NCBI GenBank assembly: GCA_020184695.1
Contig: JAANOX010000149.1
Coordinates: 124,001-188,000, forward strand
Origin: Histomonas meleagridis 2922-C6/04-290x
Taxonomy: Eukaryota; Protista; Parabasalia
DNA length: 64,000 nt
Direction: 5' to 3'
Positions 1 to 64,000 of the stretch are shown here, one piece after another. The position numbers were made by a program, and so were the translations under genes. The notes under the pieces were generated by a model. That model was not told the DNA's origin. It searched no databases and saw only the letters and a list, made by a program, of their open reading frames with translations. The first letter of the stretch is position 1. Every line of letters begins with the position of its first letter.

Positions 1-143
1 GATATAATCGTTTTCATTCATTTCACTTTTTTGCCAATGAAAATGATACAAATTTTCCGGGTGCCCCTGAATCCCATCGAATAATTCAATCCGAAATTCG
101 GTTTTAAGTTATAAATAGCCGGCCACTTAATTTATTTTCAATA

Positions 144-1799
144 ATGTCTGCAGTAGATGAATTGAAAGCGCAAGGAAATGCAGCATTCCAAAAGAAGGAA
201 TACACAAAAGCGATTTCCCTGTACACTGATGCCATTGATATGGACACAGATAATTATACTCTTTATTCAAACAGAAGTGGCGCTTACTGCGCTGCCAAAA
301 AGTATCAACAAGCAGCCGCTGATGCACGAAAAGTTATCTCTCTTAAGCCAGATTGGGTTCGTGGATATACACGTTTAGGCGCAGCTCTTCAAGGTCTTGA
401 AGATTGGGACGGAGCTATTGAAGCGTATCAAAAGGCGTCTGAATTAGACCCCGCAAGCCAAGCAATTAAGGAAGACCTTGCATATGTCCAACAGCAAAAG
501 AATCAAGAAAGCCAAGGCCCACAAGGCGGCTTTGGAATGGACCAACTCTTCTCCCCGCAAATGCTTGAGATGCTTCGAATGAATCCAAAGATCGCCCCAA
601 TGTTTAATGATCCCTCATTCGTCCAAATGATCAACGACCTCAAAGCAAACCCACAGAATGCCTCAAAGTACCAAAACGACCCACGCCTCATGCAGGTCCT
701 CCAGGCGCTCCTCGAGCCGTTCATGAAGAGCCAGCAAGCTGCGCACGATTCAGAGGAACCGCCAGAACCTCCTAAGCCTGCAGAAAAGCCAAAAGTTTAC
801 GAGGAGCCGCCAAAGCCAACAAAAGAGCCTAAGCAAGAAGCAGAGGAAGAGAAGAACCTCGGAAACGCCGAGTTCAAGAAGGGCAATTATGAAGAGGCAT
901 TAGCCCATTATGATGCAGCTATTAAGATTGACCCAACGAATGTCCTATATTACACGAACAAGGCTTCCGTCCTTTCCCGCCAAAAGAAATACCAAGAAGC
1001 TATTGACCTTTGTAATGAGGCTATTAAGATCGGCCGTGAAAATACAGCTCCTTACGAACACATTGCTCGTGCGTACCAAAAGATTTCAACTAACTACGTC
1101 GCTCTTGGTAATCTTGAACAAGGTATCGAGGCATTGAACTCATCATTATTAGAAAAACAAGATCCACAAGTTCGTCGTGAAAAGAAGCGTCTTGAAGATT
1201 TGTTGGCTAAGCGTAAGGCAGCCGAGTATGAAAACCCAGAACTCGCAGAAAAGGCTAAGAATGAAGGTAATGATTTCTTCCGCAAAGGCCAATTCCCAGA
1301 AGCAATTGAACGCTACAGCGAAGCTATTAAGCGCGCGCCACGTAATCCAGCATTATACTCCAACCGTGCTGCGGCATATTCCAAACTTGGTGAAATGCCA
1401 ATGGCAATTAAAGATTGTGAACGCGCCATTGAAATTGATCCAAAGTTTGCAAAGGCATACACACGTAAGGCTTATTGCCATTACGTCATGAAAGATTATA
1501 ACAAAGCACGTGATGCATATAACGAGGCACTTAAGGTTGATCCAAATAACGCAGAAGCTATCGATGGATTACAAAGTATTAACATACAAATCGCTAAGAA
1601 TAGATATACTGCACCAGATGAGGAACAAATTAGAAGATCTATGGCCGATCCAGAAATACAGAAAATATTACAGGATCCTGGCATGCAACAAATTTTGCAG
1701 GAAATACAAAGTAACCCGATGGCTGCCCAGAAGTATATGCAAGATCCTAAGGTAAGAGAAGCTTTCATGAAGTTGCAAACAGCTGGAATTCTTAGATAA
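144..1799 (+). CDS. STI1: Hsp70/Hsp90 organizing protein (STI1/HOP), TPR and DP domains
   Basis: Three TPR clusters (LKAQGNAAF, EKNLGNAEF, AKNEGNDFF; YSNRAAAY) plus two DP-repeat regions (DPRLMQ, MADPEIQKILQDP); 551 aa. Confidence 0.95.
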   Translation: MSAVDELKAQGNAAFQKKEYTKAISLYTDAIDMDTDNYTLYSNRSGAYCAAKKYQQAAADARKVISLKPDWVRGYTRLGAALQGLEDWDGAIEAYQKASELDPASQAIKEDLAYVQQQKNQESQGPQGGFGMDQLFSPQMLEMLRMNPKIAPMFNDPSFVQMINDLKANPQNASKYQNDPRLMQVLQALLEPFMKSQQAAHDSEEPPEPPKPAEKPKVYEEPPKPTKEPKQEAEEEKNLGNAEFKKGNYEEALAHYDAAIKIDPTNVLYYTNKASVLSRQKKYQEAIDLCNEAIKIGRENTAPYEHIARAYQKISTNYVALGNLEQGIEALNSSLLEKQDPQVRREKKRLEDLLAKRKAAEYENPELAEKAKNEGNDFFRKGQFPEAIERYSEAIKRAPRNPALYSNRAAAYSKLGEMPMAIKDCERAIEIDPKFAKAYTRKAYCHYVMKDYNKARDAYNEALKVDPNNAEAIDGLQSINIQIAKNRYTAPDEEQIRRSMADPEIQKILQDPGMQQILQEIQSNPMAAQKYMQDPKVREAFMKLQTAGILR

Positions 1800-2191
1800 A
1801 GAATTCAGTAAAGTATCGAAAAAGTACTTTTGTATTTAAAATAATCGTATTCTTTCGATTTGATGTGAGAGAACGTTTAAGTATTATAGTCTGTTTGTTG
1901 TTGTGTCTTTGAAGTTTTGATTTGATTTGTTAAAACACGTCATATGAATGCAATTACTGATTTTGTTATTTGATTCACTTTGAAATGAATCTGCCCAAAC
2001 TATCATTTTAAATTCCTACACTTAATGTTCTTTTGACACTGAACTCATTAATAGATAAACAATAATTGTTTGCTATAGAGAATGAAATTAAATAAAAGTG
2101 TCGTTTTTGATGTTGGGGTGCCCCAATTGAAGTGAATCAATTGATTGAAAAATTGTGTCAAACTGCTCTGATATCAAAAGTGGCATTTGGA

Positions 2192-4726
2192 ATGGAAGGT
2201 CAGCCCGGAGAAGTCCAAGAACTTGCAGCACGCCTCCATACCGGCGATGCACTCGAGCGAATTGATGCACTCGGCCGTATTGTTTCACTCAATTCCCAAT
2301 CAGTCGATTGCTCATCCGTATATCCCTCGATCCACCATATCACCGAATATTCCCTTGGCGGATACATCAAATCTCGACGTTACGTTGGTATTTTAAACGA
2401 AACATATCTTGAGAAGGCACCAAATATGACGAATACTGTTGTCCAAGGAATTCTTCTCGATTATGAAAAGAACGACCCATTAATTCGTGGTATTGCGGTT
2501 CGTCATGCAGGAAAACTTGCGAACGATGAAACAGTTGAAAAGTTATTACCAATAATATTACGCGGTGCATCATCCGAAGACCCATATGTTCGTAAGGCGT
2601 CAGCGTTTGCGATTCTTAACTTACACCAAACAAAGCCATCATATATCGACAGGTTCAAACTTAGTCCAATCCTTAAAAATCTGGTCGAAGATTCAAATCC
2701 AAACGTTGCAGCTAATGCAGTGTCAGCACTTACAGAGATTAATGAGTCACGTTCAGAACCATTATTTATCCCAACATCGACAACAGTCAATAACTTATTA
2801 GCAGCAATTGATCAAGCTACAGAATGGTCACAAGTTGAGATTTTAGACTTTGTATCGACATACAAACCACAAGATGCATCAGATGCGCGTGGAATTATCG
2901 CTCGTGTCTCATCTCGATTATCACATGTTAATGCAGCTGTTGTTTTATCGGCAATTAAATGCTGTCTACAAATGAATACATTCATTGATGACCAAGCTAA
3001 AGTTCGAGATACATTATCTAAAGTCGTATTACCATTAGTTACATTACTTAACAACAGTGCACCAATCCAATACATCTCTGTTAAATCGATATTGATTTTG
3101 TTACAGAACTATAAGCGAATGTTATCGAGTGAAGTATCGATTTTCTTTTGTAAATATGATGACCCATTATATATGAAATTAGCAAAACTTGACGTCATAT
3201 TAACATTATGTACCACCCAAAACATTGGTAAAGTTCTTGAAGAACTATTTAGTTATGCACAACAAACAGATACTGAATTTGTCCGTAAAAGTATTCGAGC
3301 TATTGGACGTATCGCAGTACAATTTGAATCAGCAGCTAATAGTTGTGTTGATAAACTTGTCGCATTAATTGATATGAGTACCAAACAATCAACGAAACTT
3401 CATTACATTGTTCATGAATGTATTGTTGTAGCAGTTGATATCTTTCGAAGTTATCCAGGTAAATATGAAGGAATTATTGAGAACATTAATAATGCGTTAT
3501 CAGATACAATTGATGATCATCGAGCACGTGCAGCTATGGTCTGGATCTTAGGAGAATATGCAGAAGATATAGGTAATGCTGGTGAATTATTAGATGCATT
3601 ATTCATTGATAACTTTTGTGAGGAAACACCAGATGTACAATTAGCTATACTTACTGCTGTTGTTAAGTATTATTTAGTATCTGAAGATGGTGATGATATG
3701 TTAAGACGTATTATTAATATGGCAACTAATCAAATTGATAATCCTGATGTACGTGATCGAGCATTTATGTACCTTTGGTTAGTATCTGAAGCACCTGATG
3801 ATGCAGCTGATATTATATTAACTAATAGAGAAAACCCACCGAAACTAAATATAGAATTATATTCTATTGATCCTCAACTTGTTAAACAACTTGTACCTCA
3901 AATTGGTACTTTAGCTATATTATATAACAAATTACCATCTGAATTCGTACAAAATACTCGTTTCATATCTATTGATCTTGGTGATAAAGTCGATGATGAA
4001 GAAGGTGGTCTTAGACAAGGTGAAACTTCATTTGATCAAATGTCATTACCTGTTTTGGTTGAAGCTAATAATGCTTATGGTGTAGAAGTCCGTGGTATGT
4101 TATTACGTGTTGGTGATCAAAATTCATTTGTATTACGATTCACAAATTATAGTGAAACACCACTTGAAATGAAGAAGATTGCATTCAATAAGAATATATT
4201 CGGATTTGCTCCTGGTGAATTTACATTACCTCCTTCTGTAAATCCACAGAAAACTTTGACAGTGAATATCCCCGTTGTATTCAGTGAACAACATTTAGAA
4301 GGTGCTCAACCTTCACCTAATATACAAATCGCTGTATTAGTTAATAGAGAAAATCCAATATTCTTCGAAGCACCTGCTAATTTGAACTTAATCCTTGTTC
4401 CTGCTGATCAAGGTGGTAAACTTACAAGAGAACAATTTATGTCTACTTGGCAAGGTATTAGTGATGATAGTGAAATCAATGATGTTGTACAAGGTGCTAG
4501 AATTGATTCTATTGATGTAGCTAAGCATAAGATGCAACAAAATAGATTGTTCTTTATTGCTAAGAAAGAAAACTGTGCTTACTTCTCTGGTAAAACTATT
4601 AAGGGTGAAATATTGATTGTATATATAGTCTTTGAAGAGAATGCAAGATGTACAGTAGGAATTAAGATGTACAACAAGCAAGTTTCATCTGTGATCCTTG
4701 AATTAGTGAAGCAATCAATTCAATAA
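2192..4726 (+). CDS. Adaptor protein complex (AP-1/AP-2) beta subunit, beta-adaptin
   Basis: Adaptin N-terminal HEAT motifs (DPLIRGIA, EDPYVRKAS, DSNPNVAANA, KYDDPLYMKLAKL, NPDVRDRAFMYLWL) and C-terminal appendage. ORF track opens at GTG 2132; first ATG is 2192. Confidence 0.92.
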   Translation: MEGQPGEVQELAARLHTGDALERIDALGRIVSLNSQSVDCSSVYPSIHHITEYSLGGYIKSRRYVGILNETYLEKAPNMTNTVVQGILLDYEKNDPLIRGIAVRHAGKLANDETVEKLLPIILRGASSEDPYVRKASAFAILNLHQTKPSYIDRFKLSPILKNLVEDSNPNVAANAVSALTEINESRSEPLFIPTSTTVNNLLAAIDQATEWSQVEILDFVSTYKPQDASDARGIIARVSSRLSHVNAAVVLSAIKCCLQMNTFIDDQAKVRDTLSKVVLPLVTLLNNSAPIQYISVKSILILLQNYKRMLSSEVSIFFCKYDDPLYMKLAKLDVILTLCTTQNIGKVLEELFSYAQQTDTEFVRKSIRAIGRIAVQFESAANSCVDKLVALIDMSTKQSTKLHYIVHECIVVAVDIFRSYPGKYEGIIENINNALSDTIDDHRARAAMVWILGEYAEDIGNAGELLDALFIDNFCEETPDVQLAILTAVVKYYLVSEDGDDMLRRIINMATNQIDNPDVRDRAFMYLWLVSEAPDDAADIILTNRENPPKLNIELYSIDPQLVKQLVPQIGTLAILYNKLPSEFVQNTRFISIDLGDKVDDEEGGLRQGETSFDQMSLPVLVEANNAYGVEVRGMLLRVGDQNSFVLRFTNYSETPLEMKKIAFNKNIFGFAPGEFTLPPSVNPQKTLTVNIPVVFSEQHLEGAQPSPNIQIAVLVNRENPIFFEAPANLNLILVPADQGGKLTREQFMSTWQGISDDSEINDVVQGARIDSIDVAKHKMQQNRLFFIAKKENCAYFSGKTIKGEILIVYIVFEENARCTVGIKMYNKQVSSVILELVKQSIQ

Positions 4727-4884
4727 ATCAAAAATAACATCAAACTTTCTATACTTTACTTAAATCTTCGTTGGGGTGCCCCAATAACCACTTTCATTTA
4801 ACAGTATAAAATCTTTCAGCGTCATATAAAGTTCAGAAAGTTTTATCGTTTCGAAATGAAAATTTAAAGATAATATTTTAGTAA

Positions 4885-6156
4885 TTACATTTCTTGACTT
4901 TGTAAACTAACCTCTGACCCAATTATGGGTTTCCTGACTGCTACTGGACGAGACATCCTTCGAGGTACTAAATTTGGATTTGGACGACTTAATGTCTTCA
5001 CTTTCATTAATGATCGAACATCCATTTGTGTAGCTGATTGAGATGTTGGAATTGTTTGGCGCTCAACCATCCGCCATTGAGGTAGGCTTTCTCTTTCTTG
5101 TGCCTTAACTTCGCCATTGGGCATCGAAAACAAAAGTCTTCTTCTTGGCTGTGGCTTTCGACACGTCATAAGTTTGTCCTTTAGCTCTTTCATCATTTCT
5201 TTGATTTTTTGTCTCGCAAGTTGTCGATAAAATATTGCAGTATCACATTTATCAAATGGATTAGTCACACCAGTAATGTTAATTCCGGCGTTAGAAATTT
5301 GATCGATGATTTCTTTGTCATTAATTGTGTTATAAACAGAATCAAATTTGAGTTTAAAATCTTCAAGAATAGCATATTCACTTTGTGAAAACCATGCATG
5401 TTCTCGGATGCTGGATAGATTTGGTCTTTTTTCGGGATCTTTTAATAATAATTTCTTTAAAAGATCAGTTAAGGGCGTTGATAAAAAAGGTGGATATTGT
5501 ACTTCGGTATAAACAATCTTTTGAAGTAATCGTTGTGTGTTTTCATCAAAAAATGGTAATTTTCCCGATACTAAAAAATATAGAATTATTCCACAACACC
5601 AAATATCAGAAGCGCTAGTTCTGGAATTATGCTTAATCATCTCAGGGGCCGCATAGGGAGCGGATTTAATGGAATTAATAAAAAGATTATAATTTGAAAT
5701 TCGAATGTGCTTGTTTTGATCAAGATAAATACTTTGAGGATTAAGGACATAATGATAGTTATAATTTTTTTGTTGAAAATATTCAAGTGTTTGGATAATT
5801 TCAGAAAAATATTGACCAGATTCTTCTTCTAATAGACGCCCATTATTGTTAACATAATCATAAAGGGTTCCATTTTCAGAGTATTCTTCAACTAAATAAT
5901 AGTTATTACCATATTCAATACATTCATAAAGATCAGAAATAAAAGGATGGCCCAGAAGTAGAGCGTCTGATATTTCATGAATAAACTGACTTTGCGCGTT
6001 TTCTGTGTCGAATGATTTTGGTATTATTGTGATTAAAACTTTATTTTGAAAAAATTTATTTTGTGCAACCCATTTTGTTGTATTAGAATTATCATTTAGT
6101 GGCATTAGGAAGGTATAATTTTTGATTGTTGTTTTACCAGGAATTATTTGGTCCAT
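4885..6156 (-). CDS. CAMK-family protein kinase-like protein, probably a pseudokinase
   Basis: APYAAPEM, DIWCCGIILY, GKLPF and DPEKRP are present; VAIK, HRD and DFG are replaced (VLITII, HYVLNPQS, ISNYN). Confidence 0.85.
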   Translation of the reverse strand: MDQIIPGKTTIKNYTFLMPLNDNSNTTKWVAQNKFFQNKVLITIIPKSFDTENAQSQFIHEISDALLLGHPFISDLYECIEYGNNYYLVEEYSENGTLYDYVNNNGRLLEEESGQYFSEIIQTLEYFQQKNYNYHYVLNPQSIYLDQNKHIRISNYNLFINSIKSAPYAAPEMIKHNSRTSASDIWCCGIILYFLVSGKLPFFDENTQRLLQKIVYTEVQYPPFLSTPLTDLLKKLLLKDPEKRPNLSSIREHAWFSQSEYAILEDFKLKFDSVYNTINDKEIIDQISNAGINITGVTNPFDKCDTAIFYRQLARQKIKEMMKELKDKLMTCRKPQPRRRLLFSMPNGEVKAQERESLPQWRMVERQTIPTSQSATQMDVRSLMKVKTLSRPNPNLVPRRMSRPVAVRKPIIGSEVSLQSQEM

Positions 6157-6413
6157 AACTTGGAGCCTGGTAAGATTTGGTTATATAAAAAAGTGCCAGT
6201 GTATTTCTGGATTTCAATAGAACCATAAGATCCTGACACCTATCAATTTGTGAAGTTAATTGGCTGCCAGTGTCAAGATCCGCAGCTTTTTGAGAGAGTT
6301 ACATGTTCGATTTGTGAGGTATAAAAAATTTTGATAGAGGTTGACGGATGTATAAATTATTCAAAAATCGATTTGACCAAGCCGCTTTTTTAGTGTAAAA
6401 AAAAGTGTTAATA

Positions 6414-6841
6414 AAGTGCCGGCCACAAAAATTAAAACAGTTAATTTATTATATATTATGTATAACCTCTAAATATTGCTTGAAAATCTACTTTTGTCTT
6501 ACTTCTAATTAATTTTTTGCTTGTTCCTCTCTTTCTTTCCAATTTTTATGATCGATATCTAATCACATTGAATCTCAAATAAGTCATTAATAATGCTGAA
6601 ATTTATATTTTATATCATATTTTATTACATTAGAATTTTATTTACTAAAAAAAATTTCTTGTAATTTTTATATACAGACTTTTTGCAACTAGGCTCAGCA
6701 AGGGGGTCCCTCAATAACGAAAAATACATTGATTTTTTGCACTTAATTTTTGTTGGACTAATATGACATTTAATATTTTCCCAACAGTTAAAAGTGGACA
6801 ATTTTTGGCATCCAGTGGTCAAATTTTTGTGGCCGGCACTG
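6414..6841. mobile_element. Non-autonomous Tc1/mariner-like MITE (about 428 bp)
   Basis: Perfect 19-bp inverted repeats AGTGCCGGCCACAAAAATT (6415-6433 and 6822-6840). Right end reads CAGTGCCGGCC on the minus strand. TA at 6412-6413 and 6842-6843 is a putative target-site duplication. No transposase ORF. Confidence 0.8.
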
Positions 6842-7292
6842 TAAAAGTAGTTTAAAAAAAAAAGAATAATAAAGATGGAATTATGTAAACATATTTTTGC
6901 ATAATATTTATGTTTAAATAAAATGAGCTAGCTTAGAATGTAACATATTTGTTTTATATCGAATTCTGAAATTAGAAATTTCAAAAAAGAAAATCAAAAT
7001 TAATGCATTTTTTCAGGGTTAAAATGGTTACAATGATAAAATATGTAGAGATAAACATATCTTTATATTTTTTTTTTAAATTTTGATTAAAATTCAAAAT
7101 CGAAAAAATTATTGTGTATAAGTTTGTGACATTGCGCATATTGTTTTGCTATATAAATGATCATTTTGTTCTCAGTTGAATTGTCAAATTGAGATAATTT
7201 GATGATTTTCCTCTCGTTAAGTTCATTACTTTATATTAAACTTTATAATTTCATTAAAAAGAGTACGGAATTTGACTAATGAACCCAATGAT

Positions 7293-7802
7293 ATGCCTTT
7301 ACATACCCGAATTTTTTTTATGATATTCTTCATCTTATGCTTAACACCTTGGATGATCTTTTTCTTTCCTCTTCTCATTGTTTCCAAATTGTTCAATTCA
7401 AATATTCACTGTGTTTGTCCAAATTCAAATAGGTTTCTTCCATGCCCATGTATTGAAGGTAATATGGTGTTGTTTTGCTTGGGAATATTTTATTGTTTTT
7501 CAAAATCTTGGTGTTATTTATCAGGCAATTTCCTTTGTTGTGGAAAGCCATCCTGTTGCAGACACTATACTTTAGATGTACGAGTGAAGAATGTGGATGT
7601 TGCTGCTGTCCTGATCCATCTGAAGAATCCACTGAAATAGCCAATAAACGAAGGTCAAATGGTGCTTCTGCTGTAACTATTCCAACAGATCCAATGAACA
7701 ACTAATCCTTATTTCGATGAAGAACCAGCATATCAAGGATCACAGTACTATCCACAAGTAACTAGTGATATGATGCTTGAAGATAACTTAATACCAAATT
7801 AA
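7293..7802 (+). pseudogene. Cysteine-rich small membrane protein with an apparent compensating pair of frameshifts
   Basis: Hydrophobic segment IFFMIFFILCLTPWMIFFFPLLIV and Cys-rich motifs in the 7272 frame. The protein-like continuation (YFRCTSEECGCCCCPDP) is in the 7475 frame from 7568, then returns to the first frame at 7698 (TTNPYFDEEPAYQGSQYYPQ, stop 7800-7802). Confidence 0.5.
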
Positions 7803-8300
7803 GCATTAACAAAATAGTAAAAGAAATGTATATAAACTTTCACGCGAAAAACCTGTAGACCAACAACAAAATTTTAAGATAAATCATAAATTTTTATATA
7901 GTTTGTTAGCAAATAGAAATTTTAACATATGTTCAGTTACAAAAATGTGAGTTGGTTAAAATATGTAAACTGCAAAAATTAAGAAAAAAAATTGTTGAAT
8001 ATATATATATATATATTGCTATATATGTTTTCTATGAATAATGCTACAGTATATGCGTTGGTTATAAGAAGGTGTCGGTCTACAAGTTTTCACTGCAGTC
8101 TATAGTCAATAATTTGTGCCAATGATAACCTTTCAAATGATTATTGAAAAAAATATATCACATTTTTTAAAAAAAAAGTTTAAAATAATATTTTTTATTT
8201 AACTTCATATATTAAATAACACTTTGATACAAATAAATTTCATAATCAATAAAAATGTTTTAAATTTATGAATTATATTCTTATTGAATTTTAATACACA

Positions 8301-10208
8301 TTAAAGTGATTTTATTTCTTCTTCCATTTTCTCTATTTCCTTTTCATATTTCTTTGCGATCTTAAAGTCGCATAACTTAAGCGAAGGTGTTTGTAATCCA
8401 TTTTCAGTTGTAAATTCCTCATTTGTCAAGTAAACGTTTCTAATTTTTTCGAAACCATTTAAATTATTTTCTTTTGCTTTTTCGTCCAATATTTGCAACA
8501 TTTTTTCCTTTGTTACATTTTTCATGTTATCATTATCCACCACTACAATTGCCACCAAAAATCGACTTTGCATTCCTGCGTGAATATATATTTGGCTTAC
8601 ATATTGAGCAGTTGAATAAATTGCGCGTAACTTACCAAGTGATACATATTCTCCTTGTGACAATTTAACTAATTCTTTACACCTTCCAATCATTTGGAAT
8701 TGTCTTGTTGGCGTTAATTGGAATATATCTCCTGTCTTAAACCACCCTCCATCTGCAAATGCGTTTTTCGTTGATTCTTCATCTTTATAATACCCTTTAA
8801 AGATCGATGTTCCACGTAATAATAATTCGCCTTGTAAATCCTTCGAATAAAAGTTTAATTCGGGTACATCGCGAAGTTTCGCTTCAGTACATTTAAGTAA
8901 TACGCCAACATTACCATTTTGTACATCAGTGCTCTTTTGTACCATTGTACCTGCTGTAGTTTCGGTGAGTCCATAGCCTTGAATGAACGAAACATTAAAT
9001 GCAATTTTAAGATAATTTTGCGTGTCTGTCGATAGTGCAGAGCCTCCACATATTAAAAGTTGGATTTCGCCACCCATTGCATCACGAACTTGTGTAAATG
9101 CTTTGTCTAGAATTGGAACATGTTGAAATCGAAGTTTGTTCGTGATAAATGATTTGATATAAAACGCAGTGTTAAATAAACTTCGAATTAAAAATGGCTT
9201 TTTGGAGATTTGAAGTTGGAGTCCATCCATAACTCGCTCAAATACACGTGAAACACCTATAAATACTGTGGGCTTAAACAATTTGACTTCATCAATTAAA
9301 CGCTTAATACTTCCGGAATAAAAGCCAATGTAACCAAGACATTTGATTCCAACAATATGAATAACAGATTCATAAACATGCGCAAGTGGTAAATATGATA
9401 AAAGTCGATCATCCGATTTAAATGGATATACAAAGGTATAAAAACATGAAGCTGTGGACATAAGATTTGTGTGTGTAAGAATACACCCTTTGGGGTACCC
9501 CGTGGTGCCACTAGTGTACATAATTGTGGCTGGTGAATCAGGTGTTGGTGGTCGCTTTGGAAATCGTTCTGTGGTAGAAAGGGCATCTCGATATTTGGTT
9601 ATTGTGATATTTGGAAATGGTGATTGAATAGTATTTGGTGATGGTGATTCTTCTGCATCAATAATAACAACATTTGTGACAAAAGGAAGATCACCAAGAA
9701 CCTTAACTAAGTCGTTATATTTTGTAGAAATAACAAATATGATTTTGATATGAGCATGATCAATAATATATTTGATATTTTCCCAGCCAAATGTGTCATA
9801 TATTGGAACTGTGACAAAACCATATGCATAACATGCATGTTGAACTGTGATCCACTCAATTCGATTATAACTAAGAATACCAATACAATCGCCCATCTTT
9901 GCACCGTTTTGGATTAGGAATGACCCAATGCTGTCTCGCATTTCTGCTATATCTGTACGAGTATATGGTTTCCATCTATCTTGCCATTGATTATTTTCAA
10001 AAACACGCATTCCATACAAATAATTGTCTGGCGCAATTGATTTTGTATATTCGAAAAGATCGAATATTGTACCAACTTGAGGAAGATCAGGAAATCTTGA
10101 CATGAAATTTTCTGGTGCATAATTATTTGTTTGAGGAGCTCTAATTATAGGAGACTCTCCTGGTAAAGGGTCTTCATTTGAGATTGTGCATGATGTGTCA
10201 GAGCCCAT
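8301..10208 (-). CDS. Long-chain fatty acyl-CoA synthetase (AMP-binding enzyme)
   Basis: IMYTSGTTGYPKG, YLPLAHVYE, QGYGLTET, GWFKTGDI, IGRCKELVKLSQGEYV. Confidence 0.95.
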   Translation of the reverse strand: MGSDTSCTISNEDPLPGESPIIRAPQTNNYAPENFMSRFPDLPQVGTIFDLFEYTKSIAPDNYLYGMRVFENNQWQDRWKPYTRTDIAEMRDSIGSFLIQNGAKMGDCIGILSYNRIEWITVQHACYAYGFVTVPIYDTFGWENIKYIIDHAHIKIIFVISTKYNDLVKVLGDLPFVTNVVIIDAEESPSPNTIQSPFPNITITKYRDALSTTERFPKRPPTPDSPATIMYTSGTTGYPKGCILTHTNLMSTASCFYTFVYPFKSDDRLLSYLPLAHVYESVIHIVGIKCLGYIGFYSGSIKRLIDEVKLFKPTVFIGVSRVFERVMDGLQLQISKKPFLIRSLFNTAFYIKSFITNKLRFQHVPILDKAFTQVRDAMGGEIQLLICGGSALSTDTQNYLKIAFNVSFIQGYGLTETTAGTMVQKSTDVQNGNVGVLLKCTEAKLRDVPELNFYSKDLQGELLLRGTSIFKGYYKDEESTKNAFADGGWFKTGDIFQLTPTRQFQMIGRCKELVKLSQGEYVSLGKLRAIYSTAQYVSQIYIHAGMQSRFLVAIVVVDNDNMKNVTKEKMLQILDEKAKENNLNGFEKIRNVYLTNEEFTTENGLQTPSLKLCDFKIAKKYEKEIEKMEEEIKSL

Positions 10209-10423
10209 TTCTTAAGCCAATAAAAAAAAGAACAGAATTTTCTATGCAATTCAATTTTCAAAAAGTCAAACTTCTCAAACCGCCTTTTGACGTTAAAAAA
10301 TTGGAGCAGCCCAAAATTCAATTCTTAATTGGTTAATGCATTCAAAAAAAATCTCTACTAATTGAATTGAAAACGATTGTTCATAGTTTACGATCAAAAA
10401 CAAAGCAAAACCCAAAACAAAAT

Positions 10424-10670
10424 TGTTTTTAACCAATTTAAGAATGTGCTTTGTAACAAGTCATTTGATGTGATACTGTTTTTAACCAATTTCATAATGC
10501 ACTTTCGCAAAAAGTAAATTAAATGAACTGTTTTTAACCAATTTCATAATGTTCTTTATTCATTTGATGTGTAATTGTTTTTAAACCAAATTCATAATGC
10601 GCTTAGTCACAAGTCAATTAAATTTTTTTCCTGTTTTTAAAATTTCGTGATGTTCTTTATTCATTTGGAA
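10424..10670. repeat. Degenerate minisatellite: five copies of a ~23-bp core with variable spacers
   Basis: Core TGTTTTTAACCAATTTCATAATG begins at 10424, 10477, 10529, 10576 and 10632 (periods 53, 52, 47, 56). Confidence 0.8.
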
Positions 10671-10747
10671 CTGCTTATTTTAATTGCTTAAACAACACTT
10701 AATACGACACTGTTTATTTTTAGCTTTTGTTAGTTTTACATATTTCA

Positions 10748-13060
10748 TTAAACATGTGACCCCTCAATCAGTTTCTCTTCTTCTTCGTTTCTTTTCTTTT
10801 TCAGTATTCTAAACAACGGAATGACCACAGACAATATCATTACAGCGAACAAGAAATATATTGCGAAATGAACGAACACGGTGTACGGCGATTTGTAAGG
10901 TTCGTAAGGTCCTTTTTCCTCTCTCACACCCACTATGATGTACATTGGGTCGAAAGTCTTTCCCACGTGACTTGAAGACGGCGAAATTTCAAGTTTGAAC
11001 TGCATATTCGACGGCGGCTTTCCCGCTTCTTCTATTGAGAAAGTTGCCTCACCAATGTTTCGATCGAATACTCTTCTAATTACCTTATTTGAAGACAATG
11101 ATATAATACTAATACATACTGATGTCGAATATCCATCGTCGATTACATCATTCATATGAATTATCCATCGTAATGTTAAAATCGATTCGTTACTTGGTAT
11201 CATATTATCTTCATAATCCTTTAGCCACATTCGATTCTTAGGTTCATCATTAATATATGTAACATTAATTCGTTGTTGTAAATTACATGGTAATGATTCG
11301 ACAATTAAACTTAACTTAGAATCATTCAAAAAGACACTCGGAACAAATGGTATAGTTAAAGATGTATTATACTTATTAGCATATCCAGGAACTTTAACTC
11401 GATGTGAAAGTCTTGTTTCTCGATCGGATATGTATAATGTTATTGGACATTTTTTAGTGTAATTACTTTTCACAGTGATTCCAGTGGTGAAGTTTTCACA
11501 TGCATGCATAACAAGTTGAGTCTCATTAAAATGAAATGGATCATCTGGATTAACAATTGCTTGGTAAGGATCAGAACCTTCTTTTTGACTTATGATTGAA
11601 GGGTCTGGTGTCCCATCACTATAAAATACTTTTAAGTATGCATTAACTAATAAACCACGTGCGCCACTATCGATCTTAGGGAACATTACAATCCATTCGC
11701 CATTCGCTTTTTCGCCCAAGAATTGATAACTTGGTAACTCTAAATGTGTTATATCGACATTTAAGTCTGACCATTCTGTTAATATCTTTAATTGATATTC
11801 AGTTTGATAATTATCATTAGGACTATACATTGATACAATTAAACTTCCAAAGCCTAAGTCTTTCATGTTTAAGTTTAAGACAAAGCTTAAAATTCGTGGA
11901 TCTTTAACATCGGTAATATTAATTGGTATTGTTATGTTGACTGGCTCTTCTTTTAATTGTATGTTTATGTTAATGTTTTTGGTTGTCTCATAGATATAAA
12001 ATGGTTTTCCAAATGAATAGTTAAGTGATTCTAAGGTGTCAATCGCTTTAAGTGCTTCACTTAAATCTAATCGTCCAAATCCTGTACGACGATTATGATG
12101 AAGTCCAAAAGAATTGGTCCGCCATAACGTAGAGCCAGGATTTACTTTGCATGCAGTCATCGCAGTGATGTACATCATGTCAGTAACGGAGATCTCAGGC
12201 TTACGTTCTAAGATACATGCAAGTCCACCTGCAAAAATGGACGCCGATGCATAGGTATCATAAAATGTGGTGTTAAAACAAGCTGTTTCACTTCGAGGAT
12301 GTGCAGTATATATTGGGGCTATTGGTGAATCATCACTATTTCGTGCTCCGGGACATGACATAAAGAGGCCAGCACCTTCGGCTCCACGATTAAGTGGATC
12401 GCCACGATTGTTAACAGCTGATATGGAAAAGACCATCGGCCATCTTGTGGGCGGTGTGAAGAAAACATCAGTGGTAATGGTACCCGCTGGGACTACAAAG
12501 AATTTTTGATTGGATGAAAGTCCATCTTCTGGATTATAAAGACATTCATCAGCATAATCCGATGGAATTTCATTTGTCGGTATGTATTTGCAAACACGCC
12601 CTTCACAATGGGAATAAATATATTGAATAACACCGATGTGCCAATTTTCAACATGATGACATAAAGTATACTCAAGTGAAACATTTCGTCCTTGAACATT
12701 ATAGAAGTTATATGATGCAACTTTGGCACCTGGAGCTACACCATCTGAATCACAGTAATCATAGCTACCAGCTGCTAAACTAAGGGTTCTTTGCCCAAGA
12801 GTATCATTCTCGGGAAATTTTGGAATAAGTTCAACTAAATTATTGTAAGTTTCTAAAAATTCGTCTTCAATTGCACGCCCTTGATATACATGGTGATAAT
12901 AGTTCGCTCCGTTTGCAATAACATTGATTACAATACCAGTTCCATTTCGATAAAGAGTACTAGTCGGACTGGGATAATTAATATCTTCGCCTGGAATACC
13001 TGCATATTCCCCTGTATTATTGAGCCACCACCTTAAGAAAAGAGAAAAAAAGAGAAACAT
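10748..13060 (-). CDS. Kexin/furin-like subtilase (S8 plus P-domain) type I membrane protein, catalytically degenerate
   Basis: GVAPGAKVAS, VFSISAVNNRG, CPGA, NRRTGFGRLD, P-domain-like GEKANGEW and a C-terminal TM helix; first ATG at 13060 begins a signal-peptide-like segment. Confidence 0.85.
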   Translation of the reverse strand: MFLFFSLFLRWWLNNTGEYAGIPGEDINYPSPTSTLYRNGTGIVINVIANGANYYHHVYQGRAIEDEFLETYNNLVELIPKFPENDTLGQRTLSLAAGSYDYCDSDGVAPGAKVASYNFYNVQGRNVSLEYTLCHHVENWHIGVIQYIYSHCEGRVCKYIPTNEIPSDYADECLYNPEDGLSSNQKFFVVPAGTITTDVFFTPPTRWPMVFSISAVNNRGDPLNRGAEGAGLFMSCPGARNSDDSPIAPIYTAHPRSETACFNTTFYDTYASASIFAGGLACILERKPEISVTDMMYITAMTACKVNPGSTLWRTNSFGLHHNRRTGFGRLDLSEALKAIDTLESLNYSFGKPFYIYETTKNININIQLKEEPVNITIPINITDVKDPRILSFVLNLNMKDLGFGSLIVSMYSPNDNYQTEYQLKILTEWSDLNVDITHLELPSYQFLGEKANGEWIVMFPKIDSGARGLLVNAYLKVFYSDGTPDPSIISQKEGSDPYQAIVNPDDPFHFNETQLVMHACENFTTGITVKSNYTKKCPITLYISDRETRLSHRVKVPGYANKYNTSLTIPFVPSVFLNDSKLSLIVESLPCNLQQRINVTYINDEPKNRMWLKDYEDNMIPSNESILTLRWIIHMNDVIDDGYSTSVCISIISLSSNKVIRRVFDRNIGEATFSIEEAGKPPSNMQFKLEISPSSSHVGKTFDPMYIIVGVREEKGPYEPYKSPYTVFVHFAIYFLFAVMILSVVIPLFRILKKKRNEEEEKLIEGSHV

Positions 13061-13494
13061 TTGAACCAAAAAGTGTCAACTGGTTGAAATTTGTCGTTGT
13101 CTTTTTGTACTCAAAATTTGAATAGTTTATTGGAAAGTTAATAATTATGCAAAATTGTTTATTGTTAGCAGCCGTAACTATATTTGAGAATTGTATTCGT
13201 TGGATATTCATTTGAATCATTAATTGCTTGTATAAACAAACTGATTAGATATATTGTTGACAAAGAGCAAATATAAAATTTAGCCAGTGATTAAGCTATA
13301 AGAGTATATATTTTAATAATCAAATATCGAATGTAAAAATGTAAAATATTTTTTTCATTTAAATTAATAAATTTATTTGAATAATTTTTTAATATTCTCA
13401 AATTTATTTTTGGAAAAATATTGTAAACTTCGACGAAAATAATTAATATGAAGCACTTTTTGTAAATCATATAATTCTAAAGTAGCTAAAAATA

Positions 13495-13878
13495 ATGAAA
13501 AATAAACAATCAAGACTTGAAAATGGTGCATGGACTCCTTCTATAAGAGTTTTATCTATAGAAGTAATGGATGACCTTATTATTAGACCAACTTCATTCG
13601 TGATTTCAGATCCAAGAAATGGCGGCTTAAATACTTTTCAAGGAGTACGAGAAAAAATTTCTAAAAAAAAATACAACAAACTTCTAGATTGGAAGGAAGA
13701 TATGACTAGAATATTTGCAATTGCTAGAACTTCAGGAGATCCGCTTGTTTTAGGAATTTGTGATGATTTTGAAACTAAGTTTCTCAAAAAATATCAAAAG
13801 CTTGAAGCTTTTAGTAATTTCAATTTTAAAGATTCTTTAACAGCTGTTTTGGAAGAACTTCAATCAATTTCCGAATAA
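13495..13878 (+). CDS. Small protein with a divergent bromodomain-like segment
   Basis: TFQGVREKISKKKYNKLLDWKEDMTRIF matches the pattern DLGTIxEKLxxxxYxSxxxWxxDxxLIF; 127-aa ATG-initiated ORF. Confidence 0.55.
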   Translation: MKNKQSRLENGAWTPSIRVLSIEVMDDLIIRPTSFVISDPRNGGLNTFQGVREKISKKKYNKLLDWKEDMTRIFAIARTSGDPLVLGICDDFETKFLKKYQKLEAFSNFNFKDSLTAVLEELQSISE

Positions 13879-14036
13879 GTTTTAAAAATTTAAATGAAAA
13901 TGAACCTTGTAAATAAAGCTATTTAAATTAAATATCATTATTTCACAAATGGATGCTATACCATCTAAAAAAGGATATGAAAATATCATTTTTAATATAT
14001 TTAAAATATAAATTTATTATAAATAAAAAAATGAAA

Positions 14037-14108
14037 GCGTTGCTAGTGTAGTGGTTATCATGCTAGCCTTCCAAGCTTGTGATCCGGGTTCGATTCCCGG
14101 GCAACGCA
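14037..14108 (+). tRNA. tRNA-Gly (anticodon TCC)
   Basis: Acceptor stem GCGTTGC/GCAACGC, D-loop AGTGGTTA, anticodon loop CTTCCAA, T-arm CCGGG-TTCGATT-CCCGG; followed by a T-run (Pol III terminator). Confidence 0.97.
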
Positions 14109-14196
14109 TTTTTTTAAAAATGTATAAGGTTAAGACTTTATAGATCAAACATTAGGGTTTCAGTATCTTGTGGAAACTCATGGCAACCCAATTTTA

Positions 14197-14466
14197 ATGA
14201 ATTCTATTGATCAGATGTTTCGAGAATCTGTTGAATTAGAAAAGCAATATGATAAAAGTGTTGAAGTACATCATGGAAATAAAATAACAGATTCATTAGA
14301 AGAAGATCAATTTTCCAGGGCTGTATATGATGAAATCTCATTTTCTTTATCAGTGATAAAAGCAATGAAAAAAGAAATTAGCGCGATGGAACAGGAAGCA
14401 AAAATAATTGAAAGAAAGAAATTAAAACTCAAGAAAAAAATAAATGAATTAAAAAACAACAGATAA
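14197..14466 (+). CDS. Hypothetical short coiled-coil protein
   Basis: ORF 14170-14466, first ATG at 14197; K/E-rich heptads. Confidence 0.55.
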   Translation: MNSIDQMFRESVELEKQYDKSVEVHHGNKITDSLEEDQFSRAVYDEISFSLSVIKAMKKEISAMEQEAKIIERKKLKLKKKINELKNNR

Positions 14467-14843
14467 TTAAGCACACAAACCTTTCAATAAATGTTTTTTT
14501 TTATTTATTATTATTTTTCATAATAAAAAATCAAGGCAATTTACAATACTATATATTTGTTTTCTTATGATTTTTAAAAAACGAAATGAACATCAGAAAA
14601 TTTCTTTTTCTCATACAAATTAGATAATTGTAAAAAGCCTTAATTATTCTCTTCCTTATTATCCATAGAAAACAATGATATTTATAATTTTTCCAGAATA
14701 AAAATATTTAAATTCATTCTTTTTTATTATTTTATAAAATTGTTTAATCTTAAATCATTTATTAATTTATTAAGCTTAACAAATAATAATAAAATTCGAT
14801 ATATAAACAAAAACAAAAATAACTGAAATGAATTTTCATTAAT

Positions 14844-15962
14844 TTATTCAGGTGAAACGAATTCTCCTGCAAACAAAACAGTTTTATTTTTGTGAACCAA
14901 TTCATATATAAATGGATGGTCTGCTACGAAGAACTTTTCGATTATTTCTGGCAATCCAAGAGTCTCTATCCCTGTTGCAGCTGCTGCCGTAGTTCCTTCT
15001 TCATATACTTCAAGAAAAGCTTTGTGCACTACGCGTGAAATCTTTGGCTTTTGCAGATCGAAAAGCAAACGAATTCCAATCGCTTCGAGCATTTCGCGCA
15101 GGTGTTGTGACTCCCAAAGGCATTTAAACTTGGGAATTACTACATTAATCTTGACTTCGTTAAGGTTTTGGACATATTCTTCGAACTTTTTGGTGCCAAG
15201 TAAACTTTTGAGAGATCGAAATGATTGAAGATCTTTATTCTTAGGAAGAAAGATTAATAAAGAACAATCGTTTACATATGGCAAAGAAATCACTTGGCAA
15301 TCATCATCTTCGAAATATGGGATGGTGAATTGATCTTTCATGAAAGATGTTGTTTTGGTTCCTTCGAATAGATTAAATGGGTAATCCGAAGTCCCTTCTG
15401 GATCAAACTTATTCTGCCATTCGGCTTTGAAATAGATGGCATTGGTAAGAATGATATCAGAATTAGGTTCAACTTCATCTGCTTGAATAAGATTTTGAAT
15501 AAGACCATTGGTGACTTCTGCAACCTTTTGATTTATTAAGCTAATGCCTTCTTGATTAAATTCGATTGGATTAATTTCAATTCCAAGAAATTCAATTAAT
15601 GGTTTGAAAAATTCTGCGTCAAATTCTTTGTTCTTGTTTGGCCAAAGTGTATTTGCGCCACGAATAACTGCATTATTTGTTTTTTGTTCAACTTGTGAAA
15701 TGAGATTTCGAAGATTGGTGAGGATATCTTTTGGAGTAGTATCAGATGGCATTCTGAGAACATCGGAAATTTGTTTTCGTGTTGGATTATTTAGAATTGA
15801 AGCAACCATTAAAAGGATTGCATAAGTTGAATATGGTGAAACAAGAATATTACTTGATTCATCGCAAAGATTTGAAAGCATGGCAATAGAAAGAACCTGT
15901 GTAGGTTCGCTTGGAGTCCCGTAGAAAAGATTTGAAAAGAAGTGTTTTATGTTTGAAATCAT
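14844..15962 (-). CDS. Serpin (serine protease inhibitor)
   Basis: NILVSPYS, ILTNAIYFKAEWQNKF, VVIPKFK, hinge EVYEEGTTAAAAT, FVADHPFIY. Confidence 0.95.
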   Translation of the reverse strand: MISNIKHFFSNLFYGTPSEPTQVLSIAMLSNLCDESSNILVSPYSTYAILLMVASILNNPTRKQISDVLRMPSDTTPKDILTNLRNLISQVEQKTNNAVIRGANTLWPNKNKEFDAEFFKPLIEFLGIEINPIEFNQEGISLINQKVAEVTNGLIQNLIQADEVEPNSDIILTNAIYFKAEWQNKFDPEGTSDYPFNLFEGTKTTSFMKDQFTIPYFEDDDCQVISLPYVNDCSLLIFLPKNKDLQSFRSLKSLLGTKKFEEYVQNLNEVKINVVIPKFKCLWESQHLREMLEAIGIRLLFDLQKPKISRVVHKAFLEVYEEGTTAAAATGIETLGLPEIIEKFFVADHPFIYELVHKNKTVLFAGEFVSPE

Positions 15963-15968
15963 GAGGTG

Positions 15969-15974
15969 AAGTGA
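15969..15974 (-). promoter_or_regulatory. Initiator (Inr) element TCACTT upstream of the serpin gene
   Basis: TCACTT on the minus strand 6 nt before the ATG at 15962; matches the trichomonad Inr consensus TCAYTW. Confidence 0.6.
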
Positions 15975-16120
15975 TACTTGTTGTCAATAAACGGTTTATA
16001 AAAAGAAATTTGGATTAACTTAGTTCCAGGGCATAACGGTCGTTTCCATTAAATTATTGTCTAGTTTATGCTTTCAAATTCTTTATTTTTTTTTCGATAA
16101 GTGACTCTTTACGCCAAGTG

Positions 16121-16238
16121 AAATTAAATTAATAAAATTGAATAAAATAAGTGCCGTTTTGTATCATATAAAATTAAATTAAAAAAATTGAATGCAATAA
16201 TTGTCGTTTTGCATCGATCAAAATTGAATAAAAAAATT
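16121..16238. repeat. Degenerate 50-bp tandem repeat (about 2.4 copies)
   Basis: AAATTAAATTAAtAAAATTGAAT...GTTTTG units begin at 16121, 16171 and 16221. Confidence 0.65.
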
Positions 16239-16956
16239 CGATTACATAAATCATCTTGCGTATCTAATATTGAAAGAATTTTATTATCGTATCAATCATA
16301 ATCACGTGAACTTTGTTTGTGTGAACAAAATCGAATATATATTTCGAATATTAATATAAATGCAGCAAAAAATTGTCTATTAATACAGATGAAATAGGAT
16401 ATGATGAAAATTTGATTAAAAATATGTATTAATCGTTTAATAAGTATTTTTTTTAATTTTTTATATATTATTTATGAAATATATAGCATATGTGATATCA
16501 CATGATCAAAATTTGTTCTGAAATTAGACAAGATTAACAATTTTGTTGTCAAATAAATAGTAATTTTTATAAAAAACAAATATAAGTTGATGAATATTCA
16601 TCGAGTGGGTCTTTGTGTGTCAGTGTGTATATTCATAAATTGTAAGATTAACTATATGCAATTAGATATAAGATATAATATTATCACTTTGGTATAAGTT
16701 AAATTATATAGCAAAATAAAAAATTCATAATATAATTATCACATAAGCAAATATCAAAATCTACATTTCTGATTTTATTATATTTTTTGAAATAGTAGTG
16801 TAAACAATATCATACTACTATTATAATGTGTGAACAATATCAAATAATGAATTAATAGGAGTGTGAATTATATTTTTTATCAGTAAATTGAAATAAATTA
16901 AATTAATTTTTTATAAACTTTTGGTATGATATATGCTAATATTATAATCAGAAATA

Positions 16957-17030
16957 ATATATTATTACTATTATATATATTATTACTATTATATATTATT
17001 ACTATTATATATATTATTACTATTATATAT
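16957..17030. repeat. AT-rich tandem repeat (16-18 bp unit, 4 copies)
   Basis: ATTATTACTATTAT at 16961, 16979, 16995 and 17013. Confidence 0.85.
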
Positions 17031-18347
17031 AGTATAAATACTACGTAGTAGTGTACGTACAATACATTATAAATTCGTATTATGTTCTATCATATGAAAA
17101 ATCGAATTTCAATATCTACATAATAAATGATAAATCTTATTTTTATATTCCTTATTTAATGTGTATATTTATACTTAGTACATTATATTGACCTTATATG
17201 CTGTTAACGTTCTGAGTGGTGAAAAATATTTATATATATACAAGTATCCGAAGTACAATAGTACTTGAGGTTGTTTATAACAATTCAAGTAGAAATAAAA
17301 AGATAATGAAAAATACATATATGAAAGCTCTTTATAAAAAACTTGGTATAATTTAATAAATATTTAATAAAAAAAGATTATAAGCAAAGCAAATAATATA
17401 TCATATTTTGGATCTGATTTTTGCCAAATGCAAAAATCAAATCCCAGGTTATAAAAAGAAAGTCAATCTTCAATTTTTTCATATTGTTCAAGAACAAAGG
17501 GGTTATAGTCAAATTTTAATAGTAGTACGAATAAAAATCACACAATTATCTTATATCCTTTCCGATAACGAAATCGTCAATGAGGAGATATTGATTTATT
17601 CTAGGATAATATGTAAAATTGATCATTATATATATCATGAACTACAAATAATACCTGTTGCCATATATAAATTGCCGATTCTAATATATTTGAAATCTAA
17701 ATTAAAGACATGAATTAAAAATAAAATAATTAATTCTACAAAATTTGAAATGAATAGCATAAAATAAGATTCAAATTATGGTTTTTTGCTATCAGCAAAA
17801 AACATATCCTAGGTCAAAAATCAGAGTAAATTTACTATTCATGAATTACCTCGCCATTGGTTAACTATCTATTCGTAGTCAAATTTGAATCGAAGAACGA
17901 ACAAAAACCATTCAATCAGTTGAAAAGAAAAAAGACAATAAAAGGAGGATTTTGTCCCATAATATAAGTATCGGGAGAAAATTAATACACAGGATGACTG
18001 ATAATTTTTTAACTGATTTTAAATTATTATGCGAAGGGGGAAAAAGTGCTGTTGAAAAAATTCAATGATAAAAAATTGTTATTCTATTCAAAAAAGTTAT
18101 CGTTAGAAAGTTTTGTATCGTTTGTACCAATATATGCCCGAATGTGCATTCACATATCAAAAATAACTTATATACGACAATTACATGAATATGCCATCAA
18201 TGTATTTGAAATTTTTTGAGTTTATTAATATTTCAGATAGGTTTGAAAAGAATTTAATATCAAGATTTTATATAATTAAATAAAATAAATGATATTTCAT
18301 CATTGCCCAAATAATTTCTGAATTTCTAATTCCTTAATAGATTAAGA

Positions 18348-19180
18348 TATTCTTAGTTTTTTATTAATCAAAGATGCAACTATGTATTTATATATTATAT
18401 ATCCATAATATCAAGATCGTATGAATAACGCCATATACAATTATAATTCGATTTTAAGTTATTGATATCATTCTACATGTTCAAGCGGTTCGAAGTCAAA
18501 TTTGAATGAGTGGACGTATAAAAATCACTCAATCAGCTCGTATCGTTCTCAAAACCGTGGTATTGAATCATATTCGGAAAAATAGAGAAATTAATAATCG
18601 TTATCATCAGAAAAAATGTATCGTTCGTAATAAGATATTTCAAGAATGTGTACTTACACAGAAACTATATAATTGATAATAAATTATTAATCAGGTTAAA
18701 TAAGTACATCATTAAGGTATTACGAGAATTATCACATCATTCATTTTTTCAAAAAATTCATAAATTCAGAAAAATCAAGATTTCATATAAATTTTCGGAA
18801 TAAATAACAAATAACGATTCTATGAAAAAATATCAATATTATTATTATATTTAAACAAACCAAGAATCATTTAATTTGGCTGTTTACAAATCATAATGAT
18901 GCTGACAAATTACAATTGTAATTAATGTGATGTAAATTAATAACGTATCTTTTCGAGGAAATAGTAAAATTTTAATAATATTTACCGTCATTCAAATTCG
19001 CTCCTATCGTCACTTATCGTTACCTCTATCGTTCAACATAAACCATGCAAAAGTAGATTTTTGTCACCTTATGGAATGAAAGAATAAATTTATCTCGTGC
19101 TAATTATGATATTATTCTTAGTTTTTTATTAATCATAGATGTAACTATGTATATATGTTATATATCCATAATATCAAGAT
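18348..19180. repeat. Dispersed ~70-bp direct repeat within a larger decayed duplication
   Basis: 18348-18417 and 19113-19180 are nearly identical (TATTCTTAGTTTTTTATTAATCA...ATCCATAATATCAAGAT); weaker match between ~17875-17925 and ~18490-18540. Confidence 0.75.
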
Positions 19181-19705
19181 GGTAGGTCATCCTACGATGG
19201 GTGAAAATCGCAAGTCGAGTTTAATATATAGGATTAATATTATTAAAACGTTATTTTATAATAATATTAAAAGATGTTTATTCATTTAAATGAAGAACCA
19301 TCCACCCAAACATTAATAATGTATCTCATGGAAGCATTCGTCGAATGCACAGAAATGATAACCATTTTGATTCTTATGCTCTGTTAAGCATTTCAGACAA
19401 AATAAATCACGAATTAGATACTAAAGTTTAGGACTTACAAATCCATCACCCAAAAATGACGAATGCTATGAAACACCAACCAATTACATTAACTTTTTAA
19501 ATAACATGAAAGGAAGAAACATCACATTTGGATGATTTCGTAATTTAGAGATATTGAAGAAAAATGATCAGAAAATACGTTATTTTGGATTAACGTACAA
19601 AAAAGGGTGTAATTTTCTGTGGGCTTTTAACAGGATGCGACCGTTTATGACGACCGTTATAACCTTCTCGACTTTTTTATTGCGATTAAATAGAAAACAT
19701 AGAAG

Positions 19706-19933
19706 ATGGATGCAGAAAAGAAGAGTAGAAAAAAGAAAGTTCATTCTCTATACTACGCAGCGTACGTCCCAGATGAAACACCTGCTACGGAACTTGAACT
19801 TTTAATTCAAAGAACAATGATGGAACAAAAAGGAAAAGACATTTCAACTGAAGGCATTGCCTCAAAAGCATCTGAAGAACAAGTACCACCAAATCAAATT
19901 CCAATAGATCCTTCAATACCTAAAAAAGAATGA
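19706..19933 (+). CDS. Hypothetical 75-aa protein
   Basis: ATG-initiated ORF with GC-elevated, protein-like composition in an AT-rich region. Confidence 0.55.
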   Translation: MDAEKKSRKKKVHSLYYAAYVPDETPATELELLIQRTMMEQKGKDISTEGIASKASEEQVPPNQIPIDPSIPKKE

Positions 19934-20641
19934 ACATTTTTTTTAAAGTATAAATTTAGATATTATTGTTTAAAAAGAATTACATTTTTTTCTCGATCAT
20001 TTTGAACTCATGTTTTCATATATAAAATTGGAATTTTCAAATTTAAAAAGAGATCATAAATTTGTGATTATAATTTAATATGAATTTGAATTTTTTTATG
20101 ATGTGATCATTTTATTTGTGGCTTCTTTCCTTTGCTTTTGGTATAGCTTCCAAACGATAGAACCGAATGAATGAAAAATCATCGGATTTATATTCAAAAA
20201 CTGAAGTGTTTGGGAAACCTTTCTGAAACCACTTTAAAGTGGTTTATGTATTGTCTGTGGGAAATTTTGTTTCCCTCATTAATGATTGAAAAATAGTTAT
20301 ACTATAGCAAGCCACTAAGGCTTAGTGACTGAGCATAGTAAATTTTCGATATTGAGCCCCAATAAGAATTCGGAAACGATAGACATTAATAAATAGATTT
20401 AGTGAAATCAGAATTTACTTTTGACCATCCAAATAGTTACATGTCTTAAATTCAATTTCACTTCAATTAAGTTTATATGCATTTTATTTGTATATTGGAA
20501 TGAGAGAAGGTTCAGACAGAATGAATTAATGTATAGACTAACTATCGATGACTTATATAAGTCCCATTATGGGGCACCCCATTTGATCTTCACTAATCAA
20601 CCGAAAAATATTTGTGAGTTTTATTATTAAAGTGGCATATA

Positions 20642-21871
20642 ATGAAAAATCAAAATATTTTGGAATTAGAGCAAAAAATCCAGAAAATAATTTTTGATTT
20701 AGACAAAGACAATATTAGACAAGCAGCAAAAATAATAATTGACAGTTTTGATGATAATTGTTCAATATCTTTTAATATAGTTATTAGTTATTTTATATTT
20801 TTAGCAGTTGTTTTACAAATGAATAAATTTGATATATATTTAAATTTAATGAAAGAAATTGAAAAATACGAAAAAAACGAACCCAAAATATTTGAATATT
20901 TTATTCATACTCTTCTTAAAAATAACATAAAAGAATCACATTATCTTCTTGAAATTATGGTCGAACAAAATCTGATTGATATAAGTCGTCTCTGGAGAAT
21001 TATTAAGATAAAAAAAGAACCATACTTTGTTCAATACATGTCAAAAAAAGATATAAATACATATAAAAATTATGTAAATAATCTCTATCGAAAACAAATC
21101 ATTGAAAATTATGAAGAACTTTCAAAGAATGATTGGGAAGTTCATAAAAAATTAATTAAAGAAGGACATAATCCAAATGAAATTGCGAAAATAATTCGAA
21201 ATGATGAAATTGAAAAACTTCAAGAAATATCATCACAAACAAATTTTGATTTTAATCAAAGAATTGCACCATCACTTTATGAAAGATGTTCATTTATTAA
21301 TGAAGAAAATGTTACATTAATTGATTATGCAGCATTTTTTTCTTCAATTAAATGTTTTAAATATTTACTTATGAATGGTGCAAAAGTAGAAAACACAGGT
21401 GAATATGCAGTTGCAGGAGGAAATGAAGAAATCATTCATTTGTGTGAACAAAATCATTCAACATTTGAAGATGCATATGAAACAGCAATTGAATTTCATC
21501 GAAATGATATCTTTAAATATTTTTATGAGAATAAAATAAAGAAAATTGATAGATTGAAAGAATTAGGAAATGAATGTGTTTTATATAATAATTATGAAAT
21601 TTTTTCATATTTAATAAAAGAAGGAATGAAGATCAATAGAAATATAATTAATACTTCTGCTAAAATTGGCGATTTATATCTTGTTAAATATTTCCTACAA
21701 AACAACAAAATTCCAAAGAATATATTAATTATTTCAGCACAATCAGACAATATTGAACTTGTTAAATATATATTAGAATTAAAAGTAATAGATATAAATG
21801 ATGTTTGTTTATTTTATTTAATATTTATTTTAATAATTTTGGAATTCAAAATAATTTTTGATTTTTATTAA
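20642..21871 (+). CDS. Ankyrin-repeat protein, N-terminal part (trichomonad DUF3447-like domain); frame ends inside the first spacer
   Basis: TLIDYAAFFSSIKCFKYLLMNGA, YAVAGGNEEIIHLC, AIEFHRNDIFKYF, then ankyrin-like helices ending DIND. Confidence 0.85.
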   Translation: MKNQNILELEQKIQKIIFDLDKDNIRQAAKIIIDSFDDNCSISFNIVISYFIFLAVVLQMNKFDIYLNLMKEIEKYEKNEPKIFEYFIHTLLKNNIKESHYLLEIMVEQNLIDISRLWRIIKIKKEPYFVQYMSKKDINTYKNYVNNLYRKQIIENYEELSKNDWEVHKKLIKEGHNPNEIAKIIRNDEIEKLQEISSQTNFDFNQRIAPSLYERCSFINEENVTLIDYAAFFSSIKCFKYLLMNGAKVENTGEYAVAGGNEEIIHLCEQNHSTFEDAYETAIEFHRNDIFKYFYENKIKKIDRLKELGNECVLYNNYEIFSYLIKEGMKINRNIINTSAKIGDLYLVKYFLQNNKIPKNILIISAQSDNIELVKYILELKVIDINDVCLFYLIFILIILEFKIIFDFY

Positions 21872-24087
21872 ATGTATTTGAGACAGCACTTATAACTGCA
21901 TCTAAATGTGGCAACTTAGAAATCGTTAAATTACTTCTTGAACAAGAAGGAATTGATATTAATGTAAAGGATAATTATATTTGTTTTAATAATTTGAAAT
22001 TTCAAAATAATATTTGGAAATTATTTCAATTATTTCAAACAGCACTTATTGGAGCATCTGAAAATGGTAATACAGAAATTGTTAAATTACTTCTTGAACA
22101 AGAAGGAATTGATATTAATGCTAAAGATATAAATCTTTTTTATTTGGAATTTATTTTAATAATTTTATATTTTAAAATAGTATATAAAAATTATTTAAAT
22201 TATTTTGGACTGCACTTATGTATGCAATTTATAATCGTCATAGTGAAATAGTAATATTACTTCTTGAGCAAAAAGGAATTGATTTAAATAAAGGATTTGA
22301 TATTTTTAAACAAATTTTAGAAATATAACAAAATATTTCAATCTCTTATTCTTGCATCTACATGGGGTGAAACTGACGTAGCGGAATTACTTCTTAAAAA
22401 AGGCGGATTTGATATTAATATTTGTTTTATTTGATGTTTATTTTAAGAATTTTGGAATTCAAAAAAATATTTGGAAATTATTTAAATTATTATGGACACC
22501 ACTTATGTATGCAACTGTAAATAGACATACAGAAATCGTTAAATTACTTCTTGAATACGAAGGAATTGATATTAATGCTAAAGATAGTTTTTGTTTTAAT
22601 AATTTTGGATTTCAAAATAATATTTGGAAATTATTTAAAATATTTAAAACAGCACTTATTAAAGCATCTGTAAAAGGTCATATAGAAATTGTTAATTTAC
22701 TTCTTGAACAAAAAGGAATTGATATTAATGCTAAAGATAATATTTATTTTAATAATTTAATATTTCAAAATAATATTTGGAAATTATTTAAATCATTTGA
22801 AACAGCACTTATATTAGCATCTTCAGAAGGTCAAACAGAAATCGTTAAATTACTTCTTGAACAAGAAGGAATTGATATTAATGTTAAATCTATTCATTAA
22901 TTTTATTTAATATTTGTCATAATAATTTTGTAATTCAATATAATATTTGGAAATTATATTAAATGTTTAAAACGGCATTTATGTTCGAAATAGAAAAAGG
23001 GATTATAGAAATAGTTAAATTCCTTATCGAACAAGATATTGATATCACTGATAAAACTATTTAATGATTTTATTTAAAATTTATTTCGATAATTTAATAT
23101 ATATTAATAACAATTGGAATTTGTTGAATATATATGAAACTGCACTTATTTTAGCAACTGTTAATGGTCAAAACGAAATATTTAAATTACTTTTAAACCA
23201 AAAAAGAATCGATATTAATGCTAAAGATATTAACATATTTTATTTTGTATTTGTTTTATTAGTTTTATGTTTCATAATAATATTTGGAAATTCTTCAAAA
23301 GATTTAATACAGCACTTATTTATGCATCTATTTTAGGCGATACTGAAATCGTTAAATTACTTCTTGAACAAGAAGAAATTAATATTAATGCCAAAAATAT
23401 TGAATCTTTAATATTAATTTTTGTTTTTATTTTTTGATATTCGAAAATATTTATTAAAATTTTCATAAATTATTTCAAACAGCTCTTATTTGGGCATCTG
23501 AAGAAGGTCATTTAGATATCGTAAAATTATTTCTTGCGCAAAAAGGAATTAATGTTAATGTAAAAGACATATATTCATTTTATTATATATTTATTTAAAT
23601 ATTCCATAATTTTAACGAAAATATTGGAAATTATTTGAATTATTTTGGACAGCACTGATGTATGCAGCTTCAAATGGTTATGTGGAGATAGTTAAGTTAC
23701 TTCTTGAGCAAAAAGATATTGACATTAATGTCCAAAACATTAATTTATTAAATTTGTAGTTTATCTCAATGATTTTGGATTTTAAAACAATAATTGGAAA
23801 TTATTCAAATTATTTTGGTCCGCGTTAATGTATGCTGTTTCAAATTGTTACATAAAAATAGTAGAATTACTTCTTGAACAAAAAGGAATTGATATGAATG
23901 CGAAAAATAATTATTTGTTATATTTGATATTTATTTAATTAATATAATACTTTACAATAATATTTGGAAATTATTAGAATAACATAAAACAGCATTCACA
24001 TATGCGTTTGAAAATGGTTACACAGAAATAGTTAAATTGCTTCTTGAAAAAGAAAGAATTGATATCAATGCTAAAGATAATCAATAA
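21803..24087 (+). repeat. Array of 14 ankyrin modules (about 90 nt each) separated by AT-rich spacers; dominant period 170 bp
   Basis: TALxxAxxxGxxEIVKLLLEQxGIDINAKD modules start at 21883, 22039, 22209, ~22341, 22496, 22649, 22802, 22972, 23139, 23309, 23479, 23649, 23819 and 23989; final stop TAA at 24085-24087. Confidence 0.92.
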
Positions 24088-24399
24088 ATAGAGATTGTAC
24101 TTTATTTAATAGACTTTTTCGTGAGTAGGTAGTGATTTTGTAAATGATATGGTCTGTTCGGAAATTCCTTCTCGACGTTTGGAAAATAATCATTTCACAA
24201 GAAACCAGTAATTTAAATAAAGTTAAAACCGTTTCATTGCTTTTTCTTTTTTAAATTTCTCGGAGAATTAATTTGTTTTCGGAAATATTGATACAAAAAA
24301 TTAACTAAAGGAAAACAAAGGCTTTCGGAAAAAATTATTTTATATATATTTTATCTTTCGCATGAATATCAATTTTTGTTCTAGAAGCAATTTAGCTAT

Positions 24400-24780
24400 G
24401 TCAAAATAATATTCGGGTTGAATTATATAAAGCATTACCTATGAATTCATCCTCATGTTGTCACACAGACACATTTAAATAACTTCTTGAATCAGAAAAA
24501 ATTGATGTTAATTAGAAGATAACATTTCAATATTTTATTTAATATTTTATAACAATATTTGAATTAAATTAATCTGCAGATTTTACCTTTTTCTCTTATG
24601 TAAAACAAACCTCAACTTCCAATAGTAAATAGTTAAATTCGCCTTTAACAACAAATCATCAAACATCATTTCACATCACATGTCCGATCCATTTTTCATC
24701 ATTTTATAAAACAATTTCTTCGGAAGTCACACAGAAAAAATCAAAGAATTGATGTTAATGTTAGTGATGTTATTTGGAGA
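24400..24780 (+). pseudogene. Decayed ankyrin-module remnants downstream of the array
   Basis: CTTCTTGAATCAGAAAAAATTGATGTTAAT (~24483) and GAATTGATGTTAATG (~24746) resemble module ends, with spacer-like AT-rich DNA; stops present. Confidence 0.45.
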
Positions 24781-24791
24781 TCATTTAAAGT

Positions 24792-26009
24792 TTAGTGACT
24801 ACGAGCAGCGTGAACAGCCTTTTCGCCAGCCTCTGTAAGGTTGCTAGCGGGGATGATTGGGAGGCCTGATTCCCTAAGCAACTTCTTGCCAAGTTCAACG
24901 TTTGTGCCTTCGAGTCTCACAACGAGTGGAATCTTGAGTCCGACCTTCTTCACAGCAGCGATGACGCCCTTCGCGATCATGTCGCACTTAACAATGCCAC
25001 CGAAGATGTTGACGAGAATTGCCTTCACCTTTGGGTTCGAGCTGATGATAAGGAATCCTTCAGTGACCGCCTTTTCGGAAGCAGCGCCACCGAGGTCGAG
25101 GAAGTTGGCTGGATCGCCTCCGGATAGTTTGATGACGTCCATTGTAGCCATTGCGAGACCAGCGCCATTAACAAGACATGCGATATCACCATCAAGTTGG
25201 ACATAGTTGAGGCCATACTTCTCCGCACGGAGTTCCATTGGGTTAACTTGTTTAAGGTCGCGATAGCTGAAGATTTCCTTTTGACGATAATGGGCGGAAT
25301 CATCAAAGTTGAATTTGGAGTCAACTGTGATGATACGGCCGTCAACTGTTTCGGCAAGTGGGTTAACTTCGACTTGTGTGGCATCTGAACCGACAAATAA
25401 TTTCCAAAGTTTTTGCATTTCTTCAACACCACTTTGATATGCAGCACCTTGGAGGCCGAGCTTCTTTGCAAGGCGCTTAGCAACGTCTTCTGTGATGCCA
25501 TCAACACCATCAAGAACTTCCTTGAAGATTGCATTTGGTTGTTTCTTGGCAACTTCTTCGATTTCAACACCACCTTGTGTTGAGGCGATGACAACTGGGG
25601 CTTGTGAAGCACGGTCAAGAAGGATTGCGAAATATAATTCACGCTTGATTTCAACTGGGTCAGAAAGCATGACACACTTACAGAGAGCACCTTCTTTTGT
25701 TGTTTGCTTTGTGCGAAGATGTCTGCCGATCATTTTGGAGGCAACTTGTTTAGCTTCTTCGGCTGATTTGACGAAATGAACACCTGACTTGAAGCCATCT
25801 TCAACCCATGTGCCTTTGCCACGACCACCAGCATAAACTTGAGCCTTTACGACAACTGCTGGAAGACCAATCTTCTTGAATGCTTCTGCGGCTTCATCTG
25901 GTGTGAAGGCAACTTGGTTAATACCGGCAGAGACATCGAACTTCTTGCAGATTTCCTTGGATTGGTATTCGAGGATATTGAACTTGCGTGAGAAGCTTGT
26001 TGAAAGCAT
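24792..26009 (-). CDS. Hydrogenosomal succinyl-CoA synthetase beta subunit
   Basis: Presequence MLSTSFSRK then FNILEYQSK; VVKAQVYAGGRGKG, LVNGAGLAMATMD, PANFLDLGG, VNIFGGIVKCD, VVRLEGTN; strongly biased codons. Confidence 0.97.
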   Translation of the reverse strand: MLSTSFSRKFNILEYQSKEICKKFDVSAGINQVAFTPDEAAEAFKKIGLPAVVVKAQVYAGGRGKGTWVEDGFKSGVHFVKSAEEAKQVASKMIGRHLRTKQTTKEGALCKCVMLSDPVEIKRELYFAILLDRASQAPVVIASTQGGVEIEEVAKKQPNAIFKEVLDGVDGITEDVAKRLAKKLGLQGAAYQSGVEEMQKLWKLFVGSDATQVEVNPLAETVDGRIITVDSKFNFDDSAHYRQKEIFSYRDLKQVNPMELRAEKYGLNYVQLDGDIACLVNGAGLAMATMDVIKLSGGDPANFLDLGGAASEKAVTEGFLIISSNPKVKAILVNIFGGIVKCDMIAKGVIAAVKKVGLKIPLVVRLEGTNVELGKKLLRESGLPIIPASNLTEAGEKAVHAARSH

Positions 26010-26013
26010 CTAA

Positions 26014-26019
26014 AAGTGA
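26014..26019 (-). promoter_or_regulatory. Initiator (Inr) element TCACTT upstream of SCS-beta
   Basis: TCACTT on the minus strand 4 nt before the ATG at 26009. Confidence 0.65.
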
Positions 26020-26250
26020 AGTGATCACCTCTCTTTCAAAATTGATTAAAACCGCTACAATAGTTCTTTTGGGGCACCTCAACTATCGTTTTGCAATGTT
26101 CGAGCTCCAAAAACATGTGTCGAAGTAAAAGTTTTGGAATATCAAATCAAGAATCGTTTTACAGAAGTGGAGGAATCAACATTCAAAAAAAATCGTTAAT
26201 CATTATTCATTAAAAAATTGATTGGCCTTCAGAAATTTATTATTCAGATC

Positions 26251-26685
26251 TTAGCTCCTTGGCTTTTCCTTCTTTCCGAGCCAAAGGGCAAGAAGTGAGA
26301 AACCGGCAACTTTGATAACTTGGAAACGAACTCCTGGAAGATCACCAACTGAACGATTGGAACGACCAAGACCAGCAACAAGAACACGGTCGTTATCATC
26401 GATTAAACGAAGGGAACCATCACGTGGTACAAATGCTGTGATGACTTTGCTATTCTTCTTAAGCTGAACACGAACTGCTTTACGGATAGCTGAGTTTGGT
26501 TGCTTAGCTTCAACAGCTACCTTTTGTGTAACGATACCTGAAGCCATAGCAACACCTTCTAATGGTGTCTTATAGATTGTTGTGCTTTGCCTCTTCCTAT
26601 ATTTCTTGCTTGCCCAGAGATTGTTTCTGTGTGCGACACGGAGCTTGCGAGCTGCCTGACGACCGCATGCCTTGGATTTTCCCAT
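26251..26685 (-). CDS. RPS23: 40S ribosomal protein S23 (uS12)
   Basis: [47 protein letters not shown]. Confidence 0.97.
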
Positions 26686-27415
26686 TTACAAAAGGCCGGC
26701 CAAACCGCTAAGCGTCGGTTAGGAATGCGAACGTTAAATAAAAACCGAAAAATTTTGTCATTTGACAAAAAAATGATTCTCTTTTTGCTTTTTTTAACGA
26801 AAATTGGAAGCATCAAACCCGGTCGACTTATAAGCGTAGTTGCAGAAGATGATAAAAATAGACAATTCCAAAAATTACACAAAAAATCCCATGGTTTCTT
26901 AAGAAATGGTGTTGTATACAACACAAAATCACCCATGCCCAAAACTACCATGATTTATCCCAATATTAGTTTCATAACCAAATGGTGTTTTGCCTATTTA
27001 AGAAATACTGAAAAGCCCACGTTGAATCGTATAGGTAATAACCACGATGAAGAAATATCTGCCATTTCCTCAGATAGAGGATCGAAGAAAGATGGTGACT
27101 TTTCAAAATTCAGGGTATTTTATGCATAAAATTCACGAATTAATATATCACATGTTTTTTTCAAAATGATACATCATCATAAAAATTTTGTCTATCACTT
27201 GTGGTTAAAAAGAAGATGTTTATTTCCTATTTATAAAATGCATTTTCACAAAAAGGTTCTTAAAGGGTATTTTGTTTATCCAAAAAAATTCTAATTTTAG
27301 TCGATTTCACATTATTTGATATCAAATTCTCGACATTACTAAAATTTTCTGGAAAAATCTGAGCTTGTCAGAAGCCAAAATATTATGAAATATTTACAAT
27401 TTTTAACAATAAAAA

Positions 27416-30400
27416 TTATTTTTGGATTTCCTTCAATTGCAATTTAGGCTCTTTTTTTGGCCTAAATTCTTTTTCGCTTATCTCTCTTACACCTAATACC
27501 CGTGTGCCATTCACATTATGTACTTTTGGTTTCCATTGCTCATTTCTTTTTGGATCTTCTTTTGGCAATTTTCTCTTTTCGACTTCTTTTACCTCCACCC
27601 GTTTCTTCTTAACTTCTCTTTCACTTTCTGGCGCTCTTTGAATTGGCGTTGCTTTCATTGAAGGTCTTACGAACTTTGGTGGTGGTGGAAGCTTACTTGG
27701 ATCTTTTTGTGATTTAGCCTCATCTAATAACTTCTCCACTCTAACATGTAATTGTTCATCTGTTGGGAAAGGATCAACGCATCTTATTTCTCGCCGTCTT
27801 GGTTCAGTCAAATGTAATGATGAAAGTTCTGAAGAATCACTTGAAATATCAATACTTTGTTCTGCCTTTCTACTTCTCGAAGTTATAATGACTGTTGGTC
27901 TTACGTTCTTTGATTCTGGAGAAACTTTCGCTTGAGTTGGCACATCAACAGTTTTTGTACGTTGCTCTGTGGGGTGCCCCGTGGGGTACCCTGCGAAATC
28001 CCAAGGGAAGTTATTCTGGGTTTGACGTTGTTGTGTAAACTGTGGAAATTGAGAGTATTGCGGTGGGGGTGGTACATATTGCCGATAATGGGGTGGCCCT
28101 TTATCAATCGTGATTAGTCTTAACGGTGTTTGCTTCGGTTCAGGTATTTGTTTATGTTTAATTTTCTTAAGTTTTGGCTTTTGTTTAATTTTCTTTTGTT
28201 TTTGTTTAACTTTTGGCTTTTTAATTCGTATTGGTTCCGGTTCAGGTTCAGGCTCAGGTATATATTCTCCAGAATCAGATTTTTCTTCTTCTTCAATTAA
28301 AGGTAAAGAAACATTTTCTTTGACTTCTTCTTCATGAATTTCTTCTTCTTCTTCGATTCCATCACTAATGTGCACATCGACAGTTGTTTTTAATTCCATT
28401 TTTGGATTTATATCATTTGGCAAATTGAAATCTTCGAAATCGATTAATTCGTTTGGTACAACTTCATCACATTTGAACCCTAAATACGCTCTAATTAATC
28501 CGCATCTGAGCCACGGCACCATATTTGATACAATTGTTGCCAATAATATATTCGAATTCGGAAATTCTTTTTCAATGTTATTACTAATTAAGTTTAATGA
28601 TTCTGTTTCTATTTTAGTTAAAGTTCGTTTTGTGATTTTCGTTGAACATTCGGAGATAAAATCATTAAACAATGGATCATTTTGGAATTTCTTTGAACCA
28701 TTTACATATAAATTATAAACATCTGATGAAAAGTTTGATTCTCCAGTCATTTTAATTTGATGAACTGCATTTTTAATATTAATAAACTCCGGAAATGATA
28801 ATAATCGTAATGTAGCATCATTTGATTTACCTGTTTTAATAGTATTATATATAGCAATGTATCGCCACCGAATAAACCATACAATTCGGAAAAGTTCAAT
28901 GATTTGATTCCGAATTTGTTTTGGAATTTGATTAATTTTATTTGTCATTACGAATCTACAATATTCATATGTAGATATAACAAAGCCAATACCTAAGATA
29001 ATGACAAAATCATTAAATTCTTTTAATGATTTCGGTGGTATTAATTCTAATGTTTCTTCAATGTTTATTAATGTTGAAAGTAATTTCATTTTTGGATTTT
29101 TCGTTGTAGGAATTGAATCAATGATTCGTTGTTTTAATATATTAATTATCGCTTGTAAACAAACCGATCGAATTTCATCAGATTCTTCTGGTGAATAATT
29201 AATGAATTTATACATTGCCATTAAAATTAATTTTAAGTTTTCCGAATGTTCCGATATAATTCGAGTATATAATTGTAATGGTGTTAAAGCTATTGATGAA
29301 TGTTTTAATAATTCTAATGTTAAATCAAATTTCCCATATAACATTAATAACTCTATGATTAATGTTATATCTATATTTATATCATATATTATTGGATCGA
29401 TTTTATTTTTATATAAAATTTTTTTGATTGCTTTCGTTAACATAAAGATATCAATGTTCTTTCCATGATGTGGTTTCTTTAATTCAAGTTGTTCTTCAAT
29501 ATCTTCTTCAGTAGGATTATACATAAATATATTTTTGGTGTTGTTTGTAGTTTTCGTTGGTATATAATCTTTCTTCATTAATTCATCAGTAAATATTTTA
29601 TATAGAATTTGATCTCTTGGATTAGTCGAGATCGAAAGTCGTTTTTGTATGACTTCATATGATGTTACATTTATATCTGTAAGACGTAAGATACATCGAC
29701 AAAATAAAAATGCTAATAAATCTTCATGTGAATTTAATAATTCACTGACAGCTGTATTAAAAACTTCAAATAAATATGATCGTAATGGTGATTGATATGG
29801 AAATATTCGAAATAAATCAGTAATGTATATTAATTTGGCTAATTTAATCGGTGGTAAATACCCATTTTCAGTAATAGAATTTAATGTTTCTGTCCACATT
29901 GGTTCGACTGAACCTTGTGGAAAATGTAATGACATTAAATTTTCAATCGTTTGTGGAACTTTTTCAACATCAATTTTAAGTTCCCGAAATTTATCTTTAG
30001 AATATATTATAAATAATCCAGGATCTACTGAATCAGCACAGACCATTATTATGTTTTCTTTCCCTGGTTGAAATGCTGTTAATGAACATAACGCATGACG
30101 CATGGAAATACCAGATCTTGTAACAGCACTAATTCTCCCATCGAGTGAAGTCACAACAAAAAAGTGCCCGCTACATGACCATGCAATACTTGAAACGATT
30201 GGTGAATTTCCTGGGAAAATTTCTTTTAATGGAATTTTTGAGACAACTCTTAAGAATCTTGTGACTATTAATAATGTTTGTGAAACTGCAATTACTGCTA
30301 ATCGACAATCTCTAGACCACCAAATACATGGTGATCCTGACCCTTCAATTACTGATAATTTTGTATCAGCTCGTTGAAAATTTTGTGCAGTACCATTAAG

Positions 30401-31231
30401 TGTACAAATAGAAACAAATAAGTATAATGTATCAAAGGGTTTACATGGTGGAAGTAATGCAGTCAAACAAACAACTCCACAGCCTTCATCAGGATTATCA
30501 AATAAACATAAATCTTGATATGATATTGCTGAGTTTTGCGGTAAATTTGGTGATAAAACTGGATGGAGAGTAAACGTTTGACGTGGCTTCATAAATCCAT
30601 GTGACGTTTGACCAACTTGTGTTATTGGATGATTTGATTCAATGTTGGTCCCAAATCGTTTGTTGTCAGTAAGATCAATCCAATAACCTACGCCTTTAAC
30701 TTCTTCTGGATATTGTTGCCAAACCCAAAATTGATTATCGATTGATAAAGCAATGCAATTACCACCTTCACTAACTGCTATGCCTTTAATACGACTTGGT
30801 AGGTCGGATGAACGTCGATTATCAAAGCCAAAAACATATGGTAGATCACCAACTTGATTATGATTTATGGAAAAATTTAATGATTCACCTGTAGGAATAA
30901 CACAATTCGTCATGGAACTAGATGAATCTTTACCAGCATTAATTTTAAGTGGAAGAGGAAATGTAATAACAAGTGAATTTTTCTGATTTTGATGAACAGC
31001 TAAAAGATTGGTCATTTTTGGTATGTGAATGGATGTCCCTCCATTAATAGATGGAATTACACGAGATATTTTGTGATTTAAAAAATTGGTTGACTTCATA
31101 TTTGACCATTGATTATTTGAATATATTAAAACTTTTCCTGGTTTGACAAATGATTTTTCTCCATTGCAACTGGTTAGATAGAAATCTGATTTTGTCCTTG
31201 GAAGTGACAATTGCTTTGGAGAAAGCCACAT
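27416..31231 (-). CDS. Large hypothetical protein: beta-propeller-like N-terminus, helical middle, low-complexity charged tail
   Basis: 1273-aa ORF, first ATG at 31231; WD-like strands (CIWWSRDCRLAVIAV, SSIAWSCSGHFFVVTSLDG). Confidence 0.8.
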   Translation of the reverse strand: MWLSPKQLSLPRTKSDFYLTSCNGEKSFVKPGKVLIYSNNQWSNMKSTNFLNHKISRVIPSINGGTSIHIPKMTNLLAVHQNQKNSLVITFPLPLKINAGKDSSSSMTNCVIPTGESLNFSINHNQVGDLPYVFGFDNRRSSDLPSRIKGIAVSEGGNCIALSIDNQFWVWQQYPEEVKGVGYWIDLTDNKRFGTNIESNHPITQVGQTSHGFMKPRQTFTLHPVLSPNLPQNSAISYQDLCLFDNPDEGCGVVCLTALLPPCKPFDTLYLFVSICTLNGTAQNFQRADTKLSVIEGSGSPCIWWSRDCRLAVIAVSQTLLIVTRFLRVVSKIPLKEIFPGNSPIVSSIAWSCSGHFFVVTSLDGRISAVTRSGISMRHALCSLTAFQPGKENIIMVCADSVDPGLFIIYSKDKFRELKIDVEKVPQTIENLMSLHFPQGSVEPMWTETLNSITENGYLPPIKLAKLIYITDLFRIFPYQSPLRSYLFEVFNTAVSELLNSHEDLLAFLFCRCILRLTDINVTSYEVIQKRLSISTNPRDQILYKIFTDELMKKDYIPTKTTNNTKNIFMYNPTEEDIEEQLELKKPHHGKNIDIFMLTKAIKKILYKNKIDPIIYDINIDITLIIELLMLYGKFDLTLELLKHSSIALTPLQLYTRIISEHSENLKLILMAMYKFINYSPEESDEIRSVCLQAIINILKQRIIDSIPTTKNPKMKLLSTLINIEETLELIPPKSLKEFNDFVIILGIGFVISTYEYCRFVMTNKINQIPKQIRNQIIELFRIVWFIRWRYIAIYNTIKTGKSNDATLRLLSFPEFINIKNAVHQIKMTGESNFSSDVYNLYVNGSKKFQNDPLFNDFISECSTKITKRTLTKIETESLNLISNNIEKEFPNSNILLATIVSNMVPWLRCGLIRAYLGFKCDEVVPNELIDFEDFNLPNDINPKMELKTTVDVHISDGIEEEEEIHEEEVKENVSLPLIEEEEKSDSGEYIPEPEPEPEPIRIKKPKVKQKQKKIKQKPKLKKIKHKQIPEPKQTPLRLITIDKGPPHYRQYVPPPPQYSQFPQFTQQRQTQNNFPWDFAGYPTGHPTEQRTKTVDVPTQAKVSPESKNVRPTVIITSRSRKAEQSIDISSDSSELSSLHLTEPRRREIRCVDPFPTDEQLHVRVEKLLDEAKSQKDPSKLPPPPKFVRPSMKATPIQRAPESEREVKKKRVEVKEVEKRKLPKEDPKRNEQWKPKVHNVNGTRVLGVREISEKEFRPKKEPKLQLKEIQK

Positions 31232-31479
31232 CAACAAATCACAAAACGAATAATAAACGTTATCAAAAGGGGTGCCCTGAAATGCATATTCATGATTAAA
31301 ATGAGGGTAAATAATTTACGACTAAGTAATTAATTTATATCTTTAATGTTGACATTAAATAAGATACAGATATTGAAATTTTTATTACATCAGGTTTGTA
31401 ATAAATTGAAAAGAAATTATATGTTTTAATTATATAATTATACATTTAAAATTACAATTGCCATTTCTTTAATATTAAA

Positions 31480-31860
31480 AAGACATGAATGAATATGGAA
31501 TTTAAAATGTGGTGAATCCATTCCCAAAGAATGTTGATTATTTTATTGTAGTTACAAAATTAAAGTGCTGATATATTTTGTAAAAGTTCAATATTGAAAT
31601 ATTAGCAATTAAAATCATTTTAATTGGGAAATTTTTCTACATTGTCGACAATTGCATACAAGAATATACTTTATTTTGCTCACTATTTTACAGATAATAA
31701 GATATATTTTTTATGGAATAATACATTTATTCCTTTGGAAGATTATTTTTCCAAGAACATTTAAAAAACTTTGAAAGAATGATTGGGAACTTCATTAACA
31801 ATTAATTAAAAAAGGAGTTGATCATAATGAAATTTCATTATATTATTATTCTATTATCAT
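31480..31860 (+). pseudogene. Relic of an ankyrin/DUF3447-type N-terminal domain
   Basis: 31769-31816 matches 21119-21166 at 43 of 48 nt but contains a stop; boundaries approximate. Confidence 0.6.
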
Positions 31861-32366
31861 CCTTTGGCGTACAAATATAGACTTCTCAATGTTAAAGAAA
31901 ATGATGAATTTCAAATATTGCATATTTTTTAGATTCATTTGTGAATAAAAAATGTCGTCAATGTAACATTGATAATTTCTTTATTTTTGTTCTAAAATTT
32001 CAAATTTTTAAAAATTTTTATATTATTTATTATATTTCTTTTTGATTCTATCCAGATTTTATCATAATTTTACCAAAGTACAAAGCATCAACTATTTGAT
32101 TTTATAGTGAAAACATAAGCGCTGTACTTCACGTTTTTATCCTATCGGCAAGAGAATACTGGCAATTTTTCCCTTTGATTTCAATAACTATTTGGTCGTT
32201 CTGAGTTTCAATACAAACAAACTGAATTTTTCGCACAAATGTGTGGGCAAAAAATAATTGAAATAAACCTCCGTTTCTAATTCATTTTCTATACCAAAAG
32301 TTAAATTTTCATTTCTTATTGCTCACAACAATTTACGTTTTATTCAAACGGAAATTTTAAAGATTC

Positions 32367-34544
32367 ATGGTTCAAGTGTTGTTCTTCATTATACAAATTG
32401 CTCATTCAGAAAATATCGATAACAAAATTCAACTTCGTGTGAGTTATGATGGATCTCGGGCAATATTAAACTGGACTGGTTTCCATCAAACTCAAAATGT
32501 ATATTATACAGTATATTCATCTATTGACAATGGAATTAATTGGCTTCCTGTAAGTTCATTTGATTATAACACAACACAAGAGGTTAAAGTTCTTAATGTT
32601 TATCCTGTTGGAAGTGCTGGAATTACTATTCCTCGAGTAACATTCTATTTTAAAGATGGTTCTACTCTTACAACAGAGAGGTCAGCTTCTTTAAAAGTTT
32701 GGATGGAAGGTGGTTATTACGATTATGAAGGACATTTTTCTTTTGATGCATATGGTCTTAATCCTTATACAAAAGAACAAATTATTAAAGTTACACCGAA
32801 AACAACAGCAGATTTTGAAAAAATCTTGTTAGACGAGATGCGTAATTATGATGTAATAGTTTTTGGCACATGGGATGCTAACGGACGTGAATATCTCAGT
32901 GATGAAGCAGTTGAACGTGTTAAGGAATATATTAATCTTGGCTATGGAGTTCTTATTGGACATGATGTCATAGGATCTGAATTTGGGAATGAAGTAGGAC
33001 TTGGTCGAATTGCGGATATGTTTGGAATTAAGCTTGGAACACGACAATGTCAATGGCTTCCAAAATGTTCTGATGGTACCATTGATCAACATTGGGGTCA
33101 TTGGTCACAAGAAGTTTTAGTTCTAAAGAGGGGACTCTTGACACAATTTCCACATACAATTTATCAATCAAATCTTTTAACTATTCTACTAACACATACA
33201 TGTGATAATGCAGCATTTGGTGATGTATGGCTGGAATTAGGCACAACCAAAGAAGGTGATGTACCAGATAACTTTGATGTTGGAAGTTTTGAAGAAGTAG
33301 AAAACTATGCATGGAGCCTTTCGGGTTATTCTGATATTCGATATGGAAATCCGCATTATTATTTGACAACATATCGAAACACAGCAATGATTCAAATGGG
33401 TCATAGTGATGCTTCTTCGACAGAAGATGAACGAAAAGTTTTAGCGAATACTATTTATTATTTATATCAACGAACATCAAATCAATATTCATATGATTAT
33501 TCATTTGAAGATCGAACAGCACCAACTAAACCGACCATTACACAACCAGACATAAGTGAAAGAACAGTTCAACTTTCATCCGAAGATCCGAAAGATATTT
33601 ATTTATATCGCGTTGAAGGACAAACATATAATGGTGATGAAAAATTTACATCAGATATAGTATCACTTGAATATCCAACAGGAATCAAAGAATATTATTA
33701 TATCATTGATAATAATCAAAGCACAGAAATTACAATCGATATGGAAAGTGAATTTAGCAAAACGACGACTGGAATTATTGAAGATATTATCAATGAAGAT
33801 GTATATATTCATGCAGTAGCTATTGACATTTCAGGTAAAATGAGTGAAACATCTCATTTTTATCTTGAGAAAACACCCGATCCAACAAACACATTCTCAC
33901 AATCAAATACGTATTCACAGAGTAATACATTTAGTCAATCAAATACATTTACACAATCAAATACATTTACACAATCAAATACATTTACACAATCAAATAC
34001 ATTTACACAATCAAATACATTCAAACAATCAAATACATTCGTACAGAGTAATGTATTTGTGCAATCAGATACATATACTGCAGATGTATCCATTACGAAT
34101 ACTTTGATTTTTTCGATTTCTTATTCGATGTCATTAAGTGCTTATCAAAGGTCAATTGAAGTTTCATATATAACGTCACACATTGGCGCAAGTATAATTT
34201 TCATTAAGACAGAATTTATTATCTATGATTATTCGATGATATTATTTTCTTCTTATTATAGTTTTTATATAACAACAAATTTTTATACATATAATAATTC
34301 AGATGAAATTAATGGGAAAGAACAAATTTCAAAAGGCGCATTAATAGCAATTGTTTGTTCAGCAGTAGCAATTGCATTAATTATCATTGGAATTGTTATA
34401 TTTTTAATTCGTAATAAACAAATGAAAGAAAAAACAAAATCAACAACATCAAATAAAACAGAACAAAATATGAATGAAAAATATATTCACATTGATGAAA
34501 ATGTTCAAAACTTAGCAAGCAATGATAATGATCAATGGTTATAA
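32367..34544 (+). CDS. Type I membrane surface protein with a bacterial-like extracellular domain and SNTFTQ repeats
   Basis: Signal-like N-terminus; VLNVYP, VIVFGTWDANG, GVLIGHD, TAMIQMGHS, ERKVLANTIYY; hexapeptide repeats; TM helix ALIAIVCSAVAIALIIIGIVIFLI; tail NDNDQWL. Confidence 0.85.
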   Translation: MVQVLFFIIQIAHSENIDNKIQLRVSYDGSRAILNWTGFHQTQNVYYTVYSSIDNGINWLPVSSFDYNTTQEVKVLNVYPVGSAGITIPRVTFYFKDGSTLTTERSASLKVWMEGGYYDYEGHFSFDAYGLNPYTKEQIIKVTPKTTADFEKILLDEMRNYDVIVFGTWDANGREYLSDEAVERVKEYINLGYGVLIGHDVIGSEFGNEVGLGRIADMFGIKLGTRQCQWLPKCSDGTIDQHWGHWSQEVLVLKRGLLTQFPHTIYQSNLLTILLTHTCDNAAFGDVWLELGTTKEGDVPDNFDVGSFEEVENYAWSLSGYSDIRYGNPHYYLTTYRNTAMIQMGHSDASSTEDERKVLANTIYYLYQRTSNQYSYDYSFEDRTAPTKPTITQPDISERTVQLSSEDPKDIYLYRVEGQTYNGDEKFTSDIVSLEYPTGIKEYYYIIDNNQSTEITIDMESEFSKTTTGIIEDIINEDVYIHAVAIDISGKMSETSHFYLEKTPDPTNTFSQSNTYSQSNTFSQSNTFTQSNTFTQSNTFTQSNTFTQSNTFKQSNTFVQSNVFVQSDTYTADVSITNTLIFSISYSMSLSAYQRSIEVSYITSHIGASIIFIKTEFIIYDYSMILFSSYYSFYITTNFYTYNNSDEINGKEQISKGALIAIVCSAVAIALIIIGIVIFLIRNKQMKEKTKSTTSNKTEQNMNEKYIHIDENVQNLASNDNDQWL
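33885..34080 (+). repeat. Coding 18-bp tandem repeat (SNTFTQ, about 11 units)
   Basis: Four perfect CAATCAAATACATTTACA copies at 33936-34007, flanked by variants. Confidence 0.9.
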
Positions 34545-34892
34545 TTTTCAAATGTTTTATAATAATAAAAATTTATCATTTTATTATTTTTCATTGTTCA
34601 GAGACAACTTTAACATTTTGTTAAATCTCATGTTCTGAGAACAAATAAAACAAATTTCGATGGTTATAATAAATTTAAATTATATTGTTTTTATCAATAA
34701 TAAAAAAATTTAGTTTATTTTGATTTGATGAAAAAGTTTTTGTTTACGAAAAATACGTTAAGTCATATCACATAACTTTGTAAAAACTACGGTTTTGTAC
34801 TGATTTCTTTCCGGTGATTAACGGTTAACGAAGAAATTTCTGAACATTTCTATAGTTTACATACCATTTGAGCGGTACATATCAATTTTCTG

Positions 34893-35837
34893 ATGCCACT
34901 TTATGTGCCATGCCCTGTAAATAAGCCAGAATACCACAATCAGAAAGAATTAGCTGATGTTAGTGATGAAGAATTCCATGAAATCTTCCAACCAAAAAAA
35001 CCTAATACTTTTTCAAAGATATATCGTGCGATCACTTTTGTCTTATTTTTAGGGCCTATTAGATTGGTTTTGACAGTTCTATTCACTGTCCTTTACTTTT
35101 TATTCACAGCTCTACTTTCACATACAGAAAGATTCTTTGATTCAAAACAAAAATTCAGGAATTTTGTCTTTAAGACAGCACACCCATTTCAACGCATTGC
35201 AATGTTCTTTGCAGGTGTGGTCAAAGTCAATATCAATGGTAAAATCGATCCCAGAACACGATCTTTAATAACAAATCATTTATCACTTTTTGATGCGCCC
35301 ATGATATGTTCCATCCATCCTTTATGCTTTGTATTAATGGAATCTTTGAGAAGCGTTTGGCTTTTAAGGAAGTTTGGAGATGTTTATGGATTCATATATG
35401 TTGATCGATCAGTCAAATGTAACACAACGGAAAAAATTATTAACACTCAGAATGATCCAGAGTCACCTCCACTTCAAGTTTTCCCAGAAGGCAAAGTTAC
35501 CAATGGAGATTGCATAATGGGATTCAGAACAGGAGCATTCGTGAATGACACCGTTATACAGCCAGTTACAATGAGGTACAACCAGTACTTGATAAGAGAG
35601 GACATGGCAACTGTTTCTTGGTTGGAAGATAGTATTTTAACATACTTATATCAATACTTTTCGATCCCATTTATGACCCTCAACATCAATATATTAGATC
35701 CAATAGACTTCAAAGGTTCAAAGAAAACGCCACAAGAAAGAGCAGCTGAGGTTCAACTGATTATGGCAAATTCACTTGGTTGCAAAGCAATCAAAAGAAC
35801 GAACAAAGAAATATTCCAAAAACCAAAAGCTGAATAA
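34893..35837 (+). CDS. Lysophospholipid acyltransferase (PlsC/LPCAT family)
   Basis: NHLSLFD (HX4D), FIYVDRS, VFPEGKVTN, FRTGAF, IQPVTMRY. Confidence 0.92.
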   Translation: MPLYVPCPVNKPEYHNQKELADVSDEEFHEIFQPKKPNTFSKIYRAITFVLFLGPIRLVLTVLFTVLYFLFTALLSHTERFFDSKQKFRNFVFKTAHPFQRIAMFFAGVVKVNINGKIDPRTRSLITNHLSLFDAPMICSIHPLCFVLMESLRSVWLLRKFGDVYGFIYVDRSVKCNTTEKIINTQNDPESPPLQVFPEGKVTNGDCIMGFRTGAFVNDTVIQPVTMRYNQYLIREDMATVSWLEDSILTYLYQYFSIPFMTLNINILDPIDFKGSKKTPQERAAEVQLIMANSLGCKAIKRTNKEIFQKPKAE

Positions 35838-36065
35838 AAATTTTCATGTTTTTGATTTTGAAGAAATTTCATTTGTAATTATGTTTAAGAATAAAAATCT
35901 GATCTGAGTGTTATTGCATAACAAAGTTTGATTTTCCAGATCTAGATTTTGAATTTGAAGATATGATTAAAACAAAAAATGAGCACAAACAACCAGGGGC
36001 CCGTTTTTGTAAAAGGGAAAGGTTTATTAATATGAATAAAAACATTTAATCTGTCTTGATTAATT

Positions 36066-36306
36066 CTATAGCATGGCTTTTAACCCGCCAACAACCATAG
36101 CTGCACCAACTATTTCTATAAATACGAATTCTGAGAAGACCAAGGTTCTTATTGGATATAGAAAATAAGAGCAGATTCCTTTTTTATCTGGATCGCACCA
36201 CCCACAAATCATTGGCATTACTAATAGTAACCATGTGTATATGAAAAATAATGCCAATGCAAAAAAGAAGAGAAACTTATTTAGGAAAGAAATTGTTGAA
36301 TGACAT
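36066..36306 (-). pseudogene. DPM2-like small membrane protein with a 1-nt frameshift near the 5' end
   Basis: FFIYTWLLLVMP..D...SYFLYP plus a second TM helix resembles DPM2. An Inr-preceded ATG at 36306 is out of frame by one extra T (AACAATTTCTTTCCTAAAT). Confidence 0.55.
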
Positions 36307-36399
36307 TTGAAGTGAAATTACTTTATTAACAATATAAAATGAAATAAAAAATTCGGAAATTTTAGTATTTAATAATAAACTTATGTCAAAAAAGATAAA

Positions 36400-36801
36400 T
36401 TACTCTTCCTTCTTCTTTGTTTGACCAAGAAGAACCTTGTGAATATGTGGAACAACACCTGCAGATGCAATTGTAATATTCGAAAGAAGTTGGTTCAATT
36501 CTTCATCATTACGAATAGCAAGCATAATATGACGTGGTGAGATTCTTGTCTTCTTGTTATCACGAGCTGCATTTCCTGCAAGTTCAAGAACTTCGACTGT
36601 AAGATATTCAAGAACTGCAGCCATGAATACTGGAGCACCTGCACCAACACGATCTCCATAACGACCTTCACGAAGGAAACGATGAAGACGACCAACTGGA
36701 AATTGAAGTCCTGCACGACTTGATCTTGTCTTTGGATGAGCACGTTCTCCATCAACTGCTGTCTTTGTGGCTGTTTTCTTAACACCTTTCTTAGCTGGCA
36801 T
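36400..36801 (-). CDS. H2A: Histone H2A
   Basis: [51 protein letters not shown]. Confidence 0.98.
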
Positions 36802-37102
36802 ATAAAAAAAATGATTTTATTGTTCAAACAAATATATACCTCAATTCATATATTCAAAAAATTTTGGTGTAAAACGACATCAAAATTACCCGGTATATTA
36901 TCAAAATTATTTATTAAAATTTTAATGATTTAAAACGGCAATTAATTTGAGTGAAGTTTTCACAATTTTTTCGTTATAAATTAATGGGAGTTAAATGACA
37001 TTAAAATATATTCAAATTTATATATTCAAAATGCAAGGTCCTAAAATGGCAATCAATATAATTCATTCAATTTTTTCGCCATAATATTAACATTTTTTTT
37101 AA

Positions 37103-37489
37103 ATGTCAACTAAGAAACCTGCCTCTAAGACACCAACAGAAAAGAAACCAGCTGTTGAAGGTGAAGCACCAGCAGAAACTGAAAAGGAAAAGAAGCAACG
37201 TCATAAGAAGAGGAATGAATCTTTCTCATCTTACATTTTCAAAGTTTTGAAACAAGTTCATCCAGATATTGGAATTTCCAACAAAGCTATGTTAGTAATG
37301 AACAACTTTGTCACTGATATTTTCGAACGTATTGCACGCGAAGGTGCCCGCCTTGTTGATATGAATGATCGTAACACACTTGGATCGCGCGAAATCCAAA
37401 CAGCAGTTCGACTTGTTCTTCCCGGAGATCTTGCCAAACATGCCGTATCAGAAGGTGGTAAAGCTGTAGCCAAATTCAATGCAGAATAA
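37103..37489 (+). CDS. H2B: Histone H2B (divergent pair with H2A)
   Basis: [51 protein letters not shown]. Confidence 0.98.
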
Positions 37490-37521
37490 GAAAAACGAAT
37501 TTTTATATTAAAACATATTTA

Positions 37522-40080
37522 TTAAGAAACCAAACACCCACTTCCATTTTTCATCAAATTTTTTTGGTAACCTTTTTTCATAGCCAAATCGAATAACTCT
37601 TTTATACCTTCACCTTCTTTAGCCGAACATTCCATATAATCGGCATTTATTTCATCAGCTAAATTTCGAACTTCTTCGAAAGAAACACAATTATACTTTT
37701 TAGTTTTTCTGAAATCAGCATTTGTACCTATTAAAAGTAAATTTCCATTACTTAAATATGATTTAATTTCATTATACCAAATATCTTTTGCATTATAAAA
37801 AGACAATCTATTCGCCACAGAAAAGCACAAAACAAAGACATCAATATTTGGATAAAAAAGTTTTCGAATATCTTTTGGTTCATCGTTAATTGGGATCAAA
37901 TAAATATTATGTAATTTGTCGTCAAAAATTTTTTGTAATTTATAATAAATGATTTGTGGAACAACGTAACGAAATTGTTTATAAAAAAATCGATAAATCA
38001 TTGAATTCTTTCCAATATTTTCATCACCAATTATATAAATTTTTATAATTGATTGATGAAACATTTTTTGATAAAACAATTTTTTTAAATCATGATTAGA
38101 ATCAAACACAAATTTATTAAATAATTTATATATTGTTAACCATTTATTTCGAATGAAACAAGGAAAATTTACCGAATTGATTATTGCCATATCGAAATTT
38201 CCAAAACAATAACAAAAATATTTTATAAATTCTTCTTTATAATTATTTGTTAATGATATTATTGTACCAAATATTAACGCGTCTTTTTCATCTTGATTCT
38301 TTATACAAGAAAATGCGTTTTCGATAATATTAATAATTTTCGGTATTTTCGTTATTACTGTTATTAAATTTGATTGTAATATGTAAGTCATAATGTTTTG
38401 TAAATATTTTTGATGTTTTTCTTTTAAATGTATTGATATTTCATTATAATTTATTAAAACCTTATTCGAAAATTGTTTATAAAATTTGGTGTCTGCTATT
38501 ATACTTTGTGATGATATAAAATTCCAAAATTTTATTTCTCGATATGAACTTTCTTTACATTTATTTGCAATATAACGAAAGATTTCAAATAAATTTTGAT
38601 TTGTTGAATCAACTAAATTTTTTAATGATTTTTTACATGCGATAATTGATAATAATATTTCATATCGTTTAACTTTATCATTATATTCATTAGCCATACA
38701 TTTTAATGCATAAATATGAAACTCTTTTTTATATATAATTGGAACTTTTTCCATATTATTTGAATTAATATTAATATTATTTAAAAATCGCATAAATGCA
38801 TCAAATGGTTCATATTTATTCTCTTCACATAAATGAATGAATTTCAGATATACGCGTAAAAAATTTTCATTTTTTTCAATCAGATAATCTTTTTCAATCG
38901 GTTCAAGAATAATAATTTTTTCTCGACTTTCAATGATTTCATCACATCCTTTTTTAAACAATTCATTATTAGTAAAATATAAATCAATTAAAAATATTTT
39001 TTCTGTTTTATTTTGCTCTTGAAAATCTTTGCAATAATTATTAAAACTCTTGTAGTCTAAATTATGTAAATTTATTAGTTTATATAAACTTAATATTTCA
39101 TTACCTGTTGCATAAAATGGTATATGGTTTAAGATCCTATAACCATCTTTGGTAGCAATATCTGAGTAAGAAAAACTACCATAAATTGAAAGCAAGGGCA
39201 TTTGAGCATAGACATGTGATGTAAAAGCATTGCAAAAAGATTTGTAATGAATAAACTTTTTTTTATTGGTCGCTAAATCATTTAGAAATTTAATTAATGA
39301 ATAATCATAATTCCGAATCTTTAGCTGTGGAATAATTAGTGTGTTAATAAATGTAAGAGGAAAAAGTTCTTTTTTTTCATGATTGTAACAATTATTAGCA
39401 AGTATAAAATGATGCTGAGTAAGAAATCTACAAGCATATTTGATGGATGCAACAAAGTTGTCGAAAACTTTTTCGAATTCTTTTGTCGTATTGGGGGTTA
39501 AGCCAGACTCAAATGTTAGTTCATCAAATTTTTCAAATAAAGAGGTTAAAAACATTGGATATGATTCATAAAACGAGCTAATGATGTGGCATGAAACTTT
39601 CGGTTCGACTTTCACAATCAACGTCACAATGATAGATGTTGCAAAATTAATTGTCTCAGGGAGAGTATAGTAACAGCAAAAAGCTGGAAACGTGACATGC
39701 GCAAACAAAATAAAATCAGTTGTTAGATATGGGAAACGACGACATATATTTTTCACAAATTGAGACTTGCTTCCTCCAAATAATTTATGTTGAATGGTTT
39801 CTTTTAGTGAAGGATCATTATGAGAAAAATTTGTTACATTTTTTGGATCTGAATAAATTTTTAATATATTTGAATATGGAAATACCTCCTTACCGAGAAA
39901 AAAACTAACTGTTATATATGCCGAAATTTGTTGATTGACAATAAGTTTTCGATAATTATAATTAAACTCATCTGATTCTTTTTTGATTTCTGCATCAAGC
40001 CCAAACCATTTAACTTGTTTTTTCAACCCCTTAATCGTTTCTTTTAAACTTTCAAGAATAACTTCATTTTCATTCATCAA
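37522..40080 (-). CDS. Large protein with a C-terminal degenerate Rho-family GTPase domain
   Basis: IIGDENIGKNS, FYPNIDVFVLCFSVANRLSF, LLIGTNAD, YMECSAK, terminal CLVS (CaaX-like). Confidence 0.8.
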   Translation of the reverse strand: MMNENEVILESLKETIKGLKKQVKWFGLDAEIKKESDEFNYNYRKLIVNQQISAYITVSFFLGKEVFPYSNILKIYSDPKNVTNFSHNDPSLKETIQHKLFGGSKSQFVKNICRRFPYLTTDFILFAHVTFPAFCCYYTLPETINFATSIIVTLIVKVEPKVSCHIISSFYESYPMFLTSLFEKFDELTFESGLTPNTTKEFEKVFDNFVASIKYACRFLTQHHFILANNCYNHEKKELFPLTFINTLIIPQLKIRNYDYSLIKFLNDLATNKKKFIHYKSFCNAFTSHVYAQMPLLSIYGSFSYSDIATKDGYRILNHIPFYATGNEILSLYKLINLHNLDYKSFNNYCKDFQEQNKTEKIFLIDLYFTNNELFKKGCDEIIESREKIIILEPIEKDYLIEKNENFLRVYLKFIHLCEENKYEPFDAFMRFLNNININSNNMEKVPIIYKKEFHIYALKCMANEYNDKVKRYEILLSIIACKKSLKNLVDSTNQNLFEIFRYIANKCKESSYREIKFWNFISSQSIIADTKFYKQFSNKVLINYNEISIHLKEKHQKYLQNIMTYILQSNLITVITKIPKIINIIENAFSCIKNQDEKDALIFGTIISLTNNYKEEFIKYFCYCFGNFDMAIINSVNFPCFIRNKWLTIYKLFNKFVFDSNHDLKKLFYQKMFHQSIIKIYIIGDENIGKNSMIYRFFYKQFRYVVPQIIYYKLQKIFDDKLHNIYLIPINDEPKDIRKLFYPNIDVFVLCFSVANRLSFYNAKDIWYNEIKSYLSNGNLLLIGTNADFRKTKKYNCVSFEEVRNLADEINADYMECSAKEGEGIKELFDLAMKKGYQKNLMKNGSGCLVS

Positions 40081-40436
40081 TTGAATGTGGGCAATTTACA
40101 CAAATTTGTGTAGTACTACTTTTGATCGTTTTTAACAGAAATACCATTCGAAAAGTTGGACTCAATTTTTGAGCATCAGTTCATTGGCATTTTTGTCAGT
40201 GGGCAGCCAAAAATTTAACGTTAAACATAATTGTGACTTGTACAAGGCAATTAAATAAGTATTTTGGAGATTGCTTCCCAAAATTGAAAATGGTGATGAT
40301 CGCGGATGTAAAGTTTATATATATCCGTGGGCATTAACTGATTCTGGCTGTACCCAAATACTTACTTTAAATCCATTCGAACTGGAAAGACATTATCCCT
40401 ACATCTGAGCATTTATTTTATGTTCCGCTAATCTTA

Positions 40437-41432
40437 ATGAATCCTCACTATACAGGAAAAGTTAAATTAACATACGATGGACTTAACAAAGAAAATAAGA
40501 AGCCGCCAATTCTTCATTTCCAACAATTATTTGAATTTAAAGGTAGTGATTTAATTAATTGTCCACGAGTTATTCGATATTCAGATAACAAAGATTATGT
40601 TAAAATTAACATTAAACCAAATAATTCTCTTAATCATTTTTCACTTGATAGATGTATTTCATTAAATTCAGTTCCAAACAAGAATATGCATAATTATTTA
40701 TTAAGTGTTAAGTCTTTAGTTGTTAATGAAAATGTAACGGATGAAAAAATATTTCATCGTATTAATTTAAACGTTGACGATCCATTTCCAATTCAAGTTG
40801 CACTTAAATATTTCCAACGACCATTACCTGATACAATACATATTTTTGCAGAACATCAATTATTAACTACGGGTGGTTTCCAATTTGATTTAGGATTTAT
40901 TGCATATGATATCACATCGATTTTATTTATCCACAAAAGCCATCGATGCTCAATGATGCAGTAAAACTTGCTATTGATGAAAATGGAAGGTATAATGAAT
41001 TTGGTAGAGAGATATTCTATTATCAAACTTAATCAATTGCCTCCAGAAGTATTTTGTTTATCATTCGGAGTTTCGGAAAATACAAACAAGAAATTTAATA
41101 CGAAATTGGGCGCATTCTTTAGAGTTTATGATGCAAAAGATGATTTGGAATTAATGGGTTTCACTGGAAGGAAAAAAGGGCTCCATTCTTGTGTTTGGAT
41201 GTTTTCCATATTTAGATGTAATGGTGATTGGGCAATAGTACCAACAATGCGTACTTACAGTGGTAAAGGCTTAGTAGGTGGAATTATTGCTCTGAATCAA
41301 AGTATCAAAGAAGACATGAAAAAAGAGAGATACTTTGATCGAATTTTAAAACAAGAAAAAGTCAATGAAAAGAGTTTTTGGAACTTTCAAACAAGAAAAT
41401 TTAACTGTAAGCAATTAGAAAAACAATTTTAA
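40437..41432 (+). pseudogene. TerD-like domain protein split by compensating frameshifts (ORFs 40437-40964 and 40968-41432)
   Basis: FDLGFIAY, IKLNQLPPEVFCLSFGV, AFFRVYDAKDDLEL and IFRCNGDWAIV resemble TerD; the bridging segment is open in a shifted frame at 40928-41020. Confidence 0.55.
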
Positions 41433-42171
41433 AATTTAATTATTGCGGTTAATAATGGTTCTTTCAAAATAATAAATCATTTGTACCTAAAGTTGAGGCG
41501 AAAAGTTCAAAAAAAATTTTTTCGGTAAAATTGTATCAAACCAAGAAATAGCAATCGTGATAACACATAATGTATCTCTGATAACATATTTCATCTGAAG
41601 AAAATTAAAATACAATCTAAAAAATCGTCTGAATTTAATTCTAATTTATTGTGAAAAAAAATCAATAAAATCTGTTTTTTGAGATTATAGAAATTTTGAT
41701 GGAAGTTTTTATCTACTAATCATATTTTTATTTCGATAATTACAGCTGTTTCAAATCTATTTTGATTTTTCGGCATGATTTCGATACTTCACGTTGATTT
41801 TTGTGTGTTTCACTCGAAATGTTGACAGAAATTCTTTTACGGTCACTTTTTGAATAATTCTAAAAGTACACAATTTTGACTCGGACACACAAAAGTTGGA
41901 TGAACATTCAATTTAAACTTTATTTTCATAAAAAGTTGGTTGTTTTCCCTTAAATCCCATTCAAATGTCAAGTCCTCACTTGTGAGCAAGTAAATGAGAT
42001 CTTTTCATGTCACCTAATGCTTCATGTGTGTGCCTTGGCATCCAAAATAATTTTGATGAAAACTTACATGTCACATCGAAAAACAGTTGTTACACACATT
42101 TCTAATGAAAAATTATAGGTTTTTCGTTACAACCAAACCAGATTTATATTGGAAACGCATATCCCAAATCG

Positions 42172-44337
42172 ATGAAATATGAAGGACATTCTCAATTAAT
42201 GATTACATTAATTCACATTGGCACTTTCATCCTCCTCATAAATTTCAGCAAACATTTTTTTATTTCATATAAATATTATTTTTATTCTCTCACTGAAAAT
42301 AAAACAATGAACAAGCATGTGCATAACAAAAGCATTCATTACATGCCAAGTAACAAGAGAGAACTCATAAAGAGTAAAATATATTTACAAAAAATTCAAA
42401 CAGCAAACAACATAAATCATTTACTGCAATGCGTTTCACTCAACAATTTCCTAAATAACAATAGAATAGGTTTTAAGCATTTCGTTTCTTCAAATTTAAT
42501 AATTTCGTATTTTTATTCCAAAATAACTGCAATCTTTCATATCCTGTATAATATTTATCATTTTAATGAAAGTTTTCAATGTAATTTATCAATGAATTGC
42601 AGCAATAATATTCTTAAGTATCTACCAAAGATATTTAATGCTATAATTCCTTCTATATATTCAAATATAACTTTGTACGTATTTATATTTTTTGTTTTTA
42701 CTTTCTTTTCCAAAATATATTTTAATCAGAAAAGCATTCATCAAAAAAACGAAGTTATTCTGATTTTATTGATTATATTTTTTGTTAATACAAAGCAATC
42801 ATATGAAGAAGAGACAAAAACACTCACAATATCTGATTTCATTGATTATTCAAAAGATTATATGAATGATACAGAACGTGTTATAATTATTGATGTTGGC
42901 GAGATTGAAAGTAATGCATTCAGAGAATGGCCTTTATTAACAACAGTAATAATTGGAGAAACAGTTGAAAATATCGGTAGTAGAGCATTTGCATCATGTA
43001 AACAATTAAAATATGTCCAATTTCCAGATAAATTAATGGGTGGAATTGGAGGTGGTGCATTTGCAGAATGTATTTCATTAAATAACATTACAATCCGTTG
43101 CAATAGCATTGGTGGTAATGCATTTTATAAATGTACAGGACTTGAAACGATAACATTATATGAAGGCGTACGAAATATTGACGCTGATGCATTCAGAGGA
43201 TGTACAAACCTTGTGAATATTTATATACCAAGTTCAGTTACTTTAATTGGGAATGCATTTTTAGAATGTACAAATCTTCAATTTATTAATGTTTCAGAAG
43301 AAAATATTGGATATTCGAATTATGAAAATGATGGCGTTTTATATAATAAAGAAATTACATATATTATTAGTTATCCGAATATGAAAAGTAAAACATTTAC
43401 AATTCCTAAATCAGTCATTTCTATTATGAATTATTCTTTTGCAAGTTGTAATAATTTAGAAAGAATTTTTATTGATGAAAATGTTCAATAAATTAATTCA
43501 TGTGCATTTGTTAATTGTACATCACTTCAATGTATTTATTTTAATGGAGAAATTTCACCAAAAATCCAAAATGATGCATTTGTTAATATAAATGCGACAT
43601 TAGTTATGACAATAGAAACATATCAAAATGAAACATTTGGAAATATGGAAATTACTAAGGGAACAACACTTGACGAATGTCTCCCGCCAACACGCACATT
43701 CACATTGACACAAAGTGATACATTCACTAACTCAAATACATTTACTAACATAAATACATTTGCTAATTCAAATACATTTACGAAATCAAAAAATAATTTT
43801 GATTCAAATACTTATGTTAATACATTTTCGATGAATTTTACTTTTGTTAATACTATTACTTTAACTTATTCTTTATCGTTTATAAAAACTTTATCAAATT
43901 ATTATACGTTCATAAAATCATATTCAGTTACTTTCATTGAATCTGAAACTAAATATATTTATGTCGATTTCATATATTATAATTATACAATTATATATTA
44001 TCCGGAATATTTTACTTATTATTCGAATTTCTTTTATATTTCTTATATCGAAGATGTAATAATAAACACTGATGATAATAATACATTAATTATCATTATA
44101 ATTGTTGTTGTAATTGTAATAGTTATTGTATTTATAATGATAATTATAATATTTATGATTAAATATCAAAATAAGAAGCGGAAACAAAATGAAGAAGAAA
44201 TGAATATTTCAGATGAAAATAATAATAAAATTAATGAAATAGATAATACATTTTCAGTTGGTATTAATAATTCAAATATTGAAGAAGATCCATTTGCAGA
44301 TGAATTCAAAGAAGAAAAATTTATCAGTCAGATATAA
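42172..44337 (+). pseudogene. BspA-like (TpLRR) surface protein with one in-frame TAA
   Basis: TpLRR repeats (IGSRAFASCKQLKYVQFP, IDADAFRGCTNLVNIYIP). TAA at 43489-43491 is followed in frame by INSCAFVNCTSLQCIYF, NTFT repeats, a TM helix and a DPFADEFKEE tail. True start uncertain. Confidence 0.8.
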
Positions 44338-45094
44338 ATAAACATATTTTAAGAACAAAATATTTTAATTTGTTTATTAATTTAATAAATACAAACTTTT
44401 GTGTTATTTAGAAAATTTTATGTTTCTTCTACTATATAATTATTACAGTAAATCCAATTTATCCAAATCATAAACACTAAAAGTAAATGATAAATTAATT
44501 AAAGAAAAAAATTGGAAATTTAGAGATATTACGGTAAAAATGCATTATTTTTTTAAAAATCAAAAGATATTCAATTTCATATAAAAACAAGATAACAAAA
44601 TTTGGTTAAGATAATTTTATTGAATAGAATGTGTATACTTATTTATTTATATTTTTTAAATTTAGTTCAGTTGAAAATGACAAAAATTGATTTTCTGATT
44701 TGAAACGACCGTTTATTTGGTTGACAGCGTCTTATTTACGTTTTCAGTTGTATTGTACTTCATCACGTTTAGGAAAAAAGAATCAAATAGATGGGCTTTA
44801 TCATATGCCACTTTTTTATTTCATACGAACAAATAACCTATAAAAAAGTTTCAAGCTGGATTTTATGGAAACGTTTCCATAAGATTAGAATGGAAGAAAT
44901 TATCTTTTCATGTTGAATGAAAAATATTTCTTTTAAATTTTCTATAGCAGCTTATTTACTTTTATTATTGATAAATTATTTGATTGAAAGAATTGATAAA
45001 TTTTGCATTAAAAGGATTCTTGGAATCATTTGGTTGAAACAAAAATGTTATTTTTACAAAAATTGAATCAAAAAAATAATAAAGAGCAGTGCTT

Positions 45095-45736
45095 TTAGAA
45101 TTGATCAATGATTGGTTGAAGAGGAGCGAATTCTTTTGGATCCATCAAATTGTATTGCTTCACAAACGCAATAAAGTGACGGAAAGAGGTGTTCAGGTGT
45201 CCCATTCCGCCAATTTTCTTTAGTGAATCTTTGTGATGGAAATAAATATGGGCGTAAATACGAAACATTCTTCTAAAGATTTTTGAAACAATTTTCAAAA
45301 AATCTGGTGGATATGGTATGATTGGGTCATCAGGGAATATATCTGGATTGTTAAGCAATTGAGTTATCCAATCAACAAGTAATTCCATATATTTATGTGC
45401 TGGAAGATCAGTTGGCTTCTTATATTGAGCACTGTCTTCCCAATAATATTGGTAATTACCTGCTGACATATGTGGACATGATTCAGTCGTGCATTTATCC
45501 TCAACAATTGAATAAAAAAGGTTAAGCTCATTATAAAATTCGAGTGTATTCATTGAAAGCCAATCATTTACATCTCTTCCTGGCGGACATTTGACAGAAG
45601 CTTCAAGATTTTCAGATCCAAGAGTTGCTTTCAAAGTTTCGAATGCGTTGAATGCACGGTGGTTGGGAGAAACATGTTTGATAGGTCTGAATGTTGATTT
45701 TCCAAAGTTGGAGAAAAAGGCAAAAATCGAAGACAT
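45095..45736 (-). CDS. MOB1: MOB1/phocein family kinase activator
   Basis: VKCPPGRDVNDWLSMNT, CTTESCPHMSAG, IFRRMFRIYAHIYFHH, HLNTSFRHF; first ATG at 45736. Confidence 0.93.
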   Translation of the reverse strand: MSSIFAFFSNFGKSTFRPIKHVSPNHRAFNAFETLKATLGSENLEASVKCPPGRDVNDWLSMNTLEFYNELNLFYSIVEDKCTTESCPHMSAGNYQYYWEDSAQYKKPTDLPAHKYMELLVDWITQLLNNPDIFPDDPIIPYPPDFLKIVSKIFRRMFRIYAHIYFHHKDSLKKIGGMGHLNTSFRHFIAFVKQYNLMDPKEFAPLQPIIDQF

Positions 45737-46446
45737 GCCCGCTATGAAAAGTGTCAAAATGGCTTTAATTCAAAAATTGAATTTTTGTGATGAGAACTTT
45801 TGCGAGGTAAAGCTTTGTTTTTTAGAAAATTTCTTGCACCAAGTCATGGGTTGCGAATTTGTACAAAAAGAATGTTTGAAAATATTAAGTAATGCCTTGA
45901 TTTTGAACTTCTGTTTATAATTCTAATTTAAAAAAAAAGCATTTTGAAATTATCAAAAATGATCATAAAAAAATAATAAAATATAAACACGTTAGCTTTA
46001 TATATTACGATATGCAAGATAATTTATTTTAAATTCTTGACATTTAATTCAGTGGGAAATGAAAAAAATAATTTTTGATTCTATACGACCGTTTATGGTT
46101 GATAAGATCCTAATTTGTTTTTGAACAATTACATTAATATTTCGCGATTTAAATAATCAAATACATGGATGAGCTAGATCTAGAAAATCATGAAAAGAAA
46201 AACATAGCAACATGAGTGGCTGTTAAAATTCATTTGTTTGATCCAATTTGGAAGCATTGTTGTGGTTTTTACTTTATTATACTAAAGTTATAATATTTTA
46301 TAAAAAATTGTGTGTGCATTTTTCTTTTTTAGGTGGAAACATTACAAATCAACGGAAATTATTAGAAAAAATGCATTGATATTCTGAATAATAATTTATT
46401 ACCAATAAATCTCTTTATTTAGTTTATGTAAATGCATATCGCTTAT

Positions 46447-46524
46447 GATTAATTCTTCAATTAAAATTTAATTAAAATTTTGATTAATTCTTCAATTAAA
46501 ATTTAATTGAAATTTTGATTAATT
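46447..46524. repeat. 35-bp AT-rich tandem duplication
   Basis: GATTAATTCTTCAATTAAAATTTAATT(A/G)AAATTTT at 46447 and 46482, partial third copy. Confidence 0.7.
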
Positions 46525-46902
46525 TGACTATAAAATTTTCTTGATTATTTTTATTTTTTTAGAGCTGCATTGTATTTTTATTCGCTTATGATATTGAATA
46601 TATATTAAAATATATGAAATGATCAAAAACTTCTCTAATCGACACCTTTGTTCATTACATTTTAATATATCATTGAATAAATACTATATGAATTTAAATA
46701 TATCTTTAATTATTATTTTATGAAAAATCAGAATTATTATATCATTATTTCGGTGAGATGTTTGACCCAAATTTTTCATCAATTAGAATAAAGCCTCAAT
46801 TCAAATATTGAATAACGGTGGGAAAAAGCGAGATTTAGCCCTCAGAAAATTGAATGATCACCGTTTCGTGCATTATATAATTTTAGAATCATTCATAGTT
46901 CG

Positions 46903-47949
46903 ATGGAATCCTTGAGAAAGACTATGTCTCTCCAGATAGCTAAGGTAGAAGCTAATCTTTTCGTAGAGAAAAACCGTAAAAACGAAGACCCTGAATTTAT
47001 TTCGGCTTATGATCGATACAAAGAATCAAAATCTCAATTTCAAAAATTATCACATGCAATAAATAAGGTATTTGAAAGGTTGAAAGCATCAGTAGACGCT
47101 GAAAAAACAGCAAAGGTTTATTTTATGACCATCTTACAGCCAAATATAAGTCAGCCAGTACCAGAAATGCATATGGACACCGAACTACCAAATTGTATTT
47201 CATCACCTTTAAATGAAATTAAAATTATTTTTAAAGATTTTAAGTCATTAAAAGATAAAAGGAAAAAGTTTCGAATATTACTCAAAAAAGAACAAGAAGC
47301 CTTAGCGCATGCAGAAGAAAAAAAGAAAAATGTTCAAAAACATCAAGAAGCTGTTCGCTCTCTTGAAGAAAAATATCAAAGTTTTCATCAACAATTCATT
47401 TCATCAATTAACAAATTCACTCAAAACAAAGCAGCGATTTACCAACCACTTTATAATGGATATAAGCAATTATTACATGAAATAAGTATCCAAACAGAAA
47501 AGGCTTTACTATGCGAAAATACAACTAACCTTCACTCAGCACAGCCACTATCACGCGAAAATTCACAAGCTCAGATTGAAATGCAAGCTCCAGTCTTAGC
47601 AAATTATCAACCATTAATCACATTACCAGAAGTTCCAGAAAGAAAAGAAAACTCACAGCCTGTGGTACAAAGCGAAATTGTCACGGCTGATATTAATTCC
47701 GATTTCCCACTCATCCCAGATAATATCAAATTTCCATCAGTCGTTCCTACCATTCTTCCGACTCCTCCTGACCAAACCCCTTCTAAAGATCCTGATTCAG
47801 GATTAGCAGCGCTTCAAATTCTTAATGATAATCAAAATCAATTTCCACAAGAACAAATGAAAGAAGGACAGTTTGAAGACGCGTTTTCAACACCTCCTTC
47901 TACGTATCAAACCAAATTCCGAGAAGAAGATCTTCTATTATTTATGTAA
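46903..47949 (+). CDS. BAR-domain-like coiled-coil protein with a Pro-rich tail
   Basis: EDPEFISAY at the N-terminus, three long helices, low-complexity C-terminus. Confidence 0.65.
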   Translation: MESLRKTMSLQIAKVEANLFVEKNRKNEDPEFISAYDRYKESKSQFQKLSHAINKVFERLKASVDAEKTAKVYFMTILQPNISQPVPEMHMDTELPNCISSPLNEIKIIFKDFKSLKDKRKKFRILLKKEQEALAHAEEKKKNVQKHQEAVRSLEEKYQSFHQQFISSINKFTQNKAAIYQPLYNGYKQLLHEISIQTEKALLCENTTNLHSAQPLSRENSQAQIEMQAPVLANYQPLITLPEVPERKENSQPVVQSEIVTADINSDFPLIPDNIKFPSVVPTILPTPPDQTPSKDPDSGLAALQILNDNQNQFPQEQMKEGQFEDAFSTPPSTYQTKFREEDLLLFM

Positions 47950-47980
47950 AAAAAAATTAGATATATATAAACATAACAAT

Positions 47981-49525
47981 TTATGAACCATGAACTATCA
48001 TTTCACGATTAATTTTGTGCATTTCTTCTTCCAGAATTTTTTTATTTTGCGGAATATCATCCGATAACTCTGAATAGATGTGATAAACGTTCTCTTTGAT
48101 GTCCAACGGGGCACCCCGGTCGACGATAGATTTCAATTGAGGGAAAACTTTTTCATTGATGAAGTTGCAGCCAAAAGTTTTCGACATTGCTAAAATTGCT
48201 GACGATGATAAACATCGTGTGTGAAGACATGGATCTGATAACTTCCCGGCAATTTTATCAACAAATTGTAATACAACTTGATGTAAGTTTTGATATTCAA
48301 GGAATTTCTCGATAATCTCAATCGCAGTTCCTATATTTCTCCAATTGTTCGTCTTGAACTTGTTATTAATCCACTTAACAATTACATTTATGTCGTTCTT
48401 AGTGAGCAGATTATTTACATATGGAACAAGACAACTTAAGCAAGCATCAATGACAGAACTTTGATCTTTGGACTTAAGAACTTGAATAAAACGTACAAAT
48501 TTGCTCGGATCAGCAGCTCCACTTTCGAATAATTTTGGCAATAAACTAAGTGCTGAAACAATTATAATGTCATTTTGTTGTTTAAGAGCACTCTCAACTA
48601 AGCGAATAAACATTTCGTCTTTTGGAGAAATTTCAGGTAAAATCTCATTTGCCTTTTCAAATGACATTGCGCGAATAAAACCCATATTATCCTTCAAAAA
48701 TGAGAGAAAACATGGAATAAATTCGGGAAAAGAAGTAATGAACGGTCCAATATTTTGAAGAAAAGCAAAACGAACTTTCCATGATGAATCTTTTGACATT
48801 GCAAGGAAAGGTCGTGGATCACTAATAAGTTGTGGGTAATTGGACGCTACTAACAAAGAATGTGTTCGGATACGTGCATCTTTGTCAGTGACAGATGGAA
48901 CAATAATTTTGTTAAATAATTCTTGTTTGTTTTCACTGTAATCAACAATGCCAGAGAATGAATCTATGATAGAAATTTTTAGAATGATGACTTTTGTGTT
49001 GTATAATTGTATATAATGTTGTATAAGAAAATCAAGATTTTTGGCTGAAAGCTTTGGTGCAAGTTTTATAGTGAATGGTAAAATGATCGAAAGAGAATCT
49101 TCACATTCACTATCAAAAAGTAGAGAGAAATATGGAAAGAACTTTGTTTGAATAAATTTATCGCTACACATTTCCAAAAAAGAATCACTAAATTCCATAA
49201 TTTCTTTTGCTATTGAACTCCCGCCTTCTTGCATTATTTTTCTTAAGAGAATTAGAAAAGATGTTAATACTAATTCATCGACTCCTTTGAAAACAAGACA
49301 ATTTAGATTTCTAAGGAGAACCCTTGTCGAAAATATGTCGCCGAAATCACAACATTGCAAAAGAAAACCAATAAGTTGTATTCTATTGGAAGATGTATAA
49401 TTTTTTGTAATCTCTGGCAAGTTGTAAAACAGTGTAATACATGCATCTGGGTTACGTGCAATAATGTCCTGAATAAGCATGTGCTGTTGATTCATTTGCA
49501 AGTTTTCCAAAACTTGCGTGGACAT
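47981..49525 (-). CDS. HEAT-repeat protein, PP2A scaffold (A subunit)-like
   Basis: DKDARIRTH, KDSSWKVRFAF, KDNMGFIRAMS, NNWRNIG, SDPCLHTR; first ATG at 49525. Confidence 0.8.
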   Translation of the reverse strand: MSTQVLENLQMNQQHMLIQDIIARNPDACITLFYNLPEITKNYTSSNRIQLIGFLLQCCDFGDIFSTRVLLRNLNCLVFKGVDELVLTSFLILLRKIMQEGGSSIAKEIMEFSDSFLEMCSDKFIQTKFFPYFSLLFDSECEDSLSIILPFTIKLAPKLSAKNLDFLIQHYIQLYNTKVIILKISIIDSFSGIVDYSENKQELFNKIIVPSVTDKDARIRTHSLLVASNYPQLISDPRPFLAMSKDSSWKVRFAFLQNIGPFITSFPEFIPCFLSFLKDNMGFIRAMSFEKANEILPEISPKDEMFIRLVESALKQQNDIIIVSALSLLPKLFESGAADPSKFVRFIQVLKSKDQSSVIDACLSCLVPYVNNLLTKNDINVIVKWINNKFKTNNWRNIGTAIEIIEKFLEYQNLHQVVLQFVDKIAGKLSDPCLHTRCLSSSAILAMSKTFGCNFINEKVFPQLKSIVDRGAPLDIKENVYHIYSELSDDIPQNKKILEEEMHKINREMIVHGS

Positions 49526-50073
49526 GAGATTTAGTGGCCCCAAATTTAACGATTAAAACAGATTCAAATATCAAAAACAACGCTATCATTAATACAAAAA
49601 ATTGAATACACCAGAATACAAAAACGACTCAAGCCGCTGTCAAACGCCAAAATATTATACTGAATTACCGTCATTAAAAGTGCCAAACGATAAAATCAAA
49701 TTCAGTATTTTACAAAATGTTTTAGGCACGCTGAAGAATAACTTTAAATTTATAATTTAAGATATAAAAATATTGAAAATATTATATTAACAAGCTTTTT
49801 TAAGAAAATTTATAATAAATATTCAAGCGTTGTCAAAGCAATTAATAAATTAGGGATTTAAATAAAAAGTGGTTTACATTAAGCATCGTGTATCACATCC
49901 TATTCTACCCACTAAACCAGTTCAACTTATGTAATTTCAAGACTGTGATTTGTCAATAACTGCACACAAAGATGAAATGATTTATATTTTACATCAAAAA
50001 ATTTTTCATAAGTTTATGCAAAAGTTTGATCCAAAATCTGGAGTACGTTAACAAGCACTTTTATACTTATCTC

Positions 50074-50733
50074 ATGAGCAAACAAGAAAAAACAAAAACA
50101 GTACAGCAACTCAAACGCGAAATAAAGGCTGTTAAAAATGAGATTCGCTCGCACGAAAATAAGCTTAGGGAAGTTGAGAAAGAATTTTTAATCCAAAAAG
50201 ACGAAACAGATAAACTTGCACAAGATGCCAGGGACACACGTGACGCTGCTATGGAAGCAAATGAAAAAATCAAATTAAAGTTAAAGCAATTTGATATCGA
50301 AACCAGAAAATTAAAACAAGACTTTATCACAGAAAAGCAAAATTTATCAACAAGTCTTTATGATATTAAATACGAAAGAATGAGAATTAATAAACTCACT
50401 AATTTAACAGCACAGAAATTAAGTATTCTTGAAAATAAAATACAAGCAGAAATTGAATTACTTTTAAAAACAGAAAAAAGGGAAAAGCAAGAACTCGAGT
50501 TGTCGTTGCTCGAGCTACAGAGTCTTGAAAGTGAAGAGCATCGTTTGATACAATTAATTTGTGGTGTTAAACCGCCTGATTTTACAAAACAGAAACTTAT
50601 GCAAATTATACAAGAGAACATGTCACTGAGGCCAGCGGTGCCTCCTCACAAGCTCGATTCACAAATTAGAACACTCAAAGCACTCATGACAAAACTTCGA
50701 ATGGATATTGCAAAACTTCAACTTGAATGTTAA
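50074..50733 (+). CDS. Hypothetical coiled-coil protein
   Basis: Heptad-rich ORF; first ATG at 50074. Confidence 0.7.
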   Translation: MSKQEKTKTVQQLKREIKAVKNEIRSHENKLREVEKEFLIQKDETDKLAQDARDTRDAAMEANEKIKLKLKQFDIETRKLKQDFITEKQNLSTSLYDIKYERMRINKLTNLTAQKLSILENKIQAEIELLLKTEKREKQELELSLLELQSLESEEHRLIQLICGVKPPDFTKQKLMQIIQENMSLRPAVPPHKLDSQIRTLKALMTKLRMDIAKLQLEC

Positions 50734-50952
50734 TAAATAATTCAAAATGTTATAAATTGGCAAATAAATTTTAGTGTGTAAAATATTTTTAATGAAGTTG
50801 TAATTTGTCTTTTCTTTTTTCTGATCGCTTTTTAATGTTTCGGTTTTTACTTTTTGATTATATCGTTGTGACTTTTTGAGAATAATTAATTATTCAACAT
50901 CTTGACTATCAAATATCTTGATTTTTATTCAACTACACTCTTTATGGTTGGT

Positions 50953-53334
50953 TTAATATTCATCATATGAATTACTTTCTTCAAATTTTTCCTCTTCTTC
51001 TTTCCATTCAGTTTCACTATCATCTGTATAAAATGTTTCAATTGTATCAAGTACTAATGCTAAAACTTCCTTCATTTCAGGAGTTGTATCAATTTCTTCA
51101 AATTGAATGTTGTAATTATTTTCAATATTAATATCAGTTGCAACAATAGATGTTTTCTGAGTGTTATTTTTGGATATAAAATCATAATTTGGTGGTTGTA
51201 AAATGCTATTTTGTAACTCGCCTAATGTATAATATAATGATGGATTTGGTACAAGTAATGATTGAAGCGAAGGATAACTTATACGATAATTTTTGTTTAT
51301 TTCTTCAAATGATACAAATGCACAAGGGTAATTATTTGCAAAACATATTAATTGATCTATATCAAAATCATCTTTTAAATTCCTTTGAGTAATAAACATA
51401 CTACAGATATTTTGTGGAATTAATGTTTTTAAATTTTTTATTTTTTCCATAATTCCAATGTAATCATTTTCACCATGTTTAGAAAAATCATTACTAAAAA
51501 GTCTATCCAAATCTATTTCTGGTTGAATTATCATTCCTATTTTTATTTTCATAATATTACTATATAAAGAAAAAAATGTTTCTTTGTCTTCGATTTTTGT
51601 ATCATCACATGAAAATAAACAAATAGTACTATTCCTATAAAGAAAACGTAAAAGATCATTAATATCTTTTTCAATCATTCTTTGTCCATTTAAATTTAGT
51701 ACTGTTAATGATCCAATAATGCTAATTATTTCCATTAATATATCAAAATTTCCAGAAAAATTATGAACATTATCTCCTTTTAAAGATAGACTCCAAATTT
51801 GTCCTTTTGGAATATTTTCAACTAATTGTTTTAAATCATTAGCATTATATGGATTAAATATTCTGTCAAGTGAAAAAAATCGAAGTGAGTTTCCAAAAAT
51901 AGAAACAAAATCATGTGAAAATGATGAAATAAATTTATTTCCACTCCAATCAAGTTCTCTAATGCATTTTATTGGATCAAAATTCTTCATTTCTTGAAAA
52001 ACCATTAACCATTGATCTTCTTCTATAATAATATCAGAAAGTATTAATGATGTTGGTGTTGTATGTTCAGATAAAAGTTTTAAAAGTTTTCTAAATATCA
52101 AATAATTAAATTTACATTTAGATAAATTTATTACTCTTAAAGATTCAGGAATCTTTAATGAATTCTTAATGATTTCATCAATTCCTGAATTAATTAACCT
52201 AAGTTCATAGAAGTTAGGATTATTTGAACTCCCATGAATATTAAAAGGAGATAACCAATTTGATATAGAATAAACTTGAAGAAATCTACAATGTTTCTTC
52301 ACTAAATTCATACCATTTCTAAAAACAATTTCGCAATCTTTTTCAAATTTAACACTATCAAATTCAAGCATTTCAAGTGTTCTAAAGCACCGATAATAAA
52401 GTAAAGAATTAATAAAAGATGTACATGTTTTTAATGTAAAATCCATAGATATAAATGATAATCTTTGAATTTCACCTGAAAATGATTCAAAATGCTCAAA
52501 AAATTTTATAAATAAATTATCAGGAAATTTACAATCTATAAAAATAAGGTTAATTGGTCTTGAAATATTTAAAGTTTCAAATTCAAATTGTTGAGGATAA
52601 AGAATGAAATAATTTTTGAAAACAATGGTTTGTATCATATTTTGTTTTTCAAGTAGCTTTCTTATAAAAAAACATACATATGCAGGCAAAAATTCATTAA
52701 AAATAATTTTTCTTAAAGAATGAATACTAACAATTGGAAATAATAAACAAGTGGTTCTTGAAGGAGGTATATGTTCTTTATCAAGCTGAATATAATCGCT
52801 ATTATTGATATCAACATTTTTAAATAAATTTAATAATGATCTATTTCTAGATATTCGAAATCTACAACAAAGGCTTAAATATCTTGTAGAAATTTTATAA
52901 ATAAAATTTTCTTGAGACTTTTTTACTTTAAATTTATTTGGGAATGTTGTAAGTTTAAATTGTGTAAGACAATTATCATATACATCTAAATGAGATGTAA
53001 GCAAACAAATCACAATATCATTCGCATGTTTACATGAAATTATACATTGTTTATCCCCATAAAAAATTACCCTTTTTTTAGGAGAATGATATTGTATTTC
53101 TTTAATATCAAAAATGGATATAAAAATGAGATGTGATAAACCATTAGATAAATATCCGCTTCTTAAAAACAATATTCCTGAATGATTAACAAATACATAT
53201 CCAGAAATCTTTTTCTCATTTCCTTGTTCATATACAAAACATTTTTCAGCAAATAATGTCTTTAATAATGAATGTTTATATTGTTCTGGAATCATTTTTA
53301 ATACAGATTCCTTTACATGTATATTATTACACAT
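50953..53334 (-). CDS. Leucine-rich repeat protein (CARMIL-like PH plus LRR architecture)
   Basis: LRVINLSKCKF, IRELDWSGN, LTVLNLNGQRM; PH-like N-terminus; acidic tail. Confidence 0.7.
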   Translation of the reverse strand: MCNNIHVKESVLKMIPEQYKHSLLKTLFAEKCFVYEQGNEKKISGYVFVNHSGILFLRSGYLSNGLSHLIFISIFDIKEIQYHSPKKRVIFYGDKQCIISCKHANDIVICLLTSHLDVYDNCLTQFKLTTFPNKFKVKKSQENFIYKISTRYLSLCCRFRISRNRSLLNLFKNVDINNSDYIQLDKEHIPPSRTTCLLFPIVSIHSLRKIIFNEFLPAYVCFFIRKLLEKQNMIQTIVFKNYFILYPQQFEFETLNISRPINLIFIDCKFPDNLFIKFFEHFESFSGEIQRLSFISMDFTLKTCTSFINSLLYYRCFRTLEMLEFDSVKFEKDCEIVFRNGMNLVKKHCRFLQVYSISNWLSPFNIHGSSNNPNFYELRLINSGIDEIIKNSLKIPESLRVINLSKCKFNYLIFRKLLKLLSEHTTPTSLILSDIIIEEDQWLMVFQEMKNFDPIKCIRELDWSGNKFISSFSHDFVSIFGNSLRFFSLDRIFNPYNANDLKQLVENIPKGQIWSLSLKGDNVHNFSGNFDILMEIISIIGSLTVLNLNGQRMIEKDINDLLRFLYRNSTICLFSCDDTKIEDKETFFSLYSNIMKIKIGMIIQPEIDLDRLFSNDFSKHGENDYIGIMEKIKNLKTLIPQNICSMFITQRNLKDDFDIDQLICFANNYPCAFVSFEEINKNYRISYPSLQSLLVPNPSLYYTLGELQNSILQPPNYDFISKNNTQKTSIVATDINIENNYNIQFEEIDTTPEMKEVLALVLDTIETFYTDDSETEWKEEEEKFEESNSYDEY

Positions 53335-53413
53335 TAAACAAAAAACCGATTTTTATGATATATAAAATGATTTTTATTTAAAAATGTGCTTTAGATTTAT
53401 GTCAAAAAATTAA

Positions 53414-53890
53414 TTAATCATCATTTGTCAGATTATATTCTTCATGAAGTTCTTGTATCTTTTTATGTTCCATTTCAGCTAGGTGACCAAGTATTAACTG
53501 TCCAATGTCTTTAGTTTCATTGTATTTATGTAATCGATTCATGTGATCATTAAGTTGCTTTTGTGTAGGAAATTCATCTTTTCGAAGCATTAATGAATCA
53601 ACTTCTTTGGAGAGACTATTGATTTTTATTCGAAGATCTAGAACTTGTTGAATTAAAGTTTTTCGTTCATTTTCCTTTAATGGAGATTGACATTTCCTTG
53701 TTGTAGTCTTCTTTTTCATTGAATCTGGTACAAACCAATAAACGTTTGGAAGATTTGGAATTTCTTTGATCTCCCCTGTTCGAATTAATGTTTCAAGGCG
53801 ATCATTTGAGAACATTGGACCACAGTACTCTTGCAGTTCATCAAGAGTAAGCGGTGCGTGGGCTGCTTGTAGAGCTGTAAGCATATCCAT
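53414..53890 (-). CDS. SWI5: Swi5/Sae3-like recombination accessory factor with an N-terminal extension
   Basis: HMNRLHKYNETKDIGQLILGHLA...ELHEEYNL matches the Swi5 motif LHxYNxxKDxGQxLxGxLA; first ATG at 53890. Confidence 0.85.
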   Translation of the reverse strand: MDMLTALQAAHAPLTLDELQEYCGPMFSNDRLETLIRTGEIKEIPNLPNVYWFVPDSMKKKTTTRKCQSPLKENERKTLIQQVLDLRIKINSLSKEVDSLMLRKDEFPTQKQLNDHMNRLHKYNETKDIGQLILGHLAEMEHKKIQELHEEYNLTNDD

Positions 53891-54743
53891 TGCAGTGTGA
53901 TGCAAGTGTGAACTTCATCTTGAAATTGAATGAACATCAAAAATTGAAAAGTTTATTCATGCACTTTTTTATAACCAAAGCTAAACCAAAAAATGTAAAG
54001 AATTTACAATTTTTTTTTAGTAATAACTGATAACTAAGGCTTGCATTTTAATATAAAATTCACAAACTGTATTCAATTTACTGTTTTAAAGGAATAACAA
54101 TCTTTTTCATTAATATCATTCTCTTTTTCTCTAATAGTATTTGAACTATATCTATATTTTTATAGTTTTCAGATATAAAAAAATGAAACGAACCACATAT
54201 TGTCTTACTTTGAACAGATTCAAATTTGATATTTTTAGTGATTTCAATTTTTTGAAAATTTTAGGAATTTGATAAGAAATACATTAAGTTCAACTACTGC
54301 TATTAAAGTTCTTATATCAAATTCTGAAAAATAGGTGTCTGCTTGCAAAAAGTTATTCAAAAAATTCGAAAAATTTGTAACGTTTTGGGCCGCCCCGTTC
54401 TTTGCAACATTTGAAGAAACAACCCAATTAAATTATTGTCACTTTTTATTTGCTAACAATAAAAAATAAGAAAAATCAACCAAAAAACATTTTTAATGAA
54501 AATAATAATAAACTCAATCTGAAGATCGAAGGAGTTAGTATATATTTGAGAATATTAGGACTAAAAGAAATCGTAGGAGAGAATTTTGCTTATAACTATA
54601 TTTGTGTTATATAATCTTCTCTTGAATTTGTGCCAAAACATAGAGACATAATATCACTTTTAATGAGAAGTAAATCAAATCACTGACCAAATATCTATTC
54701 AAAATAAATGTAAAGTTAAGAAATTTCATATCGGCAACCAAAA

Positions 54744-55394
54744 ATGGAATTGATTTCGTATACAGCAGTCGCAAGAGGCGGTATAATATTAGCAACTCAC
54801 TCAACAGATGGATCTGATTTTGAGCGAGATATTCAGAAGTTACTCGAATCTCCATTTGTTCGAAATGAACAAAGGAGAATGAACCATTTCATTTTTTCAT
54901 TTTATAAAGGTGCTTCTTTATCTTTTATTTGTGTTTCACCAGCAGAAGTCAATCGCCAAATACCACTTAAATACCTTGAAATACTATCAAATAAGTGGAA
55001 TCTTATTATTGGAGATAAGGGAAATACAGCTGGCCCACACTCTTTGACAAATCAAGCTAGAGAAATATTTGAAAAATCAATTATCCAAGCAACAGAGACA
55101 ATATCTAAGACAGAAAAAATCAAAAAAGATTTAGATCATACACAAAAAATCATTACAGATTCGTTACATATGGCTTTAGAGCGTGGGGATGATCTTCAGC
55201 ATTTGTCGACGCATACAGAAGACTTATTGGCTACTAGTGAAGATTTCATGAACCAGGCAAACAACCTAAAAAACAAAATGAGATGTGCACGTATAAAGTC
55301 AGTAATAATCAAAATAGTGTTGTTGATAGTTGTTGCATACATTTTAATATCTTTCTTTTGTGGTGGATTAAGGCTTAAAAAATGCTTAAAGTAA
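54744..55394 (+). CDS. Longin R-SNARE (VAMP7-like)
   Basis: ISYTAVARGGIILA longin fold, SNARE motif ALERGDDLQHL, C-terminal TM helix. Confidence 0.88.
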   Translation: MELISYTAVARGGIILATHSTDGSDFERDIQKLLESPFVRNEQRRMNHFIFSFYKGASLSFICVSPAEVNRQIPLKYLEILSNKWNLIIGDKGNTAGPHSLTNQAREIFEKSIIQATETISKTEKIKKDLDHTQKIITDSLHMALERGDDLQHLSTHTEDLLATSEDFMNQANNLKNKMRCARIKSVIIKIVLLIVVAYILISFFCGGLRLKKCLK

Positions 55395-55864
55395 AAAGTA
55401 CAGAATATAGCTTTAGACTTCAAGTGCAATATTTATTTTTGGTTATTGAAGAGGGAAAATAATTTGCATAAAAGAAACAAAACCGTTAAAAAATTGACAA
55501 ACGATAATTTTCGGTTTTAACTCTTTGCTAAGTTGCGTAAATTTATTTCTTTTTCTTTGTTTTTTACATGGCCAAAGTTTACAAGTTTTATATACTAAAA
55601 AAAATTATCTTGGCGTTTTGTTCAAATTTAAATTTGTAATGAAATAGGATCTTTATTTATCATCAGAAAAATATTTGTTACACAAAACATCAAAATTGAG
55701 GTTATTTATATGTGTAGATTTATAATTTCATTTGTTGAATAAGGAATTGAAAGTATTCGTTTTTGGGTTGCAATGCCGTAAACGTATTCGCCACTTTTTA
55801 AATAATGGACAACTTTTTTTAAACAATTTTGAGGTTTGTTTTAAAATTGAATTAATTATTCAAG

Positions 55865-56470
55865 ATGAGCATCGAAGGGAACGCTGTTAAATTGGTCCTC
55901 CTTGGGGATTCAGGTGTTGGAAAAACAAGTATTGTAACCCAATATGTTTCTGGTTCTGCTCCCGAAAATGTCAACCCAACAATCGGTGCTGCTTTCGTAA
56001 CAAAAGATGTAACAATCAACGACCAACAACTTGAACTTTTAATTTGGGATACAGCTGGACAAGAAGTTTACCGTGGATTAGCACCAATGTATTACCGAAG
56101 TGCTTTGATTGCAATCATAGTTTTTGATGTTACAAAAGCAGAAAGCTTTGACTCAGTCAGTTACTGGATCAGAGAACTCAAAACTAATGTTGAAGAAAAT
56201 ATAGTTATTCTTGTGTGCGGAAACAAGACGGATCTTGAAGATAAAAGAGTCATTGAATTCCAAAGTGCGAGCTCAATGGCTGCTGAAAACGGTGCACTTT
56301 ATGCCGAAACCAGTGCATCCACAGGCTCTGGTGTTGATAGAATGTTCCAAATGGCCATCAACAATTTATTACAGAACAAAGGCAATGTTATAAATGACGG
56401 CAAACCAAATGGTGGTGTTAATCTTAAAGATGATACAGGAGGCAAAGGCAAGAAAAAGTGCTGCAAATAA
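55865..56470 (+). CDS. Rab GTPase (Rab5/21-like)
   Basis: GDSGVGKTS, PTIGAAFVTK, WDTAGQEVY, GNKTD, ETSA, C-terminal CCK. Confidence 0.95.
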   Translation: MSIEGNAVKLVLLGDSGVGKTSIVTQYVSGSAPENVNPTIGAAFVTKDVTINDQQLELLIWDTAGQEVYRGLAPMYYRSALIAIIVFDVTKAESFDSVSYWIRELKTNVEENIVILVCGNKTDLEDKRVIEFQSASSMAAENGALYAETSASTGSGVDRMFQMAINNLLQNKGNVINDGKPNGGVNLKDDTGGKGKKKCCK

Positions 56471-56608
56471 ACAGAACTTGAAAACAGTTTTTTTGGGTTA
56501 AATTGAAAACAAACTAACGGTTTCTACACACAAATAATTATAAAAGTCATAGAATTTTTTCAATTGAAGACAACATCGAAAAAGTGTATCGTTTATGCAC
56601 GAAAAAAT

Positions 56609-57697
56609 ATGAACGAAGAAGAAGAAGAATATCATCCAAAGCCAACGTTATTTTTTCGTCCAAAGCTCAAAGAAAAGAAAGAAATGACAAGTTCAAAATC
56701 CACAAAGTTGGATAATGTTAATCCACCTGTTGATGAATATGAATCTGCATTAATTGAAAATCAACAATTAAAACAAATCCTTTCAGCACTAGAATCAGAA
56801 CAAAGTCAAAACATTGCAAAGCTTGAACAAGAATTAAAAGAGAAGCAAGCACGGAATGAAAAACAAAAAGCACAATTTGATCATCAAATTAAATTATTGA
56901 ATGAAAAAATTGCATTACAAGAAAACAAGATCAAGGAGCTTCAACAGGCCTCACTTTTATCAGATGATTCACAAGAAGAAATTAATATTGATACAAATAT
57001 TCAACTTTCGCAACTACAACAACAAAAACTTGACGAAGAAAAAAACATATCTGAACTTGGTTCATTGCTTATTGATTCACAACAACGTCTTAAAGACATT
57101 CGTGAAAAAGTCAAATCATTACCACAACACAAAAGCATAGAAAATGTCCAAATTTTCAAAACTCAATTAGAGCGCGAAGCCAAAAACAAAATTAATCACT
57201 ATCAAATTCAAATAACAGCGCTCGAAACTACTGAAAAAGAACTCAATGCAAAACTTCTTTCACTTATCGAAGAATCCGAAAAACTTCAAAAAGAAAACGT
57301 TTCGTTATTTATGCGATCACAACAACTCGAAAAGAGTGTAAACGTTGCGCGCAAAGATTGCTTCAAAATGAAGAAACAAATCGAAGAAAACGGTTTAATG
57401 GTAGATCTAGAGTTTGTGAAGACGAAAATCAAAAATGCCGAACAACAGAAGCAAAGCGAAATCAACAAAGTGAGGAAAATGTTACAAAATAAGTTGGAAG
57501 AAGTGAAAAAGCAAAATGAAGATCTTCAAAATGAGCTAAATGAAAGATGCTTAGTAATTGAAGAATTAAATAATAAAGTTAGTGAGTTGACACAGCAAGC
57601 GATTGATGCAAAGGAGTTTAGTAAGGGCGAAATTAGAAAATTGATGTTGAAACATAAGAAAGAAATAAAGGTGTTGACTCAAAAATTTCAAAATTAA
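56609..57697 (+). CDS. Hypothetical coiled-coil protein
   Basis: Long Q/E/K heptads; first ATG at 56609. Confidence 0.75.
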   Translation: MNEEEEEYHPKPTLFFRPKLKEKKEMTSSKSTKLDNVNPPVDEYESALIENQQLKQILSALESEQSQNIAKLEQELKEKQARNEKQKAQFDHQIKLLNEKIALQENKIKELQQASLLSDDSQEEINIDTNIQLSQLQQQKLDEEKNISELGSLLIDSQQRLKDIREKVKSLPQHKSIENVQIFKTQLEREAKNKINHYQIQITALETTEKELNAKLLSLIEESEKLQKENVSLFMRSQQLEKSVNVARKDCFKMKKQIEENGLMVDLEFVKTKIKNAEQQKQSEINKVRKMLQNKLEEVKKQNEDLQNELNERCLVIEELNNKVSELTQQAIDAKEFSKGEIRKLMLKHKKEIKVLTQKFQN

Positions 57698-57801
57698 TGG
57701 CGTGGATGGAAGAATCTACGTAGATGATATAAGGGATGCATTCGAATTTGGCGAACGAAATTTTTCGTTTTTGCAATCAAAAAACGTATTTTTTTGAATT
57801 G

Positions 57802-57823
57802 ATAACCGTATTCTGACGGTTAT
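57802..57823. promoter_or_regulatory. Inverted pair of M3-like (Myb-type) RCSGTT motifs
   Basis: ATAACCGT-N6-ACGGTTAT perfect inverted repeat, 24 nt upstream of the ATG at 57848. Confidence 0.5.
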
Positions 57824-57847
57824 TCGAATAGTTTCGCCCGTTTTGCA

Positions 57848-58813
57848 ATGGTGGAAATGAATCAAAACGAAACAATACCAGAAAGCGTTCTAAAATACAT
57901 ACGAACAAGATCAAATCGGAACGAATCATCTCGGTTTCCTCATAAGCTTTGGACTTTATTAAATTGGTCAGATAAAAATCAAAAACGTGGAGAACTTTGT
58001 GGATGTGGCTGGATAACAGACACTGAATTTTTTATCAAAAAGAGTAAACTCTGCGAAGTTCTCGAAATCAAAATTAATACTCTTAATGTCAATTTAAAAA
58101 CATTAGGATTTCATCCAACACGTTCTCGAACGGGAGATATCACATATTGGGAAAACAATGGATTTTCTAAGACCTCTTGTCCGCAAGACTTCGAACGTAT
58201 TCGCAATAGTCGTTGCAAGCCACTTGCTTTGAAAAATCTTTTAACATCTGCAGTTTATCTTCCACTTCTTGAACAACTCCAACTATTTATGATGGATCAG
58301 CCTTCCATTAATCTTTTTAAGAAGGAAGTTGTTCAAGTTTGGGAATCATTAGTTGGTCCCAAACTTATATTTGCAGTCGAACTCAATGACTTCCAAAAAG
58401 CATTGGTTGGGCGCTTTGAGAAGCTCGGCTTTTACCCTAGCAAATCATTATTTCCCCAAGTCCTCTCACCAAAACTTCCGAATGTAATTGACATTTTTGA
58501 CTTTGCGGTTTTTTTAGCTCGCTTTGGCCCATTTGAGCATGCCGTGATTAAGTTGTTCCAGTACCAAACAGTTCTAAATGAGATACGACCCGATTTTTTT
58601 ATGTTTAATACGCCATCGTTGACAAGTTATTTTTCGATGACATTTCACAACTGCTTTCGATTTCAGTTGGCACAGACGGGTGAATATCACTGCTATAACT
58701 TGCCAACGGTGAGTTCGACTTCCGGGTTTTTGGCTGATGAGGATGGCGCTATTTATCAATCTTGGAAATTAATGCTGCAACAAAATTATTTCCTGGCAAC
58801 ACAAAATGTATAA
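57848..58813 (+). CDS. IBP39-like initiator-binding protein (IBD winged helix plus C-domain)
   Basis: SRFPHKLWTLL, GCGWITDTEFFIKK, IKINTLNVNLKTLGF resemble the T. vaginalis IBP39 initiator-binding domain. Confidence 0.85.
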   Translation: MVEMNQNETIPESVLKYIRTRSNRNESSRFPHKLWTLLNWSDKNQKRGELCGCGWITDTEFFIKKSKLCEVLEIKINTLNVNLKTLGFHPTRSRTGDITYWENNGFSKTSCPQDFERIRNSRCKPLALKNLLTSAVYLPLLEQLQLFMMDQPSINLFKKEVVQVWESLVGPKLIFAVELNDFQKALVGRFEKLGFYPSKSLFPQVLSPKLPNVIDIFDFAVFLARFGPFEHAVIKLFQYQTVLNEIRPDFFMFNTPSLTSYFSMTFHNCFRFQLAQTGEYHCYNLPTVSSTSGFLADEDGAIYQSWKLMLQQNYFLATQNV

Positions 58814-59429
58814 ACTTGTTTGTTTTTTGCGATTTTTTTGTTTCATTTTAATGTTTTAAATAAATTGAGTTACAATTTTAATAATATGAACTAATTCATT
58901 TGGTTGTTGTGGAATAATATGGAATAATATTAATGAAATAAATTAATTTGTATTGCAAAAGCTTGTGCACTTTTTCGTAAAGTTGTTTTTAACGGTCATC
59001 TGGGGGTACCCCAACATCTTGCTTTTTTTTAAAACCCAAAAAATTATGGATAATGATATCACACAAGATCAAACAACAACTGCAACAAATTATTTAGAAA
59101 AGGAAAGTGAAAATGTTTCTCTGGAATCACTTCTTTCGCTTGAACATATAATATTTAATTAAATTAAGAACTGAAGAAAATCTTAATTCATCAATAACAA
59201 CAAACGCTAAAATTATTTGACACAAATTTCCCTCATTCATTTAATATTAATATAAGTAAATTAATTTATTTAGCTTTTGCATCACGAAATAACAAAAGTT
59301 CTGTTTATATTAATTTCATCTAATTAGCAAAATGATTGATCTAAATTTAGTTCATGAAGATCTTTTCTTTAAAAGGTGAGGTTTGAGTATTTGACATGAT
59401 TTTTTTTTATTGAATTCATTTTGGCATTA

Positions 59430-60488
59430 ATGATTGGTGGATGGGGAAAAGTTCCAAGTCAAGGAGCTTTCCAACAATCAGCCTCTCAAAAAACTTATCC
59501 TTGGATCCAAAACAAAGAAACTCATCATGATGATTTTATTTTAAAACTTCATACTGAGATACATGATTTTGCAAATTGGATTTCACCCACACCACAGGAA
59601 AAACATGCAAGATTATTAGTAGCCTATAAGCTCAGAATGTTAATATCTAGTCTGTGGCCAGATGCAAAAGTTTTATCGATTGGCTCAAGCGCTACTTTTA
59701 CAAACCTTCCAGATGGAGACATCGACATTTCTGTTCACAACGCACCAAATTACGGTTATATTCTGGAAGAATTGAATAATTATTTATCGTCTTGCAACTT
59801 TTTCATAGAATCGGAGGTTATTCCAGCGAGGTGCCCCATTATAAAAGGGGTAGAAAAACAATTTAAATTCAAAATCGATATTTCTGTGAATAATGAAAAT
59901 GGAGTCCTTAACATTAAGAGGACGAGAAGTTATTTTACAAAATATCCAACATTAGTTCCAACATTAATGGTTCTCAAATATTACATTTGCATGTATCATT
60001 TGGATGAGCCTTATACAGGTGGAATAAGCACAAATACACTTGTGCAAATGGTTATATTTTCTATTCAATCTACAAATGAAAAGGATCAATGGAATTGCGG
60101 AAATGTTATACTAAATTTTTTTGAAATATTTGGAAGAACATTTAATTATGTTACAACTGGTTTCTCGACACGTGAAGGGGGACGTACTTTCAGTAAAGTC
60201 AACAGATTTCTAATGAATTGGGAATCACCATTTACATTATGTGTTGAAGATCCTCAAGCTCCAGGAAACTTTCTTGGTGAAAATGCTCTTCAAGCTATTA
60301 ATCTCAGAAAAATATTTGACAAAGCTTATCAATCTCTTAAATTTAGAACCCAACAAAAAGATGAATCACTTCTTGGCAAAATCATTAACCCAAGCTCTCC
60401 TTTCTTTTCACAAATGGAATCAAGGAGAAATGAAATTAACAATTTGTACCATCGTTTTGTTGGGATAGAATCCGTTAAACTAACATAA
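59430..60488 (+). CDS. Non-canonical poly(A) polymerase, TRF4/PAP2 family
   Basis: GSSATFTNLPDGDIDI (GS plus DxD), ARCPIIK, KIDIS, EPYTGGIST, LCVEDPQAPGN; first ATG at 59430. Confidence 0.92.
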   Translation: MIGGWGKVPSQGAFQQSASQKTYPWIQNKETHHDDFILKLHTEIHDFANWISPTPQEKHARLLVAYKLRMLISSLWPDAKVLSIGSSATFTNLPDGDIDISVHNAPNYGYILEELNNYLSSCNFFIESEVIPARCPIIKGVEKQFKFKIDISVNNENGVLNIKRTRSYFTKYPTLVPTLMVLKYYICMYHLDEPYTGGISTNTLVQMVIFSIQSTNEKDQWNCGNVILNFFEIFGRTFNYVTTGFSTREGGRTFSKVNRFLMNWESPFTLCVEDPQAPGNFLGENALQAINLRKIFDKAYQSLKFRTQQKDESLLGKIINPSSPFFSQMESRRNEINNLYHRFVGIESVKLT

Positions 60489-60771
60489 TTGTACGATTAA
60501 AATCAATAGAATAACATCACTTTTTGTAAATAATTTAATAATTTTTATTTAAACGTTCGCCAAAACTTTACGAAAAATATTTTTGGGATAACGGTTATTG
60601 TAATAATTTGCTCAAAAATACAACGGTTCCACTGAAAAAATCGGTGTTAAATTCGCTTTTTGAATTTAAATTCTTTTATCGTTTTTTACAACGCGTTATC
60701 CGCTTTTCATTCAAAAAAAATTAAATTTCACATTAAAATACAGTTTATATTCTATTTGTTGGCGTCTATTT

Positions 60772-61818
60772 CTATGTATTAACATCTTTAAACCATTCGT
60801 GATTCAAAATCTGTTCGATTGTGTATCTTTTCTTTGGGTCTTTTTCAAGTATATGTGTTAATAGATCTTTCAGCTCAGATGAGATAGGGATTGTCTGTGG
60901 GTATACGAACTCATCGTTGATTATTCTCTGTGATATTTCGAAAAATTGCGAGAAAAAAATGTTTTCATCGTCAAAGTCGAAAAATGGTAATTTCCCATAT
61001 ATCATAACATACATTATCATGCCAAAAGCCCAAATATCTGCAGGCTTTCCAAGATAAGGAATCCCAAGGCACTCTTCTGGAGAGTAGAAAGCTGGCGTTC
61101 CATCTGTATCTTCAAGAAGCTCATTTTCATCTTCAAGGACAATAGACACCGAAAAGTCAGCAATGACCACACGACCATCAGAGAACTTAAGAATGTTATC
61201 TGGTTTAAGGTCTCGATGAATTATATTCATCGAATGAATACAATGAATACCTGAAGCAATCTGATGGAAAACATCTTTTGCTGTTTCTTCATCAAGAGGA
61301 TCTGCTTTATATGAATATTTTGATAAAGAACCAGCATCAGCAAACGGAATAATTAATGTTATTGAATTTGTGACATCATCTTCAAGAATTTCGATTAAAG
61401 ACAAACAATTCTTATCTTGAATTGATGACATAATTTGCGCTTCTCGCAGGAGTTTCTGTATAGGTTGTTCAGTATCACCAATTGATGTTCTAAACAAAAA
61501 GCCACGATCATAAACTTTGGCAGCAAAATTTTCTCCTGTTTCAGTATTTTTGACAAGAAAGACATCACTTGTAGCTCCATGTCCAATATGACGAACAAAC
61601 TCGTATTCAAAAATTGTTGGTTTAATTTCTGGGTTGAAAAATGATGGTACCGCTGCAATTCCTCCTGAGCTAGTAGAATTAATTGATGTGAAAACTTGTT
61701 CATTTGCTATTGAGAATTCGGATGTAATTGCGTCATGAGTTACAAAATTTACTTCATCAACTTCAGCTTTCTCAATTGGTGTTCTCACCTTTGAATTAGA
61801 TGAGCAGCATGTTCCCAT
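60772..61818 (-). CDS. CAMKK-like Ser/Thr kinase with an N-terminal acylation motif
   Basis: MGTCCS, IGHGATSDV, FAAK, HRDLKPDN, ADFSVS, GTPAFYSPE; ATG at 61818. Confidence 0.9.
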   Translation of the reverse strand: MGTCCSSNSKVRTPIEKAEVDEVNFVTHDAITSEFSIANEQVFTSINSTSSGGIAAVPSFFNPEIKPTIFEYEFVRHIGHGATSDVFLVKNTETGENFAAKVYDRGFLFRTSIGDTEQPIQKLLREAQIMSSIQDKNCLSLIEILEDDVTNSITLIIPFADAGSLSKYSYKADPLDEETAKDVFHQIASGIHCIHSMNIIHRDLKPDNILKFSDGRVVIADFSVSIVLEDENELLEDTDGTPAFYSPEECLGIPYLGKPADIWAFGMIMYVMIYGKLPFFDFDDENIFFSQFFEISQRIINDEFVYPQTIPISSELKDLLTHILEKDPKKRYTIEQILNHEWFKDVNT

Positions 61819-62322
61819 GTGAGATTTATTATCTGCGTTTGATGAAATCAAACAGACCCCTCAATTACCAAAATAACGAGTTTTTTGCCAAACTTTCAGA
61901 AGGAACTTCTCAAAAAGTAATTTGACACATTTAGAAAAAGTATGTGGTGATCATTATTGATACAATTGATTGGTGCACCCTATAAGGTGATCACCAGCGG
62001 CACCTTAGATAAATTTATATTCAATGCTGTTTTTTCAATCTTATGATCAGAATGCTCAAATTGGTTACTTTGACTTTATCATTTTGAAATTTTTATCGAA
62101 AATGATTTCTTGCTAAAATCATGAACTACATGTTATATCAAGTTATAGATGAAATTTATCATTTGTTAGTAATATAGGGGTTAAATCAAGTTAAATGTTA
62201 ATAAAGCTTAACATCAAGTTTCAAATAAATTTATCATGATTTAATCACATATTTATTTTTTAATATATATTCAATCTTTTTATTCATAATGTTTTGCTTT
62301 ATAACGATAGCTTATTGACATA

Positions 62323-63378
62323 TTAAATCTTTCTATTGTCCAGCAGTGAAAGTAGGTAACCGACCAAACCATTTGGAATTGATGTGCCGATAGCTTCGAA
62401 CGAAGTTCTCAATTCATCAAATTCGACTTTTTGATGTTCGAGGCAAATATTTCCAACGTTTAACTTTTCATAGATTTCACGTACCTTATCTATTTTCTCC
62501 TTTTCATTATGACCTATACTCGAGCGAAGTGTTTCACGCTGTTCTTCATTAGCAAGTTCCATTGCTTTTGCAAGTAACCAAGTACATTTTCCATCTTGAA
62601 TATCAGTCCCAACTTTTCCAAGTTTGGAATAATCACCATAGAGATCGAGATAATCATCTTGGCATTGGAAAAGGCACCCTGCCTTTATGAGAAGCTTTTT
62701 GAGCTGATCTGAATTCCATACATCTTTTGGAATCTTCTCTGAAAGACATAACCCAGAAACAAATGGCTGCCATATGGTATAGTATGATGTTTTGTTGGTG
62801 ACAGTGAGAAGCCAATTATCGAGTGTAGGTTCTTTTGCCTTGTTATCAATAAATTGTCCAATCGAAGTTAATATTGTGGTTTCATGAAGAAGTGATTTGA
62901 TAGAACGAATTGTATCTGGCTTAAAACCAGTAAGGTAATGTTCAATAATTACATAAATAACATTTTCAAGAAAATATGAATCTGAAACAGCAGTATACCC
63001 ATTGTTGTCTTTTGTATACCAGCTGGGCTTGCCACGTCTGAGAGGTGATTGATCCATCAAATCGTCAGCAACAAGGAAAGATGCTTGAAGAATTTCTTGT
63101 ACCCATCCAAGTGCATAAGCTGGCTTTGCTTCTTCTGAATTTGGATCGATTCCTGTTGCTTCTAAGAAACCATAAACGCTTAAAAGCCCTCTAATACATT
63201 TACCTCCATCTGTTGTATAGTTAACAAGTTCATGAAAATGATTAGAAAGCGGAAGGGTTGGCCACTTAACAACAATTGTGTCTATGTAATTAAGTAATTC
63301 TTCTTTAAAAGCAAAAAACTGTTCTTTTCCTTTCATTATTTCTGACTTTTTTTTTTCTGAACTTTTACAAAATGTCAT
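62323..63378 (-). CDS. Farnesyl diphosphate synthase (trans-prenyltransferase)
   Basis: GGKCIRG, FLVADDLMDQSPLRRGKPSWY, KTSYY, FQCQDDYLD, GTDIQDGKCTW. Confidence 0.95.
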   Translation of the reverse strand: MTFCKSSEKKKSEIMKGKEQFFAFKEELLNYIDTIVVKWPTLPLSNHFHELVNYTTDGGKCIRGLLSVYGFLEATGIDPNSEEAKPAYALGWVQEILQASFLVADDLMDQSPLRRGKPSWYTKDNNGYTAVSDSYFLENVIYVIIEHYLTGFKPDTIRSIKSLLHETTILTSIGQFIDNKAKEPTLDNWLLTVTNKTSYYTIWQPFVSGLCLSEKIPKDVWNSDQLKKLLIKAGCLFQCQDDYLDLYGDYSKLGKVGTDIQDGKCTWLLAKAMELANEEQRETLRSSIGHNEKEKIDKVREIYEKLNVGNICLEHQKVEFDELRTSFEAIGTSIPNGLVGYLLSLLDNRKI

Positions 63379-63444
63379 TTTGTTTTGAGACCGTTAATTT
63401 GATGATCAAATTTCTCAGACTTTGTTCGAATACACATTTTACAA

Positions 63445-63816
63445 ATGAGTTTCAGACATATTCACCCAAATGAAACAGGCTATTATATTGCCATTATTGG
63501 TGATGAAGATACAGTAACAGGATTCCTTCTTACAGGCATTGGTCAAATGGAACAAGATGGAACATCAAATTTCTTAGTCGTTCGTCCGAAAACACAACTT
63601 GAAGAAATAGAAAAGGCTTTCAATACTTTCACTGAGCGTGATGATGTTGCTATTCTTCTTATTAATCAACACATTGCAAATGATATTCGTCCATTAATCG
63701 AAAGATATGACAAACCACTCCCATCAATTTTAGAAATCCCAAGTAAGGATCACCCATACAAGCCCGAAGATGACACAGTATTTAAGCGTGTTTCAGCTTT
63801 GCTCGGGTTGGCATAA
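63445..63816 (+). CDS. V-type ATPase subunit F
   Basis: IAIIGDEDTVTGFLLTGIG, DVAILLINQHIA, PSILEIPSKDHPY. Confidence 0.96.
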   Translation: MSFRHIHPNETGYYIAIIGDEDTVTGFLLTGIGQMEQDGTSNFLVVRPKTQLEEIEKAFNTFTERDDVAILLINQHIANDIRPLIERYDKPLPSILEIPSKDHPYKPEDDTVFKRVSALLGLA

Positions 63817-64000
63817 AAGTTGATTTCAATAAATTTTCACTTTATCGAATTTCTTTTTAAAGTTGTCTAACATCCTTTCCATTCTGAAAATTAAAAATTT
63901 GATCAAAAAAATTTATTCTTTATTTAAAATTAAATATTAATCTGATTTAATTTTTATAAGAAGAAGCTTCCTTAAAAGGTGATCACTCTATATGGAGGAT

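Follow-up and report, generated by a model that had tools for sequence, protein, structure and literature searches.

The GC-rich ten-base word GGGGYRCCCC of Histomonas meleagridis, a probable binding site for a dimeric factor upstream of genes

Introduction

What is a GC-rich word of ten bases, GGGGYRCCCC, doing again and again in the AT-rich DNA of Histomonas meleagridis? The question is raised by one 64-kb stretch of the genome, in the record WSYJ01000156.1 (hereafter the window, meaning the whole stretch analysed), in which a sequence-only reading had noticed the word and proposed that it was either the site of a dimeric DNA-binding protein or a eukaryotic analogue of the iterated palindromes (HIP1) of cyanobacteria. 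H. meleagridis is an untreatable poultry pathogen, and what is known of transcriptional control in parabasalids comes almost entirely from Trichomonas vaginalis (Inr/IBP39, M3/M3BP and Myb sites). A 10-bp motif of such specificity would offer an unusually clean handle, as bait for its factor, for the definition of a regulon and for expression tools.

Results

Abundance and form of the motif

Seven perfect copies of GGGGYRCCCC occur in the window, where dinucleotide shuffles predict 0.02, and 14 copies with at most one mismatch, where they predict 0.13; none of 100 shuffles matched either count. Markov models of order 1 to 4 predict just 0.003–0.013 perfect copies. The sequence-only reading's estimate of G and C near 0.14 each was slightly low, the measured value being 0.15 for both. 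The seven perfect and six one-mismatch copies that it listed all lie where it placed them, and a further one-mismatch copy is found at 54387 (Table 1). Copies with exactly two mismatches number five, which is chance level (about four are expected for all matches with up to two). GGGGYRCCCC is thus a sharply defined 10-base word with a frequency hundreds-fold above chance in an AT-rich genome.

Table 1. Copies of GGGGYRCCCC in the window and their surroundings
Copy	Position	Context
One mismatch, CGGGTGCCCC	58..67	86 nt upstream of STI1/HOP ATG (144)
Perfect, TTGGGGTGCCCCAA	2115..2124	77 nt upstream of beta-adaptin ATG (2192)
Perfect, TTGGGGTGCCCCAA	4773..4782	Between convergent 3' ends, 29 nt beyond the beta-adaptin poly(A) site (4744); no promoter near
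Perfect	9492..9501	Coding DNA, AMP-binding enzyme (minus gene 8301-10208); reads ACG GGG TAC CCC, encoding G-Y-P of the TSGTTGYPKG signature
Perfect, ATGGGGCACCCCAT	20571..20580	71 nt upstream of ankyrin/DUF3447 ATG (20642)
One mismatch, gene-oriented GAGGTGCCCC	26071..26080	62 nt upstream of succinyl-CoA synthetase beta ATG (26009, minus)
Perfect, with adjacent one-mismatch copy (27983)	27971..27992	Coding DNA, 1273-codon ORF (minus); reads GGG TAC CCC ACG GGG CAC CCC = GYPTGHP
One mismatch, GGGGTGGCCC	28090..28099	1273-codon ORF that also holds the 27971 copy (K-G-P-P-H)
One mismatch, gene-oriented AGGGCACCCC	31269..31278	38 nt upstream of ATG at 31231 (minus)
Perfect	48108..48117	Coding DNA, HEAT-repeat ORF (minus), 127 nt before stop; convergent gene junction; CGG GGT GCC CCG
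One mismatch, GGGCCGCCCC	54387..54396	Divergent intergenic region; nearest ATG 350 nt away
Perfect, GGGGTACCCC (59003-59012), with M3-like AACGGTC (58991-58997) 5 nt upstream	58987..59012	Perfect copy 44 nt upstream of the ATG of an unannotated 37-codon ORF
One mismatch, GAGGTGCCCC	59828..59837	Coding DNA, poly(A)-polymerase-like gene (A-R-C-P)

The word accounts for seven of the 24 CCCC runs and seven of the 36 GGGG runs in the window, and the spacer between the two is invariably 2 nt. When 159 kb of H. meleagridis DNA is considered, its 8-mer sub-words top all over-represented 8-mers (z 17.6 and 15.6) and rank above the known M3 word. The preferred form is T-GGGG-TG/CA-CCCC-A. Among the 18 copies with at most one mismatch in the 159 kb, 14 have TG or CA at the centre and only three have TA; since most centres are TG/CA, the word is usually no true palindrome, and the central TG or CA is found in both orientations relative to the gene. 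The extended palindromes described by the sequence-only reading are genuine: TTGGGGTGCCCCAA occurs twice, on either side of the beta-adaptin gene, and ATGGGGCACCCCAT lies at 20571. As it also remarked, the GGYRCC core is of BanI type, and direct reading of the sequence shows that KpnI-type sites are included as well. At least one A:T pair lies in the centre of every copy except the doubtful one at 54387, which may be due to chance.

Around the copies the GC content is 0.31, equal to background, and the flanks of different copies have no common sequence; for these two reasons the copies are not repeat copies. The absence of a GC halo led us to reject GC-biased conversion, and CpG deamination as a source of the TG, CA and TA centres was not supported, with CpG at 0.93 of expectation.

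Occurrence at other loci

Contigs from an independent RNA study of 2023 span the copies at 2115 and 4773 without one differing letter. Because these RNA-derived sequences match exactly, the two copies are not the consensus artefacts that the sequence-only reading had allowed for. Other H. meleagridis loci, 95 kb in all, hold no perfect copy but four with one mismatch, where about 0.2 would be expected (P = 5e-5). Each of the four is intergenic, and three precede annotated ATGs by 7, 36 and 55 nt. The 159 kb together contain 18 copies at up to one mismatch, about one per 9 kb and unevenly spread, and every perfect copy falls in the window (P = 0.0017 if the rate were even). As a sample the window is extreme and unusually rich in the word; GGGGYRCCCC is nonetheless genome-wide. 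A metagenome scan yielded two parabasalid loci only. A comparison between strains was not usable; the end of L007 is misassembled.

Position relative to genes

By gene models that are themselves imperfect, eight of the 18 copies lie within 110 nt upstream of the ATG of the adjacent gene, a zone that makes up 4.4% of the DNA (P = 3.9e-7), which is a concentration of about 10-fold. M3-like words in the same DNA behave similarly, with nine of 17 promoter-proximal. The sequence-only reading had pointed to several copies shortly before start codons, and its distances for STI1, beta-adaptin, ankyrin, SCS-beta and the 31231 gene agree with those in Table 1. At STI1, the only gene with a mapped transcription start, the copy occupies positions -76 to -67 relative to a SMART-cDNA 5' end at 134. 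No ORF or Rfam RNA gene lies downstream of the 4773 copy, and a search with Rfam and ARAGORN for an overlooked small RNA gene beyond 4773 or 59003 found only a tRNA-Gly at 14037.

Copies in coding DNA

Coding DNA of the window holds three perfect and three one-mismatch copies, whereas synonymous shuffling predicts 0.0115 and, at up to one mismatch, 0.31 (P < 1/2000). The three perfect ones are composed of the rare codons GGG and CCC. Across at least two reading frames, the codons that form the coding copies are synonymous choices that run counter to the codon usage of the genes themselves. No such copy turned up in some 43 kb of coding sequence from outside the window. The excess counts against a pure promoter element, because such an element does not predict it. 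If the enrichment holds genome-wide, the word would be under DNA-level selection or mutational drive beyond any promoter function.

Conservation and previous reports

Two orthologous promoters could be compared, from relatives (protein identity 92% and 84%) that are distant at silent sites. At the aligned position of the STI1 promoter, the relative L001 has GGGGCGGTTC, a degenerate form of the motif; in the beta-adaptin promoter of the relative L011 the motif is absent and neighbouring blocks are conserved. In 57 kb of DNA from other parabasalids (including 21.6 kb of T. foetus and 22.5 kb of L013) there was no copy, a result of low power at the non-window rate (P = 0.09). On the reading that we favour, GGGGYRCCCC is probably lineage-specific.

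We found no report of GGGGYRCCCC in the literature searched. Full-text matches to GGGGTACCCC, GGGGTGCCCC and GGGGCACCCC were cloning primers and unrelated sequences only; the promoter-motif literature on trichomonads and Histomonas contained nothing like it and described no cis-element for H. meleagridis. Neither the T. vaginalis ATAC-seq and 6mA papers nor that on T. foetus promoters reports it, and the genome paper of H. meleagridis (PMC8529796) is silent on any promoter or DNA-level motif.

Discussion

About half of the copies of GGGGYRCCCC stand some 10–85 bases upstream of start codons, and for this reason we regard the word as most likely the site of a dimeric DNA-binding protein. On balance, it is probably a cis-acting protein-binding site of H. 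meleagridis, likely that of a homodimeric factor upstream of transcription starts. What the data show is the excess of the word, its sharpness, its indifference to orientation, its gathering near promoters and one position against a mapped cDNA 5' end; that a protein binds it, does so as a dimer and affects transcription is our inference. The two 5-bp half-sites, GGGGY and RCCCC, would most likely be read by a putative homodimeric, sequence-specific factor, bound about 25–75 bp upstream of transcription starts at roughly one promoter in ten. Once bound, the factor might serve as an upstream activator or, in the manner of a general regulatory factor, keep the chromatin open. We know of no protein that binds GGGGYRCCCC. 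Of the two proposals made by the sequence-only reading, the dimeric-protein site is thus favoured by the sharpness of the word, its occurrence in either orientation and its 10-fold concentration near starts, and the HIP1 analogue is disfavoured by density, position and imperfect palindromy. What the promoter binding site does not explain is the coding copies built from rare codons and the copy at the convergent 3' ends (4773).

It is possible, though doubtful, that every 10-mer is instead bound by a chromatin boundary or roadblock factor of the kind of Reb1, Abf1, Rap1 or CTCF, with promoter activation not its main role. Such a factor might separate transcription units that lie close together, fix the positions of nucleosomes, or mark other functions of the chromosome, origins among them. 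This role would fit the identical TTGGGGTGCCCCAA elements on the two sides of beta-adaptin, of which one precedes the ATG by 77 nt and the other follows the poly(A) site by 29 nt. It would also fit the convergent 3'-3' junctions at which 4773 and 48108 lie, and the tandem gene pairs, where the motif separates the 3' end of the upstream gene from the next promoter. High specificity and a presence at about one promoter in ten also resemble yeast general regulatory factor sites. However, only two of about eight convergent junctions in the window have the motif, most copies are nearer the downstream ATG (40–85 nt) than the upstream stop (190–320 nt), and a roadblock within coding DNA (9492, 27971, 59828) would impede transcription of its own gene.

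A HIP1-like origin, in which a mutation or repair bias raises the word everywhere, coding DNA included, and site-by-site selection plays no part, we consider unlikely, and less likely than a dimeric-factor site. Behind the bias there might be a DNA methyltransferase, or a nuclease specific for mismatches, that recognises the GGYRCC core. Synonymous choice against codon usage in at least two frames fits this origin, and so do the BanI- and KpnI-type core sites; the A:T pair at all centres but that of 54387 is a possible 6mA target, and T. vaginalis has 6mA (bioRxiv 10.1101/603894). Against it stand the low and uneven density of about one copy per 9 kb, with no perfect copy in the 95 kb outside the window, and the 10-fold promoter-proximal concentration, which is unexpected under neutral bias. 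Strict palindromy, moreover, fails with TG/CA centres in 14 of 18 copies, there is neither a GC halo nor a depletion of CpG, and some 43 kb of outside coding DNA has no coding copy.

More broadly, and just as improbably in our judgement, GGGGYRCCCC might be a eukaryotic counterpart of bacterial iterated palindromes, read or created by a genome-maintenance system in promoters, gene ends and coding DNA alike, overriding codon usage, with the promoter bias secondary. Such a system could consist of methylation at specific sites together with repair, or of a protein that organises chromosomes and that the Histomonas lineage acquired or evolved.

Remnants or targets of mobile elements, whether excision footprints with GGGGY...RCCCC termini or core sites of a tyrosine recombinase, are very improbable. 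Hairpin-forming transposases typically leave palindromic footprints, but the flanks are unrelated and lack target-site duplications, and no element adjoins any copy. Moreover, the coding copies cannot be insertions, because they keep the reading frame and specify conserved residues, those of the AMP-binding signature among them; we therefore reject a repeat or mobile-element origin. Chance, composition or assembly artefact is virtually untenable: although an extreme window was picked, one that holds all seven perfect copies of the 159 kb, no shuffle reached the observed counts, the excess is replicated at other loci, independent RNA-derived contigs are identical, and three perfect coding copies against 0.0115 are still improbable after correction for about 680 windows.

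Known systems offer partial parallels to the dimeric-factor site that we favour. HIP1, GCGATCGC, is the highly iterated palindrome of cyanobacteria and occurs about once per kb. Like it, GGGGYRCCCC is a GC-rich palindromic word with a core of restriction-modification type that enters coding DNA through codon choice; unlike it, the word is about 10-fold rarer, concentrated at promoters, usually non-palindromic at its centre, and eukaryotic. The density and indifference to position that mark HIP1 are thus lacking, though the coding copies exceed the shuffle expectation. To our knowledge, GGGGYRCCCC has no cognate methyltransferase.

The kappaB consensus of Rel/NF-kappaB dimers, GGGRNNYYCC, is fitted by every copy in which the G and C runs are intact, and kappaB has the kind of G-rich 5-bp half-sites, read by a dimer, that we propose for GGGGYRCCCC. 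We know of no Rel-homology protein in Parabasalia, and the resemblance may serve only as a hint to how the word is recognised. Sites of the yeast general regulatory factors Reb1, Abf1 and Rap1 are highly specific, occupy about 10% of promoters a short way upstream of the transcription start in either orientation, and sometimes occur at 3' ends. GGGGYRCCCC is like them in specificity, promoter share, indifference to orientation and occasional 3'-end position. In contrast, the yeast sites are depleted from coding DNA, where copies of GGGGYRCCCC are enriched.

The trichomonad elements Inr, M3, M5 and MRE-1/2, served by IBP39 and Myb-type factors, are, like GGGGYRCCCC, short enriched words concentrated in the 100 nt or so before start codons, and the M3-like words CGACCGTT and AACGGTCG of H. 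meleagridis are similar to it in abundance and distribution. GGGGYRCCCC matches none of the published Inr, M3, M5 and MRE consensuses, that of M3 being [AGT][AG]C[GC]G[TC]T[TAG] (quoted in PMC9203502). The sequence-only reading was right to keep it apart from Inr, M3 and M5, since the M3-like word is detected separately in the same DNA. Unlike the trichomonad motifs, GGGGYRCCCC is GC-rich, 10 bp long and two-fold symmetric, and it lies further upstream than Inr.

Results

The 10-base near-palindrome GGGGYRCCCC occurs in seven perfect copies in the window, against 0.02 expected from dinucleotide shuffles and 0.003-0.013 from Markov models of order 1-4. With one mismatch allowed, 14 copies were found where 0.13 were expected. 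The sequence-only reading had placed all its copies correctly but had missed a one-mismatch copy at 54387; its estimate of 0.14 for G and C each was slightly low, as the window measures 0.15 each (30% GC). Exactly two mismatches occur in five copies, which is chance level, about 4 being expected for all matches with up to two mismatches; the motif is therefore sharply defined. Seven out of 24 CCCC runs and 7 out of 36 GGGG runs belong to it, always with a spacer of exactly 2 nt, and the reverse arrangement CCCC-NN-GGGG occurs once. The flanks share nothing except a weak T at -1 and A at +1, and their GC content (0.31) equals background. The copies are thus isolated 10-bp GC islands rather than copies of a repeat. 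Nor are the copies at 2115 and 4773 artefacts of the consensus, for contigs that an independent 2023 study derived from RNA cover both with zero differing letters; we reject an explanation of the motif as an artefact.

We compared the window with 95 kb of other H. meleagridis DNA, comprising the 10 kb to its left (L004) and loci on four other contigs (L005, L006, L008, L009). The window encodes an IBP39-type initiator-binding protein, a trichomonad marker, and its STI1 protein has an exact match on WSYJ01000156.1 (assembly GCA_020186115.1), where the window corresponds approximately to positions 148,824-212,823 of 383 kb; WSYJ is the H. meleagridis genome of Palmieri et al. 2021 (PMC8529796). 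At another locus, L007, from an attenuated strain (13960-18808, the end of contig JAANOX010000099.1), the sequence diverges from that of the virulent strain after 13,960 and continues as inverted copies of neighbouring sequence with about 76% identity; the end of this contig is probably misassembled.

No perfect copy was found in the 95 kb; the window thus has all seven of the combined 159 kb, for which an even rate gives P = 0.0017. The window is therefore extreme, and its densities exceed the genome-wide rate. One-mismatch copies nevertheless number four in the 95 kb, against about 0.2 expected (P = 5e-5). Under an order-3 Markov background the motif sub-words GGGTGCCC and GGTGCCCC are the top over-represented 8-mers of the 159 kb (z = 17.6 and 15.6), outranking the M3-like CGACCGTT/AACGGTCG. 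The count of one further word, the AP-1-like TGAGTCAG, is inflated because TTGAGTCAGAT recurs seven or more times, spaced 54-165 nt apart (7265-7820), in a 478-aa gene (L008 6429-7865), which indicates a tandem-repeat protein.

Gene starts were defined in the window by the first ATG of each long ORF and at the other loci by the annotated models; coding DNA makes up 50% of the combined 159 kb. The 4.4% of these 159 kb that lies at most 110 nt upstream of an adjacent gene's ATG contains eight of the 18 copies (P = 3.9e-7), and the placement 38-86 nt upstream of five window genes that the sequence-only reading had described was borne out by measurement. Promoters with the motif number 5 of 32 in the window and 3 of 37 elsewhere, or about 8-16%.

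Positions of the motif, of M3-like words and of the STI1 block (window coordinates unless a locus is named; motif distances from the near edge of the motif)
Feature	Position	Gene or context	Distance upstream of ATG (nt)
Motif	58	STI1	86
Motif	2115	beta-adaptin	77
Motif	20571	ankyrin	71
Motif	26071	SCS-beta	62
Motif	31269	gene at 31231	38
Motif	L006 3185	RNase H2 subunit C	7
Motif	L006 14975	divergent pyrophosphatase / UBA-SEP pair	36 and 103
Motif	L008 5442	HMG-box gene	55
M3-like CGACCGTT/AACGGTCG	19639, 19652, 16035, 63389, 58991	upstream of start codons	
M3-like CGACCGTT/AACGGTCG	L006 9130, 7539; L009 1207, 12807	upstream of start codons	
TATAAATAGCCGGCCACTTAA	111-131; L001 about 505-525; L002 about 1160-1180; L003 about 9965-9985	just upstream of STI1/HOP transcription start	

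A SMART-cDNA contig with the template-switch oligo sets the STI1 5' end at 134, which puts the STI1 copy at -76 to -67; poly(A) tails were located at 1826 (STI1) and 4744 (beta-adaptin). The centre is TG/CA in 14 of 18 copies, against 54% expected from dinucleotide frequencies (P = 0.03), and the central TG or CA occurs in both orientations relative to the gene. All five one-mismatch promoter copies that can be assigned unambiguously have their mismatch in the gene-distal G run (P = 0.03), a pattern that is no more than suggestive. The copy at 59003 makes a ninth, with an M3-like AACGGTC 5 nt upstream of it and, 44 nt downstream, the ATG of a 37-codon ORF that is missing from the annotation; the arrangement looks like a real promoter. 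This ORF (59047-59160), situated between an IBP39-like and a poly(A)-polymerase-like gene, is preceded by the M3-like word, then GGGGTACCCC, then an Inr-like CCAAA, and may represent either a small gene or a 5' exon that was modelled wrongly. Other deposited models in the window also look imperfect: an ankyrin/DUF3447 ORF (20642-21871) is uncalled, a continuous 1273-codon ORF (27416-31237) is deposited as a 747-aa gene with introns, and a single 805-aa acyltransferase model merges two ORFs (32367-35858). The minus strand also carries, at 26272-26706, a gene for ribosomal protein S23.

Outside promoters, the copy at 4773 lies 29 nt beyond the beta-adaptin poly(A) site. A convergent kinase gene has its stop codon, at 4885, about 100 nt before this copy, and searches of the sequence after the copy turned up no ORF, tRNA or Rfam RNA. 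The 14-mer at 4773, TTGGGGTGCCCCAA, recurs letter for letter in the beta-adaptin promoter, and one word thus brackets that gene. The copy at 48108 is likewise at a convergent junction, but within the last 127 nt of a gene.

Six copies are coding (9492, 27971, 27983, 28090, 48108, 59828). Among the similar peptides that they specify are G-Y-P, G-H-P and R-G-A-P, written with GGG and CCC, which make up 11% of the Gly and 7% of the Pro codons respectively. When synonymous codons were shuffled 2000 times within each of 24 ORFs, 0.0115 perfect copies were expected against three observed, and 0.31 with up to one mismatch against six; none of the 2000 shuffles reached the observed counts. Even with a correction for about 680 windows, it is improbable that a single window should contain three perfect coding copies. 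Because the 9492 copy overlies the conserved AMP-binding signature TSGTTGYPKG, the word there was created by codon choice and not by insertion; this, together with flanks that have no common sequence, led us to reject a mobile-element origin. Beyond the window, some 43 kb of coding DNA yielded no copy, and the genome-wide coding rate is therefore uncertain.

In relatives, 57 kb of other parabasalid DNA (21.6 kb from Tritrichomonas foetus, 22.5 kb from L013, and loci L001, L002, L011 and L012) contained no copy with up to one mismatch. Such an absence has a chance of 0.0016 if the overall Histomonas rate applies, and of 0.09 if the rate outside the window does. At the aligned position, the STI1 promoter of L001, a metagenomic relative (92% protein identity), reads GGGGCGGTTC, and the beta-adaptin promoter of another relative (L011; 84%) has no motif. 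On this thin evidence, the motif looks lineage-specific or fast-evolving. The proximal beta-adaptin block TCAAACTGC.CT...AAAAGTG.CATTT..AATG is conserved (2156-2191 versus L011 75-110), unlike GGGGTGCCCC further upstream. Downstream of the STI1 copy, TATAAATAGCCGGCCACTTAA is kept in four taxa, namely H. meleagridis, two metagenomic relatives and T. foetus, and may be a promoter element specific to this gene and possibly linked to stress; further occurrences of GCCGGCCAC are at 6418 and 6829.

Discussion

The motif is most likely a specific protein-binding site, and we predict a new promoter-proximal factor-binding site. A dimeric factor would read two G-rich 5-bp half-sites, candidate sites lying in either orientation a few tens of bp upstream of the transcription start in about 8-16% of promoters. 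Half-sites, freedom of orientation and promoter placement argue for such a factor, and from them we infer protein binding, dimerism and a transcriptional effect. This reading, put forward from the sequence at the outset, fits best but leaves the coding copies unexplained. A variant of it, a boundary or roadblock role like that of a yeast general regulatory factor, would cover the copies at 4773 and 48108 and the bracketing of beta-adaptin, yet leaves mid-gene copies unaccounted for. The other early suggestion, a mutational or methylation-linked origin analogous to HIP1, the highly iterated palindrome of cyanobacteria, would explain the coding copies, but it fails because the density, the positional bias and the lack of strict palindromy do not fit it. 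The coding minority is genuinely unexplained, and leaves room for something more unusual than a promoter-proximal binding site.

In conclusion, GGGGYRCCCC is a real, sharply defined cis-element of H. meleagridis, previously unreported in the literature searched: it is not described in the genome paper (PMC8529796), the T. foetus promoter analysis or the T. vaginalis ATAC-seq and 6mA papers, and full-text searches for the 10-mers found no description. It offers experimenters a direct way into transcription in this little-known parasite. The same DNA contains the strongly over-represented CGACCGTT/AACGGTCG, a match to the published M3 consensus of trichomonads as quoted in PMC9203502. Of the 17 M3-like occurrences, nine are found 14-86 nt before an ATG, with a few others inside coding DNA or at 3' ends, a distribution comparable to that of our motif, by which the method is calibrated. 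The T. vaginalis M3 promoter element thus appears to be common to Histomonas, and GGGGYRCCCC, as the sequence-only reading had proposed, stands outside it, the M3-like word being recovered as a separate over-represented word.

Follow-up and report, generated by a model that had tools for sequence, protein, structure and literature searches.

The window, a stretch of 64,000 nucleotides of Histomonas meleagridis DNA, carries a DUF3447/ankyrin gene on its forward strand (20642–24087), which runs from an ATG at 20642 through a head and 14 ankyrin repeats to a TAA at 24085–24087. The first 387 codons (20642–21802), which make up the first segment that would be retained in the message, encode a unique N-terminal region, the DUF3447 domain and two to three ankyrin repeats without interruption. 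The head matches the Pfam families PF11929 (DUF3447; 2.1e-10) and PF12796 (3.4e-11), and PF00023 is matched by cores 5–7 with a value of 9.4e-26; these Pfam Ank / Ank_2 and DUF3447 matches place the gene in the ankyrin/DUF3447 family of trichomonads. Its closest named protein relatives are H. meleagridis proteins with 52–62% identity. The exact 409-aa ORF has no record as a gene product. When the final 100 aa of the head were searched against a protein database no match was obtained, so that the proteins of the RNA runs described below are evidently absent from the database searched. An Rfam scan of the window gave a single tRNA and nothing else.

Downstream of the head lie 14 ankyrin cores of 30 codons each (21883–24078, forward strand), starting at 21883, 22039, 22209, 22339, 22496, 22649, 22802, 22972, 23139, 23309, 23479, 23649, 23819 and 23989. 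Each covers positions 3–32 of the 33 in Pfam Ank and, together with its preceding codon, would form a retained segment of 81–102 nt. The cores are separated by A+T-rich spacers, nine of which are 80 nt long (starting at 21803, 22129, 22892, 23059, 23229, 23399, 23569, 23739 and 23909), while the remaining five measure 66, 40/43, 67/76, 63 and 63 nt. Left unprocessed, the gene has an ORF that stops at 21871. A preliminary description of the locus had reported this truncation, together with the absence of stops from all 14 cores, the nine spacers of exactly 80 nt, in-frame stops at 23062 and 23980 and a spacer (23569–23648) devoid of both GT and AG, and all of these observations hold. It had also taken the spacers to be uniformly non-coding, which proved to be wrong: 17-nt elements alternate with single codons that encode the hairpin of the ankyrin repeat.

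The spacers are modular, a 17-nt element being followed by one codon, such that 80 = 4 × (17 + 3) and 63 = 3 + 3 × (17 + 3). The element length is 17 nt in 50 of the 51 elements of the gene, a narrow length range of the kind that also marks the tiny introns of the ciliate Stentor. Read in order, the single codons between the elements spell the canonical ankyrin hairpin x-x-G-x, as in KNGE, CYGN and YIGW.

All 14 spacers are given here on the forward strand. Spacer 1 (21803–21882, 80 nt) consists of the elements 21803–21819, which starts GTTT, 21823–21839, 21843–21859 and 21863–21879, with the codons AAT TGG GAT GAG (NWDE). Spacer 2 (21973–22038, 66 nt) opens with AAT TAT, followed by the elements 21979–21995, 21999–22015 and 22019–22035 and the codons GAA GGA CAA (NYEGQ). 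Spacer 3 (22129–22208, 80 nt) has elements at 22129–22145, 22149–22165, 22169–22185 and 22189–22205, with the codons GGA TAT AAA TGG (GYKW). The atypical spacer 4 (22299–22341) has two elements only and reads GAT, 22302–22318, AGA, 22322–22338, CAA; each of the two begins with A(T/A)T and closes with TTT. Spacer 5 (22420–22495) begins with the one element of the gene that is not 17 nt long (22420–22432, 13 nt) and continues with 22436–22452, 22456–22472 and 22476–22492, its codons being GAT TGG GGA TGG (DWGW). The unprocessed forms of the two 63-nt spacers are in frame: spacer 6 (22586–22648) is composed of the codon AGT and the elements 22589–22605, 22609–22625 and 22629–22645 (linker SWGK), and spacer 7 (22739–22801) of the codon AAT and the elements 22742–22758, 22762–22778 and 22782–22798 (NNGE). 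A reading of the 63-nt spacers as translated loops was rejected, since many of those at other loci have in-frame stops and share the element build.

The last seven spacers are all 80 nt long. Spacer 8 (22892–22971) contains elements at 22892–22908, 22912–22928, 22932–22948 and 22952–22968 (linker NCGK), spacer 9 (23059–23138) at 23059–23075, 23079–23095, 23099–23115 and 23119–23135 (KNGE), and spacer 10 (23229–23308) at 23229–23245, 23249–23265, 23269–23285 and 23289–23305 (CYGN). In spacer 11 (23399–23478) they lie at 23399–23415, 23419–23435, 23439–23455 and 23459–23475 (NDKQ) and in spacer 12 (23569–23648), the one without any GT or AG, at 23569–23585, 23589–23605, 23609–23625 and 23629–23645 (YIGW). 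Spacer 13 (23739–23818) has 23739–23755, 23759–23775, 23779–23795 and 23799–23815 (VWGW), and spacer 14 (23909–23988) has 23909–23925, 23929–23945, 23949–23965 and 23969–23985 (DNGK).

Excision in silico of the 51 elements, of which 50 measure 17 nt and one 13 nt, for a total of 863 nt, leaves 2583 nt with one ORF of 860 aa, which spans the ATG at 20642 to the TAA at 24085 and in which the 14 repeats are 31–35 aa long. The earlier proposal had been that 68 or 71 nt are lost from each spacer; taking 68 nt out of each 80-nt spacer does give an array that ends at the TAA at 24085, and the corresponding 34-aa repeat was right, but the 68 nt are four units of 17 nt and not one. In a shortest-path test with free skips, every skip length yielded a path, by skipping through cores.

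The cores evolve under purifying selection. When the differences observed among them were placed at random, a mean of 13.4 stops arose per 14 cores and none of 5000 simulations was stop-free, and their dN/dS, for which a value near 1 had been named beforehand as speaking against function, is approximately 0.5. Constraint is also seen on the single codons. In a collection of 44 regular spacers, taken from the window, from two further loci of H. meleagridis and from metagenome relatives, glycine (GGN) is the third single codon 30 times, the 170 single codons include one stop as against an expectation of about 17, and the enrichment for Gly plus N/D/K appears in register 0 only. Spacer lengths that fit 17k + 3m are 80 (23 cases), 63 (9 cases), 83, 66, 86, 40, 26, 23 and 9 nt, though about one fifth of the spacers at other loci are irregular in length.

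The evidence on RNA and DNA comes from Logan contigs rather than raw reads, and the four RNA runs (X1–X4) are labelled ‘RNA?’. Contigs of these runs contain 0.39, 0.38, 0.31 and 0.28 of the 31-mers of the array, as against 0.88 and 0.83 in two DNA runs; if the 93-nt segments alone were present, the share in RNA would be 14 × 63/2255 = 0.39. Over 20600–24200 the X1 contigs contain 0.55 of the 31-mers. RNA contigs match 20673–21133 and 21502–21802 with no mismatch and in three runs the fit ends exactly at 21802, a position that is followed by 75 further letters in three contigs. A zero-mismatch contig piece lies exactly on 23136–23228, with an X1 contig beginning at 23136, and another lies exactly on 23476–23568 in three runs. 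One X2 contig begins exactly at the single codon at 23096 and still carries the last two elements of spacer 9, which makes it look like a partly processed form. All six of these contig limits coincide with segment limits predicted from the sequence alone. Removal from the mature RNA is seen indirectly, through the 31-mer shares and the contig limits. An exact search of JGI metagenome contigs for one predicted processed junction found no match.

Over unique and intergenic sequence the RNA strain is the same as the genome strain, RNA contigs on 20673–21133 and 24051–24861 being free of mismatches, and the missing spacers are thus not due to strain divergence. We also considered whether the array might be a dead or dying tandem repeat, the RNA deriving from a separate spacer-less copy, such as a retrocopy, with identical cores. 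The ankyrin family is very large, the RNA contigs show heavy cross-mapping among its members and uninterrupted linkers are abundant in them, and decay does occur in the family, as an array at another H. meleagridis locus (L003, 12516–15829) has four cores with stops or frameshifts. Against this, none of the 14 diverged cores here has a stop where 13 are expected, arrays of this build are found intact at further loci and in other organisms, and the RNA pieces match both unique cores and the unique head without mismatch, so that any copy without spacers would need to have the identical sequence at another place. A retrocopy would, moreover, itself imply that spacers are removed from RNA. We regard this explanation as very unlikely.

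The selection for precise removal put forward in the preliminary description is supported by the purifying selection on the cores and by spacers that are present in DNA runs but absent from the contigs of RNA runs. Three mechanisms had been offered for it, and of these RNA-level removal fits; ribosomal bypass does not, because the spacers are missing from RNA, and neither does DNA-level excision, because they are kept in the DNA runs. Programmed translational bypassing, known from gene 60 of phage T4 and from the mitochondrial ‘byps’ of yeast, would leave the spacers in the message and let the ribosome hop or shift frame across each element; it would account for the fixed element length, the frame-breaking nature of the inserts and the intact downstream ORF. 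It is nevertheless highly improbable, as RNA-run contigs lack spacer 31-mers and join the cores to non-spacer sequence, no conserved hairpin was found, the take-off codon matches the last 3 nt of the element in just 2 of 156 elements and none of the elements opens with a stop. Excision from the DNA of expressing cells, in the manner of ciliate internal eliminated sequences, would suit inserts that are short, A+T-rich, precisely bounded and within coding sequence, but DNA runs of the cultured organism contain 0.83–0.88 of the array 31-mers and TA..TA boundaries, as in ciliates, are unattainable for most elements. We know of no germline/soma split in parabasalids, and this route, too, seems scarcely credible.

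A closer alternative is that each whole spacer (77–80 nt, with a short form of 60 nt) is one non-canonical intron, in which case the repeats would be 30–31 aa long and the inner x-x-G codons would be relics outside the message. The contig limits at 21802, 23136, 23228, 23476 and 23568 would bound such an intron as well, and the 31-mer shares agree with it equally well. A single intron would, however, have no need of a length conserved in steps of 17 and 20 nt, nor would it explain why single 17-nt units are precisely present or absent (80 versus 63 nt; 26, 23 and 40 nt) or why the GG of the glycine codon and the avoidance of stops in inner codons persist in diverged arrays and relatives despite an A+T mutation bias. 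One contig starts exactly at the inner codon 23096. In addition, 75 letters past 21802 would, judged by eye, reach 6 nt into sequence common to cores 1 and 7, where a de Bruijn contig should have ended earlier. On these grounds a whole-spacer intron is unlikely. A direct join of the 93-nt segments, giving 31-aa repeats, agrees with the contig limits as well but was ranked below the single-codon model for the same reasons.

The explanation that we favour, and consider reasonably probable, is that the locus is a single working gene for an 860-aa DUF3447–ankyrin protein from whose RNA 51 tiny elements, all 17 nt long but for the one of 13 nt, are removed. The elements would sit between codons, in the β-hairpin linker of each ankyrin repeat, up to four of them in tandem, with one codon retained after each, and the mature message would consequently read D/N-x-x-G-x-T-A-L. 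That every inner single codon is kept in the RNA is suggested by the coding constraint, by the contig beginning with the codon at 23096 and by the 75 letters that three contigs carry past 21802. Judging from the one partly processed contig, removal may proceed element by element in the 5′ to 3′ direction.

The elements themselves are approximately 93% A+T, with A or G followed by TTT at the 5′ end and ATTT at the 3′ end; their consensus is RTTTATTT...AAATTATTT and C is absent from it. Position 1 is A in 61% of elements, the final base is T in 87% and 106 of 156 elements terminate in TT, while A occupies position 11 in only 68% and position 14 in only 69%. A 5′ AT is found in 70 of 156 and a 5′ GT in 34 of 156 (4 of the 50 in the window). 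None of the 156 has the GT..AG ends of trichomonad (U2-type) introns or the GU..AG ends of those in Stentor, consistent with the earlier claim that the spacers have no common GT..AG boundaries. The trichomonad branch-site/3′ motif, in which ACTAAC and the 3′ splice site are fused (RCTAACACAYAG / TCTAAC..AACAG), had also been reported missing earlier and is indeed absent from the element consensus, and a scan of the window for canonical intron motifs gave one chance-level match, outside the gene. The features of U12-type introns (5′ RTATCCTT and the branch site TCCTTAAC 10–15 nt from the 3′ end) are likewise not in the consensus, the only trait in common being A/G at position 1. RNAalifold on 24 aligned 80-nt spacers with their flanks gave no consensus structure (energy 0.0), and hence no bulge–helix–bulge.

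Other placements of the ends were also tried. Sliding the cut creates canonical ends at no equivalent position. An AT..AC intron ending at the AC of the threonine codon, and a 3′ site ACAG|CA by analogy with the trichomonad AACAG, both break the frame and contradict the RNA pieces that include the preceding codon. Against a genome of 70% A+T the element ends are weak signals, which counts against the removal of elements as an explanation.

As to the machinery, our best guess, with the balance within the favoured explanation about even, is the spliceosome acting on degenerate, size-constrained micro-introns derived from the short (type B) introns of trichomonads; otherwise it would be a cut-and-ligate activity of another kind that measures 17 nt. 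We know of no case in which A at position 1, T for G at the last position or 3-nt exons between 17-nt introns support spliceosomal catalysis. Taken as an explanation in its own right, a non-spliceosomal RNA cut-and-ligate system would excise measured 17-nt units successively from 5′ to 3′ and leave single codons behind, so that the codons spelling the hairpin x-x-G-x would alternate one at a time with removable units; this is possible, but we hold it only tentatively. The elements may be a tiny self-propagating insert aimed at codon boundaries.

The same alternation of elements and codons is found at two further H. meleagridis loci (L003 and L004) and in metagenome relatives (L001, L002, L006 and L008), where GT-starting elements are commoner. 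Across roughly 114 kb scanned, elements were found in ankyrin hairpins only, with no isolated 17-nt element in other ORFs of the window or of L003–L005. In the published annotation of H. meleagridis no gene is reported to have more than one intron (PMC8529796). Neither this array nor 10 kb of similar arrays at L003 is covered there by a gene call, and a large ankyrin family of this poultry pathogen is therefore absent from the protein set or represented in it by truncated members. Pipelines in which splice junctions are filtered on canonical motifs (PMC12316389) would by design drop such events. A full-text search of the literature found no published description of these 17-nt elements.

The absence from RNA of inserts without normal intron ends points to a route of sequence removal that has not yet been described. 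If confirmed, the elements would come just after the 15/16-nt introns of Stentor in a ranking of intervening sequences of nuclear genes by shortness, and would be the first to occur in runs with single-codon exons between them. They also lack the GT..AG ends and branch motif thought necessary for splicing in trichomonads. Either the limits of what a spliceosome can recognise and handle would be stretched, or a different RNA excision activity would be revealed.

Among known systems, the type B short spliceosomal introns of Trichomonas vaginalis and T. stableri are 23–28 nt long, all GT..AG, with a fused branch-site/3′ motif TCTAAC..AACAG, and a transcript has one of them in T. vaginalis and no more than two in T. 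stableri (PMC12316389). They come from the same phylum and are, like the elements, very short and A+T-rich, and their 5′ motif, GTWYWD with T's after it, is similar to the start of those elements that open with G (GTTTAT, GTATTA, GTATAA), which are commoner in diverged arrays and metagenome relatives. Unlike them, the elements include no GT..AG among 156, mostly start with A (61%) and end with T (87%), lack the motif, and number 51 in one gene, up to four in tandem and 3 nt apart. The introns of Stentor coeruleus are 15/16 nt long with a branch A at position 10/11, have GU..AG ends and lie in all kinds of genes between normal exons (PMC9505925). The elements share with them the extreme shortness, the very narrow length range, the high A+U content and an enrichment of A slightly upstream of the 3′ end, but have non-canonical ends, lie in ankyrin hairpins only, as far as the scan of roughly 114 kb shows, and have single codons as intervening exons.

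Non-canonical nuclear introns are described in euglenids, diplonemids and the tunicate Fritillaria (PMC12621601). As in those lineages, removal here would be at the RNA level without GT..AG ends, and the inserts would spread as families of similar sequences. Such introns are longer and often defined by base-pairing of their ends or derived from transposons, whereas the elements of the array are units of 17 nt for which no consensus pairing was found. Bypass elements, as in T4 gene 60 and the Magnusiomyces mitochondrial byps, are also short, fixed-size, frame-breaking inserts in an otherwise intact ORF; they remain part of the mRNA and depend on take-off and landing codons that match, whereas the inserts here are missing from RNA and their codons do not match. 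To our knowledge, there is no description of 3-nt exons that occur in runs with 17-nt introns between them. Animal micro-exons and recursive splicing involve retained segments down to 3 nt and stepwise removal, although between introns that are long and canonical, and it is with these that the H. meleagridis array would share its 3-nt retained segments and its stepwise mode of removal.

The ankyrin gene opens on the forward strand at ATG 20642 and, left unprocessed, gives an ORF of 409 codons that ends at 21871, the truncation point named in the preliminary description, whose coordinates and details were all confirmed against the sequence. The 409-codon head contains DUF3447 and ankyrin repeats, and the named proteins most similar to it come from H. 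meleagridis (52-62% identity). Downstream of the head are 14 cores of 30 codons (T-A-L ... A-K-D), with anchor-to-anchor distances of 156, 170, 130, 157, 153, 153, 170 and 167 nt followed by five of 170 nt. Although each core departs from the core consensus at 6-34 of its 90 positions, none carries a stop codon. When as many changes were scattered randomly under the local A+T bias, 13.4 stops were obtained per 14 cores and no stop-free outcome was seen in 5000 simulations. The pooled dN/dS of the cores is ~0.5, not near 1 as had been anticipated for a neutrally amplified satellite. The cores are under selection. The frame is broken by nine 80-nt spacers and two irregular ones; since the cores are stop-free with a dN/dS of ~0.5, the array must be translated now, or have been until very recently, despite these spacers.

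To this set we added the spacers of L003 and L004, two other H. meleagridis loci, giving 54 in all. Their lengths peak at 80 nt (23 cases), the mode for which a search of paralogous arrays had been proposed, and at 63 nt (9 cases), and a few spacers measure 83, 66, 86, 40, 26, 23 and 9 nt. A 63-nt spacer with 17 nt added at its 5′ end makes an 80-nt spacer, and the shortest spacers hold a single unit of 17-20 nt. Parsed from the 3′ end as a codon and a 17-nt stretch in alternation, 80 becomes 4x(17+3) and 63 becomes 3+3x(17+3); those of 83 and 66 nt are the same two builds with one codon more, 40 is two units, and 26 and 23 are one unit plus codons. In the 44 regular spacers the single codons read x-x-G-x, the canonical ankyrin beta-hairpin: the codon at -23 to -21 is glycine (GGA or GGT) in 30, Asn, Asp and Lys are abundant in the two codons before it, and the final codon is K, W, E, R or Q. 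The conserved GG found 24 nt upstream of each core is thus explained by this glycine codon. Stops make up 1 of the 170 single codons, against an expectation of about 17 at like composition, and moving the register by any step of 1 to 9 nt in either direction abolishes the Gly and Asn/Asp/Lys signal.

When 51 elements are deleted from the window gene (one, at 22420-22432, is 13 nt long and the other 50 are 17 nt), 2583 nt remain, a multiple of three, and a single ORF is restored from ATG 20642 to TAA 24085 that encodes 860 aa with 14 repeats of 31-35 aa. The hairpins, in order, are NWDE, NYEGQ, GYKW, DRQ, DWGW, SWGK, NNGE, NCGK, KNGE, CYGN, NDKQ, YIGW, VWGW and DNGK. Of the segments predicted to be retained, one has 1161 nt, 14 have 81-102 nt and the other 37 measure exactly 3 nt each. 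Repeats 3-5 (22209-22495) are atypical, in that ...GIDLN-KGF replaces ...INAKD at the end of core 3, spacer 4 has two elements only and spacer 5 begins with the 13-nt element, which would cost the reading frame from there onward if kept in the message. A 163-aa ORF (22409-22900) with strong Pfam Ank matches crosses two 63-nt spacers uncut, and could be miscalled by automatic annotation as a small gene of its own carrying 21-aa inserts.

The locus is present as Logan contigs in four runs labelled RNA, all produced in a single 2023 study of this organism. For the array (21803-24087) these contain 0.39, 0.38, 0.31 and 0.28 of the sampled 31-mers, against 0.88 and 0.83 in DNA runs; RNA made up of the 93-nt segments only would give 14x63/2255 = 0.39. 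Over 20600-24200 run X1 holds 0.55 of the 31-mers, where the head and cores alone would give about 0.55-0.60. Contigs placed on 20400-26100 showed massive cross-mapping by paralogues together with pieces matching unique sequence without a mismatch. These pieces cover 20673-21133, 21502-21802, 23136-23228, 23476-23568 and 811 nt spanning the 3′ end and the intergenic region. The second stops exactly at 21802 in three runs and is followed by 75 letters unlike the spacer, and the fourth, also seen in three runs, is preceded by 46-54 and followed by 82-101 letters unlike the adjoining spacers. The limits at 21802, 23136, 23228, 23476 and 23568 are those that the 17+3 build predicts from sequence alone. 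As unique coding and intergenic sequence is matched without a mismatch, strain divergence is ruled out as the cause of the missing spacers. Among the best-supported matches listed, the joints and the letters between them all derive from paralogues. Across 21900-23400 the summed contig word depth reaches 10^5-10^6 on conserved core sequence owing to 31-mers common to hundreds of paralogous ankyrin transcripts, so core depth is uninformative on the window gene.

A paralogue lacking spacers is unlikely as the source of these contigs, as it would need to be identical over unique head and core sequence, and as a retrocopy it would itself mean removal from RNA. Of the routes first put forward, translational bypass fails on the absence of the elements from RNA, on a take-off/landing codon match in only 2 of 156 elements and on the lack of any element opening with a stop (0/156); DNA-level excision fails on the spacers still present in the DNA runs. 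Only removal at the RNA level agrees with the contrast between DNA and RNA runs as well as with the contig limits. The earlier proposal of precise spacer removal or skipping stands in part: as to removal, at the RNA level, but in 17-nt units that leave single codons. It would seem fairly likely that this is one working gene, and that 51 elements would be excised from the RNA of its 860-aa product with the single codons left behind.

One contig of run X2 begins exactly at 23096, where the second single codon of spacer 9 opens, and continues across the final two elements of that spacer into core 9 (23096-23228). A de Bruijn contig would be expected to start here if some molecules contain the preceding element and others lack it, and we read this one contig as a partly processed form; it also hints at stepwise removal from 5′ to 3′. 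The three inner single codons are predicted to be kept in RNA, from coding constraint, this contig and the 75 letters past 21802. These amount to 12 letters of linker and 63 of core, ending at 21945, which, judged by eye, precedes the first 31-mer common to cores 1 and 7; with a direct join lacking the inner codons they would reach 21954, within sequence shared by these cores.

The same build is found elsewhere. L003 carries two more arrays, one with about 20 intact cores (17455-20833) and one that is decaying (12516-15829), where stops or frameshifts occur in 4 of about 22 cores; the latter could serve as a neutral control for core, codon and element rates. Relatives on four metagenome contigs (L001, L002, L006 and L008) have heads with 44-53% identity, spacers of 4x(17+3) or 3+3x(17+3), and hairpins KYGK, NSGR, HFGN, HEGR, YDGK and HDGS (the first and last parsed by eye). 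On L006 an IS1595-family DDE transposase ORF (4380-5279) lies 2.3 kb from the ankyrin gene, and the flanks are far less A+T-rich than Histomonas DNA, so this contig is probably from a different species. No isolated 17-nt element splitting another ORF was found in the window or L003-L005 (about 114 kb in total), and as far as we can see from this the elements occur only in ankyrin hairpins, their number having grown with that of the repeats.

The window has a G+C content of 30% and long uninterrupted ORFs, and WSYJ01000156.1 of the annotated H. meleagridis assembly GCA_020186115.1 carries an identical copy of its succinyl-CoA synthetase beta gene. Upstream of the ankyrin gene are a subtilase-like ORF (10748-13069, reverse strand), a tRNA gene (14037-14108) and a serpin-family ORF (14844-15962, reverse strand; PF00079, 1.4e-73). 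The annotation of that assembly has no gene call across the window array (L005:4219-7218, window about 21795-24791) or across 10 kb of like arrays (L003:11267-21266). The annotated models of the closest H. meleagridis relatives also terminate within a spacer, those of P0004 and P0007 in the first. The missing calls and these ends indicate that the family is under-annotated.

Whether the elements are removed by the spliceosome, as degenerate micro-introns, or by an unknown activity that measures 17 nt is about evenly balanced. The consensus of the 156 elements is ATTTATTTAAATTATTT, and those of the window are 93% A+T. T occupies positions 2-4 in 73-91% and positions 15-17 in 76-87% of elements, and A occupies position 14 in 69%. 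Speaking for a spliceosomal origin are the A-rich positions 11 and 14, the intron-like 5′ motif of G-starting elements, the placement of all elements strictly between codons and the fact that single units are precisely present or absent, much as in intron gain and loss. Against it, position 1 is mostly A (A 61%, G 24%, T 14%), the last position is mostly T, AG is missing, exons would be of 3 nt and the signals are too weak to account for specificity. As first described, GT..AG borders (0/156) and the trichomonad branch/3′ motif are absent from the elements; none of their equivalent cut positions gives canonical ends or TA..TA, and RNAalifold on 24 aligned 80-nt spacers with flanks gave no consensus pairing.

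A full-text literature search returned no account of such elements. The very narrow size distribution, a further point for a spliceosomal origin, is like that of Stentor, where introns are 15/16 nt with the branch A at position 10/11 (PMC9505925). At most one intron per gene is reported for the H. meleagridis genome (PMC8529796), and the 63 introns of T. vaginalis, at most one per transcript, are all GT..AG with extended motifs, the shortest being 23 nt (PMC12316389). GT starts (GTTTAT, GTATTA, GTATAA) are commoner in diverged arrays and in the metagenome relatives, and the GT-starting elements resemble the 5′ motif GTWYWD of the T. vaginalis type B introns (PMC12316389).
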